This document shows, piece after piece, positions 1-61,672 of a stretch of DNA of 61,672 nucleotides. This stretch comes from Seison nebaliae (taxonomy: Eukaryota). The translations under genes and the position numbers were made by a program. The DNA lies in the NCBI GenBank assembly GCA_023231475.1, contig JALJEE010000678.1, forward strand, positions 1-61,672, given 5' to 3'. Within the stretch, counting starts at the first letter, position 1; every line of letters begins with the position of its first letter. The notes below the pieces were generated by a model, which ran no database searches, was not told where the DNA came from, and worked only from the letters and a program-made list of their open reading frames with translations.

Positions 1-836
1 TCTCTAGGATCATTTATCGGACGAATGACCTTTTCCTCTCCTATATTTGCTACTTCTTGCAAAACACGATTCAAATGCTGATCTTCCTCCATATAAATGG
101 CAAGTTGCTCAGCGAAAAATTCTTCTTTTCTATTATATTCCAGTTCTACATAATTTGGATTTTGCATTTGAAAACGAATGAGTTTTCTATTATACGCTTG
201 CCAACATTGATGTATTGGCAGATGATATTGTTCACAAACTGGACAAAGTTTGACTTGTGCAACGGAATTAACACATTCGTGATGAGCTTTGAGACCTTTT
301 CGTTTTTTAAATACCTTATGACTAATTTTCTTACCACGCGGTAGGAACAAAAGTTCCTCATATGCTACTACTTTTTTCAAAAAATCACTATATAATTGAT
401 CAGCTTCATCTTCAGAGTCATGTTCCTCTACAACATCTTGTTCTTCAGGTAATTTTTCTCCATCAAAATCAAACTCATCTTCTGATTGATATTCGGGCAA
501 ATCCGTTGGATCAAGATTAGGACCATTGCCTTTAGGGTCATGTCCCTCTACAACATCTTGTTCTTCATAATATTTGGGTGTATTTTCTTTTACCATTTTT
601 TGTAGGTGACGTGCCATTGCTACCAATGTAGGTGTGGGTATATGATTTGTAACTTCATCATCTGGAATTATCTTTCTTTTTCCTCCTTCTACCATTACTG
701 CTTCTTCTTGTGGTAAAGCATTGTCATCGTCCACTTGTCTAATTTCTTTCCTGGCCTTCTTTTCAGGGTTCATTCCGTTGGACCATCGAACCAATATTAC
801 AACACAACAAAGCAAACAAATTTGAAAATGTTTCAT
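1..836 (-). CDS. Orphan secreted acidic protein, >=278 aa, runs off the left edge of the window (not in the ORF track)
   Basis: Hand translation from ATG at 836 gives MKHFQICLLCCVVILVRWSNG (signal-peptide-like) and is open to base 1. It has an internal duplication EEQDVVEGHD/EEQDVVEEHD (120-nt spacing) and a CPVCEQYHLPIHQC motif. Confidence 0.75.
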   Translation of the reverse strand, partial: MKHFQICLLCCVVILVRWSNGMNPEKKARKEIRQVDDDNALPQEEAVMVEGGKRKIIPDDEVTNHIPTPTLVAMARHLQKMVKENTPKYYEEQDVVEGHDPKGNGPNLDPTDLPEYQSEDEFDFDGEKLPEEQDVVEEHDSEDEADQLYSDFLKKVVAYEELLFLPRGKKISHKVFKKRKGLKAHHECVNSVAQVKLCPVCEQYHLPIHQCWQAYNRKLIRFQMQNPNYVELEYNRKEEFFAEQLAIYMEEDQHLNRVLQEVANIGEEKVIRPINDPR

Positions 837-1129
837 AGGAAGAAAAAAAAACAATTTAGAAAATAAAAAAAAATATAAAACAATATTTGGCTTTCTTATT
901 TGCTTAAGTATTCTTGCTTTTATTATGCGCGTTCCATTGCTTCATTGTTAACATAACATGTAAGAAGCACGTCTATGAAAGAAAAATTGTGTTGACATTA
1001 GAGACAAATAAATCGATTCCGACGTTCTTTACACCTCCATAGGTTGAGATCGATCTTGGCGTTCTCGATTCCAGCAATCCAAATTATAATATGGATTGTT
1101 AGATTCTTATTGAACGAGAAACAATGAAT

Positions 1130-2123
1130 GGAAGTAAGTTGAATCGAAGAATTGCAAAGTTTCCGTTCAGGAATCATTATCGGTTATTTTGCAGGAATCG
1201 TCCAATATCGAAATTGAGGAAGAACAATCGATCGAATTAGAATGTGAATTAAATAGAATTTCTTCATTCAAACCAAAATCGACGATGGATAATGTGGAAA
1301 TTTTTCGTGATGTCGACACGAGAGTTGAACAGAAAATTACGGAGAAAACATACACAATGAAAATAGACAAAGCTAAATTATCTGATGGTGGAAATTACAG
1401 TTTCATTTTATCAGATGGAAAATCATCAATACGATAATGTACTGTGAGCGTTAAAGAGAAACCTATAAAATTCACGAAAACTTTAACTGATATCGAATTA
1501 ACGGGAAATGAACCATTATTCGCCGATATTGAAGTGAGTGAAAAGAGAAATTGTCGTGTTGTCTTTCAAATTCAACTAACGAATAATGATCAATGGCAGC
1601 ATATACCGGTGGAAAAGAAAGGATATGATTTAGAATCGAAAGAAAAATCATTCCAATTAACCATCGATCATGTCTCACTAATGATGAATGGGAAATTGAA
1701 ATGATTCATCCAAAATACGATAAACAACGATATAACAGACGAATGTGAATCAACTGTGATTGTTCATGAATCCGCACCGATATTCGTCAAATTCTTTGAG
1801 AATTTAATTGGTAAAGAAAACTCAAATAATTAGGGAAATTAGATAAACCATTATAGGATGATGATAAAGTGGAATTTTAATTAAACGGAAATCTTATTGA
1901 ATCGAAAGAAAAATATCTAATAGAAATTAAAAATACAAATGTGAGTTTATCTGTGAGAAATATCAATTTATCAGATAATAAAGTATTTATGGTGAAGATT
2001 AATGGACAGATGGAACACGAACAATTCCGTTATGATGTGGAAGAAGATAATACAGAATTTCTGAAGAAATTGTGCGAAAAATTTGAAATAGAGTTAACAA
2101 GTGGAATTTTAATGTTCAATTAA
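1130..2123 (+). pseudogene. Degenerate tandem Ig (I-set) domains, titin/obscurin/twitchin-like fragment
   Basis: Ig motifs YTMKIDKAKLSDGGNYSF, VSVKEKPIKFTKTLTD and FQLTIDHVSL. ORFs 1189-1437 and 1444-1704 are in one frame, broken by TAA (1435-1437) and TGA (1702-1704). A further TAA at 1878-1880 falls in VEF*LNG. Confidence 0.7.
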
Positions 2124-2725
2124 TATAAGCTATTATAAGAAATAAAATAAACCGATCCAGGTGGAATGGTTGAAAACTAAGTCGTTTGGCGCCTGTACAA
2201 ATGCGAGTGAAGTTCTGTCACATTCATCATTGCAATGGAACATGGAATATTTATACATGGCTAAATTGATAGCGAAGAAGATCGAAAAGGAAATTGATAG
2301 TTCGATTTATATTTGATGTCGTATAGTATACGAGGTATAAGATCGGAATCGTCGAACGATATTGTCAATTCATCAATCAGTCATTTGATCGTGTTGGCCA
2401 AAATCATATTTGATGGGGATAAGAAACTTAAAACAAGCTTTTTAAGCTTAAGAGAGATAAAATGAATGATAAAGGTTTTATTTCAAATTTTGTAGTTCGT
2501 ATTGTGGAAACAGACTTAATTGTTCTCTATCCCTATTCTTCTTTATATTTCTTCTATAATTCTTTATATAAGAAAAGGAAATTCCTTATCTACTTCTCTC
2601 TCCTTCAGTCGCTTTCCAAGGACAAGGGTACTCCAACCACTCTTAATGAAAGAGTGTTCAAGGAATGAGGAGTCGATACAACTTGTTCAATCGAGAAGAT
2701 TGAACTTGTCTCAATCTAACTAAAA

Positions 2726-3362
2726 TTGAATTTAATTTTGGAGGAAAATGTTCACCTGAAGAAAGAAATGAAAACTCTTGCAGAAGGTATGGTGGAACTA
2801 TCAGAAGGAATTCGTAACATCAACAATAAGATTACGGATTATGATGGTTTAATGGAAATGGCAAAAGCGCTTACGAATAAGAATATTCCAGTCGTCCACA
2901 ATAATTCGTCGAACAAAAAGTACAAATCGAACGATAAGAAGGCGTATGCCAGTTCGTTAATAGGCGGTAATAGACAAGTGGCAAAGGTTTCAGACCGCTA
3001 ACATGGAACATAAATGCTCTATTAAAAGGCTTGCCACATCCGAGTAACATACATATTGCTCGGTTATATGCTCGATCGAGGGAAAGTAATCATTTCCGTG
3101 TGTTCGATAAGGAGATGGCGAGACCATAGAAGTCACAACAAAACGTTACAAACAAACGAACCTTCAAAATAATAGAGAAGAATTTACAACGATGATGAAA
3201 AGAATAAAACATTCTAAGAAATTTGCATCGTATCTTATCGGTCAAAGCAGACGATTTCTTCTTGTTGTCTATCCGACATCCCAGAAATTCAATTTCTTTC
3301 GTAACCAATTTTTTCAATTCACTTCTGGCAGGAAAATAGAAGATGTTGGTGAAAATTTTCAC
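2726..3362. mobile_element. Probable retroelement debris: coiled-coil gag/ORF1-like piece on + and an RT C-terminal-like piece on -
   Basis: Minus ORF 3090-3362 contains TKEIEFLGCRID..SALTDKIR, resembling the I-x-FLG-x-x-ID motif at the end of DIRS/LTR reverse transcriptases. Plus ORF 2726-3001 is coiled-coil followed by AYAS, as in ORF1/gag N-termini. No YxDD is visible. Confidence 0.35.
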
Positions 3363-3781
3363 AAATTAATTTAAATATTAAAAATGAGAAAAGTTGAAGA
3401 AATTTTTTTCTTAAATTTTATTGGTTTTCCCGTAGTCTATGGTCTTCCTTCATATTTTTCTTTACATAATATAATATCCAAAAATTTATTTGATTCTGAT
3501 TCACGATTATATACTGATTTAACAAAACGAGCGAAAATGATCAATTGCTACCAGAAAAATGAGAAAATGTGTTTTTCCTATATTTTTATTTTTTTTATAA
3601 AATTGAATCAATTTTGAAAGATACTTTAAAATAATCGAAATTTTACTCCAATAATTTCGCTTAATTTAATTTTCTTCACATATTTAATATTAGAAAAACA
3701 CATCCGTGAATGAGTTGGAGATATTTCGATTAGATTGTAAAAAGATTTTATTTAAATTAAAAAGATTGGCATAACATTCAA

Positions 3782-4831
3782 ATGAAAAAATTAAGTGTTC
3801 TGTTTAAAAACCTTATAAAATGTTCGAAGGACAATCGTTGGGTTGAATTAAATGGTGTGGCAGGAAATTTTTTTAAATTTTACGATAATAAATCAGAATG
3901 GGAACAACATAAAGTTAACGTGTTGAGGACGTTCATATGTGATTTTGATGGAAAAGAGAGAAATATAATCCTAAAGTCTTTACTTCGCCATCGGAATGGT
4001 ATTGAAATTGTGATGGAAATGAATTGTTTATTGAAAAGAATTAGTGTTAATAATCGAAATGATTTGAGAAAAGAATTCATTTCTCATTTAGGAATGATAT
4101 TTTCTTATGGTTTATTGAAAGTGGAATGTATTAATTGGAATAATGTTAATTGTGGTTTTGTGGAAGAAATGGGAAAAAATGAACAAGTAATTCCCATTAC
4201 TAATTGGCAATCGATGAAAATGAGAATTAGTGATAATAATTTCCGTTGTTATGTTGCATATCATCCATCATTTCCTTTGATGCCATTGATGAGTTTGTAT
4301 ATTCGATTGAGTGAACGATGTCCAAAATGTATCAACGAATTATTCGACACCGAAAAATTGAAGAAAGGAAATTGTGGAATATTTTATTCGATTTCTTTAT
4401 TACAACCATCATTATCATCATTAAATCTCGGTAATTGGATGATACGACAAGTTGTGAATGAATTAAAAGAAAATGAAATTGAAATAAATAAATTTTTCAC
4501 TTTATCACCAATCCGCAATTTTTCACGTTGGCTTAACCATCAGAACGGAATTGAATTGTCAAATGAAATTAATTCATCAAATTATCACAATTATCAGAAA
4601 GAATTAACATCACTGATGTTTAATTATTTGAAAAATGAAAAAGGAAATTTCCGAGATCCAGTTGCCAAATTCCATCAATTGAACGGAGCAAAATTAACGG
4701 AAATTCATTGGGAAGCTGATTCATCGATATTGGCATTGGAGAATTCTTTTGGAATGATGGCGACTTATGAATATGTTTTAGATGAATTAGATGATAATTC
4801 TTTAGAATATCGGAAAAATGAAAGAAACTGA
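3782..4831 (+). CDS. MLYCD: Malonyl-CoA decarboxylase, intronless
   Basis: Motifs FYSIS..LNLGNWMIRQVV, FFTLSPIRNF, DPVAKFHQLNGA, HWEADSS and SFGMMATYEY. Confidence 0.93.
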   Translation: MKKLSVLFKNLIKCSKDNRWVELNGVAGNFFKFYDNKSEWEQHKVNVLRTFICDFDGKERNIILKSLLRHRNGIEIVMEMNCLLKRISVNNRNDLRKEFISHLGMIFSYGLLKVECINWNNVNCGFVEEMGKNEQVIPITNWQSMKMRISDNNFRCYVAYHPSFPLMPLMSLYIRLSERCPKCINELFDTEKLKKGNCGIFYSISLLQPSLSSLNLGNWMIRQVVNELKENEIEINKFFTLSPIRNFSRWLNHQNGIELSNEINSSNYHNYQKELTSLMFNYLKNEKGNFRDPVAKFHQLNGAKLTEIHWEADSSILALENSFGMMATYEYVLDELDDNSLEYRKNERN

Positions 4832-4999
4832 AGAATTTTTAAAGGAAATTTCTCCGCCTTAATTTCGATGCAAATTGAAATTTTTATTCGAATAATTTTT
4901 TCATTTTCTGTTGAACAATCATGAAATTTTTTCCTATTAGAATATTTATTGTTTGAATAATTTTATTGAAATGTTTCTGATGAACGACGAATAATTTTG

Positions 5000-6457
5000 A
5001 TGAGATTGATGACGACAACTGATGATATGGATGAGAAATCGGTGAAATCGAAACAATATGAAGAGGAAACGGAACAAAAGCGAACGACATTGACATTGGA
5101 CGATTATGAATGGAATGAAGAGACAAAATCATATATTCCGAAAATGGACGATAATTTCTTGACAAATTATCTTTTGAATTATGGGGGGAATGAGAAAGAA
5201 GAAGATTCGAAAGTTCGATACGATAAAGAGATCGGTCATTATGTTTATGAGGATGAAGAGACGAAACAATTATTTTATTTCGATGAGAAGAAGAACGATT
5301 GGCTTCCTCATGGTGACAAGACGAAATTGTACGAGAAATATCGATATGTCGATGAGAAAACGGGAAAATATTTCGTTTTTGATATCGAGAAAAAGGAATG
5401 GGTCGATTTATCAACAACAACGGAATATCTCGATCCAGTGACAAGTTAATTTTTTAAATTTTAATATAATAAATAAATATAATTTATTTAAATTATTAAT
5501 TAATTATTTTTTAATTTAATTAATTTAAAATTAGAACAACGTTATGAATTGAATGTGTTTGAGAATAAGTGGGAGGAAGTGAATGAAGATGAATATCAAA
5601 AGAAATTGAGAATGAAAAGGAATTATCAGATGAAAGAAGAGAAGAAGAATGAGAAGAAACGTCAAGCGGAAGAAAAGAATCAATGGATCGAACAGAATGA
5701 AGAAAATATCCGTCATGTTTACGTAAAAGGATTAACGAAAGAAATTGACGAAGAAGAATTCATTAAATTAATGGAGAAATATGGTATCATCGATGTTGAT
5801 ATAGAAACGAATAAGAAGAAAGTGAAATTATACAAAGAAAAAGGATCGAACGAATTGAAAGGTGACGCACTTTGTTGCTATGTCAGGAAGGAAAGTGTCC
5901 AGTTATGTATCGATATGTTGAATGACGTTGATTATAACGGGAAAGGAAATAATCTGATAGTGGAAGTGGCGAAATTTGAAATGAAAGGCGAGAAATATGA
6001 AGCACCGAAGAAATCGAAGAAAAGGAAACAAATGATAAAGAAGAAGATGGAGAAGAATGAGAAATTGTTGGATTGGATCGATCGACCAGAAATCAAACGA
6101 CAAAAACAAGAACGTGTCGTTGTTATGGAAAACGCGTTTGATAAAATTTTAATTATGAAGAAATTAGTGAAAGAAGAAGAGAAATTGAAGAGTTTGTTGT
6201 TGAAGGAAGCACGAGATGTTGGGGAATGTCAACGAGTCGAATTTCATTTGAAGGATGAGAAATCGATTGGACTAATTTATTTTAAGACGATCGATATGGC
6301 TGATATGTTTGTGAGTTTATATGATAAAAAGATATGGAAAGGACGATCGATTAATTGTCATAATCTTGATATCACAAAAGAATCTTATAAAGACACCAAA
6401 TGTGATGATGATGATGATAAACGATTGGATGATTTCCTTGAATCAATCGAAGAAGAA

Positions 6458-6490
<33 letters not shown>

Positions 6491-6514
6491 GATGATATTA
6501 TTGATGAGAAATAA
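5000..6514 (+). CDS. HTATSF1: HIV Tat-SF1/Cus2 splicing factor (2 exons; intron 5445-5534)
   Basis: RRM1 VYVKGL..FIKLMEKYGII..KVKLY..KGDALCCYVRKESVQL, then VEVAKFEMKG, KLLDW and a UHM-like RRM2 with an acidic tail. The GTTAAT..TTAG intron joins the two ORFs in frame (VT-K-QRYELN). Confidence 0.92.
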
Positions 6515-7371
6515 TTTTGAAAAATTTAAATAAATTTTATTTATATGCAAATTATTAATTCCATGTTGATTACCATGTCAGTCGGTGTAGTGAGGAATTG
6601 TTATAATTCACCAAATTAGACGGAAGAAAGGAAGGACAAAAATTAAATTAGATTTTTTCTTGTTTACATTGCGCGACAATGAGAAGGATAAGATGATGTT
6701 GAAAGATTTACGATAAATACTTGTTAAAATTTAATTAAAAAATTAATTGTTAAGAGAGAAGTGTCTTTGAGAGAGACATTACTAACGGTTGTTGATTATG
6801 AGAAGGAATTTATTCGTTCTCCATTTTGAGAGTTTTTTCTTGAGTAGAAGAGAAATTTTCTCCATTCATAACTATCTCATTAGCCGAATAAGTTAGATGT
6901 TAAGGGAGTAAATATATTATCTACAATAATCTTATCTATATATATCGTAAGTGATTACGTTACGGGATCTTTAACTCACTTACCTCATTCACTAGAGAGT
7001 GGGCGATAGAAGAAAGTGAAGGAAATTGTTGAAGGAATATGTGAAAGAATGGTCTACTCTCAATGTTGAACGTGTGAAAGTGTGAAGGTGATATTTGACG
7101 ATACCATCACCACAAAACATCAGAGAACAATAATAATTGTTATTGGTTTGGGTGTTGGGAGAAGGAAAGACGAAACACTTATTTAATCTTTCTGATGAAG
7201 ACAAACTGCTTTCTCAAAATGAATACAAATCGGAAGAAGAAGAAAGTTCGATTTTTAACAGTTAATAACTTTCTTCAATTATCTGATGTCGATTGACACC
7301 TGGTCATTCATTCCATTCCTGTTTAGACGATAAATGACGTCGACTTCTTATATTACCATCGGAATGAACAT

Positions 7372-10300
7372 ATGAACGACAAGAAGAATTATTTGAGTTT
7401 TCTAACAAACGACGACGACCACGATGATGATGATAATACGAAACTTTCGGACAATTACGTCTGCGGCAGTGATGAGGATTTAAATGAAAAGGAAAGAAGA
7501 CGCATTGTTGAAAATGGGAAATTTGAAATGAAATATTTGACACCATCGTTAACATTTCCGATGGCATACTTTAATTTATGTTAGTTGATATATACATATA
7601 TAAATTTGAACGGATTCAGGTCCGATAAGAGAAATCAAATTATCTTTTTTTTCTATTTGATGTTCCAACTGAAATGATGATTCACTTAGTTGTTGTAATG
7701 TGAGATAGATGATGTTTGTTTTTTGTTTGATGAATATGTTAATCATCAGAAAGAGTTTTAATGTTAATTGTATCATTCTTCTTGTTTTGTTGGAACAGTT
7801 TGATTCTTGTTGATTTTGTGAACAATTATCATAATCGTTAACATAATTCATACTTTCGTTGTGCTACGGAGAAGGAAAGAAGGAAGGAAGCAGGGAAGGG
7901 AATTCGTTTGAGTGAAACTAATTCAAATTAATTAGCCGCTTTTCGGTGTTCAATTCATCGTCGTGTATGCAGGGACATGGAGCAGTAGTCGTTGCTAAAA
8001 GTTTTTCTTTCATTCCTACTGTTTGCCTTCATGTATCTTTCCCTCGAAAGAATTATCATAATTATTTGAGGATAATTATTTTAATTCTCAATTTATTTTC
8101 CTGTTAATGAAATAACTTCCACAATGTTAAGTCATTCCTTTATTTTCCTTAATTCATCTTAATATAGTGCAACCTGACTTATTTTTTCTTTACTGTTAGA
8201 TATGAACTTTTACATAATTAAAGTCGATAAGGATTCCAATGGAGTGGAATGACGAGTAATTGAATGGAAATCTCAATTTATTTCCAATTAACTAGATGTT
8301 TCCATTAGTTCGGTGATGACTGAGAAAGAATCATGTTGATCTTTTTAAATCATCCAAATCTACCAGTTATTCACCAGAGCTTTTGTCTCCGTCTCCCCTC
8401 GAATGACGGAATGTTGATGATGTTTAATTTTGAGTGCTTCTGATTCCATCTTCTGATTCCATCTTTTGATTCCATCTGGTGATTCTATCTTGTGATTCTC
8501 TTCCACATCCAGTTGGTCGGCCTTCACTCTGATAAGTTCGGAAAATTATTACTATGTTTCTCTGATTATATCTCCTGTGAATCATAAAGATGTTCGGACG
8601 ATGTCTTCATTCTTTATTCTTCCCCAAACCGTTCCTCCATCATGCCCGAAATCTCATCATTCCATTCTCTCTTGTGCACACGGACTCGAATGTAACTTGA
8701 GAAAATATATGGAAGTTACTACGAGGAGAGTTCTATTAATTATTATAAGACATTGCACAAATAGATGAGAAAGAAGATGAGAACGAAATAAGAATATTTT
8801 TTGATCATTCTCACTTACTCCCATATTATTATACTTCGTTTTGTCGTTGTGTCTTTTTATTTCCGTAATTCAATTTTATCCTTAGCTAAACAATGCATAT
8901 TTCGACGAAGCTTCTTCTTCTTCTTCTTCTTCTTCTCCTTCTTCTTCTTCTCCTTCTTTTTATTTCATTTCCATTATTATTATTGTTGTTGTTGTTATTA
9001 TCATCATTACAATGATGATTGTCATTGTCGAATAAAAAGGAATAAAATAATAATTAGTCATTCCTGATGATATTATTCCTTCTCATTTATTCTCCAATGC
9101 ACTTCACCATTGATTACTGGAATTTTGTTGCGAAATAATTCCATTTTCTTAAACTTCCATTTTTCTCCTCACAATAGTCTCGTCATTTCAATTTAATCTT
9201 TTACTCCTATAATCACATGAAAAATCTATCTCCCCATTCTCCGATCTTCCAATCAGTAACATAAATTATATAATAGAATGTTGAACCTTCAATATTTTAT
9301 GTTCTATCCTTATGAACCTTCTCCTCATCCGAATCTGAATTGGTGGAGGATTGGATAAGATTCAACACATGTAAATAAAGTGATTTTTTCAAATAAATGT
9401 TTCCTATTTGTTCATCTCCTTTGATTTTACCATTTATCTTCCCTTCGACCTTGTCAATTAATTGGTGGAAAGATCAGATGATTACGTTTCTTCTTCTCCC
9501 TTACCAAAACTGAACTACTGCTCTTCCATCACTTGAAAATCAGAGATGTTCCATTCAGGTTAAGACGCCTGTTACTTCCATTCATTCAACTGTAGCAAGA
9601 TGCATTTATTTTCTATGACTATTCCATCTTTATTTTGATCTGCAGCAAAACAGTCAATAAGTTGCGGCAGTCGCTTCGTCAATCTGTTGAGGAATACCAT
9701 AATTTCCTTCATTTTTCACTCCAACTTCTTATCTTTTATGAGGGAAGATTAATACGAAATTTTCATATAACCAAATTCAACTCATTCCATACATGTAATT
9801 CCGTTCATTGTTTTCGTGGCTTCATCCCATTCACACTCCCATAACAGATAAAGTGTGGATAGTATGCAAACGAATTGTTTCGTAATAAATGAAATGTTCT
9901 TTCGTAAATATTGGTCTTTAATGATTTTAATTGGTAATGAGTTTTCTTTTAATAAATTTCGCCTTCTGGGACTTATCGATGAGAAAGAAAAAAGAAATAC
10001 ACCAAACCTTTATCATCTTATCGAATCGAATGAATGATTAAGGGAAATTTGAAAAGAATTACTTTTCTTTTTTTTCGAAAAAATACAACGAGGTATTTGG
10101 ATCATACGTAATATTGGACGAAAGTTCTGCTTCTATCTCAACCATAATACCTTTATTATTTTCCGTGTAATTCTTCTTCTCACCATTCTTTCCTTCTGGT
10201 AATTATAGGCGGATATATTAATTTACATTGGGATAAATTGCTATTCTTATTCTATTATAAATTTGTTTATTCGCCTTCCCAATTCGAACAATGGCAATAT

Positions 10301-13300
10301 CTATATCTATTACGTCGACTTGGATAATTGCGTTGAAGAGTGTTCATATGTATATAATTTCCATGCATTCCATTAAGAAGGTTGTCTACTGTTTCTTCTT
10401 TTGAAGAAAAGAAAGTAAATTTTCTACCTTTTAATCTGACTTTCTCCATCGGTTCTCTTCCTATTTTAATTAGTCATATTAAACTCACTTTTTCTTAAAT
10501 GTTATTCTAAGGCGAAATATTTCTTAATAAATTTATCAGTCAATTCTCTGACATGTTCACTAAGCTTAGTTTAATGTAATTCTCAATATCAGATGATCGT
10601 TAATTTGCGATATGTTCCGAAATTTTCCCACCATTCAACTTACGTAATAAAACTATTTTCTGGAAATCGCTCCATCTGTTAAGTTATTGAAGAGTTGTTG
10701 TTAATATGGTAAATTATCGGTTGTAGCATTAGCTATCATCTGTTGTATCGAGAGGAAGAAGAAGAAATTAATTGTATTCAATTTATATCGTCTATTTCTT
10801 AATGATGTAATCATGATAATGGTTCTGTCCTCTCTCACCTTTTTCTTCGAAGTTTCAATTTTGTGGAATTAATGGAAATTTTGCATTATCCTTCCTCTTC
10901 TCTATTTCCGTATGATGGAATGAAAAATTAAAAGAATATTCATAATCATTTTTCTTTTCATAGAAATCAATTAAGATTTCTTCAGTTCCCCTTCCAAAAA
11001 TCCTTCCCAACAATTTCTTTTTCTTTTCTGAAAAAGAATAAACTCCTTTCAACAAGACACTTTCCCCACACCCCCCACCGTAAGGAGATATTTTTATGAA
11101 CGCTTCCTACACTCCAATTTGATGCATGAGTACCAAAACAATAAGAAAATATTCAAAAAAAAATTTTTCCACGAAAATAAAAAGGAGTTGAGAAATATGG
11201 AAATAATCGATAATTTCAATTGATTAAAATCAATTCAATAATTATTAAACAATTAACATGGGAAATCAGCCCACACGGAAAGATATTAAATTAGTTGGTG
11301 GTAATATCGGTTTGAATGGAGTCGATCAGAAAAGTATCTTACAAGATCGTTCCTCATTGGAAACAGGTGAATGTCCACTCACTTCACAATCGATGAACAA
11401 CTTGAAGACTATTCCACGATCAACATCAGAATATCAATTCGTTCAGACATACAATCCATTAATATGGTTCAATGATAACGATGACAAATCTACTGAATCA
11501 TTACGACAAATTAAACGACGACATTGCTCCTCCACAATACCGTCACGAAATCATTCGAGTGATGTTTCCTCTGGAATAGGTTCCACCACTCTTATCTCCC
11601 AACCAAACGATGATACGGTTAATATGAAGAAAGTGGATTATCGTAATACACTTCTGGAATTATGTTCTTGTGCTCGTCGTATGCCGATAAGTAATAATGA
11701 TTATATTTATTTCCATCCGCCGATACGATCGTCTTCGGCGTCGAAAAGTCGACGACATAATTCAAAAAAGAATAAATATCAAACTAATTCAACGAGACAT
11801 ATCACTTGGTTGGATGAGGCAGGAGATACGATAATCGAATCATCATTTCTTGCCAAGAATAAAAGTGTTCCAGTAAAACGGAAAAAATACAACGACATTG
11901 ATATATATACGTCGGATATCCATTTGTGTTGTAGTAGTAAACGAAATTTGGCTAATTCACAATTAACTCGAAAACCTGATGCATCAATAACCACTTCAAA
12001 TGATAATGATAAATCAAATATTAGTGAGAGGAACCATCATCATTATCATCAACATCATCGTCAAAATGAATTGGATGATATCTATCCCAATGTTTATCAA
12101 CAACAAAAAGTACTTCAACCACAAGAGCATTACAGTCAACAAGATGATGATCCACAATTATTTTCGGCGAACGATATCGATGAAATGGAGGATGATAATA
12201 TGATGAGTCGTCGTCTGATAGAAAATATTGAGAAAAATGGAAAATTACAAATATCTGATGATTCTCTTCCATCTAACCGATATTGTGAGACATTTTCTCA
12301 TCACCAATCGAAGACAATGAATAATTTGTGTGAACCGATAAAGAAAGTAAGTTTCAGTTACAAGGATGCTGCGCCTGTAACGAAATGTTTGTTAAATTCG
12401 AACGCGGGAAATTATCAGCATTCGAGGACGGTCTCTCAACCACCTCGTCATTATTGTTCGACTACTTTAAATGAACATTCATCCAAAGAATCTCTCATGA
12501 AAGATACAGCCATGGAGAAGTATTTGATGAATGCAATCAATGAGAAGAAAGTTATTTTCACGCAATTATCTCCACATCTCAACAATAACGAATCTATCAA
12601 TTCAAAATTGGACGAGATCTCAAATGATTCATTAGACAATCTATCAAATTCCCAATCCAACGACCATAAAAACAACGATTATTGCGAGAGTAAGAAGATG
12701 AGCAATCGTCAAAATATTCCGATGGAAAATAAACCGTTCGAAAATAATCTTTCTGAACAGAATCGTCGTTTATTGGAGAAATACAATTCGTTACTTCATT
12801 CGATGGAGGAGAAACAAATTAATTGTCGTTACAGTAGCAGTACGTCATCATTAGATCAGTTACATAATGATGTGTATAATTTATGGAATTATCTTCACCG
12901 CAATGGCTTATTGTCAGACAACAATGATGTTGATAGTTATGATGATGATCAGCGTAAAATAATTATTGATGATATGGAATCGCATAATGATGATAATTCG
13001 AAACATCAATTTGCTATTTGTGAATATGAACGAATAGTGTCTCAAGGTTAACTTATTAGGTGTATTTTTCGAAATAATGGAACACATTATCATCTTCCAT
13101 TTACGTCGTCATTCTATCATTTGTTCATGTACTCGAAGAATTTGTCCATTTTACTCTTCTACTTTTTTTCTTTTAGTTCTAATAAATTGTGAGATGTCCA
13201 AACTGATTTAGATCTTCCTTTCCATTAAGATCGTTCATTCAAATATTTTATCTTCCCATCACAAACTTTAAGTTGCCCCCCATAAAAAAGAGAAATATCA

Positions 13301-16300
13301 TCGTTGTCGTTTTGATGGAAAACAACAGTCGCACCCATCAAATTTTGTGTCAATTCCAATTAATAATTTTTTCGAATTTCCTCAAATTTTGTCCAACATG
13401 AAATTTGTCTATCTTCTCATCTACAACTTTCTTTATCATCTGTTTCATCTTTAAAAAAATTTCTTTTCCTTCCAATTGATCGAACTGATTTGATGATTTG
13501 GTAACAATTTCTCATTTACTTTTCAGATGATGGCGAAGTGGATAATGATATAATTGGTGAAGATACAATGAACGAACATTCGTCAGATGAAGGAAAAGAT
13601 GAAGATATTAAGAAAGATGATTCAATCAATAAACAATCATCGGAAGACGGAATGTCGAAAGGAGAACGTCATTCGACTCAACAAGAAACTACGTTAGAGG
13701 AGAAACATTTGTCGAATATATCAAACGATTCTAGTGTTACTGAATTGAAATCGATAATGTTTGTATTCATTTTCCCCCATCATCTTCCCATATTATACAC
13801 GCCTTCCCACCTATTCACCTATTATGCCAATTACCATTTTACGATTAGGTTAAGGAGTAATAGAGTAATTCTTTTAGTCTTTTTGTCGTGGCGACGACAT
13901 GTTTTTTTTTGAGGAAAAACAATTAGAAAAACTCTACAAAACAAAAAGTTCGTTAATTCGACTTGTTATGAATATTTAATTAATATTATTTGAATTGATC
14001 CTTGAAACGAATAGTTTATTATACGACAAATACCTTAATAAGGTCATATCAAATAATTTATTGTTCGAGTAGAATGGAAATCGCGCTGGAAATTAATCCT
14101 AACCAGCTTCCTAGTTACATGATTAACAAATTGTTTCGATTAGATTGATTTATTTTCCATCTTATCAAATCAAATTGTGACATAATATCAATATATCGTT
14201 ACGGGAAAAGAAGAAATGACTCGTCTTACATATTAAGGTTATCTGATCGATCGTTCGTTCTGATCCATCGACTTATTCATTCTCAACAAAAAATTTCTCA
14301 TCATCGAAATTCAAATGAAAGAGAACGAATAGATGGATAGAAGAACCGGAGAGAGTTTTGAGTAAATGCAGAAAAGAAAATTTAATTTATGGGAAAAACT
14401 TCAGTTTGTAGCTAGTCTATCTGAACTAAAACTGTCGTTATTGATTTAGTTGAAAGTGGCGGAGATTCTCCTCTCTCTATTATTGCACTTATTGATAATT
14501 ATCCTGAATAATAATCATCATCTATATAATAATATTTAAATTGATGATAATCTATTTCGTTTTTTTTTCTCCCAACGTGATATTCCTTTTCAGCTATCCA
14601 TTTGCTTCTTTCACATGTACTTTTCCGTCACTTATAAAGATTGATGGTAAGTGATGTCTGAACAGATCGAAAATGAAGTAAAAGGATGAAAAGAATAAGC
14701 TTTCTTCTAATCTAAAACAACGTAATTTTCTCATTATTTCCAATAATTGTCTTTTCACACGAAGAATGAGTGTAATTCTCCACGGTAAATTTATTATTAT
14801 TGTTATATTGGTGGACGAGTTTCATTCTTAAGAAATTAGAACTGGTTACTGTCCATTAGTAATTCCTTTTCTCTTATCGATATTCTATTATGTCTTTATT
14901 TGTTTTTATGAGATTATGAATGAGTGAATGAATGAATGAAAAAAGAATGAAATTAATCGACGATTCTAACTAATGTCTTCATTTTTAAGTATCGATCACA
15001 ATGAGTTGAATGAATGAAGATTAACTTTTAATCAAATGCAAACATCAAAATTGCCTCACTGAACTACTATCGAGACAATAAACATAATAGTATAAATTCT
15101 CATATTGATATGATTAGGACATAAGAAGTTGAATTTTCATCTAACATTGTAAGAATTCATTTATTGGCTAAACAAAGATTGTTATGTAATCAATCATTAT
15201 ATTCAGTTAAATCTCCTTCTAGATCATTCATCGAATATTCAAATGAATGTGTGGAACTAAATTTATGGAAATCGATAATAAAATCCACAAATTTTCAAAT
15301 GTAATAAATTTAAATTAGAATTCTATTGAATTGAGATTCCTAGAGAATCAATTAGAATTTTTTAATGATTTCCGTTTAAAAAAGAGCAGTTCAATGATCG
15401 GAAATTACTAACAATTAATTCCAATATTGAATGTTATCTAACGAAGAATAATATTCTCATTTTTAAATATCTGATATTTTCGATTGAACATTAAGATTAT
15501 GAGACGTAACAATGAGATTAAATGAAATGGATAAAGTGGATATTTTCATTCATTATTCATAATGATGACTCATTATCATTATGATAATGGAAAGAAACAT
15601 TTCATATTACGATGTAAATAATACATTATTGTTCGCTCGTACTTCCGACAAACTTTTCTTCTTCATCATTATCATCATCATCATCAGTTTAGCTTTCATC
15701 AAAGTCTTTGATATGATTCTCTATTTTTCGAGTGTATTTCCACAGTTTCTGTACTGTACTCTCCCTTTTTGTCCTTTTTCTCATTCATCTGTTACTGTCA
15801 TCATCAGTAACTTTTTTCATCAGTAAACAACTTTTTTTCAATGTTGCCAAATTCGAGACGGAAATTATTAGTTAAGAATTACTCCTCGCCTGTAAGCAAG
15901 AATGGAAATTTCTTCGATATTATCATTTCGATGAATGTTATATGGAAGTCCCGAAGTGATCTACGAAATCGATTCCGGTTGTTTCGATTGAGGAAAACAT
16001 GAGAAAAATTCTCCATAATGAAAGTTAAAATCGAATAAGTATATTTTTATTATGAATGGCGATGATGGTAGTCAATCAAAGTAGTATCGTCATTTCCGGA
16101 TTACTTCGCCCCTTATCTAATGTTGATCATTGGAACATTTATTTTTGAAAGTTACGATAATAAGTAAATCGATAAAAGTGGTAAGAGTAATGAGGAAATG
16201 GTTTGGTGGTTGCTTCATTTCAAATTTCGTCTTCGATAAGTGTGTTAGAAGAGGCAATAATAATCGTCAGTTGGTTAAGGAATGAGAGGAGTATGATGAT

Positions 16301-19300
16301 GATGATATGTAGAAGGAAATGAATGCAAATCCTTCGGTAAATGTTTTAATTGTATCGAATGGCGAATGGAAAGAAAATAAATTTTATTTTTCTTTCCGAT
16401 CTTTATCGATTGATCCTCTTTTTTTGAGTATTATCGTTATATTGTCTGTTAGTAACAGATCGTTATTTCACTCGTCACAACAATATCATCATCATCGTTC
16501 GTCTTCTTCCGCTTATGTAATTTAATACAAGTCTTTCCCTTTCAAATCAATCGATGTCCTTGTGCATTTCTCACTTTATATTAATTTTGGTTCTGGATTA
16601 AATTTACATTAATATGGAATTAAAACTCATCGGTATATGTGTTATCATCATAAGATTATAAGATCAGGATTTTATCATAAAAGAAATCGGAAGGAAATAA
16701 ATAGAATAGAACCGAAGTTTGGTAGAAGGAAAAATGCAATTTCATCGATACGATGAATTGGAGAGACGACGATGTAACCAAATGAAGAATATTGCACAAT
16801 TCCTCAATCTTCGAGAATCGTTATCGCCGGAAATGAGGAAAGAAGAAATTCCGAAGAAAACGATACCATCATTTGTGCAACATTTCCCTGATTTTGATGA
16901 TAGTACCACTTCAACGAATCGTGATACATTTATGGAGTATGATGTTGAGAATGAAATGGAAACTTCATTGGATAACAGTCGAAGGAAATTTGAGAATGGG
17001 AATTATTGCATCATACCAGATGATGGTTGTGATGAGAATAACAAGGATGATAATCGGATGGATGGTTTCGTGGTTGATGATGTTGATGAGAGTTTGAGAC
17101 GTATTAATCATTGGCAGAAATACCAATTGAATCGATTGTATACGTATCTGTTGAATGAAGGAGAGGAAGATGAATTGAGGGAGAAGAAAGTTGTCGATAA
17201 TATTGTCCTTAAACATTCGAATAATCGAGACGTAACTTCCGATCATGACGAATCAATAGAAATCAAATGGAATCGCTTATATGAGAAATTCGATTTGGCT
17301 AATGAATTGGCAGATTCTGATATCGGCTCCGAAATTGCGTCACCATCATCACACTATTCACCGACACTCACCTACATCACAAATGAAAATATGGGAAATC
17401 AACATTTTCCTTCTTCAACGAAAAAACATCTCCATAATCAGACGCACGATACCATACTTCCAAACAACAACAACAACAACACTAAATTAATTGATTCAAT
17501 CGTAACGGCCATACCGCAAAATTGCGGCATTCATCGTATGGAAGGATCTATAAGTAAACTGAATATTGATGAGAATTCGTTTCTAGAAAAAATTGATCAA
17601 CGAGATCCTTCCCAATTCAATCACATACCGTCTGAGCAAAAAACGAATTCTTTTAGAAATTTAAAAAGTTTGAAGAAGAGCATGACAAGGTATAGTTCTC
17701 ATTCATATTTAAATATTTTATTTTTTTTTATATTATATTATATTTATATCCAAATATTTTTTTTTTCTTTTCAAAAAAACATTTTCTTTATTCCTCCTTA
17801 TCATTAGTAAATTAGTAAGGAATCTTTGTAGTTTTACATCCTCGTTTGGCATTATTTTCTTGATTATTAATCAGATTCACTAACAATAATTCGAATTCTA
17901 ATATTAATTATTCTTTCTTCTTCCTTCTTCATTTTTCTTCGTCATCTGCTTCCCATATTCGTGATAATGGCAAATTCAACAATAATAACAATAACGATTT
18001 GGTTATTATTATTATCCGATGAACAATTGGTGTGAAATTGTGTGAATCGTTGATCAACTTAACAAATTATTTGTCAATAAACAAATCGTATAATTTGTGA
18101 ATATTCCTTCAACCTTCAACTTTCGTCTTCTGTAATCAACTCACGGTTTTTCATCACAAATTCTATTCTTATCAATTCTTATGATCGTTTTTCCATCGGC
18201 CAATATCTACGTCAATTATATCTCAACATTAAACTTCTATCACGATTGTTTATCATCGTGATTATCGGTGCATCGGATGGAACATCCGACCTCGTAAATA
18301 ATTGATGATGGAATATCAATTAATATTACATTCTTCCAATCATCTGTCTATCCTACCACCGATGGAACTACACACTCCAAAATTTTAACAAAAAAAAACA
18401 ATATCGTTTTCCGCATCGATACATTTAATGGTTTCAATTTGAAATTGTCCATGTTATAATATCATTTCAATAACAATCATTTCATCCATTCACATTCAAT
18501 AACAACAATAACAATGATTGAAACTATTGTAATTTTTTCATAAATTTTTCTATCGGAAAATGTTCATCATTTCCCATCAAATTAATTTTCCTCAATACAC
18601 TTTCAATTTTTGGATTTTCCATTTATCCCTATCATAATCGTTTTACGGAAATGAAATTATTTGTCGTATTATTGTCATAATGCCTTCATCTCGTCATTCG
18701 TTGCAACATAATCGATATCTCTCATTAAATGATGATGACATAATGGTCGATCCAAAAAAACAACAACGATTGAATGAATTTATGATATATCGACAATCAT
18801 CAATTATGAAACATTTGTCACGTGAATATCTGCATATCAATAGAACGTTGCCTCAATCCCAAAATTCCTTTCGATCAAACAGTTTGACTGAGAGGAAGAA
18901 CGATGAAACAATCAGTCAACCCAACAATAGGGATGTCTTCCGACATTATAATGACGAGGCTGATGATATCAAAACGCGATTTGATCACGACATCGAAGAC
19001 AAATGGAACATCCAACATGTTCCATTTATCGATCAAGAAGATAAGAAGTCGACCGAATTCCATAATGTGCCGGAGAAACATGACAAACATTATGATGATG
19101 GACCACAATCTATAACTGATTATGTTACAGGACATCGAAGTTCTTTGTTAGGAAGTCAGAAAGATCGACGAGCATTCAACGAACAACAAAAGCCGATGGA
19201 TGATGAAAACAATTTGTTGGAGATGATGGAACGCCCACAGAGTGTTATGGAAAAGAAACTGAAAGTTAATGTTCGTCCTGTTAGTTGTCTTTTCTCCTTC

Positions 19301-22300
19301 ATTTCATCCTCATTATTTAATCTGATTTAATTCTCTCCTATTAATATCTAGAGCGATGAATTCCATAATCCGATGCCACCCCTTGTTTATTCTTCACCTT
19401 CATCAACTATGGGCAATTCGACAATAACCGTAATGAAGTTTCTTTTCTTCTTATTCATCATTTCCATCATTCAATGATCCAAACCAGACGATCTCGATCT
19501 GCTTGTCAACCTCCCGTCAAGAACGAGAAGAAATCCATCGATTCCACCAAGAATGATTCGCCCACTAAATATGTCGTTCCCATATCTCCCACACAACGTC
19601 AGAATCTTTACAAGCAAATTCAAAATGGAGGAGACATTCCCGTGTTGGGTTTAAGGCCATTATATGCCAAACAACAAAATGAGAAAACGAATAATTTCAA
19701 GAAATTATCTTCCATTGAAGGTGATCATTTACCGATGAATAAGTTTGAATCGAAAGATGCTAATTACCGTAAGCAAGACGAAGTCGAACGAAGGTCTCAT
19801 AATCCTCATCAGTTTGAGCAACAGCCAAAAACACAAATTCCCAAAGAATACTCAACAAATCGAACTATTGAAGTACAGAACAAGAGTCAAAATAATACAT
19901 CGTCTTATCCGATTCCTTCTGCTTCATCGTCGTCGAAAAAAGGTTCGTATCAACTTTATTTCCTCCACATCATTGTTTAGACGAGGTAGTACATTGCACC
20001 TCGTTTCCTTCGAGGATTTATTCTATTGAGATCTATACACAAATCATCATCCGAATTAAACAGTAAGATAAACAAAAAAAAAGAAGAATTGATAATGCAA
20101 AATAATTGCAACAACAAAATGAATTCCCAGTTATTCGCTAGAAATAAATCTTTAATTGTTTCTCTCCTTTTAAGTAATTCGTTAACATTTACATTGTCAC
20201 CAAATTAGATTTCATAACGAAAATAAAACTTATTCTCCTTTCGACGAGATTGTTTCGTGACATCTGTCCCTTTACATTGCCCTCCCTCCTACTCATAAAT
20301 CTCTTTCGATACTCCCTCCGACCAACTCATCTTTCCAATGCGCTATGTGTTGACGTTAGTGAGATAAATAGATAGTTGTCACATAATTTATTGTAAAGAA
20401 TACGCTATCTTCATATCGTTCACTCGAATGACGGAATGAATTTCAAACGATTCCTGAATCGTCTTGACATCTTCCGATTTGTGTTGAAGGAGATTCATTC
20501 TGTTTACCATTTCAGTTGATTAGTCATAACAAAAGTATTTTCTTTTTCAAGTTTATCGAAGTCAATATTGAACAAACAATATTCACTAGTCATCTCTTAT
20601 TTACAATTGGAACTTTCGATGAAAAGATGATGGCACAATTAATTTGACTTTTATTGTTAATGATATTTTCCAATGACACGAGATGAGGAAGACGAAAATA
20701 TTAAGTTCTTCTCACTGTTCCATTCTTCCATTCGTTATAGAAACATGAAATTTTCATATAAAGTGCATATATTCGATCGGACTTAATGGAACCTTTAGAA
20801 AAGAGTTGATCGATGAATTGAAACTTTTTGTTTCTTTATATTTCATCAATGTTTTTCTAAAGAAATAATTGAACAATTAAATACGTCGAAAGAAATTGTA
20901 TATTAATATCATGAGACTATATATTGTTGACGAAGAAGAACTTAATGGACGAAATAGAAGAATTATATTGAATCTTCATAAAAAAAAATTGACGGAAATT
21001 GAGAAATGTAAATCATTAGGGAGCAATATGTATCCCAATTCCATGATGTCCTTATATGACATTTAGTCGTTCTTCTCCGAATAATTTTTCGAACAAGAAA
21101 AATATAAATTCTCATTGAAATATCTGAAAAAAGTGTAATAAATGAATGAGAATGATCGTAACTTTTCTTTTCTCCCGTTCATCTCGAATGACATCTATTG
21201 AATGGATATTTGTTAATAATTCTCCTATCTTATCTTCCGTCCTTCAATGACAGTTACATGTCAATTGTCGATATATGATATGTCAATCTTCTTCTTCTCA
21301 ATTTATGAACGATGTGTCGGGGAATTATCGATAATGAAATTTTGTTACAATTCACTCGAAATATAAATAGAACAATTAATTATGTTTCATATTCATTTCT
21401 TTCACTAGAAATTCTTCGCAATTCCTTAATTTGATTCAGTGGGCGAAGAAAACCATTTTGATTTATATCGTTTATCTAATTATTTTTCTCTTCTTCCATG
21501 TCATGAAATAATCGTATTTTAAATTCATCTAATTCTCATTCCATTACGAATTAAAAAGATTATTTAATTTGTTTTTCTTTTGACTCAAACTCATTATAAT
21601 ATTTTATGTAATCTCATCATTATTGAAGGAATCGTTATTCATTTTTATTCATCTTCTTTTAAAAAAATATTTTTTTGAAAATTTTTTTTTCGGTGGCAAT
21701 AAATTCCACTTTGAAATTTTTGGTCAGTAGAATTTATTGGTAATAAAAAAACCAATAAAATACCGGTCTCATACTCGTTTTTCACTTTGACCGATATTTC
21801 GATATTTAATATTCGATATTTCCTTATTTGAAAATGATTAGATGAATTTTATACAAAATCACTATATGATGTCTGCCATCAACTTTCGTATTTTTATGAA
21901 TTAATTTCTGAGAGTCGTTTTTGAGGAAGAGAGTCGGATGGAAGAAGAAAATGGAATTGATTTCACTTTTATGATGACGAGTAGAAGAGATAACTACCTC
22001 CATCTCGACTTTTTCATGTCATCCAGTTATTCGATTTTATTCGAATTGTTTATCTCTATGACAATCGAGTGTGATTGTTGTGAGTGAAAGTTTTTTTCGT
22101 TCGTCCAACGACGAGTCGCTTCAGGATAATTCTTCTTTGGCTGATAAGGTCATTCGATTGTTTATCGTTAAGCGAATATATGACTATCATTATTCCTTAT
22201 ATCTTTGATCGTTAAAATGGAAATCTGTACATCTTCTCATCATCTCCATTCTCGAGGGAGATGTTGTCGCAAGAAGATCGACAATCCAATATATGTGACA

Positions 22301-25300
22301 TCTGGCATGAAAAAAGAGGAATTATATGAACATAAGTCCTTTCTTTTCAATGTTCAGACATTTACCCATGTCCTTGTTGAGAGAATCGGTTTCAAATCTT
22401 ATATATGCATCCAATTTATGTTCATGGAAGAGGAATGGTCAATTCTTTATTGAGGAAATATTCTTATTTTGTTTTCTTTCACAATAACTCTCTTTCCGGT
22501 GGATGGTGAAGGTTCTCGTACTTCTCAACGATCATAAGTAGATCCCTCCATTCGAACGTTAATTTATTTACAGTAGTGAAAACAATTTATTAGTTTTAAG
22601 AAGGAATCGAATATTTTAATTGGAATAAGTCCACTCAAGAACAGGAATAAAACTCGCGACTCGTGTTTCTCTTAGCTTCATGTGGAAATATGGGCCTGTT
22701 GTGTAGAAATGAGAGAATTATTGTGAAATTAATGAGCATTCAATTGAGGAAATAAACATGGTGATGTACTTAGCATTAAAATGAGAGAGTTTAATACGGA
22801 ATTATCGGTGCATTCATTTGTAAGAAGGAGATTGTTATATGATTCCTACTAATTTTCCTCGATATTCACAGGATGATTTCTTGTGCCGAAATTGTAATTG
22901 AATGAGTGGAATTAATGTTCTTATTAAAATGAATAATTATTCTTTTCTTCTCCCATTTGGATAATGAATAGAAAGATCTCTTTAATTTTTGCATAAATAA
23001 ATGAAGTGAATGTTGATGTTAAGTCTTAACATTACATCGAAAGATCAACCGGTTTGCCTTGGTATCGATAAAGGGCAAAAGAGAATTTATTTTCCAAATG
23101 CTCACGGCACAAATGGTGCAATGATTGCGCATATTCCAACTGATAAGAGGAATAATAATGTTAAGATTGATGTAACGACAGATAATCAGAATGTTGACAA
23201 CGATAATAACGATGACGACGAGAAAAATGACATTTCTCTCAACAACTACGACGACGGATACAGTTCACATGATGCAGTTCGATCCTCTCAAAATTCTTTC
23301 GTCACTTCCAATGATCAAAAGGAGAACACTTCACCTAACTCGCTCCAAGGAAATCAAGTGTTAACTCATTATATCATGACTCACCGCCATCGAATGCCTG
23401 AAGTGGACGACAGTCCAACGGAAATATTCTATGATAATGATCTTATCACTTCAAGACGACTCAATACATTGCCCAGAAATCTGCGACGTTACAATTTCCT
23501 CCACGACAAACACACGTGTCAATCGGCGACAAATGTTACGAAGAGTAGAATCGTTTCGAGAAAGTCGACCTCGCAATTCGGAAGAAAATCCCACATAAAT
23601 TTATTGGAGCCATCAATTATTCAGATGAAGGAGATGAAGAGCACGAAAAATGAGAATAATGAAGATCATGAACTTCCGGTGGGACGAACTCCAAAACTTG
23701 CTGATCTGTCATATCGAAACCTTTCGAAAAAATCAGACGGGGAATATGACGAGCAATCGATGAATTATTCATTGGACCTCTCCAAGAAGTCCAAATGTAA
23801 AAAAGCGATTTTATTGCAAAATTATGTAAAAATCTTTCCCCTACCTTCCAATAATTACGTACGTCACACACAGAAAAGTCAGGAGATGAAGGAGATTGAG
23901 AAGAAATCGATAACACCAACAAATTCCATACCAAAGAAACAACGTCGATTGAAACATTCGATCGCACAATATAATCATCGATATCGTCCATTATTTCTCC
24001 AACACCAACTCTTATCCACATCCAGTTCCACTTCATATTTATCATCGTCTTCATCCATCCCATCTTCTTCCTCCTCCTCCATCCCAACGGAAAAAAAGAA
24101 GAAGAAAAGTCAATTAATTCAAACAACAAATTCATCAAATTCCAGTGGAAAACAACCTAGTGAATGTGGGAGAGATAGAAATGGGAAGATGATGAGTCAA
24201 TCGCCTAAACTCCGACGACAATGTCAAAAGTCGAAAAATCGAAACACGATAAATAGATTATCATTGAGGAATTTTGTGAGCAATTATGAATATGTGAATA
24301 CACTAGAATCATTATGATCATGTCATTTATAGGAAAATATAAATTTCCATTATTTCCTCAACATTTCATTTTTTCCGTCATATTATCATCTCTATTGGTG
24401 AAGTGACAAATATTAGGAATTGGAGTTGCACATCATTCTCCTTACAAGAATATTTATTTGGAAGATTACAAAATATACATTAAATATAATTTCCGTTATT
24501 TCAGCCGAATATCGTTGGCGAGTTGGCAATGAGGGCATGCCATTATATGGACCTCATCCAAATCGAATAAATTCGAATGGAAACGAATTGAACAAACTGA
24601 ACAAGTCGTTTAATAAACAATCGCTATTCATCGAAGAATCGAAAACATCGAATGGTGACGATGTTGATAAGATGTTGAATAATGTTATCGAAAGTTCCAT
24701 TTCTCTTCCATTTCAAATATATTGTTTCTATCTTCTAATCTCATTCCATTCTCCAATTAAGATCTAACCAATTTCAAACCGAGTGATTCAATAAATGAAG
24801 TTCCATTTTCCTTCTTTCTTTCGATTTCTAATAAATAATAAAATTACTTCAGATAATGCCAGGAAAATCGAGAAGTAGAAAACAGATAGTCTATGAAGAA
24901 GTTCCACCAACTGCCCACAAGAACTTCCTTCAAAGGAAAGATAACAATTGTTCATACTTCCATCGAATTCAATCGTCGCAACCAGAATTGGAAAGGAAAA
25001 ATCGAATTTTAAATAAGACCGAACAAGAAATGTTCATTCCAATCGATGTTGAATCATCAACGACAAATCGTCGTCAAAATATATTGTCACCAAATACCAA
25101 AATGTCGACACCCGTCATCACTCGTCAGATGAGACATGAACAACAACAGAACGAACAATTGAACGACGATAATGGACAACAACTATTCGTGCCAACTCTA
25201 CCTCAAAATCGTTTGCAACGACATCAATCAGCACATGATCGATCTAATACGAATGTTTATTGTAATTATCCAGAAAATATGAATAATCATTATTATCAAT

Positions 25301-26220
25301 TAACATCTCCTGATGTTAATATGACGAAAATGAATTCCGTTTCAACAAATCGACAACCAAATCAGACTACTTCAAAAATGAGGAAATCCATTATGAAATC
25401 GGAGAAAGCAGCTAAATCACATAATCAATCCACATCGTCATCCAACCGCAAAATGAAACAATGTATTGTTCTCTATAATTATGTGCCGAAAAACGATCAG
25501 TTAATTTATTTAATTTAAATTTAAAATTTAATTCATTCAATTTATTAATTCATTAGAGAGATGGAATTATTATTTGGAGATATCATCAACATAATCGAAT
25601 TTATTGATAATGAGAAAAAATGGGCATATGGCGCGACAATATCGTCGAGTAACCGATCGGGAATATTTCCGTTAAATCATGTCCAATTAATCGATCGACC
25701 TTTAGATATTAATTATCTCGATGCAAATGATCGTCCATCGAACGAATCAACTTGTCAATATCCCAAATGTCACACCGATACAGAAACAGCGAAAATAAAT
25801 AAACCGGCAAATAATCGACGAGAGAATCGAAATAATTTCAATTACACTCAACAACATTTGTATGATAGGAAACCAATGCAGACTCAACCGAAATCAATTC
25901 ATCATGATTCTTATAGGAATACCGACCAATATCGACGATCATTACACAATTCAAATTATGCAGGTAAAGAACCGGAAGAAATGGGGAATTGTCGAGTTCG
26001 TTCAAATATATCTCCATTCAACGAACGATTTTCTAACCAAGCTGTGGCAATTTTCAATTTCGAAGCGAAAACAACATACGAATTACCGTTACAAGAAGGT
26101 GATCTCGTGGAAATAACAAGAACGATCGATTGTAATTGGTCAGAAGGACGAAAAATATTAGATAACTCGCCTCAAGTAGGAATATTTCCGACGAGTTATG
26201 TCCGATTTATCAAAAGATGA
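7372..26220 (+). CDS. SORBS/CAP (ponsin/vinexin)-like SH3 adaptor with multiple alternative first exons and an alternative terminal exon
   Basis: Two C-terminal SH3 domains (CIVLYNYVPKND-QEMELLFGD..WAYG..GIFPLNHV; AVAIFNFEAKTTYELPLQEGD..WSEG..GIFPTSYV) and the motif LYKQIQNGGDIPVLGL, reminiscent of invertebrate CAP. Phase-consistent exons: 7372-7579 or 11258-13046 -> 13527-13758 -> 18844-19279 -> 19352-19437 -> ~19488-19942 -> 24505-24693 -> 24762-24799 -> 24853-25499 -> 25557-26220. Alternative first exons start at 16734 and 18680. Confidence 0.7.
8438..8502 (+). repeat. 13-bp minisatellite (ttctgattccatc), ~5 decaying copies
   Basis: Units read ttctgattccatc x2, ttttgattccatc, tggtgattctatc, ttgtgattctctt. 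Confidence 0.8.
8911..9010 (+). repeat. Compound trinucleotide microsatellite (CTT)n/(TAT)n/(TGT)n
   Basis: Read directly from the sequence. Confidence 0.85.
23044..24317 (+). CDS. Large low-complexity alternative terminal exon of the SORBS-like gene (SH3-less isoform)
   Basis: A 435-aa ORF inside the 19943-24504 intron. A phase-1 AAG acceptor at 23043 matches the phase-1 donor at 19943, and the exon ends in TGA before the SH3 exons. Confidence 0.5.
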
Positions 26221-27309
26221 ACCAGTGCAACAATAGTAGTTGATCTACAGTGAAACAATTATCCAACTGAAATTCTAATGATGCTTTCCTTCTCTTGATC
26301 TTGATCGGACGTATTTCCCATTAGGTTCAATAGTTTCTGTTTATATTCATCGAAATTATTCGAATGCATCCAACCATCGTCTCATATGAAGATTATTCCT
26401 TCATCTCTTTCCTTTTCAATTTATAAATAATGTTACCGATATAGAATCAACCATTTTCGAACAGTCTAATATTATCACTTTTTTTTCCTCACCATTCATT
26501 TATGTGTTTGATAAATAAATAAACTCTATTCTGATAATTACATTCATATAGAAATGATAGTAATACCTTCATCATATCTTCATACCTTCATATTTCTCCA
26601 ACAACTAAAATTATACTGTACCAACAATTGTAACAATTACATAATAACTTACGAAACTCATACGTGGTACACACATATTTCTTTTTCCAGACACATCACT
26701 AATTCTCCCATTAGAAGTAAAGGGATAGAGTAAATTTATGCACAATTTGTACTAAAGAGTTAATAGAATAGTCGATAATTTTATCGAAACCTCGTTCCAA
26801 ATATCATTTGTATTATTATTTGTATTATATCATATTTCTGTTTAACCTTTTGCGGCCTATCCCTGGACATTTCTGGTTAAATGAATAAATTTGTATATCA
26901 CATAATTAATGTAGCATTAGAAATGGAATAAAATAGCATATCTCACAAATTATTTCTCAACGACAGAAAATCAATGAACATAAATTTTATATATAAATTT
27001 TCTTTTGAATTCTGGAAAAATTTATATGAAGTTAACTTGAAACTATAAATAAAATTTTAGAAAAACAATTAATTGTAAAACATAAGAAATGTTTATTATA
27101 ATATAAGAATTATTATTATTATTATTATTATTAGAACGATTAAAATGAAAAGAAAGAAATGATTAATTTAAATATTTAAATATTATAATCATCTTTTATT
27201 TATCCGATGATAAATTGTTGTATTAAATTAAAGAGGAATTGAAAGGAAAGAAGATTGGACGTGAAGAATTCATTAAAAGGAAAATTTATTAAATTCTGCT
27301 TCTTTTCAA

Positions 27310-27495
27310 CTATTTCTTTTCTTCGGTTTTCTTCGCATCTTTCATCCGCTGCTTCTCTTGCATTCTTTCTGCATCGCGCGCTTTCCTCTGTTCTAACGTC
27401 AATCCTGTATTCGCCACTGAATCTGCTTGTTTCTTCCCTCCTTGTTTCTTCTGATTCTTCGCACGTGCCAATTCACGTTGATTACCTCGAGTCAT
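27310..27495 (-). CDS. SERF: Small EDRK-rich factor (SERF/4F5/MOAG-4)
   Basis: MTRGNQRELARAKNQKKQ..GLTLEQRKARDAERMQEKQ is the family signature. Confidence 0.95.
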   Translation of the reverse strand: MTRGNQRELARAKNQKKQGGKKQADSVANTGLTLEQRKARDAERMQEKQRMKDAKKTEEKK

Positions 27496-27924
27496 TATTA
27501 CAAGTCTTATTATTACTTCACCAAACGAAATGTGATAAAAGAGATTGGAAAAAAAGAGAAGCTCTTTCTTTTTGAAAATATTTGATGAGAAAAGAGAAAT
27601 ATTAAATTAGTTTCTCGATCGATTCATAGATGAAACTCTCTCTCTCTCGACATCTCGTCTCATTAAAACCAACTCGATTACATCATCTCTCAATCAATTC
27701 CAAAGAGAAATGAAATATGAACACTCCAAATTTTGATATAATTTCATTTTCCATTTTCTTCCTAAATCATTGATGTGGAAATCCAAATTTTCTTATGAGC
27801 TTCTTATTTCAACTCATTCATGCGAATCGGAAAACTATAATTGCCTTCCCCCTCATTTTTTTTGTCCACCACATTTCTCCACAAAATTACACAATTCACA
27901 CAATTAACACAACAATTTTGCAAT

Positions 27925-28681
27925 TCACGAGACTTCATTGTCGGATTGTGTTTGTAGAGACAATTGAAGGAAATGACGAATTTCATTTGATATTTCTATG
28001 AGAACATTCCGTCTTGGAAGAACATTCTCAAAGATACTCTCCATTTGTTTCCGTTTCAAGAGGAATGCCGTATAATAAACAATAACATTCTGATGAAATG
28101 ACAATTATAAATTGGGAGTGTCACGAGAGAAAATCCCACTAACATTATGCATCTTCTCTAAAATGAGAAATGACTGAATTAACGAACGTTGAATGAATCG
28201 GCGATTGAGTTCAATACCGAAAATATTTCTCGCCATTTTTTCTATCCCAATATTTTTCACTAACATAATTTCTTCTAAAAATCAGATTAAATAATTCTCT
28301 TTTCATCGAATGACTCGAATAAAATGAATAACCGAAAGAAATTGTTGTGAAGAGGGAAATAAAGAGGAAAGAAGCGAATAATATAGAATTTATGACAACA
28401 TTCTGAACAATACCAATGTTCAGTGTGTAGAAGATTGGAAAGACGAAGAGGGAAATGAAGAAACTGCGCCAGAAGACCCGACGGAAAATTAATCGAAAGA
28501 ATGAATAAGTTTGATAATTGACACGAATTATGAGGAAAGTCTCATTCTCATTCAAATCATTATAATTCCTTTTGATTTCCATGAAATATTTATAACCGTT
28601 TGCATTCGAGAAGTTCTCTTTCTTCTCATAAGTATTCATCTGAATTCTTTTGTTATCAATCTTCCTTTTCATCGATAACAT
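27925..28681 (-). CDS. PIGH: GPI-GlcNAc transferase subunit H (3 exons; introns 28332-28275 and 28143-28090)
   Basis: Two TM segments, then spliced EEIMLVKNIGIEK..FIQRSLIQSFLILEKMHN-NVIVYYTAFLLK..SIFENVLPRRNVLIEI, matching the PIG-H domain pattern (E.LL....GIQ..FI..V.YYL..VF....PR...L.EVY). Confidence 0.8.
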
Positions 28682-29301
28682 TAAACTTAAAATTTGAATT
28701 ATCCTCCTTCCATTTTTTCTTCTTTTTCACTTCTCCTTCTCCTCCCTCCTAAGCCACAATATTCTCCAACTCCTTAAAAAATTATTAAAATATAATTTCT
28801 TGTCTCTTTCGACTAAAAATTTCCTGTAAATATTTCCGTTATCGGGAAACATGTTTGGAAAATTTAATTACTGTCATTGAAATTTGATGATTATTTAAGT
28901 TCAATTCGATTTTATTATATTGTTTGATGTTTTTTAAGACAAAAAAATACGATACGAATACCTAAAACGAAAAATTATATAGGAATCGGAAATTGGACAT
29001 TTCTTTAAATTAGACATTAGAAGTCTCGAAAAATTTAACCTTTCGATGACCGAAATTCGTGTTGTTTATTATTATTCGATGTAATTATAAATCGCCTACG
29101 ATTAATAATAAAGAATGATTTTAAGTTCATATCATCAAATTTTGACACTTATTAATTAGCTGGTGGAGACTGATTGGAAAGGTATGCATGCGTGTTTCCT
29201 TTTCATTTAATCTTTATTAAAATGACATGGTTCTATAAATATTGGGGGAGAATTTAAAACGGAATTTGGAGAATTTTCAAATAAGAATTATTGTCAATAA
29301 A

Positions 29302-30453
29302 ATGGTAGTGAACAAGACATTAGATGGAAATATTTTTTATAATGCATCTCAAATTGGAACATCATTGTCTTTTGTACGAGCGATCGCTGATTGGAAATTT
29401 GCTTTTGCCGTTTTCCATATAACGGTCGCTCTCACCACAAATATATTTGCGATTTTTGTTCTATTACAAATGATGAAAGGAAAGAAACGTTACCAAGCGA
29501 AAGATGATGAAGTATCTTTCGAATCACAAACACCATCAAATTCGCGAAAAGGACCATCAAAAATTGCAAGATATCAAATAAGAACTTACGCATTCTTCAT
29601 CGCTGATTGTATATTTGCCATATTTGTGATATTGGCATCGAATCTCGCTTATTTTATCAATTGGCCACTTGGCAATTACGCGTTGATGGACACTTTGTCA
29701 AATATAAAACTATGTAGATTTCGGGTTTTTTGCTTATACTCGTCAATGCAAGTATCTGCTTGGATTGGAGCATTTATCAATATCGATCGAATTTTAATTA
29801 TTCGAAGAAACACATCTGTCGAACCAATCGATCGAAGTAGTGGGATGTCATTTAGATATTATCTTTGTTTCCAAAAATTGTTGCGATTGGACAAAACTAG
29901 TGCACAAATTTTAACGAATTGCACATTAGTCATCTTTCTTTTCATGATTATGGGACTTCTCTTAAATGGTATTGTATTGATTTCTGGTACGCCTTTATGT
30001 ATCGAATTATTAAATGTGAATTATATGAAATTTTATTCGAAAATCTACACTTATTTCGATACATTGGGATTCACTTTAATTCCTTTCACTATCTCTCTTA
30101 TCACTAGTTGCGTCATCAGTTATCAATTGTGGATGGTGAATAAGAATAGAGAAAATATGTCGTCGAAAACAAGTGGGAAATCGTTGAAAGCAATATCTAT
30201 ATCAATACTTCTACAGAATGTCATTTCTTATGTAATGATAGCACCATTGAAAATATTCTTTCCATTCGTCTATGCTAAACCGTTGAAGTTCTCATTATTT
30301 ACGAGAGAGATTGGCTTCTTCGCTTTAAGTGAAGTTTATCTACTTTATTGGTCACTCAATTTCTTCTCCTTATTAACACTACGACCGTTCGCTGAATTCA
30401 CTCGATCGTTCTTGGTTTATTTAGTGAATAAGATTCGAAAAAGAAAGTTTTAA
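29302..30453 (+). CDS. Orphan rhodopsin-like (class A) GPCR, intronless
   Basis: Seven hydrophobic segments, LC at the start of TM3, SAW..NIDR (DRY-like), TM5 LIPF..I and TM7 SLNFF. Confidence 0.85.
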   Translation: MVVNKTLDGNIFYNASQIGTSLSFVRAIADWKFAFAVFHITVALTTNIFAIFVLLQMMKGKKRYQAKDDEVSFESQTPSNSRKGPSKIARYQIRTYAFFIADCIFAIFVILASNLAYFINWPLGNYALMDTLSNIKLCRFRVFCLYSSMQVSAWIGAFINIDRILIIRRNTSVEPIDRSSGMSFRYYLCFQKLLRLDKTSAQILTNCTLVIFLFMIMGLLLNGIVLISGTPLCIELLNVNYMKFYSKIYTYFDTLGFTLIPFTISLITSCVISYQLWMVNKNRENMSSKTSGKSLKAISISILLQNVISYVMIAPLKIFFPFVYAKPLKFSLFTREIGFFALSEVYLLYWSLNFFSLLTLRPFAEFTRSFLVYLVNKIRKRKF

Positions 30454-31289
30454 GCTGAATTGAAAATAATTTTTATTATTTTACAAATTTACTATTCTCT
30501 CAAATTCTTTAGTCAAACATATTTCAATTCTAACCATTTAACAATTATATTCAAACATTCTTTTACACAATATTTTCATATAAATTATCTCATCAGACTT
30601 GGTCTTAATTTGTTAGGCTAAGTCTCTCTAACAAACTTTATAATTAATTGTTTGTTTAATTGTAAGTGAGTTCATAATACTATTCATAATAAACTTTACT
30701 AAATTTACTTCCAAAGTTGTAGTGAAACATTATAATGCAAATCACAAACAATTATTTCTATTTAATTCTTGAGGTAATTGAAAAATCACCAGATTAATAT
30801 TGATCTTTTTAATCAGTAAGTAATAAGTTATTAAGCATAAGAAATTTTGATGTGAAAAGGAGTAATATTTATTACTAAAGGAGGTATAATTACTTTTTTT
30901 CTTCTTATTATTAGACAAAAGATATTACAATAAATATGACACATTACCGTTCAATTGAACACCAACTGTGTTTAATGATTGGAGCAAATATAATAATTTC
31001 AATAGAAATAAATGAAAGAACGATAAGTTATTAAGTTTTGTGAACTAAACTTTTGAATGAATAAGTTGAGTGAGAGATTTGTAGGAGATGGATTGATTCC
31101 AATGTATATTCCAGAGATCAGTCTCAATAATTATATCGTAACTTATGGTGAGCTACTGGAATATTTGGACGTAACATCAAACGTCCTTGTTAATTTATAT
31201 TCATAAGTATAACAAATCAAACGCAACAAAAAAACTCTCTAATAAAGGAAGAAAACATTTGAAATAAGTTGTATTCATCTATTTCGTCA

Positions 31290-34200
31290 ATGAACTCAAA
31301 TTTGGGAATCGATACGGATGTTGTGAATAATGCATTCGCTAAAGTACGTCAAGGAATTGAATTGGGAAAGATCAAGAATAAGGTATTTGAACGACTCTTC
31401 TACATACCGGAGCATGATAATTTTATCACTTACACATCTTCAGAAAAACCGTTCGGAAAACCAAAAACTTATTTTATCGTCGATATCGACGACATTCGAA
31501 TTGGAGTAGATACTGAAATTACACAGAAATATGAGAAGAATCTCACCGACTATCAAAAGAATAATTGTCTCTTCTCCATCGTTTATCATGACCATCGGAA
31601 GACTCTGGATTTGTTGGCGAGTTCAGAGAAAATCAGGAACAATTGGCTCATCGTCCTCACCGTTCTGACCAATGGCAAATGTCAGGGATTGAGTAATTGG
31701 TTAGAAGAACTTCGTCAATCATTTCCGTCCAAACCATCAACTGCATCATCTGGTGCTCATACGATGTTGAAGAAGAATTCTCACGAGAATTATCTTCGTA
31801 TGAAATATTATAAAATCAACAATTCATTAACAGCCTTATCAATTCATTCGTTTGATGAATTGTTGAAAAAATGTAATTTGAAAGTCAATACAATGCAACT
31901 ACAAACTTATTTCCGAGTTTATTTCATTTAGAATATTTTCAATAATCATCTTTATTTAATTTTATATTAATATTTAATCGAAATTAGATGGCAGATAGAA
32001 ATTTAGATAATAAAGTCGATTTCGATGAATTTACCAATTTCTTCGACGAATTGACCGCTCGTGATGATTTGAAGGAATTATTAAAGAAGTTTAATTTACT
32101 TTTCGAATAATTATATGTAATTTAATATGTAAATTATTCAATTGACAATTAGATATCAACCAGAAAATACGGAATATTGGGAACCGAAAAACCTCAAACG
32201 ATTCTTTCGAGAAGAGCAATTTGTTAGAAATTTAAAAATTTTCAAAAATTTCTCATATCAATTTTCAAATGTATTCAGGAAGATTTGACTAATGGGAAAT
32301 TGTATGAATATTTGGAGAAATATGAACCAGATGAAGATCTGAGAAAGAATCATTGTCTTTCCTACGACGCTTTTGTAGCATTGATGACATCGGAAGATGA
32401 ATCGATTTATGATAAAGACAAACGAGTATTATATCAATCGATGGATTATCCTCTCAATGATTACTATATTAATAGTTCACATAATACGTTCGATTTGAAT
32501 AATATTCAAAATTACAAAAAAACAATTTAAAATTTTCTATGAAATTTCTATGACAGATATTTGATGGGTGATCAATTACAAAGTGGAAGTAGTTTAGAAG
32601 CATATCGACGTACCTTGTTAGATGGATTCAGATGTGTCGAAAGTTTTTCTTTTTCATTTATTAAATTTTTTTTTAATTTTAAATTTTTTTAAATTAAATT
32701 CATCTTAATTGTTGATTAGTTGATTGTCATACGGGCGATGTGGAACCGATGGTTTATCATAAATATACGTTGACATCTAAAATTACTTTCGATTCCGTTA
32801 TTGAAATGATTGGACGATATGCTTTCACTCATACAAAGTTTGTTCATTTCATCGTTTTCATTTAATCGATTTTTTAACTAATTCGCCGATGACTATTTAA
32901 CTTATCAATCGATTCATATTAATCTTTCTCTTCTAGTGACAACAAGTAAGTTGTTCTCTAAGAAATTATTATTCACCTGATTGAACACTTTCTTCCATCT
33001 ACTAATCTCATCTATTATCTCATCTACCATCTATTATTATCGATTCTTTAGAGAAATTCATTTATGTTCACGGAATATTTTCACAAAAAATTTTTTTTTT
33101 CAAAATTATTTTTTTTATTTTTTCTTTAAGTTTTCCATTAATCATCTCAATTGAGAATCATTGTTCGTTGTCACAACAAGAAATGATGGCAAATATCTTG
33201 AAGGAACATTTATCAGGTTTTTTTCCATTTCCATATTCTCTCAATTTTTATGGTTTGTATAAAGAATATTTATTAACTTATGACGATATCGGTCGTATGG
33301 TGAAGGATAATCATTTGCCTTCTCCCAATAATTTGAGGAATAAGATTCTATTGAAAGCGAAAAGATTACCGTTAAATTCAGGCGAGTCGTCCGACATCTC
33401 CGAAGAAGAAGATGATGATTCGATAATGAACGATCAAAATAGTGAATCAAGTGATGATGAGAAGACGAAAAAGAAAGTTTCTAATTTCAAATATTCAATA
33501 TATTCAATTTGTGTTAAAAGATAAAATTAACAAAATCATTATCTGATCTCATTTATCCGATCAGTGTCCATTTCCATTCCTTCGACGATTCGTTAACATC
33601 AACAAAAGCATTTAACATGTCATCGATATCTGAGAAGAAAGCATTTAAAATGGCAGGTGATCAAAAAGCATTCGTTAAACATAATCAATATCAAATGACT
33701 CGAATTTATCCTGGAGCTCATCGACAAACATCATCAAATTTGAATCCTGTTGATTTTTGGAATGTGGGATGTCAAATCGGTTAATTTGAATTATTTCCCT
33801 TTTTTCTCCAAATCCTTCTTCAGTCGCCGTAAATCATCAGACACATGACGTGCAGACTGATATCAATATCGCCTTATTCACCCAAAATGGAAATTGTGGT
33901 TATGTATTGAAACCGGAAATATTAAGAACAAAAAGTTGAAAATTTTTAAATTTTCCAATATTTTTTATTTTGTAGATTTGAATTTTAATTCGAATGTATG
34001 TCGACCTAATGGAACGACAAATTTATTTGTAAAAGTTTCACAAAAATTTTATTTATAATTCCTCACTTTTTTCCAGATTATCAGTGCAAATCATTTACCT
34101 ATGGACGATAGCGATGTACTTGATGCCTATGTGAAAATTGAAATTTATGGAGCTACTGTTGATCAAATGGAAAGTAAAACATCTTGCGTGAAGAATAACG

Positions 34201-34482
34201 GTTAACAAAATAATAATTGTGCAATTAATTGATGATAAATTTGTAATAGGATTAAATCCGATTTGGGATGAAAAATTCAATTTCTCTATCAATTATCCTG
34301 AATTGGCATTCATTCGTTTCGAAGTAAAAGATCATGATCGAATGGGAAGAAATGATCTGATTGCACAACGAACAATACCTTTAACATGTATTCAGAATGG
34401 TTATCGAAGTATATTGTTGTATGAGAAGGATCGTGATAAAGTGGAACATGGAACATTATTCGTGCAAGTCATCATGAAATAA
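31290..34482 (+). CDS. Phosphoinositide phospholipase C, delta-like (PH-EF-X-Y-C2); 12 introns plus a putative micro-exon
   Basis: Spliced motifs YYINSSHNT-YLMGDQL, RCVE-IDC, MVYHKYTLTSKI, SIENHCS, LPSPNNLRNKILLK, TRIYPG..SSNLNP..WNVGCQI-VAVN, NGNCGYVLKP, and C2 IISANHLP..NNG-LNPIW. Both catalytic His residues are present. Donors at 31917, 32089, 32223, 32488, 32643, 32838, 33217, 33477, 33780, 33935, 34035, 34201. Confidence 0.93.
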
Positions 34483-36114
34483 ATTTCTAATTATTTAATT
34501 TTCTGCTTCTTTTGCATTTAATCATCATTTCTAATATTAGAATTGTTTCTCTTTATTTTATGCGGCTTTTTTATAAATGAAAATCTTCTCAAATCAATCC
34601 AATTAACAAATCTAATTTTTTCCATTAATTTCACACTTTATCAATATGATATTCAATTGTCGTCCCATGATGTTCTTTTTCATCTTATTATCAATTGTTT
34701 ATTAATCACACATTGCCTTAATTTCACGTTCAAATTATTTGCCATCCGAATGGAATAAATGTGTTAGTCAATTCAATTCTATTATAATTGAATTTTATAT
34801 TTGATTTATAATTTTATACCAAAATTTTTCTTTAATTCTTTTAAATTAACTTCTATAAATCGAATTACATTCAAATGAAATTTCTTATTCAATTTTTTAT
34901 TGAAAAAGTGAACATGAAATTTCCTTCATAATTCTCCCATTAATCAATAATTATAAAATAATTATTTATTGGTAGTTTTCTTCTAATTCCAAATTAAAAA
35001 CTGTTTAACATAATCTTGTTTAGTATTCATTATATTTTTAAAATTTTTCAATTAATTCTCAAAGTTCTTATATTGTCTTTGGTATATAATATTAGTCAAT
35101 TGTCTACATTGTTCGAACCGGTTATAATGAGCAAATAAAAAAATTTTATATTTGTTATTTTTTATTTGTCTAACATGCATAGCTCATGAATTGCAATATT
35201 TCTTTTCACATTGAGCATAGAAAAGTTCGTTGTCAACGACATAAACAGCTTACGAATATCATCCGGATCTTCGAACGAGCATATTATTGTGAATAGAATA
35301 GAGGCGAATAGTGGTCCTAATAGCGAATATAGTTATAAGACAAACAACAATTAACGCGACTTTTTTATTTCGCAATTTTCTATATATAGTATCTTCTCTG
35401 AAGTCCACGAGAAAATTATTTTAACAAAAAGTTCTCTCGTTACTATTTGACTTTATCAGACAAAGAATGTAAACTGAATTTTTTGACGTTTCAGTTTTTA
35501 CAAGTATGGTAGAGGCAATATGTCAGTTATTTCAATGAAACTAATGAGAATTTTAAATCATTTCTAACACTTTGTAGTGATGGACAAATCTGACGGATGT
35601 TAAGAAAGATTATTTAACACTTTCTCCATAGTTCTTTTTAAAGCGGCCTGAAAACATCTTTAGACTTCGGTCTTATACGAACAATTATAAAATGCCATTA
35701 AAAATATGAAAGAAATTCTGACATGTAATTTTCTCGCTGTCTATCTCCTTACTGAAAATGTTACTGTGATTACTGTTTTTTTCCGTTATTTTTTATGGAA
35801 AACATTTTCAATCTATTCTAAAGACTTCGAAATTAGAATCTTGTTATAATCTTATAATTAAAATTAATAATCTATGTTTTTATGTATTTCGTGCAAAAAT
35901 TGAATAATAACTAACGTTATTCTATCTTTTTCTAACAATATGTTACATTTAGAAATGCATAAAAGTAACCATTTCGTTTAATGGAATTTATATAACTGAC
36001 GTAACGGAAAACGAAAAAGAAACGAAACTTGACGGACATTCATCACAACTCCTTAATTTTATTATTCTTTTTGTATTCTACACGAGAACTTGTTTTCGTA
36101 TATAAGAAATTTAA

Positions 36115-36571
36115 GATTGTAGGAAAATATCCCCGAGCGGAAAATATCCCCTAAAAATTTAGATAATGTTTTTTTTGAAAATTATAGCAAAAACCATGGG
36201 AAACCCCATATTTCAAATGCTAGTTTTTCGGGTACATATTGATGAATTTTGTTCGTTTTTTTTTTAAATATGTCTTTTCATCAATCTGAATCCAATAGTG
36301 TTAAAAAATATATGATTTTTGATGTATTATTGGAGCAAGAGCTGTGATTAAATTGAAAATAGAGAGAAAAAAAATTAATATTTTTAAGCCATATTTCCAT
36401 CAATTATTAACACTAATCTATATCTAATTTTATATGTTAACATATTTTCTGAAAGTTCAGAAAAAATGCTATCTAACTTTGTAAAAATTATCTTCCTACG
36501 TACTATATATCCATCTAATGAACGCAATTAAAAAATATTTCTAAATTTTTCGGAGATATTTTCCTACAATC
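36115..36571. mobile_element. Non-autonomous DNA transposon (MITE), 457 bp, 21-bp TIRs, 7-bp target-site duplication AATTTAA
   Basis: Left end gattgtaggaaaatatccccg; reverse complement of right end gattgtaggaaaatatctccg (1 mismatch). aatttaa flanks both ends (36108-36114 and 36572-36578). No internal ORF. Confidence 0.85.
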
Positions 36572-37230
36572 AATTTAATACTTCATTTTATCAACAAATT
36601 CAACGTTTTGTTAAACAAATCTTTATTTAAAAGAATCGACATTAAAAACAAACTTGTCACGTGTTTTAATTTTTTTTTTAATAAAACGCGATGGAATTTG
36701 ATTTTATAACTAAAAGAAGAATAATTTTATCTCTTTCCATGTGAATTTTATCTATGAACAGACGACTTCTTTCGTACGTAAGATGAGATAATATTATTAA
36801 TTTAACATTATTATATGTATGTAGAAGAAATATGGAATAAATTATGACTTGGAAGAATATTGGAAGACAATTTGTATAACAGCTGCAGCCATGTTCGATG
36901 GAAGAGTTTTTGTTCTACTAAATTTTATTCTGCATGAACAACTAAACAAATGTAATTAGAGAAATGATGGAAGAAATGAAGTATGATAAATTCACATGAT
37001 AAAACGGAAGTGCATGTTGAATTAGTTTATGACATGGTCCAGATAATATTATCGGGTCTTATAAAAGTTAATCATATTAGGCTTACCTGAATATTCGATG
37101 TAATGTCACGTCATGACGGATAGAAAAATAGAGGAATTTGATTGAGAAGTGAGGCTTTATATGAATTATTTCCATTTGTCTTGAAAAAAAAAGAAGATCG
37201 GAAGATAATTGTAAAGATAAATAATTTCCC

Positions 37231-38493
37231 ATGTCCTCCAACGAATTCAAATGTGTCAATTGTCAATTGATATTGGCTGGAGAAAATAAGAATAAACAGA
37301 AAGAAAATTCTCATGAAGAGGATGAAGAAATGAAAGATGAGATTTTAGAGAAGCAGAAAAAAATGGAAGAACAACTCCACAACAAGACATTAGTCGACAA
37401 AATCGAGTGTATAGCCAACGAGATATTTTTCAATAAATTGTGTCTATCGGGCACAATGTGTCAATCGTGTGTAGATTGTGTAATTAAGCTATTGGGAGTG
37501 GAAATAATGAAGAATGAGAGGAATTTGTCAGAAAACGAAAAATTGTTGAATCAGCTCTCACTCACAAACCACGAACATAATCAAGAAGAAGAATTATCGA
37601 AATTATTATCGGAAGAGATCGATGATTATCAATATCAGATTCAAAATTTAGAGAATGATATTGATGACGCAACAGAGAAATTGAATCGATTAATTGAAGA
37701 GGAGAAATCATTAAAAGATGGAATCGAACAAGTACGTAAAGAGAATATGGAACGACGTCGGGAGATCATGGAAGGAAAATATGAATTGCAGAAAAATGAA
37801 GAGGAGAAATTGGTGTTGAGTAAACGAGAGAAATTATTAGAGAATGAATTGAGATTATTACAAAAGATGAATATGTTCAATTCTGTTTTTAATATCTGGT
37901 TCCATGGGGAGTTCGGTACAATCAATAATTATCGATTAGGTCGTTTACCGAACGAGAAAGTGGAATGGTCAGAAATTAGTGCAGCAATGGGAGAATGTGC
38001 ACTTCTCCTCCAATCATTAGCCAATCGACAAGAATTAGTTTTTGAAAGATATCAATTAATTCCGTTTGGTAATCGATCATATCTCATCAAATCAGATAAT
38101 GGAGAACAACTTCCTTTATATGTGTTTGGTGGTAGTCTCTATGTTTGGGATACGAAACTCTTCAATCAAGCCATGTGTGCTTTCCTGGATTGTTTGAAGC
38201 AATTGGAAGATAGTCTTCATTCCGAACGATATCATCACAATTATCGAATTAATGTTCAACAAGGTCAAATTGAAGAAACGTTTTCATTAAAATCATTCTC
38301 GGTGAAAATGTTAGTAAGTGAAGAGAAGTGGACGAAAGCGATGAAAATGCTTTTGACTAAATTGAAGTGGTGTATCTGTCTCATCGGTTCGGATGATACG
38401 TCGAAAGTTTTGATAAATCATATTTCTTCTAATGATAATTTATTAGGCAATCCTCATCAGTTGCATCTTACGAATCAATTGAATAAAAAATAA
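37231..38493 (+). CDS. BECN1: Beclin-1/ATG6, intronless
   Basis: CxxC, coiled coil, NMFNSVFNIWFHGEFGTINNYRLGRLP..VEWSEISAAMG, FNQAMCAFLDCL and EEKWTKAMKMLLTKLKW. Confidence 0.96.
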   Translation: MSSNEFKCVNCQLILAGENKNKQKENSHEEDEEMKDEILEKQKKMEEQLHNKTLVDKIECIANEIFFNKLCLSGTMCQSCVDCVIKLLGVEIMKNERNLSENEKLLNQLSLTNHEHNQEEELSKLLSEEIDDYQYQIQNLENDIDDATEKLNRLIEEEKSLKDGIEQVRKENMERRREIMEGKYELQKNEEEKLVLSKREKLLENELRLLQKMNMFNSVFNIWFHGEFGTINNYRLGRLPNEKVEWSEISAAMGECALLLQSLANRQELVFERYQLIPFGNRSYLIKSDNGEQLPLYVFGGSLYVWDTKLFNQAMCAFLDCLKQLEDSLHSERYHHNYRINVQQGQIEETFSLKSFSVKMLVSEEKWTKAMKMLLTKLKWCICLIGSDDTSKVLINHISSNDNLLGNPHQLHLTNQLNKK

Positions 38494-38709
38494 AATTTAT
38501 CTTTTATCATTCCTCTTATGAGTTAGACAGTCATAAATATCTCCCTTCAATTATCATATGTTGTTTAAGAAAAAAGAAAACTTTATTTTTTCTTCTTTCT
38601 CATTCTCCAGATGTTATAGTGAAAAGTCAAATTTTTCCTTCTTATTCTCATTTAGGGAAATAATATCTTCCAAATAAAAGTTCGAAGTAGAAGAAGAAAA
38701 ATTGTAAAA

Positions 38710-39910
38710 ATGCATCAACATTTAAAAATGATCGAGAAGAATTTGACGATAGTGTTCGTCATATATTCGCTCTTCTCCTTCCTATTCTATGAGTTTCAAT
38801 TGAATAGTGTACCAATGGAATCATTAAAATTAATTCTTTCTCACAATCCACCGATAGGAAATAACACTAAATGGTGTAATCATTTTCCGTCAGGTTTCCT
38901 TTTCTTTCAATTTCCGTTTTTATCAGTTCTCCTTATCAGAGAAAATTATAGATGTTAATAATCAACAGAAAACTATCAAGAAACAGTTGATGGTTAATTG
39001 TGAACCGAAACAAAGAACCATCGTCGTAATTCCATATCGAGATCGAAAAGATCAACTTGATAGACTTGTGCCACATTTAATTAATTTGTTCGATCGACAA
39101 AAATTGTCTGATTTTCGATTTATCATCAGCGAACAAATCGATAGGAATCCGTTCAATAAAGGTGTTGTGATGAATGTGGGAGGAATTGAAGGACTAAAAT
39201 TCTGTTTGAATATTTCTCAAATAAATTTCGAAAATATTCCATCGTTCTTAGCGAAATATCATGAACAACTAACCAAATGTTGTTTCATTTTTCATGATGT
39301 CGATATGTTAGCTGAGAATGAAGCTAACTCTTATGTCTGCGATTATTATCATCCTCGTCATCTATCTCCGAGTGTGAATGAATTGCGATATCATTTAATG
39401 TATCCAGATTTGGTGGGAGGAGTTCTCGCATTGAATGGTCTTCAACTCTTCTTCACCAACGGTTATTCCAACTATTATTGGGGTTGGGGAGCGGAAGATG
39501 ATGATATGGCTCATCGAATTCATGCATTTAATGCCGTTCCTCAACTAAATGAAACTCATCCATTATATATATATCAGGAAATACTTTCAAATGCCAATTA
39601 TCCAATTCGACCACGAAATTACATAGGAAGATATTTCATGATGAAACATAAACGACGTGAACATTCTGATGTGCGGTTAGTACTTTAATAAAACTGAAAA
39701 AAAGAAAGTGGAAATAATTCTCCTTTCAGTTATCGACTAGTCAACAATTGGAGAAGATACAAGAATGATGGAATAAGTTCTATACAAAAATTATTTTTGC
39801 AATCCAAATTTTTTACAAAAAAAAATAGAGAATTTATTTATGTTCAATCGGTGAGACATGAGTCTATTTATACCAACATCTCCCTCAACATCTTCTGTCC
39901 TTACTACTGA
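38710..39910 (+). CDS. GT7 beta-1,4-galactosyl/GalNAc-transferase (B4GALT/bre-4 family); introns 38894-38951 and 39676-39729
   Basis: Type II TM N-terminus, VIPYRDR, PFNKG..NVG, FIFHDVD, PRHLS, NGYSNYYWGWGAEDDD and NDGISS. Confidence 0.92.
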
Positions 39911-40162
39911 TTGACTTTTTAAATGACAATGAACTTCTTGTAAATACTTCTTTTATTTATTCTTTGTTTTATTTTTGATAAATAAATCCATTTACTCTAC
40001 TTTATATCATATTACATTATCTGTATATCATCGAAATTATCTCATATAATAAAATGAAATATCATTCGAAATGGTCGGCCATGATAAATGCAATAAAAAA
40101 TGAATTACAGTTTTTAAAAGATAAAAAAGGAAAATTCAAAATATGAAGCTTCTCAACTCGTC

Positions 40163-40176
40163 GTTGTCATAGTAAC
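40163..40176. promoter_or_regulatory. RFX X-box upstream of the ciliary gene IFT54
   Basis: GTTGTC AT AGTAAC fits the X-box consensus GTHNYY-AT-RRNAAC and lies ~70 nt before the ATG at 40243. Confidence 0.8.
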
Positions 40177-40242
40177 CAAATATTTTAAATAATTTTACTA
40201 ATCACCTATTTGTAGCAGTCAATAAAATAGGTTTTCAATAAA

Positions 40243-42734
40243 ATGACGAACACGAGTGATAATGTCGATATCGATATTATCAAAAAAACGCAAGCCATGT
40301 TAAGTAAAATTATATCCGCTCCAGCATTGACTGAGAAGTTATTGAGTAAACCACCAGTCAAATATATACAAGACATAGTTCTCTCAATTAATCGAAGTGC
40401 TAATTACATGAATGACTTATATTCGACCGAAGAACTTGATACGAAATATTTGAAAGTTCTTCATTTTCACTAATCGCATTTGAGTTCACGTTTTTCATAA
40501 TTTATAATTTTTAAGATATCGGTCGAAAATCGGACTTCGTTTCTTGACAAATTAATTTATTATGTAGGTTCATTTTCTATCTTCTATTAATGGAAATCAT
40601 TTCATTCTCAGCATATGCGAATGGTGAAAAACTTGGAGTTAAATCTACTCATATTATTGCTGGAACGAATGCAGATAAAACTAACGAACTTCTACAAGGA
40701 TTGGCACGAGCTGTAATCGAAAAAGTTTCAAATTCCATTCACAATTTTATGGCATATTTTCATAAAATTAGGTTGATGACAAGAAAGCTGTGAGGAAGAC
40801 GTTAAGTAAAATGGAAAAGAAGAAATTGGGTACAGGAGATGCAACGACACATCCTCCCAAAGCACCAACAGGAACTACTACGATGACAATGAATGAGAAT
40901 GAAGGTAAAGAAGAGAAAAAGAAAAAAAAGAAGAAAGTGGTCGATGAATCGCATGAGAAAGACGAGGAGAAAGAAGAACGTCCTAAAAAGAAGAAAGATC
41001 GTCATCATCATAACGAGAATGGAGAGGAGAGTGAAAAACATAAGAAGAAGAAACATCGAAGAAAAGACAATTCGAAACCGGATGATGATGAAGAACAAAC
41101 CGGATCTCGAACACATTCCAACACGAACAAGAAAAAGAAGTTTCTGATTAATTTAAACATAATAGGAAATATAATTTTATGTGTTTTAGGAAGAAGAGAA
41201 CTGATAATTCGGATGATGAAAAAGAAGTTAGAACAAAATATTTCTTTTTCCATATTAAAATGTTTTGATATGATTCCATTAAAACATTAAAAGGATCTCA
41301 GTGTGATGAGTGAGAGTCGTCATTCGAATAAGCATAAGAGAAAAAGACATCATAGGAAATCGATTGAAGAGAGAGTTTATAGGAACATAAGATCTGCTGG
41401 TACTGCACCATCATCAGCATCGAAAAAACTATTAGGTAAGTTTGTGTAATTCAAAAAAGTGGAATATAAAAATTTTGAGTCTTGAAATATTATTTGCTTT
41501 TAATTCTTATGATTTTATTCTGCTTTTTCCGCACTGTTAGAATAATCGATCATCTCGACCGTTATCAGCCAAATCGAAAAACCGAACGGTACATCGCCAA
41601 GGTATTTCTTGCTTTTTCCGCCTATTTTATTCTTACATTTTATCATTGATATTCATTAAACTTTCACAGATTCAATTGATGAGTTAAAATTTTTTTTTGA
41701 AAATTTAAAATTTTTATTTATTTTAATTATTTAATTTAGAACTGGAACTACAACAACTTCCGCCACTAGACATGGAAGGAAATCATCTGCAGTTCAAGAA
41801 GAAACTGAAATGATGAAAGGGGAAGAAGAAGAAGAGAAAGAGAATGAATTCGATCAACATCTCACAAGATCGTCAAGACCGAAAACGGCTCGACCACCTC
41901 CGCCCAAATCAACAAAAACAAAAATCGAACATGAAGAACCTGCAGTCAGTCAACCAACCGGACCATATGTGACAACTTTAAGTTATTATTTTACAAAATA
42001 GATCATATTAATTCTTTTCAGATAATACAACGGAAGGAATACCGAATAATAATGAACATGTCAAATTAGATGATGACGATGATGATGATGATGATGATAA
42101 GGACTTTATTGTACAAGAAGAGATCGAAGATGAGAAGGATATGTTCGACAATTTAGAAGAGGAAATTCAAGACGACGGATTGGAGGATGGTGGTCTTGTA
42201 AAAAAGATGAAACAGAATGCCCAAAATTATCAAGCTATGACAGAAGACGATGAATTTGTTTCTCAATTATTTTTTAAATTTTTTTCAAAATTTTTCTTTT
42301 TTCAGAACAATAAATTTGATTCAACTCAAATGAAAGAACGTGAAGCAATTGGATTGAAGGTGAAAGAAATGCAGAATAGTATTCAAAATTTAAGTAAAAG
42401 GTAAATTAAATTTAAATTTTTTCAATTCTATAAATTCTCTTCCATAATCTCCAGTACTCAACCATTGGCACGTATTTTGGATTTCCTTCAAGAGGATTTA
42501 GATACGATGCAACAAGAAAAGACACGATGGTCTGCAGAAGCCAAAAGGAATTTGGAAGAGATTAAAGCGAAGGAATATGAAAATGAAACGAAACTTTTAC
42601 CATTAAAGAGTGACCTCTTGAAAATGGAGGCAGATGTGGGAAATATGAATCAGAAGATCGCCATCCTAAAGAGGAAGGTGATGAATAATGATGTACGATG
42701 TGGTAAGATAATAATGTCGATTTTTGAAAAATGA
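40243..42734 (+). CDS. TRAF3IP1: Intraflagellar transport protein 54 (TRAF3IP1/MIP-T3/DYF-11), multi-exon
   Basis: N-terminal CH-like domain IKKTQAML..PALTEKLLSKPP..IIAG..KTNELLQ, KE-rich middle, RPKTARPPPP, GGLVKKM and C-terminal coiled coil PLARILDFLQEDLDTMQQE. Confidence 0.93.
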
Positions 42735-42957
42735 TGAAGATGTATGAAAAAGAATGAAATTTTATTATCAATTGAAAATTTTTGTTAAAAATTGAAATAT
42801 TGAAAAATATGGGAATATTATGAAAAAAAAATTGAAATATTTTTTCATTATTTTTTTTTTAAAGAAATTCTTTTTCTAATAAAAAATTAAGAAGAATTAC
42901 GATGATGATGATTCTCATAAAAACTTTTAAATTTCTTTCACAAAACTATCCAAATAT

Positions 42958-44775
42958 TCATTGTTGGAGATGATGTTGATTGTCGTTCTCTGTCATGTAC
43001 ATTTGAGCGGAAGGAAGAATGTGGGCAGAATGAATTGGATGTGGATTGACAACTGCCGTTGGAATGTTTGTCCTTAACGAATCAGTATTTGTCATCATTC
43101 CCATATTGTTGGAAGTTGGTGGAATTTGTGTTAATATTTTCGTCGTTTGAGGCATAGGAGTAAGTGGAGTTTTAATTTGAACTTCATTTTGAACATGATC
43201 ATCTCCTGAACTACAAATAATTCTTTGCCAATCATTCACCGTTTTTCGACTGATAAGAATATAAGAGGCCGATAATATTCCTGGTGCGAGAATGGAAAAA
43301 TATTTTAATAAAAATAATTTTATAGAAATTTTACAATTATTCTTCTCGAGACAAATTGGTGATTCATTCCCGATATTCGTATGATGAGTAATGAGCCAAT
43401 GATCTCTCTCCGTCACTTCCGTACTCAAACAAATGAGTAAAATAATTTTTAGAATAACGAACGTTCCACAAAATAAAAATATTCGTCTCAATAATTTGTC
43501 GAATCGAACTAGAGATTTCGTTGAATTTTCATTATAATCTCGTTTAACATTTCTTCTCACTCTTGCCATTGCTGCTAAACCGGCTGATATGAATGCCAAT
43601 CCGATTGATAATAACGTAGCTTCAGGTGCAAGTGAATATAATTTGATTGCGAATATGTCCCCACCAAATGCACCAGATCCACCTGGAAAACACATTTGAG
43701 CTAACGGATCTCCACCAATATCATTTCTGACGATAGCGATCAATGTGAAAATTCCTGGAATGATCCAACTGAATAAATGATATCGTCGATTCCATGCGGA
43801 AACTGCTTCTTCACTCCATTTCAAAACAGCCGATAATAACCAAGAATATGTGAGTACCAACCACCATAATGTGGCGGCGAAAGAGAAATAATAATTTAAA
43901 ATAAAAATTATTGTACATTTGTTATTTGAATATGATCCTTGAACGACCACACTCTCCAAATTTTTTAAAAAATCACTTTCACTTCGATGACTATGTTCCT
44001 TACTCAACAATTTAGCACGTTCTCCCACTTCAAATAAACATGCGGAATTCGATGTTTGTTGTTGATGATGATTCGATGAAATATTTACACGACTAATTAT
44101 CCAAGTGATGGCTAAACATAAATAACATACCGTCATAAAAACGATTGGTTGTTGAGGATATGTAAATCGTTGTCGATTCAATAAAACGGTAGCTAAAGCG
44201 ACGACAGATGAAAGAATGATGAGAATACAATTCCAAAAGATGGTAATTGATATCAATTGACTATCTGATGAATCAGCTCCGATTATTTCAATATTACAAC
44301 TGATACCACAATTATTCAATTTCAACGATTTCTTTTCACATTCTATTGAATAATCATATGATGATGGTAATAGCAATTTCGTGTCACATACACTAGTTGA
44401 GAGTGGCAGTCCAATTCGTCGCGAATTACTCAATTGATTGGTACAGTTCAATGTTGGGTCACAATCTTTCCTTAATTTCTCACATTCTTTCCTTTGGAGG
44501 AAAACCGTTTTACTAAAATTCCCTCCCATACATGGAATCACATATATTCGACAGAGACTCTCCACATCCTCACAATTTCTTGACTTGATATAATTGTAGA
44601 GATTATGTGAATATACTTCAAGATCCGTATTTTTTGGAGCGTAGAATTCCGTTAAATTCTTACTACATAAATCTTTCAAGATTTCTGGTGTTCTCCAACA
44701 TTTCCTCTCTTTAGATTGGAGCGGATACACTAATAATATGACGACGAAGAAGTTGAATGTACCACAGATGTTCAT
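42958..44775 (-). CDS. Frizzled-family receptor, intronless
   Basis: Signal peptide, Cys-rich domain, RFTYPQQPIVFMTVCY, CTIIFILNYYFSFAATLWWLVLTYSWLLSA.LKWSEEA, GDPLAQMC and a KTxxxW motif (KTVNDW). Confidence 0.93.
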   Translation of the reverse strand: MNICGTFNFFVVILLVYPLQSKERKCWRTPEILKDLCSKNLTEFYAPKNTDLEVYSHNLYNYIKSRNCEDVESLCRIYVIPCMGGNFSKTVFLQRKECEKLRKDCDPTLNCTNQLSNSRRIGLPLSTSVCDTKLLLPSSYDYSIECEKKSLKLNNCGISCNIEIIGADSSDSQLISITIFWNCILIILSSVVALATVLLNRQRFTYPQQPIVFMTVCYLCLAITWIISRVNISSNHHQQQTSNSACLFEVGERAKLLSKEHSHRSESDFLKNLESVVVQGSYSNNKCTIIFILNYYFSFAATLWWLVLTYSWLLSAVLKWSEEAVSAWNRRYHLFSWIIPGIFTLIAIVRNDIGGDPLAQMCFPGGSGAFGGDIFAIKLYSLAPEATLLSIGLAFISAGLAAMARVRRNVKRDYNENSTKSLVRFDKLLRRIFLFCGTFVILKIILLICLSTEVTERDHWLITHHTNIGNESPICLEKNNCKISIKLFLLKYFSILAPGILSASYILISRKTVNDWQRIICSSGDDHVQNEVQIKTPLTPMPQTTKILTQIPPTSNNMGMMTNTDSLRTNIPTAVVNPHPIHSAHILPSAQMYMTENDNQHHLQQ

Positions 44776-45111
44776 TTCAGTTGATGAGATCAAATTAACC
44801 GAATCAAGATCAGTCACTCCCAAGCCAAACTTTTTAAATTAGTGCGAAATTTTTTCAAATTATTTTTCTTTATTTTTCTTTATTTTTCAATTTATTTTCC
44901 CCCGAATACTGTTATACTGCAAACACGAATTCTTTCAATATTTCTAATTGTCATATAAATTTTATTTCACATTTTTTAATTTTTCACCTTTTTTTATGTG
45001 TTGATAAAAGAATAAGAAAAAATTTGATAAAATTTGTAAATTCGATTTTTTTTACATAATTCCCATTTGAAAACAAAGACAATAACGAAATAAAAATTGA
45101 TAATTACATTT

Positions 45112-46815
45112 TTACCGTTCATCTGAATGTTTCCTTTTCGAACGATTTCGATATTCTCTCCGATGTGATTTATGATGAGAAGATTTATGACGTCTCTCAC
45201 GACGATCATCATCATTCCTAGAAGATGAACGTCGTCTACGACTCTTCTTATTTGCATGGTCACTCCTCTCATAAGAATCAGGAGATGTATGTCGTTTCCG
45301 TAATGTTTTATTCTCCGAATGATCTACATATTAAAATTTAACAAAAAATTTAAATAAGATTATAAGAAAATTCTAACCACGATGTCTTGACGATTTATTT
45401 CCTTTCAAGAGAGCGATAACGTCATTCCTTTAATAAAATTTAATTGATAAGAAGAGGAAAATTTGAAAATGAACTCTTTAGCATTATTACGAGAATGATC
45501 GGGATTGTCATTCCAATGTCGAGGATGGAATGAAGAGGAATGATCATTTCTATTTTGATGATTTTCATTATAATGAGAATGACGATGATTATTCCGATTA
45601 TCGTCCATCGAATTATTGATTGGATGAAATTGGGATTCGGGTTGATTGGGTTGATGAGACGGTATTATTCTATTGAAAAATTAATTTTAATAATAAATTT
45701 TTTTAAAATAAATGAAGAAAACTAACGAATTTATCGGCATGAATGGTTGTTGAGTGAGTAATGGAACATTTCCTGGTGGTGGACCAAACCATGGAATCAT
45801 CGAAGGATTATCACCCAATTGACCCATCAAACCCGCGTTATGTGGATGATGATGATGATGATCATTATTTTGATGATGATCTTCCTCCATTCCAGGTGGA
45901 CGTGTCAAATCATAGACAGTTGTTTCCGAGTCATTATTTGACTGATTCATCGTATTCATTAAAGTATTCAATTGTGATTGATTATTCAATCCAGTAATTG
46001 GAGTCGATATCGAGTTATCGGGTGGTAATGTCGTTCCCATTTTGAAGAGTCGTTGAAATTGTGATTGAGGAATATCATTCTTTTTCGCTTGTTCACTTAA
46101 ATAAGAAAAATTAATAAAAAGGATAAATAAAAAAAATGATAAACTTATATCGATTATAAATGAAATGAATTAATGGATCATTTGAAACGATTGTATCTTT
46201 ATTTCCATTTACATCTTCTTCAGCGTCTAAGAATTTTGTCGCCTAAATATTATTAATTAAAATTAATTTTAAAAAAGAAAAAAGAGAAAAAACATTTTTA
46301 TTAATATGATATCCATTTAGGATTCTCAATGCACGTTGTCGTCGACAATATTGTGACCAGGATTCTTCATTAAAACCATAATTGAAATAATCAGTCAAAT
46401 CAGCATCTGGTGTCTTCCACGGTTTCTCTTTCTCCGGTAATTTATACAAATCATAATCATAAATTATTGTCGTTCCCAACGTTCCCAATTGATTGATATC
46501 AACTCCCGTTTTTGTTCTCTTATTTCCCACTCCGAGAGCTGGAGCAGATATCGAATTCGAATTAACATTCCCTTCCTCTTTCTTCTTATTTTCCGTACTA
46601 CCACTCAAATAGAAAACGACACAATCATCTTCCTCTTCTTCATCATCGTCATAATCATAATCGGAATCATCATCTTCGTCATCATCTTCATCATCGTTCG
46701 TTAATTTCGTAACTAAATCTTCCGACGTCGAAAAGTTTTCCGTATTTATTTCCGACGGAATTGACAATGGTAGATCGTGACTGATGATAACTTCATCCAA
46801 TTCTGGATTTACCAT
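45112..46815 (-). CDS. FIP1L1: Pre-mRNA 3'-end processing factor Fip1 (6 exons)
   Basis: Fip1 motif EKPWKTPDADLTDYFNYGFNEESWSQYC, acidic N-terminus, Pro-rich middle and Arg/Ser/His-rich last exon ending KRKHSDER*. Five GTT..AG introns keep the frame. Confidence 0.92.
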
Positions 46816-48503
46816 TTTCCAATTCAGAAATATCTTTTACAAAATATTTATTTAAAACGAATTTGAGCCTGTAATTTCACTTTATTATCCAATCTCTTTT
46901 TTCCTTTTACTATTCTCACGGACATCATATCAATTCTCTTTTTACTACCAAATTATTTCGAATACAATTAAAACAAAACGGAAATGCCACCTGATTTTTT
47001 TTAGCATAGGAAATTTTAAAAATTTTCAATTTATAATTATTAGTTAGCTAAAATAAAAATCTGATACAAAATTTTTAATTTTTATTTTCAATAATTTTTC
47101 TCAATTTGACGATAATCTCCAACCTAACTGAATAATTCAAAAAATTTAATAGTGGAAGTTTAAGTTGTCGATAGGTGAAAAATTATGATTAGTAATTATG
47201 GTTGAAAACGATAAAATGATGGATGTTGGAGTTAATAGAATTGAAGTGTCTAATTATTGAAAGAAAATAAAAGAGTTGAGATTAAGTATATCTTCGAGGT
47301 TAAGTTCATGAAATTTCTGTACGTTAAATTGCACTGCAATTATTGCAGTATAATTTGTTATTATTGAAAGAGGGATTTGCATTAACGAATCGAAATGTTG
47401 GTTGCTGTCGACTGACAATCATTCTTTCTCGAATATTCCTCTTACTCATTCGATCGTCTTTCTTGGCTCGTTAATCGATATTCGGTTATTCTCTTCATTT
47501 GCTCTCGATCATATTCGAAACAAATTCTGCAGAGCGTTCTTCTCTTCGACTCCGAAATACAAATTCGTTCTGTTGAAGATTCGTCTTTCACTTCTTACAA
47601 TTTTTGTTAGTTCTTCCATCATATTCTTTCGAGACGATTTTCTTCTGTTCACAGCGTTCATTACTCTCGTTAAATCGGGCCTATAATCGACTCATCTGGA
47701 AGACTATCTGCTGTTTAAATAGATTCCATTCTCATTTATCGACAAAGTTACCGTATCTAATCTACCGACTACTCTCCCTTCTGTGATGTACGCATTTCAG
47801 AGTCACTCAATATTTTCATATATTTAGTTTAGGCATCTGATAATATTTCTTTTATCGACTTCAAACAGTTCATCGTCTTTTATAATTCAACATCTACTAT
47901 ATCAATCGATCGCGACTCTCTCAATCAACTGCGACATCTCGTTGGCACCGAAAACGACAAAAATTGTTTTCCCTTTTTTCTCATTTATCCCGACGGGAAT
48001 TTTAAATAAAATATTATCAATTTTTATCGTTAATAAATTTTTCGTACGTGAACAACATTATCACTTCATTGTTTTTCTGATTATTTTTGATTCATCATTC
48101 TTCTCATTCATTTCCTTTCTGCTTCGCTGTGGAATATGATGGAATGACTGATTTGTTATGGCTGTTGTGTGTTATTAATATCACTATTGAGAAATTCTAA
48201 CTTAACGTAAGATAATTTTTCTGTTTTCTGATGTTCCTTTGCAATGGAAGAGAACAGTTTTCTTTCTCATTTTCACTCTTCGTTGCGCAGCAGTGTTAAC
48301 ACAATTTTTATTTTCTAATAAATCGACTATCATACATTCTGCCAGTCACGATAGTAACTCGTCATTAGACAATTGAACCTTAGTAATCGATTTATGAGAA
48401 TATTAACTACCATTTCTTCGTTCTTTTCTTACATTGTCATTTTTAGTTAAAATATATTCTACTATTTAACAGTTAATAGGAACTTATCACCAATCATCAT
48501 ACA

Positions 48504-48989
48504 ATGAATTTCTCGATTTTCACTTTCGTTACCGTTCTACTTTGCATCAGTTCGTATTAGCATAATATTCATCTATTTATCATCAAATTTATCACAATTC
48601 ATCTTTCTCATTAGATATCGGATCATTGAAAGCTGATGTCAGCTGTTACCAATGCGATGGTGAACAAACGTGTGTCTTACCTGAAGTAAATAACGTTCCA
48701 GTGATTACCTGTAAACATCAGTGTTGGGTTAGGAAATATTGAAATATGAATAATAATATTGATATTTGATAATAATTTGAATATTTTCTTATAGAAAGGA
48801 TATGTCTTACATAAAGTCTATCGAGGTTGTGGCGATTTAGCATGTAATGCTCTTGTGAAAGCTGAATTGAAACCGCTGGGTGGGAATTTGTGTTGCAAAA
48901 CGGACAAATGCAATTCTGGTCTGAATATTCAATCGTCCATCATTCTCCCTCTGATCTTATCGTCATTGGTTCTTATGAGAATGTTATAA
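48504..48989 (+). CDS. Ly6/uPAR (three-finger) GPI-anchored protein, 117 aa; exons 48504-48549, 48615-48727, 48795-48989 (not in the ORF track)
   Basis: Spliced product MNFSIFTFVTVLLCI-NIGSLKADVSCYQCDGEQTC..TCKHQCW-KG..RGCGDLAC..CCKTDKCNSG plus a hydrophobic tail: signal peptide, 10 Cys, CCxxxxCN motif and GPI-type C-terminus. Confidence 0.88.
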
Positions 48990-49661
48990 ATCGTAAAAAT
49001 ATCAATTTCAACTGAATGATTTATACAGCGATTGTATTATCGCTTCACTTAATCCATTTTCGCCTTACTCTTCTTCCTTCTAATTATATACTTCATATGT
49101 CTTTCTCGTTCTCCTTCATTAGGAATGATGAGTGTCTTCTTTCTAGTTCCTCTTGATTTTATCCCCAAACAATTTTCTCCCTATCATTTATTGCTCGAAT
49201 AAACATTTTTTTCACAACATTTATTAATTTTATTTAACATAATAAAAGAAACATATTAAATAAATGAAATTGAATCGAAAATTATTCAAACAATATATTG
49301 ATGATTATAGTGATACTGATTATACTATAAAATATTTATAATTAAAAATTTTTTTTTAAATTTATAGAATCAATTCCCCTCGGGGTAACGTAAATACGAT
49401 GTAAAGATTATCGTTAATAAATTCCCTTCCAGTATCGATTTCACAAATATCGATTTTTAATTTTAAATCGGTTCATCAATTATCGATTTATGATAAATAC
49501 TGGCTTAATTGAGTAATGTCACACATCAATATTGGTTTATGAAGGAAGTGGTTAGAATAATAAAATTTAAATGATAAGTCTATTTCTGATAAGAATGAAT
49601 GAATAATAATGAATTTCTTATGCAATTTTGGATTTGAATAAGAAAAATATTATTTTGAGAT

Positions 49662-49957
49662 ATGGTTCTCAGAAGATTATTAATGTTAATAAAATTTCTT
49701 TATAATTCTTATATTCTACAAATTTCAGGTATTTAACTCACAACGAAGAATTGATAAATAGTTTAGCGCAGAAATTCCGACCGGCGGCTCGACGTTTATT
49801 GGCAATGAAAGATGAGACAGAAACTAATCGTCGTGTTCAACAACTGAGTAATATGAAGAAGGAATGGGATGAACAAGGTCGAATGTACATCAACCAATTC
49901 TTCAAACAAGTCACCGACAACGATAATCTAAAGAAACGTTCACGTAATAAAAAATGA
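49662..49957 (+). CDS. NCBP2AS2: NCBP2AS2/HIAR-like microprotein (intron 49685-49728)
   Basis: Spliced N-terminus MVLRRLLM-YLTHNEELINSLAQKFRPAARRL resembles the family pattern MVLRRLL..L.....L...L..S.P.RRAA. Confidence 0.72.
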
Positions 49958-49997
49958 ATTAAAATAAATTTCTGTAACGAATGGAAAATAATATCGT

Positions 49998-51563
49998 TTA
50001 GAAGTTTGAAGAGACGGGAATTGATGTCAATGATTCTTTGAATTTCTCTCGGAAAGACAGATACCAATCGCTCACTATTTGCATATCCTCTTTAGCGAAT
50101 TGTTGGGGGAATGTGTGTTGTAACATGTCGTCATGAGATTTCCTTAATCGGAAATCTTTCTGAAGACAATCCTCAACGAAACTCGTCAACGATTTTGTTG
50201 GAGTTCGTTTCGCTGTCGCTGTTAATCTCGGCGCATCACCATTCACAATTTCCGATTGTGTTTGAAATGATTTATGACGATATTTATAATATGGATTCTT
50301 TCCATGAAACATCTCATAAACGGTAATTCCCACACTCCAAATATCAGTTCGTGACGGATTTTTATTGATGGGAAGTTCGATCAGTTCCGGTGCAACATAA
50401 GCATAAGACCCTAACGTATTAGATGCACGTTGTGAATTGAGTAGTAATCCACTCACACTGAAATCACATAATTTGATTTGTTTCCCATTATCATTTAGTA
50501 GAATGTTCGACGGTTTCAAATCACGATATTCTAATTGATGTTCCTTCCTCAAATAAGAGAGAGCGTTCAATATCTTCAAATTGTCATGAAATAATTAAGA
50601 AAGTTTAATGGAATGAGCAACTGCAATAATTGTATGTCCAATAACGAATTCCGGTAATCCATCGTCATCAAAATATTTTATTAATTTATCGAAACACGTA
50701 TCCATCAATTCGAGACAGAGCCACAACTGAGAATGATTCATATCAGCCGAAATATGACCATAAGACAAGATGATATAAGGATGATTCTTCGCTTTACTAG
50801 TCACGAATAAATCCATCAAAATTCGTCGATCCTCCTGGAAGATTCCACAACCACTCATTTTCTTCAAAATTAAAAAAAAATTTTAAAATTTTAGAAAATA
50901 AAAAAAAATTTAAAATTTTAGAAAATAAAAAAAAATTTAAAGTTTTAGAAAATTTAAAAAAATTTTAAAATTTAAGAAAATAAAAAAAAATTTAAAGTTT
51001 TAGAAAATAGAAAAAAGTTTTAAAATTTTGGGAAATAAAAAATTTTTTTTTTTTTTTTTTTTTTTTAAATATAATAATAATATGGAAATTATTGGAAAAT
51101 AAAAAAAAATTTTAAATTATAAAAGGAAAAAAAAAATTTTAAATTTTTTTAAAATTTTTTTTAAAAAAAACGAACTTTTACCGCCATTAATTTGTTGGAT
51201 GGTTTATGTCTCATTTTGTACACGTCACCATATGCCCCTTTGCCCAATAGTTCCAGAACATCGAAATGTTCAAAATCGACGTCGTCATATCGCTCCTGAA
51301 AGGAAAGAAATGTCATTAGAGATTGAGAGAAATGAACTTGATTCGGGAACATTAAACGACCCGACTCTTCGATCAGTTTATCTCGTTGCGCACGAATCTC
51401 CACACTAGACGTCCACCCAGCGGAGAGGAATGAGATGAGTTAGTGAAATAAATTCCAACTCTGTCACCGAACCATTCTGGATGTTGGCTGGTGTTGTGGT
51501 TTGAACGGAAATGTTATCCGATACAACGTCGATCGCACATGGTCGTCGTCGATCGTTGGTCAT
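49998..51563 (-). CDS. MAP2K7: MAP kinase kinase of the MKK7/MKK4 group; introns 51459-51405, 51337-51296, 51175-50862, 50621-50574
   Basis: N-terminal docking-like RRRPCAI, LGKGAYGDVYKMRHKPSNKLMAVK-KM, RRILMDL, WLCLELMDTCFDKL, RDLKPSNILL, IKLCDFSVSG.L.NS and DIWSVGIT. Confidence 0.85.
50866..51170. repeat. A/T-rich ~28-bp tandem repeat filling the long MAP2K7 intron
   Basis: Units like aaaattttagaaaataaaaaaaaattt repeat ~6-8 times, with a T25 run. Confidence 0.8.
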
Positions 51564-51886
51564 TTCCACTTGCAATTATTGTTCTAATATTTCGTGTCGC
51601 TATTCCTCCCCCTTAAACTATTTATTTGTTTTTTTATCTCTCCTCAATCCACACGAACATAATGTTACGTAATCTCTTCGATTTTATCAACTTCAATTAA
51701 AGAGCTTTCTATTCCATTTCGAGTTAATATTGATTGAGAAACATTAAAAATTTTATTTTATATGAATAAAAAAAGAAATTATTTGAAAATTCAAAAGTGA
51801 ATGGGAGATAAGCTCTCATGTAAATGGGAAAGTTATTTAGCTTGGAAGAGAATTTTTAATGAATTCGGTTTTATTTGAAACGAAAT

Positions 51887-53269
51887 ATGATAAGTAAATC
51901 AATCGTCTCAATTCCCAGACGATTCATTCAACGACGATCTGATGAGTTGTTGAAAAATAAACGTCTTATTAACGACGAAATGGCGAGTGAGAGAAGTGAA
52001 AAAATTTCGAATAAATTTAAAAATTCTCATCATACTTACCAAGTTTACAGTTGGGGCAATGGGGAATGTGGAGCGTTGGGAAATTTAAATTTACTCAGAC
52101 CTAAATTCAAATATCAATTGCCGATAACTAAAGTGACATTTCCATTGAGATTGAAATGGGCGGATCGAATACGTCATGAGAAATATTTGAATTCGCCTTA
52201 TCGTCATAAAAGAATTTCGATGATTTCAGCCGGTTCCGGATTTTCCATTTTGACTGATAAAAGAAATATTTTCGGATGTGGAGTAAATACTTATGGACAA
52301 TTGGATAAAAATGAAAAATTAGAGATCGTTATACAACCGATACAATTGAATAAATTAATTGATTTGAATGAGAATTTACAAATTATTTCACTTTCTTCAG
52401 GTCGAGCTCATTCCGTCATAGTTTATAATGACGGATCTGTCTATTCTTGGGGTCAGAATAATTATCATCAAGTCTCAAGTAGAGAGGAAGAAATCATTGA
52501 ATTTCGTCGTTTAATTGAAGTTGAAGCAATGGTAAATGTTAATGAAAAAATCATCAAAACGGTATGTTCTTTCGATACCACTTTCTTGTTAACGAATATG
52601 GGACGTGTAATTTCTTTCGGTTTGAATACTGATGGTCAATGTGGTATTAATCGAACTGATTCCATTATCAGACGTCCCGTCTTTATTGAGATTAATGAAA
52701 TTTTTTGTGATATTTGTACGAAAGCCGATACGATTTTAGCACTCACCTCTGATAAGAAATCGATTTATGGTTGGGGAAATACAGAATATGAACAATTAAA
52801 ATCGAATGAAGCACAATTATTCCGTCCGATCAATTTGAATGAAACCGTTCTCAGATCAATTCCATCTGAACGACATTCTTTCGTCAGTATGGCGACAAGT
52901 GGCAGTTCTTGTTGTGTGGTAGATAAAACCGGTCAAATTTGGATTTGGGGCTACGGCGCTTTAGGATTGGGACCAAACAATTTGGGTCCATTACCATTAG
53001 CCTGTCCGATATCCAGAAATTTTTTCGATTTATTCAAAACGAAGAAAACTCAAAATAAAATTATCGAATTAGTCAGTGGATTATACTCGTTTGGTGCTAT
53101 TACGGAGAGAGGCGATGCTTATGTTTGGGGTGCTAATCGACAATCTTGTTTGGGTATCGGAAAAATGGATACGCAATATTATCCTACTAAATTAATGATT
53201 CCTGCCAAAATTGAACTTTTACATTTCGGTTATGAACATTCATTCGCAATCACCAAATCATTCAATTGA
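51887..53269 (+). CDS. RCC1L: RCC1-like mitochondrial protein (WBSCR16), intronless
   Basis: Basic targeting-like N-terminus, VYSWGNGECGALG, SAGSGFSIL, SSGRAHS..WGQNNYHQ, WGNTEYEQL, WGYGALGLGP and terminal HSFAITKSF. Confidence 0.88.
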   Translation: MISKSIVSIPRRFIQRRSDELLKNKRLINDEMASERSEKISNKFKNSHHTYQVYSWGNGECGALGNLNLLRPKFKYQLPITKVTFPLRLKWADRIRHEKYLNSPYRHKRISMISAGSGFSILTDKRNIFGCGVNTYGQLDKNEKLEIVIQPIQLNKLIDLNENLQIISLSSGRAHSVIVYNDGSVYSWGQNNYHQVSSREEEIIEFRRLIEVEAMVNVNEKIIKTVCSFDTTFLLTNMGRVISFGLNTDGQCGINRTDSIIRRPVFIEINEIFCDICTKADTILALTSDKKSIYGWGNTEYEQLKSNEAQLFRPINLNETVLRSIPSERHSFVSMATSGSSCCVVDKTGQIWIWGYGALGLGPNNLGPLPLACPISRNFFDLFKTKKTQNKIIELVSGLYSFGAITERGDAYVWGANRQSCLGIGKMDTQYYPTKLMIPAKIELLHFGYEHSFAITKSFN

Positions 53270-53586
53270 TTATTTTTCTTCATCTTTCCCATATAAATTT
53301 TGAGTACCCATAAGATTTAAATTCATATTAATCATCATTTATTAGTTTCAATGATTTGAAATTGAATTTTTCAAAACTTATTTTAATTCACTCAATCGGT
53401 TTATTCTCATTTTTCTTTTAGTTAAATTAAAACTTTGAAATTTCGTTTGTAAAAATAATAAAAAACATTTAATCATGATTTTTAATTTGGAATGGAATAT
53501 TAATTATTTCGTGTTAGAGATTTATTGTTGGATAAAAATGAATATTCGCAAGAAATAAATAAGAGGAACATTGGAAAAAAACATAG

Positions 53587-55339
53587 TTAATTTTCAACAA
53601 GTTTTAAAACTTTATTAGTTTCTATCTCTCCCTTGGGAAGTTTCCAATGTTTCCTGAATTGTTATTGATTTATATTTCTTAAATAAAAATTAAGGAATGA
53701 AAAAATAACCGTCGTTGTTTCAATCCATCGAAAACATTTAGAAATTGTATTTGAATTTCAATAACTTGTGCACGTTTACTGTTGAACCTAATTGCAGGTA
53801 TATAATCGGTTAATTGTCGTTCTGTTGTATAAAGTTTAGATAATTTCCTTTCTCCACTAATACTGCCACTATTAAATGAAATGAAGTGAAATTTCAATGA
53901 TAAGTTGAGAGAGGAAGTTAAACTATAAGAAATTTGTCCAAACTTCTTTCGGACTATTTTCTTGGAATACGGTAAAGTCTAAAGATATTATCGTTGACGT
54001 GAAAGTGTTCAATCCAATCTCTATTTGAAAATGAAATACTTTTCAAAAGAAATTTAACAAAAAAATTTAAAGAATGAATAACAACAAAAAGGATATATTC
54101 CATTTGTATTTAAATAAAACTTAGACATTTTTTCTTTGATAGATTCCCGTCTAAAAACTCGAGAGAAAAACTGACGAGCTAAATCCAAAAAATTTATAAA
54201 TCTCTTCTTTCTCACTTTCTCAATTTTCCATTGTTCCCCTAACATCACGCAATCTTCTTTCTCTTCACATTCGATACATTTTCCCTCGTCGAATAGTTTG
54301 AGAGATGTACATCGATAAGCTCTAAATATACAAATATCACCATCATAATGGAAATTTCTTGGATCATATAATTGACCGAGAGCAGTGGCTTCTTCATATA
54401 ACGCTATGGATGAAGTATAAAGTTTCGTAGCTCGCGTATGTGAACATGAAACATATGACACTAGAAATAAATTATTTCCTTCAATTATTTCAAAATTGAA
54501 CTCGATCGTCGATTTTTACAACCAACTTGATTATGTCCTCCATTGACAAAGATGTCGACGGTACCCCAAATTTTGTTGGAACCAAATTTGAACATATTTG
54601 AATCTGTATGAACTACCTGAACAAACGACGCATCACTTTCGTCTAACGTCACCGCTTTCGATTTCCCTTCAAATGATAGTCCAGCAGGATCGAGTGCTTA
54701 GAAAACGATTATTTGATGACTATTTAAAAGAATTAAATTCAACCAATTATTTTATTGATTCCTTTAAAAAATTTACCTATTCGACCAGCGAGATGCGCAG
54801 ATAAACTAAATGATATTAGATCGATATGTTCCGGTAGGAATTTCGGATATCTCCTCGTCATTTTCAATAAAAATTGAACAGTTTTATCTGCAATTTCATT
54901 AATATATTGAACGGCAAGAGCGTATGATAATGAGGCGACTGAATGCCAATCAAGAATAAAGAGATTTATTTTGATCTTTTATAAAATTTAAGCAAAATTT
55001 AAATTTAACAATTTACCAACGTTACTTATTAAGCGCTGTTTACTTAACTGTATCCAATCGGAGTTAATGTTTTGGAGATAAGCGTGAAGAAACATTTTTG
55101 TTCGTTCTTCTTCATTGAAAACTGAAGAAATTTTTTCAAATTCTACATTTGTTAATTTCGATAAATTGATTATACAATTTTTTCCATTACTGTATACGAG
55201 ATAAATAAATGAAGAACAATATTTTACGATTAGAACAATAAATTAACCTACCAATGACATGTAATTTTGTATCGAAAGTAAATGAATAAGTTTCATGAAT
55301 GAAAATCCAGTACGAAAAGAAGAGGATTAAATTAAACAT
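53587..55339 (-). CDS. Secreted pancreatic-lipase-family protein with a C-terminal PLAT-like domain (8 exons)
   Basis: Spliced product has a signal peptide, TKMFLHAY, NLFILDW, HIDLISFSLSAHLAG, KII-ALDPAG, LDESDASFVQVVHTD, GTVDIFVNGGHNQVGC, CSHTRA, FYLNT..YPFC-LFHFQIEI. Confidence 0.85.
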
Positions 55340-56945
55340 TATAATTCCAATTTTTCTCTCAATATTATTCTGAAAATGAAGAGGATAAAGTTTCCAATAT
55401 GAATTGGAGAATGTTAATTTATTTCTGTAAAATATTTCCGGTTGTTTGATTTGTTTCTCTGTTCTTATCGCAATTGTTTCTCAACAACATGGAACTAGGT
55501 TAGTATCTTAACTATTTTTAACTAATCCTAAATATTCTTCATACAAATATTATGATCATATACATGAGAATGAGAAATCAAATCAATGAGAACAGAGTTT
55601 AACAGTTATTTGAACAAACTTTCGACATGTTTCACAATGTGAATCTTTTAAAAACAAGTAATCAAACAAGCCTAAATTGAGATGTCAATATAGTTTTCCG
55701 ATTTTTCATGCTTTGTGAAATTACTGTTATCACCTTGGAATTTTAAGAAGTTTACGCATCACAAAAAAGTTCAATGTTAGGTTTTTATTATCATTCTTTG
55801 AAAATTAATTAGATTAGTCATGAAAGTTTCATGAACAGTTGATGATCAGATAGACAGACCAGATACTTTATTCATTAAAACTGTGCGAATCGAACCGAAA
55901 CTCGAGTCAAGGTTCGATTCCAAGAAATTATAATCAATATGAAATCCCAAATTGGCAGATTTGAATTCTTATTGATTGATTTCATCTTTTAAGGTCAGTG
56001 ATACGAGATGTTTACCTTTCGTGAGATTCTGAGACTTGTGAGTAACATTGGGACCGTGTGTAGAAAACTGCGCTAAACACGTCCCAAAATATATAACGAA
56101 CATTTAATCCATAATTATAATGAATAATGAACAAAGTTAGAATAAATTTCAGATTTCCACAAACACAATTGTTGAAGTTGAAAATTTGTTTAGGAAAATG
56201 AAATTTGTTATCAGATTGACAATTTATAAAAATATTATTAATGATAAAAAAACTTACTTGGTATGAATAAAAAAACGGGTGTTGTCCGTTTCACCATAAA
56301 CTTTCTTTTTGTTTTTGATTTGGTATAGATTTGAATATAAAAAGAATAGTAATTAGAATTTAGTTGTTATTCTAAAATTATTAATTTTTTTCTAGGGAGT
56401 TCTTAGAAGCAAATGGCTAATAAAATATTCTAGGTTTGTATTAATGTGAAACATTATAATAGTTATAAGGAGAAATTATTTAATAAAGTCATAACAATCT
56501 TTTAATGGACGTAAAAAATTTTTTATTGTATCTCTTACAAAATGATAAAGAGACGAATGAACATTGTCTATTGGAGAGTAATTTTAACTGGCGAGATAAA
56601 AAGCGTATGCTCACATTTCATATAATAATATCTTTTTAATATAGACAAAAGATATGTTGAAGGTACACCCTCCACAAAACATGTATGCTCCATATAAGAA
56701 GCGTTTGTAGAGGAGTGGGTATATATACGCATGACGTAGTGAAGCATTTCCTAACAATACTACGAAGCGTACTTGTGAAAGGAATAAGCTTAAAGGAGTG
56801 GTCCATAAGCTTAAATGAACTACTGTTCTTGAAGAAAAACTACATTCTATTTCTTCTATAAATAGAGATAAAATTTTATTTACATTCATTCTTTTCATAG
56901 TCATTTCTTCTTTATTTGTCCATTTCATTTTATTTCATTTTCACT

Positions 56946-57143
56946 ATGACTGTTTATGAAGATGGCGATTGGGAATTCCTGAGTGAGAAGGACAAGGCGA
57001 ATATCGACATGGAACAGATGATGCATTCACGTTACAGTGGAAAGAATCGGAACAAGACTGAGAAAGCCAATCATCAGATTAAAAGTGAAAACAGTAGGAA
57101 GATTGTGCAATCGATGCGCAATGGCGAACATAACAAACGATGA
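56946..57143 (+). CDS. NUPR1: NUPR1/p8 stress-induced nuclear protein
   Basis: SGKNRNKTEKANH..SENSRKIVQSMRNGE fits the p8 pattern SGK.R.K.E...H.....HSRK.V....N.E. TATAAATA lies at ~56857. Confidence 0.75.
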   Translation: MTVYEDGDWEFLSEKDKANIDMEQMMHSRYSGKNRNKTEKANHQIKSENSRKIVQSMRNGEHNKR

Positions 57144-57407
57144 AAAAAATTTGAAAAAATTTGAAAAAATTTGAATTGATCATTTACATCATTAATACCT
57201 TTTCCAGATTACTTTGAAAGAAGTTGTTGAACATTTCAAAAAAAAATTACCAAATTTCGTAAAAACGAAATGTTTAATAGATTTTATTTGTTGTTATATA
57301 ATTTTTAATCATTATCACCATCTATTGTTGAAGGAAATAAAAAGAGTTTCTTGTCTATAATATTTTATTTAAAAATAAATTAAATATTTTCGTGAAATGG
57401 AAGAATT

Positions 57408-59678
57408 TTATTCATTCAAATATTGATGAAATGTTATGTTCATTCGATAGTACTCGGAAATGATGTCGGTGAGATTGAAAACGAATAATTGAATTTTCTC
57501 CAATTCATATTGTTTGTCATAGAGGAGATAATTGGAGAAAGTGAGATAATCCAATTTCGTCATGAAACTCGATAATTGATTTTTGAATAATAGATAATTA
57601 TTTATTTTAGAAAAAACGAGTAAATAATTCGAATATTTCACTCTCTCCTCCACCAGATAATGTGAGACGTGACGATGTAATTTGTACCAGCAACGCGATT
57701 TCTTTTCTTGAAGGCAATTGATGGACAAATGTCTCTCCTTCTCATTCAACGTGTCGATATGAAGGAAACGTTTGAAGAAATCATTTAATAATTCCTTCTT
57801 ATCATAAATATATGTGTTAATTTTTGGATGGATAACAGAAAATATTTGATGGAAATTCATTTTCAAATTTCGATCGATTGAATCGAAATTCCAATATTGT
57901 AATTCGAAGGAAGCAAAAGGAATGAACAATTCAGGTAAATCATTAACGAATTCATTCGTTAATGGAAATATTAGACATTTGAATTGATTAGTTGTGATGG
58001 AATTGAAATAAGAACAAATTTCATGAAATTGGAGTTGAATTGGAAAAGTTCTCCCCAATGATTTAGGTAGGAAGAGAACGAAGAAATTATTTATTAAATT
58101 TATCGACTTCCCATAAAGTTCATGTGATAAGAAATTATTTAATTCGCAAATATTGTTAATAACGACAACTGATTCATTATCATCAATATGGTAATTGTGA
58201 TTGTCTAATAATTCAGTTTGACATTTCTTATCGATCGATTTCTTCCGATTTCCATGAAGATGTGAAATGAAAAGAAAAAGAAATTCATTCAAATTCTCAT
58301 TCAATCCAATATCATAACATTCATTCTGATGATGGTGACTAATCAAAATCGATGACGTTTCATATCTCGTCGAATATTGATCAATGAAGAATTCGGTCGC
58401 ATTAGTAGAAGAATTTAAGAGAAATTGAATATCGAATAATTTTGAATTAACATTTTCTTTCGAACATTCCGCACAAGAATTTCGAATCGATTCATGATTC
58501 AATTGATGGAATGATGAAATATCGATGGATTTATTTCCATTGATTTTTTGAAAACGAACAAGTGTCGAAATAAATTCGAAATATTTGAATAAACAATCCG
58601 AACAATTATCTTCTTTTAATCTCAATAAGAATTTCGTTACATATTCAACTCGTCGACGATTTGTTGAAGAATAAACGATCGATCGTTTCGGATGAATTTT
58701 TTGAATAAATAAATGATCGTATGGAAAATATTTCTCATCGATTCTCTTCGAAGAATAAACGGATTTCGGTATAATATGAAATGGTGTGAAACAATGTCGT
58801 ATGAGGTAATTGCGAGTCAATTGAACAATTGTCGATTTGGTGAGTGGTTTGTGTTGAAGGAAATTTATGATTTGCATTTCCAATTTTGAATTTAAACAAA
58901 ATAATCGAAAAGATGATTTTTCCATCGACGTCTCATTTTGAATGAGTAAATATAGTTGTGGTATCACATCAACACTATTCAAAAAATATTGATGATGATT
59001 CAACTGATGAACGAGATAAACGAATGATTCATATATCGAATTCTCCAGCGTTAATTCTGAAATTTTAAATTTGACAATTATTATTCGATAATTGGATTTC
59101 TTTGGAAATTGTGTTGGGGAATTTGTGTCGAACAAATTCCGTCCATTCGATTGATCATTCCAAATATTTAATGAATTCATCATACTCAATATCGGATTGG
59201 AATGACGATATCGATCTAAATCGGATCGATTATCGATTATTTTGATTGGAGAAATAATGAGATTATAAATCCATCCGATCAATTCATTCGATCGAAATGT
59301 ACCGAAATAATTGAAATTTCTTCCATAACTTCCCAAATAAATTTTTGTGAATGGATATCCTGATAAACTAATACCATACTTTTTCCGACATCGTTGACTG
59401 GACCAGCAATCGATTTCGAAAAATTTCAAAAAATTCGAATATCTCTTGAAATATTTTCTCACTTTTTCAAATTCATGAAAACTGTTCTCGGATGATAAAC
59501 TCCAAAGTCGTGCGTGATAGAAAACGACGACGTTATCACCGTTATGGAACGATCTATCCACCAATTCCATCGATCTCTCATATTTGGTGAGGTAGGTTGA
59601 AGTTAATTGTAAATATCCGTTCGATCCCACAAATCCATCAAACAGATTCAATATGATAACAACTATTACATTGAACAT
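57408..59678 (-). CDS. TXNDC11/EFP1-like thioredoxin-fold protein (redox motif lost), intronless
   Basis: Hydrophobic N-terminus, then VVVFYHARLWSLSS..FFEIDCWSSQRCRKKY..GYPFTKIY..YFG, matching TXNDC11 FYAPW..AINCW...CRK...FP.I.LY...Y.G. The rest is divergent. Confidence 0.65.
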   Translation of the reverse strand: MFNVIVVIILNLFDGFVGSNGYLQLTSTYLTKYERSMELVDRSFHNGDNVVVFYHARLWSLSSENSFHEFEKVRKYFKRYSNFLKFFEIDCWSSQRCRKKYGISLSGYPFTKIYLGSYGRNFNYFGTFRSNELIGWIYNLIISPIKIIDNRSDLDRYRHSNPILSMMNSLNIWNDQSNGRNLFDTNSPTQFPKKSNYRIIIVKFKISELTLENSIYESFVYLVHQLNHHQYFLNSVDVIPQLYLLIQNETSMEKSSFRLFCLNSKLEMQIINFLQHKPLTKSTIVQLTRNYLIRHCFTPFHIIPKSVYSSKRIDEKYFPYDHLFIQKIHPKRSIVYSSTNRRRVEYVTKFLLRLKEDNCSDCLFKYFEFISTLVRFQKINGNKSIDISSFHQLNHESIRNSCAECSKENVNSKLFDIQFLLNSSTNATEFFIDQYSTRYETSSILISHHHQNECYDIGLNENLNEFLFLFISHLHGNRKKSIDKKCQTELLDNHNYHIDDNESVVVINNICELNNFLSHELYGKSINLINNFFVLFLPKSLGRTFPIQLQFHEICSYFNSITTNQFKCLIFPLTNEFVNDLPELFIPFASFELQYWNFDSIDRNLKMNFHQIFSVIHPKINTYIYDKKELLNDFFKRFLHIDTLNEKERHLSINCLQEKKSRCWYKLHRHVSHYLVEERVKYSNYLLVFSKINNYLLFKNQLSSFMTKLDYLTFSNYLLYDKQYELEKIQLFVFNLTDIISEYYRMNITFHQYLNE

Positions 59679-60164
59679 ATCAACTCATTACCACATCATT
59701 GACATTCGCTTTGTGGCTTATCATCCTTCGGCTTCTCAATTGAAAGAAAGAATTAAGAAATGTTCATTATTTCTATCACAAAATCATTTATTTTTTTCAT
59801 AACCATTTCCATAACTTGTCTTCATTCCTATTATTCATCTGAACTATATCCTTCAATTAATTTGGGATTAATGGTCCTATTTCATCTAGTACATTTCCAT
59901 AATTATGGATACTTAAACTATATAATTTGATATATGAAAATAATTCATTTCTTATTCTCTGATTTGAATGTTTATTATGGAAATTCTTTCACATAATAAT
60001 TATTGTAAAGAAAACATTAATCATAGAATCATTTATCGTTAAAAAAGCATCTTAAACATCTCGTTAAACAATTAATTTCGCTACTATTCTAGACTACAAA
60101 TTTTTGTTTCAATAATTACAGTTTTTTTACGTCTTTCCAAATTCTAATAATTTTCATAAACTAA

Positions 60165-60314
60165 AATTTATTAGAGGAAAATTTCTAATTATTTTTTTTT
60201 TGAAGGAAAATTTCTAATTGTGAAATTTATTAAAGGAAAATTTCTAATTATGAAATTTATTAAAGGAAAATTTCTAATTATGAAATTTATCATAAGAAAA
60301 TTTCGATATATGAG
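60165..60314 (+). repeat. 30-bp tandem repeat (aaatttattaaaggaaaatttctaattatg), ~4-5 copies
   Basis: 30-nt periodicity from 60201 to 60314, plus a degenerate copy upstream. Confidence 0.85.
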
Positions 60315-60696
60315 AATTATTGTGCATAAATTATTTGTTGGAAATTGTTTATGAAAAATATTTAAAAGAAATGATGGTCCTATAATTTTGGGATGTATGT
60401 TGGATTTTTATGGAAGGAATCATTATGGAATTCAGAGGAAGAAAAGTGGAAGAAGAAAAATAAGAAGAAACATTTTGAAATTGATTAGAAGCTTTAATAA
60501 AAAATAATTTTCCTTCAATTACATTCCCTTTGCACGTGTGGAAGATGTTGAACGCATATAACTTTTACATCATTTTCATTTTACATTTGATAAGTGGTCA
60601 AGATACGTGTGAGAAGAAAAGTTGTCAATCGTCATTTTTGCTTTTCTTTAATTCAGATCATCTTCTCATAATTTAACCAGTCCCAATAATTTAGAG

Positions 60697-61191
60697 ATGG
60701 AACAAACGTATATTATGATCAAACCGGACGGTGTCCAACGAGGACTTGTCGGCGAAATCATTAAACGATTCGAACAACGTGGTTATTTGTTGAGAGCCAT
60801 GAAATTCATGCAAGCCTCACGAGAATTGTTGGAGGAACATTACGGCGATTTGAAATCTAAACCATTTTTTCCATCACTCGTCGAATATATGTCATCGGGA
60901 CCAGTGGTCGCTATGGTTTGGGAAGGAAAATCGGTCGTGAAAATGGGACGTGCAATGTTAGGCGCTACCAATCCATTAGACTCAGCACCAGGAACCATTC
61001 GTGGTGATTTCTGTATTGATGTTGGACGGTTCAAAATTATTTTTCTTATTTTTTTTTAAATATTTTCCTTCAGAAACATTTGTCATGGTAGTGATTCAGT
61101 AGAATCGGCGAAGAAAGAAATCGGTCTTTGGTTCAAAGAAGGAGAAGTCACTAACTGGTCTTCTGCCACCACCGGACAAGTTTATGAATAA
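60697..61191 (+). CDS. NME: Nucleoside diphosphate kinase, group I NME (intron 61029-61073)
   Basis: [68 protein letters not shown]. Confidence 0.97.
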
Positions 61192-61672
61192 AAATGATGA
61201 ATGTTATTTATGAATAATTTAATATAAATTAATTTATCAGTTAAATACGAAAAATTTCTTCAATAAATTTTTTAAGATATTTTTTCTAATTTATCTCGAG
61301 GGGAATTTTCATAATAAATAATAATAATAATACGATAATCAAATAATATTTCTTCGTTTAAATTGGGAAAAATAACTGTAAAATTTTGTAGGAAAAAATC
61401 TCTGCATGTAATATATTGAAATTAATCGAGGCAAAAATGTCCTTTCAGGACGGAACTTTTATTCATTCAATGTACAATTGTTCTATTCATATTATTTTTT
61501 TTTTTTCAAAGATTTGCTGACAATTTTTTAGGAAATATGAAAAAGTGCAATTTTAATACACTATAATAGATTCATTTGGATTGAGCAGAGACATGTCCGG
61601 TACAGAATTGAAAGCTCTACAAAATGAGCCCTTATTGAACCATCAACTCCGCATCAGTCTCGAATAAAACCA

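What the first reader, a model, noticed from the sequence alone, without database searches (positions are those of the whole stretch)
5445..61073. Rewired 5' splice-site code: ~92% of introns begin GTT (U at +3) instead of GTA/GTG
Seen in sequence: across 12 intron-containing genes I placed 59 donors by frame and motif continuity. 54 are GTT (HTATSF1 1, SORBS-like 9, PIGH 2, PLC 12, GT7 2, IFT54 8, FIP1 5, Ly6 2, NCBP2AS2 1, MAP2K7 4, lipase 7, NME 1), 5 are GTA, and none are GTG or GTC. Positions +4 to +6 and -1 are highly variable (GTTAAT, GTTTTT, GTTCGA, GTTGGA), so the signal is essentially GTT. Most introns are 40-70 nt. Established knowledge: U2-type donors are GTRAGT because +3 A/G pairs with the U1 snRNA 5' end (ACUUACCUG); +3 U is normally a minority class, though elevated in short nematode introns. 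AT-richness alone would favour A as much as T. Inference: this lineage has shifted 5'SS recognition, for example through a U1 with a compensating A opposite +3 (ACUAAC-type), a changed U6 ACAGA box, or protein-driven recognition (U1-C/Luc7/TIA1). I do not know of this being described, but cannot exclude it.
Basis: partly seen in the sequence, partly recalled or inferred. Interest (0 to 1): 0.92.

Follow-up and report, generated by a model that had tools for sequence, protein, structure and literature searches.

The report
Rotifer introns begin GTT, not GTA
In this stretch of the marine rotifer Seison nebaliae, 50 of the 53 introns placed from the DNA begin GTT instead of the usual GTA/GTG while the neighbouring letters keep the normal pattern, so the animal's splicing machinery, most likely its U1 RNA, has likely changed one letter to match.

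Summary
Confirmed. Protein hits name the organism as Seison nebaliae (Rotifera). I placed 53 introns: 50 GTT, 3 GTA, against 41-45% GTT among background GT sites (p about 1e-14). A model blind to +3 picks GTT in 47 of 53. Homologues favour GTT at 9 of 10 junctions with a non-GTT rival. The deposited PLC model has 12 of 12 GTT.

The signal is not bare GTT: -2A, -1G, +4A, +5G and +6T stay enriched in register, +4U is depleted, and a +1 shift is rejected. The consensus is GTAAGT with +3 alone swapped. Background also favours GTT over GTA 2:1.

Best mechanism (inferred, about 0.5): a U1 snRNA with A at position 6. Rivals are a U6-side change (METTL16 is scored missing only in Seison among 25 rotifers and acanthocephalans) and protein-driven reading. 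No RNA reads, no snRNA and no sister-taxon donors could be examined.

Closest precedent is Entamoeba GUUUGU with a co-evolved U1. This scan noted GTT donors before in protists (Bonamia and one unidentified), not in animals. My searches found no paper on Seison donors.

The parts
5445..5534 (+). HTATSF1-like (RRM) gene, 1 intron, donor GTTAAT
13047..25556 (+). SH3 (SORBS-like) gene or genes, 5 placed introns, all GTT (donors 13047, 19280, 19438, 19943, 25500)
   Evidence: Frame only for four of them; the fifth joins an SH3-like motif. Further long introns were not placed
28090..28332 (-). PIGH-like gene, 2 introns, GTT (donors 28332, 28143)
   Evidence: Frame; family likeness is recalled, Pfam gave no hit; the blind model prefers a GTC at the first
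31917..34249 (+). Phospholipase C gene, 12 introns, all GTT
   Evidence: Deposited protein P0121 maps uniquely; homologue P0122 scores GTT best wherever a rival exists
32937..32951 (+). 9-nt PLC micro-exon (32937-32945) followed by a fully canonical GTAAGT donor at 32946
   Evidence: Deposited isoform P0273 maps uniquely
38894..39729 (+). Glycosyltransferase family 7 gene, 2 introns, GTT
40456..42454 (+). IFT54/MIP-T3 gene, 10 placed introns: 8 GTT, 2 GTA (41602 aag|GTATTT, 42401 aag|GTAAAT)
   Evidence: both GTA donors are the only frame-compatible GT nearby
41436..41441 (+). Uncertain GTAAGT donor candidate after a possible alternative IFT54 exon; left out of the count
   Evidence: In frame with a stop at the next acceptor
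45324..46293 (-). FIP1 gene, 5 introns, GTT
   Evidence: the blind model prefers a GTG 3 nt upstream at one of them
48550..48794 (+). Ly6-like cysteine-rich gene, 2 introns, GTT
49685..49728 (+). NCBP2AS2-like gene, 1 intron, GTT
   Evidence: Only frame-compatible GT; family likeness is recalled, Pfam gave no hit
50574..51459 (-). MAP2K7/4-like kinase gene, 4 introns, GTT
   Evidence: Exon ends contiguous with the solved MKK4 chain at two junctions
53654..55247 (-). Pancreatic-lipase-family gene, 7 introns, GTT
   Evidence: 5 match deposited P0124; homologue scoring; the deposited model uses a GTC at one junction where homology favours GTT
61029..61073 (+). NME/NDK gene, 1 intron, donor GTTCAA
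   Evidence: Deposited P0001; homologues prefer it over rivals by 98 or more score units

Best explanation
Seison nebaliae introns in this window keep the normal U2-type donor register but carry U instead of a purine at +3, likely because the 5' end of its main U1 snRNA has a compensating A at position 6 (ACUUAC predicted to read ACUAAC). Shown: 50 of 53 donors are GTT; -2A, -1G, +4A, +5G and +6T remain weakly enriched; the few GTA donors have stronger flanks. Inferred: U1 pairs in the normal register, +3U forms a U-A pair, and +3A is now a mismatch tolerated only when other positions pair. Short A/U-rich introns (median 54 nt) would supply the remaining specificity by intron definition. A minor canonical U1 copy serving GTAAGT-type sites is possible. 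Untested: the U1 sequence itself.
For: Compared with 169 decoy GTT sites in the same genes, true GTT donors match AG|GTTAGT flanks better (2.18 vs 1.19 of 5, p = 6e-9), and each of the five positions is enriched (p = 0.0002-0.03); +5G is 15 of 50 vs 2 expected from intron background. A one-position flip with flanks intact is what a single U1 substitution predicts (inference). GTA donors carry 3-4 flank matches. Twelve GTR sites with 3 or more flank matches near donors are not used in my models. The only published +3U case I found, Entamoeba, has a U1 with the complementary change, and intron-rich Mastigamoeba has a separate one (10.1101/2022.06.08.495308). U1 position 5 faces +4 (PMC10581693), hence position 6 faces +3.
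Against: U1 was not seen. Most lineages with atypical donors keep a canonical U1: Saccharomycotina, Giardia, Trichomonas, Micromonas, Thecamonas and Fritillaria, though most of those shifts concern +4. +5G and +6T also pair with U6, so the flanks do not single out U1. A canonical GTAAGT donor is used at the PLC micro-exon. Only three GTA donors support the compensation pattern. METTL16 is scored missing in Seison, which points to the U6 side.
Confidence: 0.5

Rival explanations
1. [quoted passage not shown]
For: BUSCO table of PMC12256650: METTL16 is Missing in Seison and found in the other 24 syndermatan genomes (one fragmented), while SNRNP27K and PRP8 are Complete. +3 faces U6 G44 and purines interact with it only weakly (PMC11732430). 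Roy and Bowser note that GUUUGU could pair better with U6. Retained SNRNP27K tolerates +4A without METTL16.
Against: METTL16 loss elsewhere shifts +4 from A to U, not +3. Here +4U is depleted (15 of 50 vs 26 expected, p = 0.001). 356 of 954 BUSCO genes count as lost in Seison, 76 on its own branch, so 'Missing' may be a false negative. U6 ACAGA was invariant in 240 fungal genomes.
Confidence: 0.2
2. The snRNAs are canonical and proteins (U1-C, LUC7, TIA1-like U-binders, PRP8 or SNRNP27K variants) impose +3U during intron definition of short U-rich introns.
For: Canonical snRNAs with transformed donors are the commoner outcome. SNRNP27K mutants alter +3 preference in C. elegans. Introns are short and about 50% T, with no branch-point motif above shuffles. 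U5-40K, LSm2 and SPF45 are also scored missing in Seison.
Against: General U-binding predicts U enrichment from +3 onward, but +4U is depleted and +7 to +9 match background. The papers read give no case of a protein flipping +3 to U genome-wide.
Confidence: 0.2
3. Selection at +3 is relaxed and mutation bias (T-rich introns, TpA avoidance) fills the position with T.
For: GTT outnumbers GTA 2:1 in the window; Val and Leu codons avoid A endings.
Against: Background gives 41-45% GTT, observed 94% (p about 1e-14); neighbouring intron positions are 30-66% T.
Confidence: 0.04
4. Annotation artefact or one repeated element: true donors are nearby GTR sites, the register is shifted by one base, or the introns are copies of an introner.
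For: 21 of 50 GTT introns have a frame-compatible GTR within 36 nt; no RNA confirmation; mean intron-pair similarity is slightly above shuffles (17.7 vs 16.4-16.8).
Against: Blind model, homologues, PDB contiguity and deposited models agree on GTT. A +1 register needs +6G, seen in 1 of 50. The best intron pair scores no higher than shuffles, junction repeats are 0-2 nt in 51 of 53, and there are no terminal inverted repeats.
Confidence: 0.06

Closest known systems
Entamoeba GUUUGU(U) donors with co-evolved U1 (ACAAAC); Roy and Bowser, bioRxiv 10.1101/2022.06.08.495308
   Same: Near-universal U at +3 in GT-AG spliceosomal introns.
   Different: Entamoeba is intron-poor, changes +3 and +4, and has a strict six-base motif (88-90% GUUUGU). 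Seison is an intron-rich animal, changes +3 only, has +4U depleted and degenerate flanks (23 different hexamers among 50 GTT donors). Its U1 is unknown.
Mastigamoeba balamuthi GUGCGC donors with U1 ACGUAC (same preprint)
   Same: Intron-rich lineage with a one-base change in donor preference.
   Different: The change is at +4 (C), in an amoebozoan, and the U1 change was seen.
METTL16/SNRNP27K-linked +4A to +4U switches in Saccharomycotina (PMC10581693; reviewed in PMC11732430)
   Same: Lineage-wide donor shift; METTL16 is scored missing in Seison.
   Different: The position differs (+4 vs +3), +4U is not enriched here, and SNRNP27K is retained.
Fritillaria borealis non-canonical introns (PMC13326754)
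   Same: An animal with a genome-wide rewritten splice signal.
   Different: There GT/AG itself is lost with conserved U1 and U6 sequence, duplicated U2AF and altered m6A; here GT-AG is intact.
Shifted (+1) U1 register donors (label recalled; lead from scan notes e1-9362562 and e1-7385134)
   Same: Donors begin GTT.
   Different: Requires +6G; 1 of 50 here, while +5G is enriched.

Membership tests
U2-type spliceosomal introns | GT...AG termini joining an open frame | tested here: met
   53 of 53 as placed; unique mapping of 4 deposited proteins
U2-type spliceosomal introns | Purine at +3 (GTRAGT consensus) | tested here: not met
   3 of 53
U2-type spliceosomal introns | Canonical bias at -2A, -1G, +4A, +5G, +6T | tested here: met
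   Each enriched over decoy GTT sites, weakly
U2-type spliceosomal introns | Removal shown in RNA | not testable with these tools
   No RNA holder listed; laid runs behaved as DNA or did not cover
Entamoeba-type transformed donor with co-evolved U1 | U at +3 in nearly all introns | tested here: met
   50 of 53
Entamoeba-type transformed donor with co-evolved U1 | U at +4 and a strict GUUUGU motif | tested here: not met
   +4U 15 of 50, GTTTGT 1 of 50
Entamoeba-type transformed donor with co-evolved U1 | U1 5' end complementary to the new donor | not testable with these tools
   No genome held; no snRNA in the window
Entamoeba-type transformed donor with co-evolved U1 | Intron-poor genome | tested here: not met
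   At least 53 introns in 12 genes of one 62 kb window
METTL16-loss +4U switch | METTL16 absent | tested here: inconclusive
   BUSCO 'Missing' in a published table; not searched directly
METTL16-loss +4U switch | +4U preference | tested here: not met
   Depleted, p = 0.001
Shifted-register donors | Consensus moved by one base (+6G, +7T) | tested here: not met
   +6G 1 of 50
Introner elements | Mutually similar introns with direct or inverted terminal repeats | tested here: not met

The most novel reading that the evidence does not exclude
Seison is an animal whose major U1 snRNA 5' end has been rewritten (A at position 6) and whose intron-rich genome has had nearly all its donors converted to GUU, possibly with a residual canonical U1 for GTAAGT sites and with loss of METTL16 and U6 m6A as part of the same remodelling of 5' splice-site recognition. 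It would be the first such U1-intron co-evolution in Metazoa that my searches could find.
Probability: 0.42. Interest if true: 0.9.

Novelty: new variant of a known kind. Interest (0 to 1): 0.78.

Why it matters
The U1 5' end and the GTR donor are close to invariant in animals (established knowledge). Published transformed donors are mostly in intron-poor unicellular lineages, and U1 compensation is reported only in amoebozoans. An intron-rich animal with a single flipped donor position separates two long-linked traits, low intron number and transformed signals. It makes testable how many introns can co-evolve with one snRNA base, and which step (U1 pairing, U6 hand-over, protein proofreading) sets the +3 preference. 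The decisive test is cheap: an Infernal search and a junction logo on public data. It also matters for gene prediction in this clade, since models trained on GTR donors may mis-call or miss genes.

Tried and rejected
No whole genome is held. Rfam found nothing in the window.

The run search gave 'no RNA holder listed'. Four of the seven listed runs were laid on 33150-40880. X1 and X2 behaved as DNA, matched 33150-36206 with one difference per contig and showed no splice joints. X6 and X7 laid nothing. The rest of the window was not covered by reads.

A homologue search with the IFT54 tail returned nothing.

A scan of metagenome contigs for a U1-like pattern with the predicted change (motif recalled, one base altered) gave 20 matches; none was U1 by Rfam. 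This says nothing about Seison.

Branch-point motifs were no more frequent than in shuffles. No -1G/+5G see-saw among 50 GTT donors (p = 1.0). The +1 shifted register and an introner origin were rejected. 73 further short ORFs gave no Pfam hit above cut-off, so no extra intron-bearing genes were added.

Ten literature searches found no account of Seison donor sequences or of a GTT-dominated animal. The library lacks most subscription journals. The Seison genome paper's main text has 2 uses of 'intron' and none on splice signals in the passages shown; its two supplements gave no hit for six terms. No data on donor usage in bdelloids, monogononts or acanthocephalans was found.

Full report
Organism. 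Searches with exons of the window returned 100%-identical proteins named Seison nebaliae SNEBB_008664 and SNEBB_008652, and a 97% lipase hit that a look-up named SNEBB_008662, all on a contig of the window's length. Seison is an epizoic rotifer related to acanthocephalans (PMC8351084, passages). The window is about 31% GC. No genome is held and Rfam finds no RNA gene in it.

Observation. I dropped the GTAAGT candidate at 41436 and did not place SORBS-like donors without a matched acceptor; adding the two GTA candidates gives 50 of 55. Pfam or PDB supports the PLC, GT7, MIP-T3, Fip1, kinase, lipase, NDK, SH3 and RRM identities.

Circularity. Frame alone is not decisive: 21 of 50 GTT introns have a frame-compatible GTR within 36 nt, and always choosing it leaves 29 of 53 GTT. 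Four other lines resolve this. Introns with a single candidate are 19 of 22 GTT. A leave-one-out composition model with +3..+5 masked chooses GTT in 47 of 53 and agrees with my donor in 49. Scoring spliced proteins against homologues (1 of 1 for PLC, 5 of 119 listed for NME, 10 of 149 listed for lipase) favours GTT at 9 of 10 junctions with a non-GTT rival, by 5 to 98 units, with one tie. Two kinase junctions run on without gap against MKK4 chain 3aln_A, residues 53/54 and 133/134, by my count from the printed ranges. Deposited proteins map uniquely with 18 GTT, 1 GTA and 2 GTC donors; how they were predicted is unknown to me. DNA contigs agree with the window over six PLC donors. No RNA was available.

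Anatomy. Among the 50 GTT donors, -2A is 27, -1G 15, +4A 20, +5G 15 and +6T 32. Each exceeds 169 decoy GTT sites from the same genes, combined p = 6e-9. +4T is below intron background, 15 vs 26 expected. Against phase-matched or intron backgrounds, -2A (p = 0.005), -1G (0.03) and +5G (2e-9) hold, while +4A (0.10) and +6T (0.06) are marginal. The consensus is therefore the canonical one with +3 alone swapped. +6G is 1 of 50, which excludes a one-base shift. The three GTA donors have 4, 3 and 4 flank matches against a GTT mean of 2.2; one is a perfect GTAAGT behind a 9-nt micro-exon in a deposited PLC isoform. None of the 24 introns of 50 nt or less has GTA, and flank matches rise with intron length (1.9, 2.4, 3.0). 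Acceptors are TAG 21, CAG 19, AAG 13. No branch motif exceeds shuffles. Introns show no family likeness or terminal repeats beyond a slightly raised mean similarity.

Mechanism. Shown: +3U dominance, in-register flanks, and compensation at GTA sites (n = 3). Inferred: something now rewards U at +3 specifically. U1 position 6 faces +3 (from PMC10581693, passages) and U6 G44 faces it later (PMC11732430, passages and part 1 of section 9). A single U-to-A change in U1 explains the one-position flip most simply and has precedent in Entamoeba, where GUUUGU donors pair with a U1 reading ACAAAC, and in intron-rich Mastigamoeba (preprint 10.1101/2022.06.08.495308: abstract, passages, part 1 of the discussion; supplements not seen). 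I give it 0.5.

The U6 rival (0.2) gains from a published BUSCO table in which METTL16 is Missing only in Seison among 25 syndermatans, with SNRNP27K and PRP8 Complete (PMC12256650: passages, and parts 1 and 3 plus term searches of a supplement cut in storage). It loses because METTL16 loss shifts +4 towards U in yeasts, worms, plants and human cells ([PMC11347140, passages], 87), which is not seen here, and because over a third of BUSCO genes are scored lost in this species. Protein-driven recognition with canonical snRNAs (0.2) is the commoner outcome elsewhere, including Fritillaria (PMC13326754, passages). Drift and artefact together get 0.1.

Comparison and novelty. It works like the Entamoeba system but fails membership on +4U, motif strictness and intron paucity; the U1 feature is untested. 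Ten searches (listed under Tried and rejected) found no description of Seison donors or of a GTT-dominated animal. I also saw passages only of PMC10125929, PMC3464624, PMC11347168, PMC11842720, PMC10158995 and PMC10639083, none giving rotifer +3 frequencies; their supplements were not read and could hold such data. Scan notes report GTT donors in Bonamia and a second U1 in an unidentified protist, and nothing for animals or this genome; I did not check those claims. Whether other rotifers share the bias is open, and it is the main way the novelty could shrink.

Verdict. Real feature, one window only, mechanism inferred. New variant of a known kind; interest 0.78.

Noticed in passing
window, 53 placed introns: 13 of 53 acceptors are AAG (25%); scan notes mention GTT donors with AAG acceptors in Bonamia too.
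   Followed up: partly
window 32937-32951: A 9-nt PLC micro-exon in a deposited isoform uses a perfect GTAAGT donor, unlike the 12 constitutive GTT donors of the gene.
   Followed up: partly
window 41294-41441: Open 142-nt segment inside IFT54 ending at tag|GTAAGT; possibly an alternative or terminal exon, since joining it to the next acceptor gives a stop.
   Followed up: partly
PMC12256650 supplement (BUSCO table): Seison is scored missing for METTL16, U5-40K, LSm2 and SPF45. ZMAT5 (recalled as a minor-spliceosome protein) is missing in Seison and both acanthocephalans.
   Followed up: partly
window 1000-2120: Immunoglobulin I-set repeats interrupted by stops and frame changes without evident introns; looks like a decayed Ig-domain gene copy.
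   Followed up: no
window 36200-36570: Multi-copy repeat: summed contig depth about 20-25 times that of the flanks, with many diverged copies.
   Followed up: no
window 50862-51175 and 60170-60300: A 314-nt almost pure A/T intron with repeated units in the kinase gene, and a short tandem array upstream of NME.
   Followed up: no
window 40257-40386 and 38152-38335: Contigs about 86% identical to IFT54 and Beclin exons lie in the DNA runs; possibly a second lineage or paralogue, useful for comparing donors.
   Followed up: no
nine long ORFs of the window: Gly, Pro and Arg codons prefer A endings (52-59%) but Val and Leu CTN avoid them (14-16%), consistent with TpA avoidance.
   Followed up: partly
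window 3761-4831, 37225-38493, 42958-44838, 51863-53269: MCD, Beclin-1, Frizzled and an RCC1-like gene are encoded in single long ORFs, without introns in their main domains, beside very intron-dense genes.
   Followed up: no
window 47512-47691 (-): Weak SAMD1 winged-helix Pfam hit below cut-off (E = 4e-4); possibly an unannotated gene.
   Followed up: no

What the first reader, a model, noticed from the sequence alone, without database searches (positions are those of the whole stretch)
54697..55251. Canonical-looking GTA donors are bypassed in favour of neighbouring GTT donors
In the lipase, G|GTAGGT (55251) sits 4 nt from the donor AG|GTTAAT (55247), and only GTT keeps the frame. G|GTAAAT (55016) sits 4 nt from AAC|GTTGGT (55020), and again only GTT keeps the frame. 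AG|GTAAAT (54776) would delete the GKFFKGINKII segment that precedes LDPAG, so GTTGAA (54743) is favoured by homology. Elsewhere, IFT54 skips TAT|GTAGGT (40564) for GTTCAT (40568; frame). MAP2K7 skips GCG|GTAAAA for GTTCGT (51175; needed for the AVK motif). PLC skips GTAAAA for GTTTCA (34035; homology). Inference: GTT is actively preferred over sites that a standard U1 would bind better, not merely tolerated.
Basis: partly seen in the sequence, partly recalled or inferred. Interest (0 to 1): 0.8.

Follow-up and report, generated by a model that had tools for sequence, protein, structure and literature searches.

The report
Rotifer whose introns start with GTT
In this stretch of DNA from the small marine rotifer Seison nebaliae, 47 of 49 introns placed by protein homology or reading frame begin with GTT instead of the usual animal GTA/GTG, even where a textbook GTA signal lies a few bases away, so its splicing machinery likely reads intron starts by a changed code, most likely through a rewritten U1 RNA that has not yet been looked for.

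Summary
The window is a Seison nebaliae contig (named proteins match at 100%). The six cited sites are as described, and the pattern is far wider: 21 of 22 annotated and 26 of 27 frame-curated donors are GTT (chance 41-53%, P<=3e-11). A +3-neutral spliced alignment using only non-Seison homologues recovers all 12 PLC donors as GTT, but gives 2 GTT of 26 confident donors in other eukaryotes. The signal is (A/G)|GTT with +4 free and modest +5 G. GTA is disfavoured, not banned: AAG|GTAAAT (42401) is frame-forced and an annotated micro-exon uses GTAAGT. Two cited decoys are weak, and one is explained by distance. No RNA junctions and no snRNA gene were available. Best reading: a major spliceosome with changed +3 recognition, likely a U1 with A opposite +3 (0.52); the rival is normal U1 with selection at U6/U5 or proteins (METTL16 is scored missing in Seison alone of 25 syndermatans). 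A +1-shifted register fits poorly. The published precedent is Entamoeba (GUUUGU, co-evolved U1); my searches found no animal case. This scan noted GTT donors before in Bonamia and unidentified eukaryotes.

The parts
55190..55247 (-). lipase intron 1, donor TAG|GTTAAT, 58 nt
   Evidence: frame from ATG 55339; not in the NCBI model; alternative GTA 55251 + acceptor 55143 also open
55246..55251 (-). bypassed GTA site TTG|GTAGGT
   Evidence: sequence; stop after 35 codons with the nearer acceptor
54976..55020 (-). lipase intron, donor AAC|GTTGGT, 45 nt
   Evidence: P0002 exact mapping; gap-free to PDB lipases
55011..55016 (-). bypassed GTA site TTG|GTAAAT
   Evidence: sequence; in-frame only with acceptors that delete 11 or 28 conserved residues
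54697..54743 (-). lipase intron, donor TTG|GTTGAA, 47 nt
   Evidence: P0002; PDB and Pfam continuity
54771..54776 (-). bypassed GTA site TAG|GTAAAT (would give 80-nt intron, minus 11 residues)
54461..54501 (-). lipase intron, donor CGA|GTTCAA, 41 nt
   Evidence: P0002
54021..54175 (-). annotated lipase intron with the only GTC donor; doubtful
   Evidence: GTT donors at 54085 or 54082 with acceptor 54039 give 47/44-nt introns in the same frame
53654..53923 (-). two further annotated lipase introns (53923-53869, 53709-53654), both GTT
50574..51459 (-). four MAP2K introns (51459-51405, 51337-51296, 51175-50862, 50621-50574), all GTT; decoy GTA at 51181
   Evidence: P0153 and orthologue P0001; gap-free to MKK4
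31917..34249 (+). twelve PLC introns (donors 31917, 32089, 32223, 32488, 32643, 32838, 33217, 33477, 33780, 33935, 34035, 34201), all GTT; decoy GTA at 34029
   Evidence: P0004; recovered independently from non-Seison homologues
32937..32951 (+). 9-nt PLC micro-exon (32937-32945) with canonical donor GTAAGT at 32946: counter-example
   Evidence: annotated isoform P0154; no RNA check
40456..42305 (+). IFT54 introns with GTT donors (40456, 40568, 40725, 41140, 41227, 41683, 41982, 42258); decoy GTA at 40564
   Evidence: frame and Pfam MIP-T3 continuity
42401..42454 (+). IFT54 intron with donor AAG|GTAAAT, 54 nt: counter-example, no GTT available
   Evidence: only one of 11 in-frame options keeps the stretch matching Chlamydomonas-type IFT54 chain 8bd7_X
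41436..41669 (+). unresolved IFT54 segment: either GTA donors (41436, 41602) or an all-GTT path (41440, 41561)
61029..61073 (+). NDK intron, donor ACG|GTTCAA, 45 nt
   Evidence: frame; Pfam NDK 108 to 111 across the junction
45324..46293 (-). five FIP1 introns, all GTT
   Evidence: frame; Pfam Fip1
38894..39729 (+). two galactosyltransferase introns (38894, 39676), GTT
   Evidence: frame; Pfam; diverged-lineage contig conserved to 39680

Best explanation
Seison nebaliae introns are short GT-AG introns whose donors are almost all (A/G)|GTT, likely spliced by a major (U2-type) spliceosome whose U1 snRNA is predicted to carry an A opposite intron position +3 (ACUAAC or the Entamoeba-type ACAAAC in place of ACUUAC), read in the normal register. 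Shown: GTT in 47 of 49 donors; purine at -1; free +4; G enriched and T avoided at +5, with +5 G making up for a pyrimidine at -1; introns of 40-77 nt (45 of 48); acceptors TAG/CAG/AAG. Inferred: U1 first marks GTT sites; the purine-rich exon end would pair with the U-rich U5 loop 1 and +5 G with U1 C4/U6 ACAGA; a window of about 40-70 nt to the AG picks among candidates (intron definition). A GTA site carries one mismatch and would win only if it matches well elsewhere or has no GTT rival, as at 42401 and 32946. Loss of U6 methylation (METTL16) may have removed the usual +4 A preference.
For: Donor counts and position matrix; independence from annotation; control loci 2 GTT of 26; -1 purine in 40 of 47 used versus 10 of 33 bypassed GTT, P=1e-6; +5 G 13 versus 2.0 expected; -1/+5 compensation 5 of 7 versus 8 of 40, P=0.012, which places the signal in the normal register; +6 G 1 of 47. 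One A at U1 position 6 raises separation of 51 used from 106 bypassed GT sites from AUC 0.61 to 0.79 and flips 5 of the 6 cited pairs to the used site. Precedent: the one published +3U lineage, Entamoeba, has a matching U1 (bioRxiv 10.1101/2022.06.08.495308, passages).
Against: No U1, U5 or U6 gene is in the window (0 Rfam hits) and no genome was held, so the U1 change is a prediction. The AUC gain is partly circular, because the variant was drawn from the same donors; any mechanism that favours +3 U would score alike. Roy and Bowser list several lineages with atypical donors and unchanged U1 (yeasts, Giardia, Trichomonas, Mamiellales, Thecamonas). Two GTA donors appear to be used, one with a GTT 4 nt away. 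No RNA junction was seen. One 62-kb contig only.
Confidence: 0.52

Rival explanations
1. U1 is canonical and pairs loosely; +3 U is imposed later, when the donor is handed to U6 and U5 (changed U6 ACAGAGA box, unmethylated U6 after METTL16 loss, or diverged U1-C, Luc7 or Prp8).
For: METTL16 is scored Missing in Seison and in none of the other 24 syndermatans, and U5-40K Missing in 2 of 25, in the BUSCO table of PMC12256650 (supplement rows); METTL16 loss shifts use toward donors with strong U5 loop 1 pairing and away from +4 A (PMC11732430 section 8), as seen here (-1 purine, no +4 A excess). Atypical donors with canonical U1 are common. Canonical GTAAGT still works at 32946.
Against: METTL16 loss predicts +4 U, but +4 T is depleted here (15 versus 23.8 expected) and it does not predict +3 U. 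BUSCO 'Missing' is weak in a species missing 356 of 954 genes; SNRNP27K is Complete.
Confidence: 0.3
2. A canonical U1 binds one base downstream (shifted register): -1 purine with U10, +1 G with C9, +3 U with A7.
For: Explains both -1 A/G and +3 U without a new RNA; known for rare human sites (PMC4856993 passages); +5 purine 30 of 47.
Against: The shift predicts G at +6 (1 of 47), purine at +4 (20 of 47, no better than bypassed sites) and pyrimidine at -2 (16 of 47, lower than bypassed); G is at +5 instead; AUC 0.66 overall and 0.61 among GTT sites; it fails 3 of the 6 cited pairs.
Confidence: 0.08
3. +3 is simply unconstrained and drifted to T in T-rich introns; GTA sites are used too, but the frameshifted products are degraded or unannotated.
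For: Introns are 51% T; avoidance of R-GTT in coding DNA is not strand-specific; no junction reads were seen.
Against: Drift predicts about 53% GTT, not 47 of 49 (P=3e-11); +4 and +5 are poorer in T than the intron body; in-frame GTA rivals (34029, 51181, 54776) are absent from the models and from the homology-based calls.
Confidence: 0.06
4. The GTT consensus is an artefact of a gene predictor or of my curation, or reflects introns spread by one mobile element.
For: How the NCBI models were made is not known to me; set B was curated by me; one annotated donor (54175) looks wrong.
Against: Non-Seison homologues alone give the same 12 PLC donors; PDB alignments are gap-free; human-like priors converge on GTT; introns are no more alike than shuffles, with 0 of 49 terminal inverted repeats and 1 of 49 boundary repeats; one PLC position is shared with two other eukaryotes that use GTAAG there.
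Confidence: 0.04

Closest known systems
Entamoeba GUUUGU(U) donors with co-evolved U1 (ACAAAC); Roy and Bowser, bioRxiv 10.1101/2022.06.08.495308 (passages read)
   Same: U at +3 in nearly all donors; GT-AG introns; AT-rich compact genome
   Different: Entamoeba is intron-poor with a strict six-base motif (88-90% GUUUGU); Seison is an intron-rich animal (12 introns in PLC) whose +4 to +6 are loose and whose exon end carries signal; its U1 is untested
Mastigamoeba balamuthi GUGCGC donors with U1 ACGUAC (same preprint)
   Same: intron-rich lineage with a shifted donor consensus
   Different: change is at +4, not +3
GUAUGU lineages with canonical U1 and METTL16/SNRNP27K loss (Saccharomycotina; PMC11732430)
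   Same: loss of +4 A preference; METTL16 scored missing in Seison
   Different: +3 stays A and +4 becomes U there; here +3 is U and +4 is free; SNRNP27K is scored present
Shifted and bulged U1 registers at atypical human donors (PMC4856993; Roca and Krainer 2009 seen only as cited)
   Same: GUU-starting donors
   Different: about 1.5% of human sites and dependent on a displaced consensus; here the majority class, with G at +5 and not +6
Standard metazoan U2-type donor CAG|GUAAGU (PMC9311317)
   Same: GT-AG ends, +5 G enrichment, -1/+5 compensation
   Different: +3 is T instead of A/G; -1 is more often A than G; no +4 A

Membership tests
U2-type (major) GT-AG spliceosomal introns | GT...AG termini | tested here: met
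   all 22 annotated introns map to GT-AG
U2-type (major) GT-AG spliceosomal introns | donor consensus GTRAG complementary to canonical U1 | tested here: not met
   +3 T in 47 of 49; no +4 A excess; only +5 G and -1 purine remain
U2-type (major) GT-AG spliceosomal introns | branch-point motif near the 3' end | tested here: inconclusive
   five short motifs no commoner than in shuffles of 47 introns
U2-type (major) GT-AG spliceosomal introns | removal by U1/U2/U4/U5/U6 snRNPs | not testable with these tools
   no snRNA in the window, no genome; core splicing proteins are scored Complete for Seison in PMC12256650's table
U12-type (minor) introns | GTATCCT donor and CCTTAAC-type branch site | tested here: not met
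   0 and 1 of 52
Entamoeba-type transformed donors | near-universal +3 U | tested here: met
   47 of 49
Entamoeba-type transformed donors | strict GUUUGU (+4 U, +5 G, +6 U) in an intron-poor genome | tested here: not met
   +4 T 15, +5 G 13, +6 T 28 of 47; 12 introns in PLC
Entamoeba-type transformed donors | U1 snRNA 5' end changed to match the donor | not testable with these tools
   only predicted
Shifted-register (+1) donors | consensus displaced by one base (G at +6, purines at +4/+5) | tested here: not met
   +6 G 1 of 47; G at +5; AUC 0.61 among GTT sites
Introner / transposon-derived introns | shared internal sequence, terminal inverted repeats, target duplications | tested here: not met
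   46 short introns no more alike than shuffles; 0 of 49 inverted repeats; 1 of 49 boundary repeats

The most novel reading that the evidence does not exclude
Seison nebaliae is an animal that has recoded the 5' splice site genome-wide: an intron-rich metazoan whose U1 snRNA is rewritten to read GUU, probably alongside loss of U6 methylation by METTL16, so that thousands of ancestral GTA/GTG donors were converted while a few strong GTA donors survive.
Probability: 0.5. Interest if true: 0.85.

Novelty: new variant of a known kind. Interest (0 to 1): 0.7.

Why it matters
The donor signal and the 5' end of U1 are among the most conserved features of animal gene expression. The published +3U case is an intron-poor amoeba with a rigid motif, where co-evolution of few introns with U1 is easy to picture. 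An intron-rich animal with 96% GTT and otherwise loose donors would show that thousands of introns can be moved to a new code, and it isolates position +3, so it can test whether U1 or the later U6/U5 step sets the consensus. The decisive checks need only the public genome and RNA reads. It also warns that standard splice models will mis-annotate this lineage.

Tried and rejected
No whole genome was held, and Rfam found 0 families in the window, so no snRNA could be read. Sequencing runs: no RNA holder listed; four runs laid on 38500-41690 all behaved as DNA contigs and none of the 6 joints listed was an intron removal. The published transcript-to-genome table of PMC8351084 is held only in part (19,906 rows); 36 coordinate or exon-length terms and one part read gave no row matching this contig; the unseen part may hold the junctions. 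The IFT54 homologue search gave no hit among 87 candidates; the exon before 42401 had no PDB or Pfam match. An annotation-free count of GTN upstream of 316 acceptor-like sites showed no clear peak. Exonic depletion test: in 771 exonic positions 38-72 nt upstream of 44 acceptors, R-GTT 3 versus 3.9 expected, Y-GTT 5 versus 8.5, R-GTA 3 versus 3.2, Y-GTA 9 versus 2.4 (P=0.001, one of eight tests); in 16.5 kb of coding DNA R-GTT is depleted on both strands (z -4.3 and -3.2): inconclusive. No branch-point motif. I first took 41436 and 41602 as used GTA donors and dropped them when an all-GTT path proved equally open. Shifted register, U12 type and introner origin were tested and rejected.

Full report
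Origin. An exon of the lipase found one protein, at 100% identity, named Seison nebaliae SNEBB_008662 on a contig of 61,672 bases; the PLC (P0004, isoform P0154) and MAP2K (P0153) proteins are on the same contig, and an 87%-identical S. nebaliae MAP2K (P0001) lies on another. S. nebaliae is a seisonid rotifer; its genome paper reports two diverged lineages and compact genes, and says nothing on donor sequence in the three passages holding 'intron' or 'splice' (PMC8351084).

The six sites. The sequences are as cited. Four GTT donors (55020, 54743, 51175, 34035) are in the NCBI proteins and are backed by distant homologues: gap-free alignment to pancreatic lipases and to MKK4, Pfam continuity and the PLC alignment. 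40568 is forced by frame. 55247 is supported by frame with the nearest acceptor, but the GTA at 55251 stays in frame with an acceptor at 55143. A standard U1 pairs better with the decoy in five pairs and ties in one by H-bond count (17/15, 15/13, 17/10, 16/13, 12/12, 10/7); by duplex energy the PLC pair ties instead. Two decoys (51181, 34029) are weak sites, and in two (55251, 40564) the canonical-looking +5/+6 GT is the real donor's own GT. On their own the six pairs are suggestive; the strength lies in the whole set.

The whole set. Of 22 introns in three annotated proteins, 21 start GTT and one GTC; that one has GTT alternatives of normal length in the same frame. Of 27 further introns that I curated by frame in recognisable or long-ORF genes, 26 start GTT and one GTA; I left out the introns that the gene finder placed in doubtful or antisense models, and two IFT54 donors that proved unresolved. 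GTT is 40.7% of all GTN in the window and 24 of 45 GTN inside introns, so 47 of 49 has P=2e-16 or 3e-11. Three checks free the result from the annotation. A gene finder run on 11 gene regions with human-like donor weights (recalled figures, 3% T at +3) called 31 GTT of 46 at once and 47 of 51 after self-training, the same end point as from a flat start. A spliced alignment to a profile of 12 non-Seison PLCs called 13 introns: the 12 annotated GTT introns, unchanged when +3 T was penalised, and one weak extra GTG gap. The same method on 80 PLC loci from metagenomes called 65 introns; of the 26 with well-aligned flanks (17 loci), 21 were GTA, 3 GTG and 2 GTT, against 7 of 7 GTT for Seison at that threshold. 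These controls are of unidentified eukaryotes, eight loci are close kin sharing two positions, and most are less AT-rich. One PLC intron position is shared with two control loci, which use GTAAG there. DNA contigs of a diverged lineage align over exons and in several cases end at or just after the GTT, for example 40610-40727, a weak sign of conservation.

Anatomy of the signal (47 GTT donors). -1 is A 27, G 13, C 3, T 4; 33 bypassed GTT nearby have a purine in only 10 (P=1e-6). +4 is flat; +5 has G 13 (2.0 expected) and T 7 (23.8 expected); +6 is T 28, A 16, G 1. Five of the 7 donors with a pyrimidine at -1 have +5 G, against 8 of 40 others (P=0.012), the familiar -1/+5 compensation. Introns are 40-77 nt in 45 of 48, 84% A+T, and end TAG 19, CAG 17, AAG 12. 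No branch motif stood out. So +3 T is a specific, near-invariant requirement in a donor that is otherwise loose.

Exceptions. At 42401 in IFT54, AAG|GTAAAT is the only one of 11 in-frame options that keeps the conserved stretch, and no GTT is near. The annotated PLC isoform P0154 has a 9-nt exon ending at GTAAGT with a GTT 4 nt further on. The same eight bases AG|GTAAAT are used at 42401 (54-nt intron) and bypassed at 54776 (80 nt), which points to distance as a second criterion. GTA is therefore disfavoured and not forbidden.

Mechanism. Scoring 51 used against 106 bypassed GT sites, canonical U1 gives AUC 0.61, a +1 shift 0.66, U1 with A opposite +3 0.79, and the Entamoeba-type end 0.85, the last two overlapping; the single change flips five of the six cited pairs, all but the distance case (the used set still held the two unresolved GTA sites). 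This is partly circular and shows fit, not cause. It does argue against the shifted register, as do +6 G (1 of 47) and G at +5. I favour a U1 changed at position 6 (0.52) because the one published +3U lineage has such a U1 (bioRxiv 10.1101/2022.06.08.495308, passages). The rival is selection at hand-over to U6 and U5 (0.30): the same preprint lists lineages with atypical donors and normal U1, and a BUSCO table scores METTL16 Missing in Seison alone of 25 syndermatans (PMC12256650 supplement rows). METTL16 loss favours exon-strong donors and removes +4 A (PMC11732430, section 8), as here, but it predicts +4 U, which is depleted. The two can hold together. Neither could be tested: no snRNA gene, genome or RNA read was available.

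Novelty. Ten full-text searches found no description of Seison donors ('Seison' with 'splice site': 2 papers, passages read, neither on the consensus; with 'spliceosom': 0) and no animal with a GTT consensus; the library lacks most subscription journals, bioRxiv supplements were closed, and the transcript table of PMC8351084 was cut. Two cross-species donor surveys were read only in passages (PMC10599564, PMC3033335). Earlier notes of this scan report GTT donors in Bonamia and in unidentified eukaryotes, one with a second U1; I did not check them. Whether other rotifers lean the same way is untested. Verdict: a real, strong, probably genome-wide change of the donor code in an animal; a new variant of the Entamoeba kind; mechanism predicted, not shown.

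Noticed in passing
window 54790-54810 (-): The lipase nucleophile elbow reads S-F-S-L-S where the aligned pancreatic lipases have G-H-S-L-G; the serine is kept.
   Followed up: no
window 55339-55248 (-) and 54175-54021 (-): The NCBI lipase model probably starts too late (an upstream ATG with a hydrophobic leader is in frame) and its GTC intron likely removes coding sequence.
   Followed up: partly
window 32937-32945 (+): 9-nt alternative micro-exon in PLC (adds three residues in the X domain), with one of the few canonical donors.
   Followed up: partly
window 41436-41740 (+): IFT54 segment with possible 13-, 20- and 33-nt exons and two canonical-looking donors; several in-frame paths.
   Followed up: partly
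introns window-wide: AAG ends 12 of 48 introns and no branch-point motif is detectable.
   Followed up: partly
window 50862-51175 (-): The 314-nt MAP2K intron is swollen by a 27-nt A/T tandem repeat, 6.4 copies.
   Followed up: no
window 60164-60304: 30-nt tandem repeat, 4.7 copies, upstream of NDK.
   Followed up: no
window 1138-1701 (+): Two abutting same-frame ORFs separated by a single stop, with an immunoglobulin-like look (recalled, no call); may be a decayed gene.
   Followed up: no
window 3-941 (-): 313-codon ORF running off the contig end with a repeated acidic motif; unidentified.
   Followed up: no
window 57411-59684 (-) and 11249-13048 (+): Long intronless ORFs (758 and 600 codons) not searched against any library.
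   Followed up: no
PMC12256650 supplement, BUSCO sheet: METTL16 scored Missing only in Seison of 25 syndermatans; U5-40K Missing in Seison and one bdelloid.
   Followed up: partly
exonic 38-72 nt upstream of acceptors: Pyrimidine-GTA occurs 9 times against 2.4 expected; could be chance or relics of older donors.
   Followed up: no
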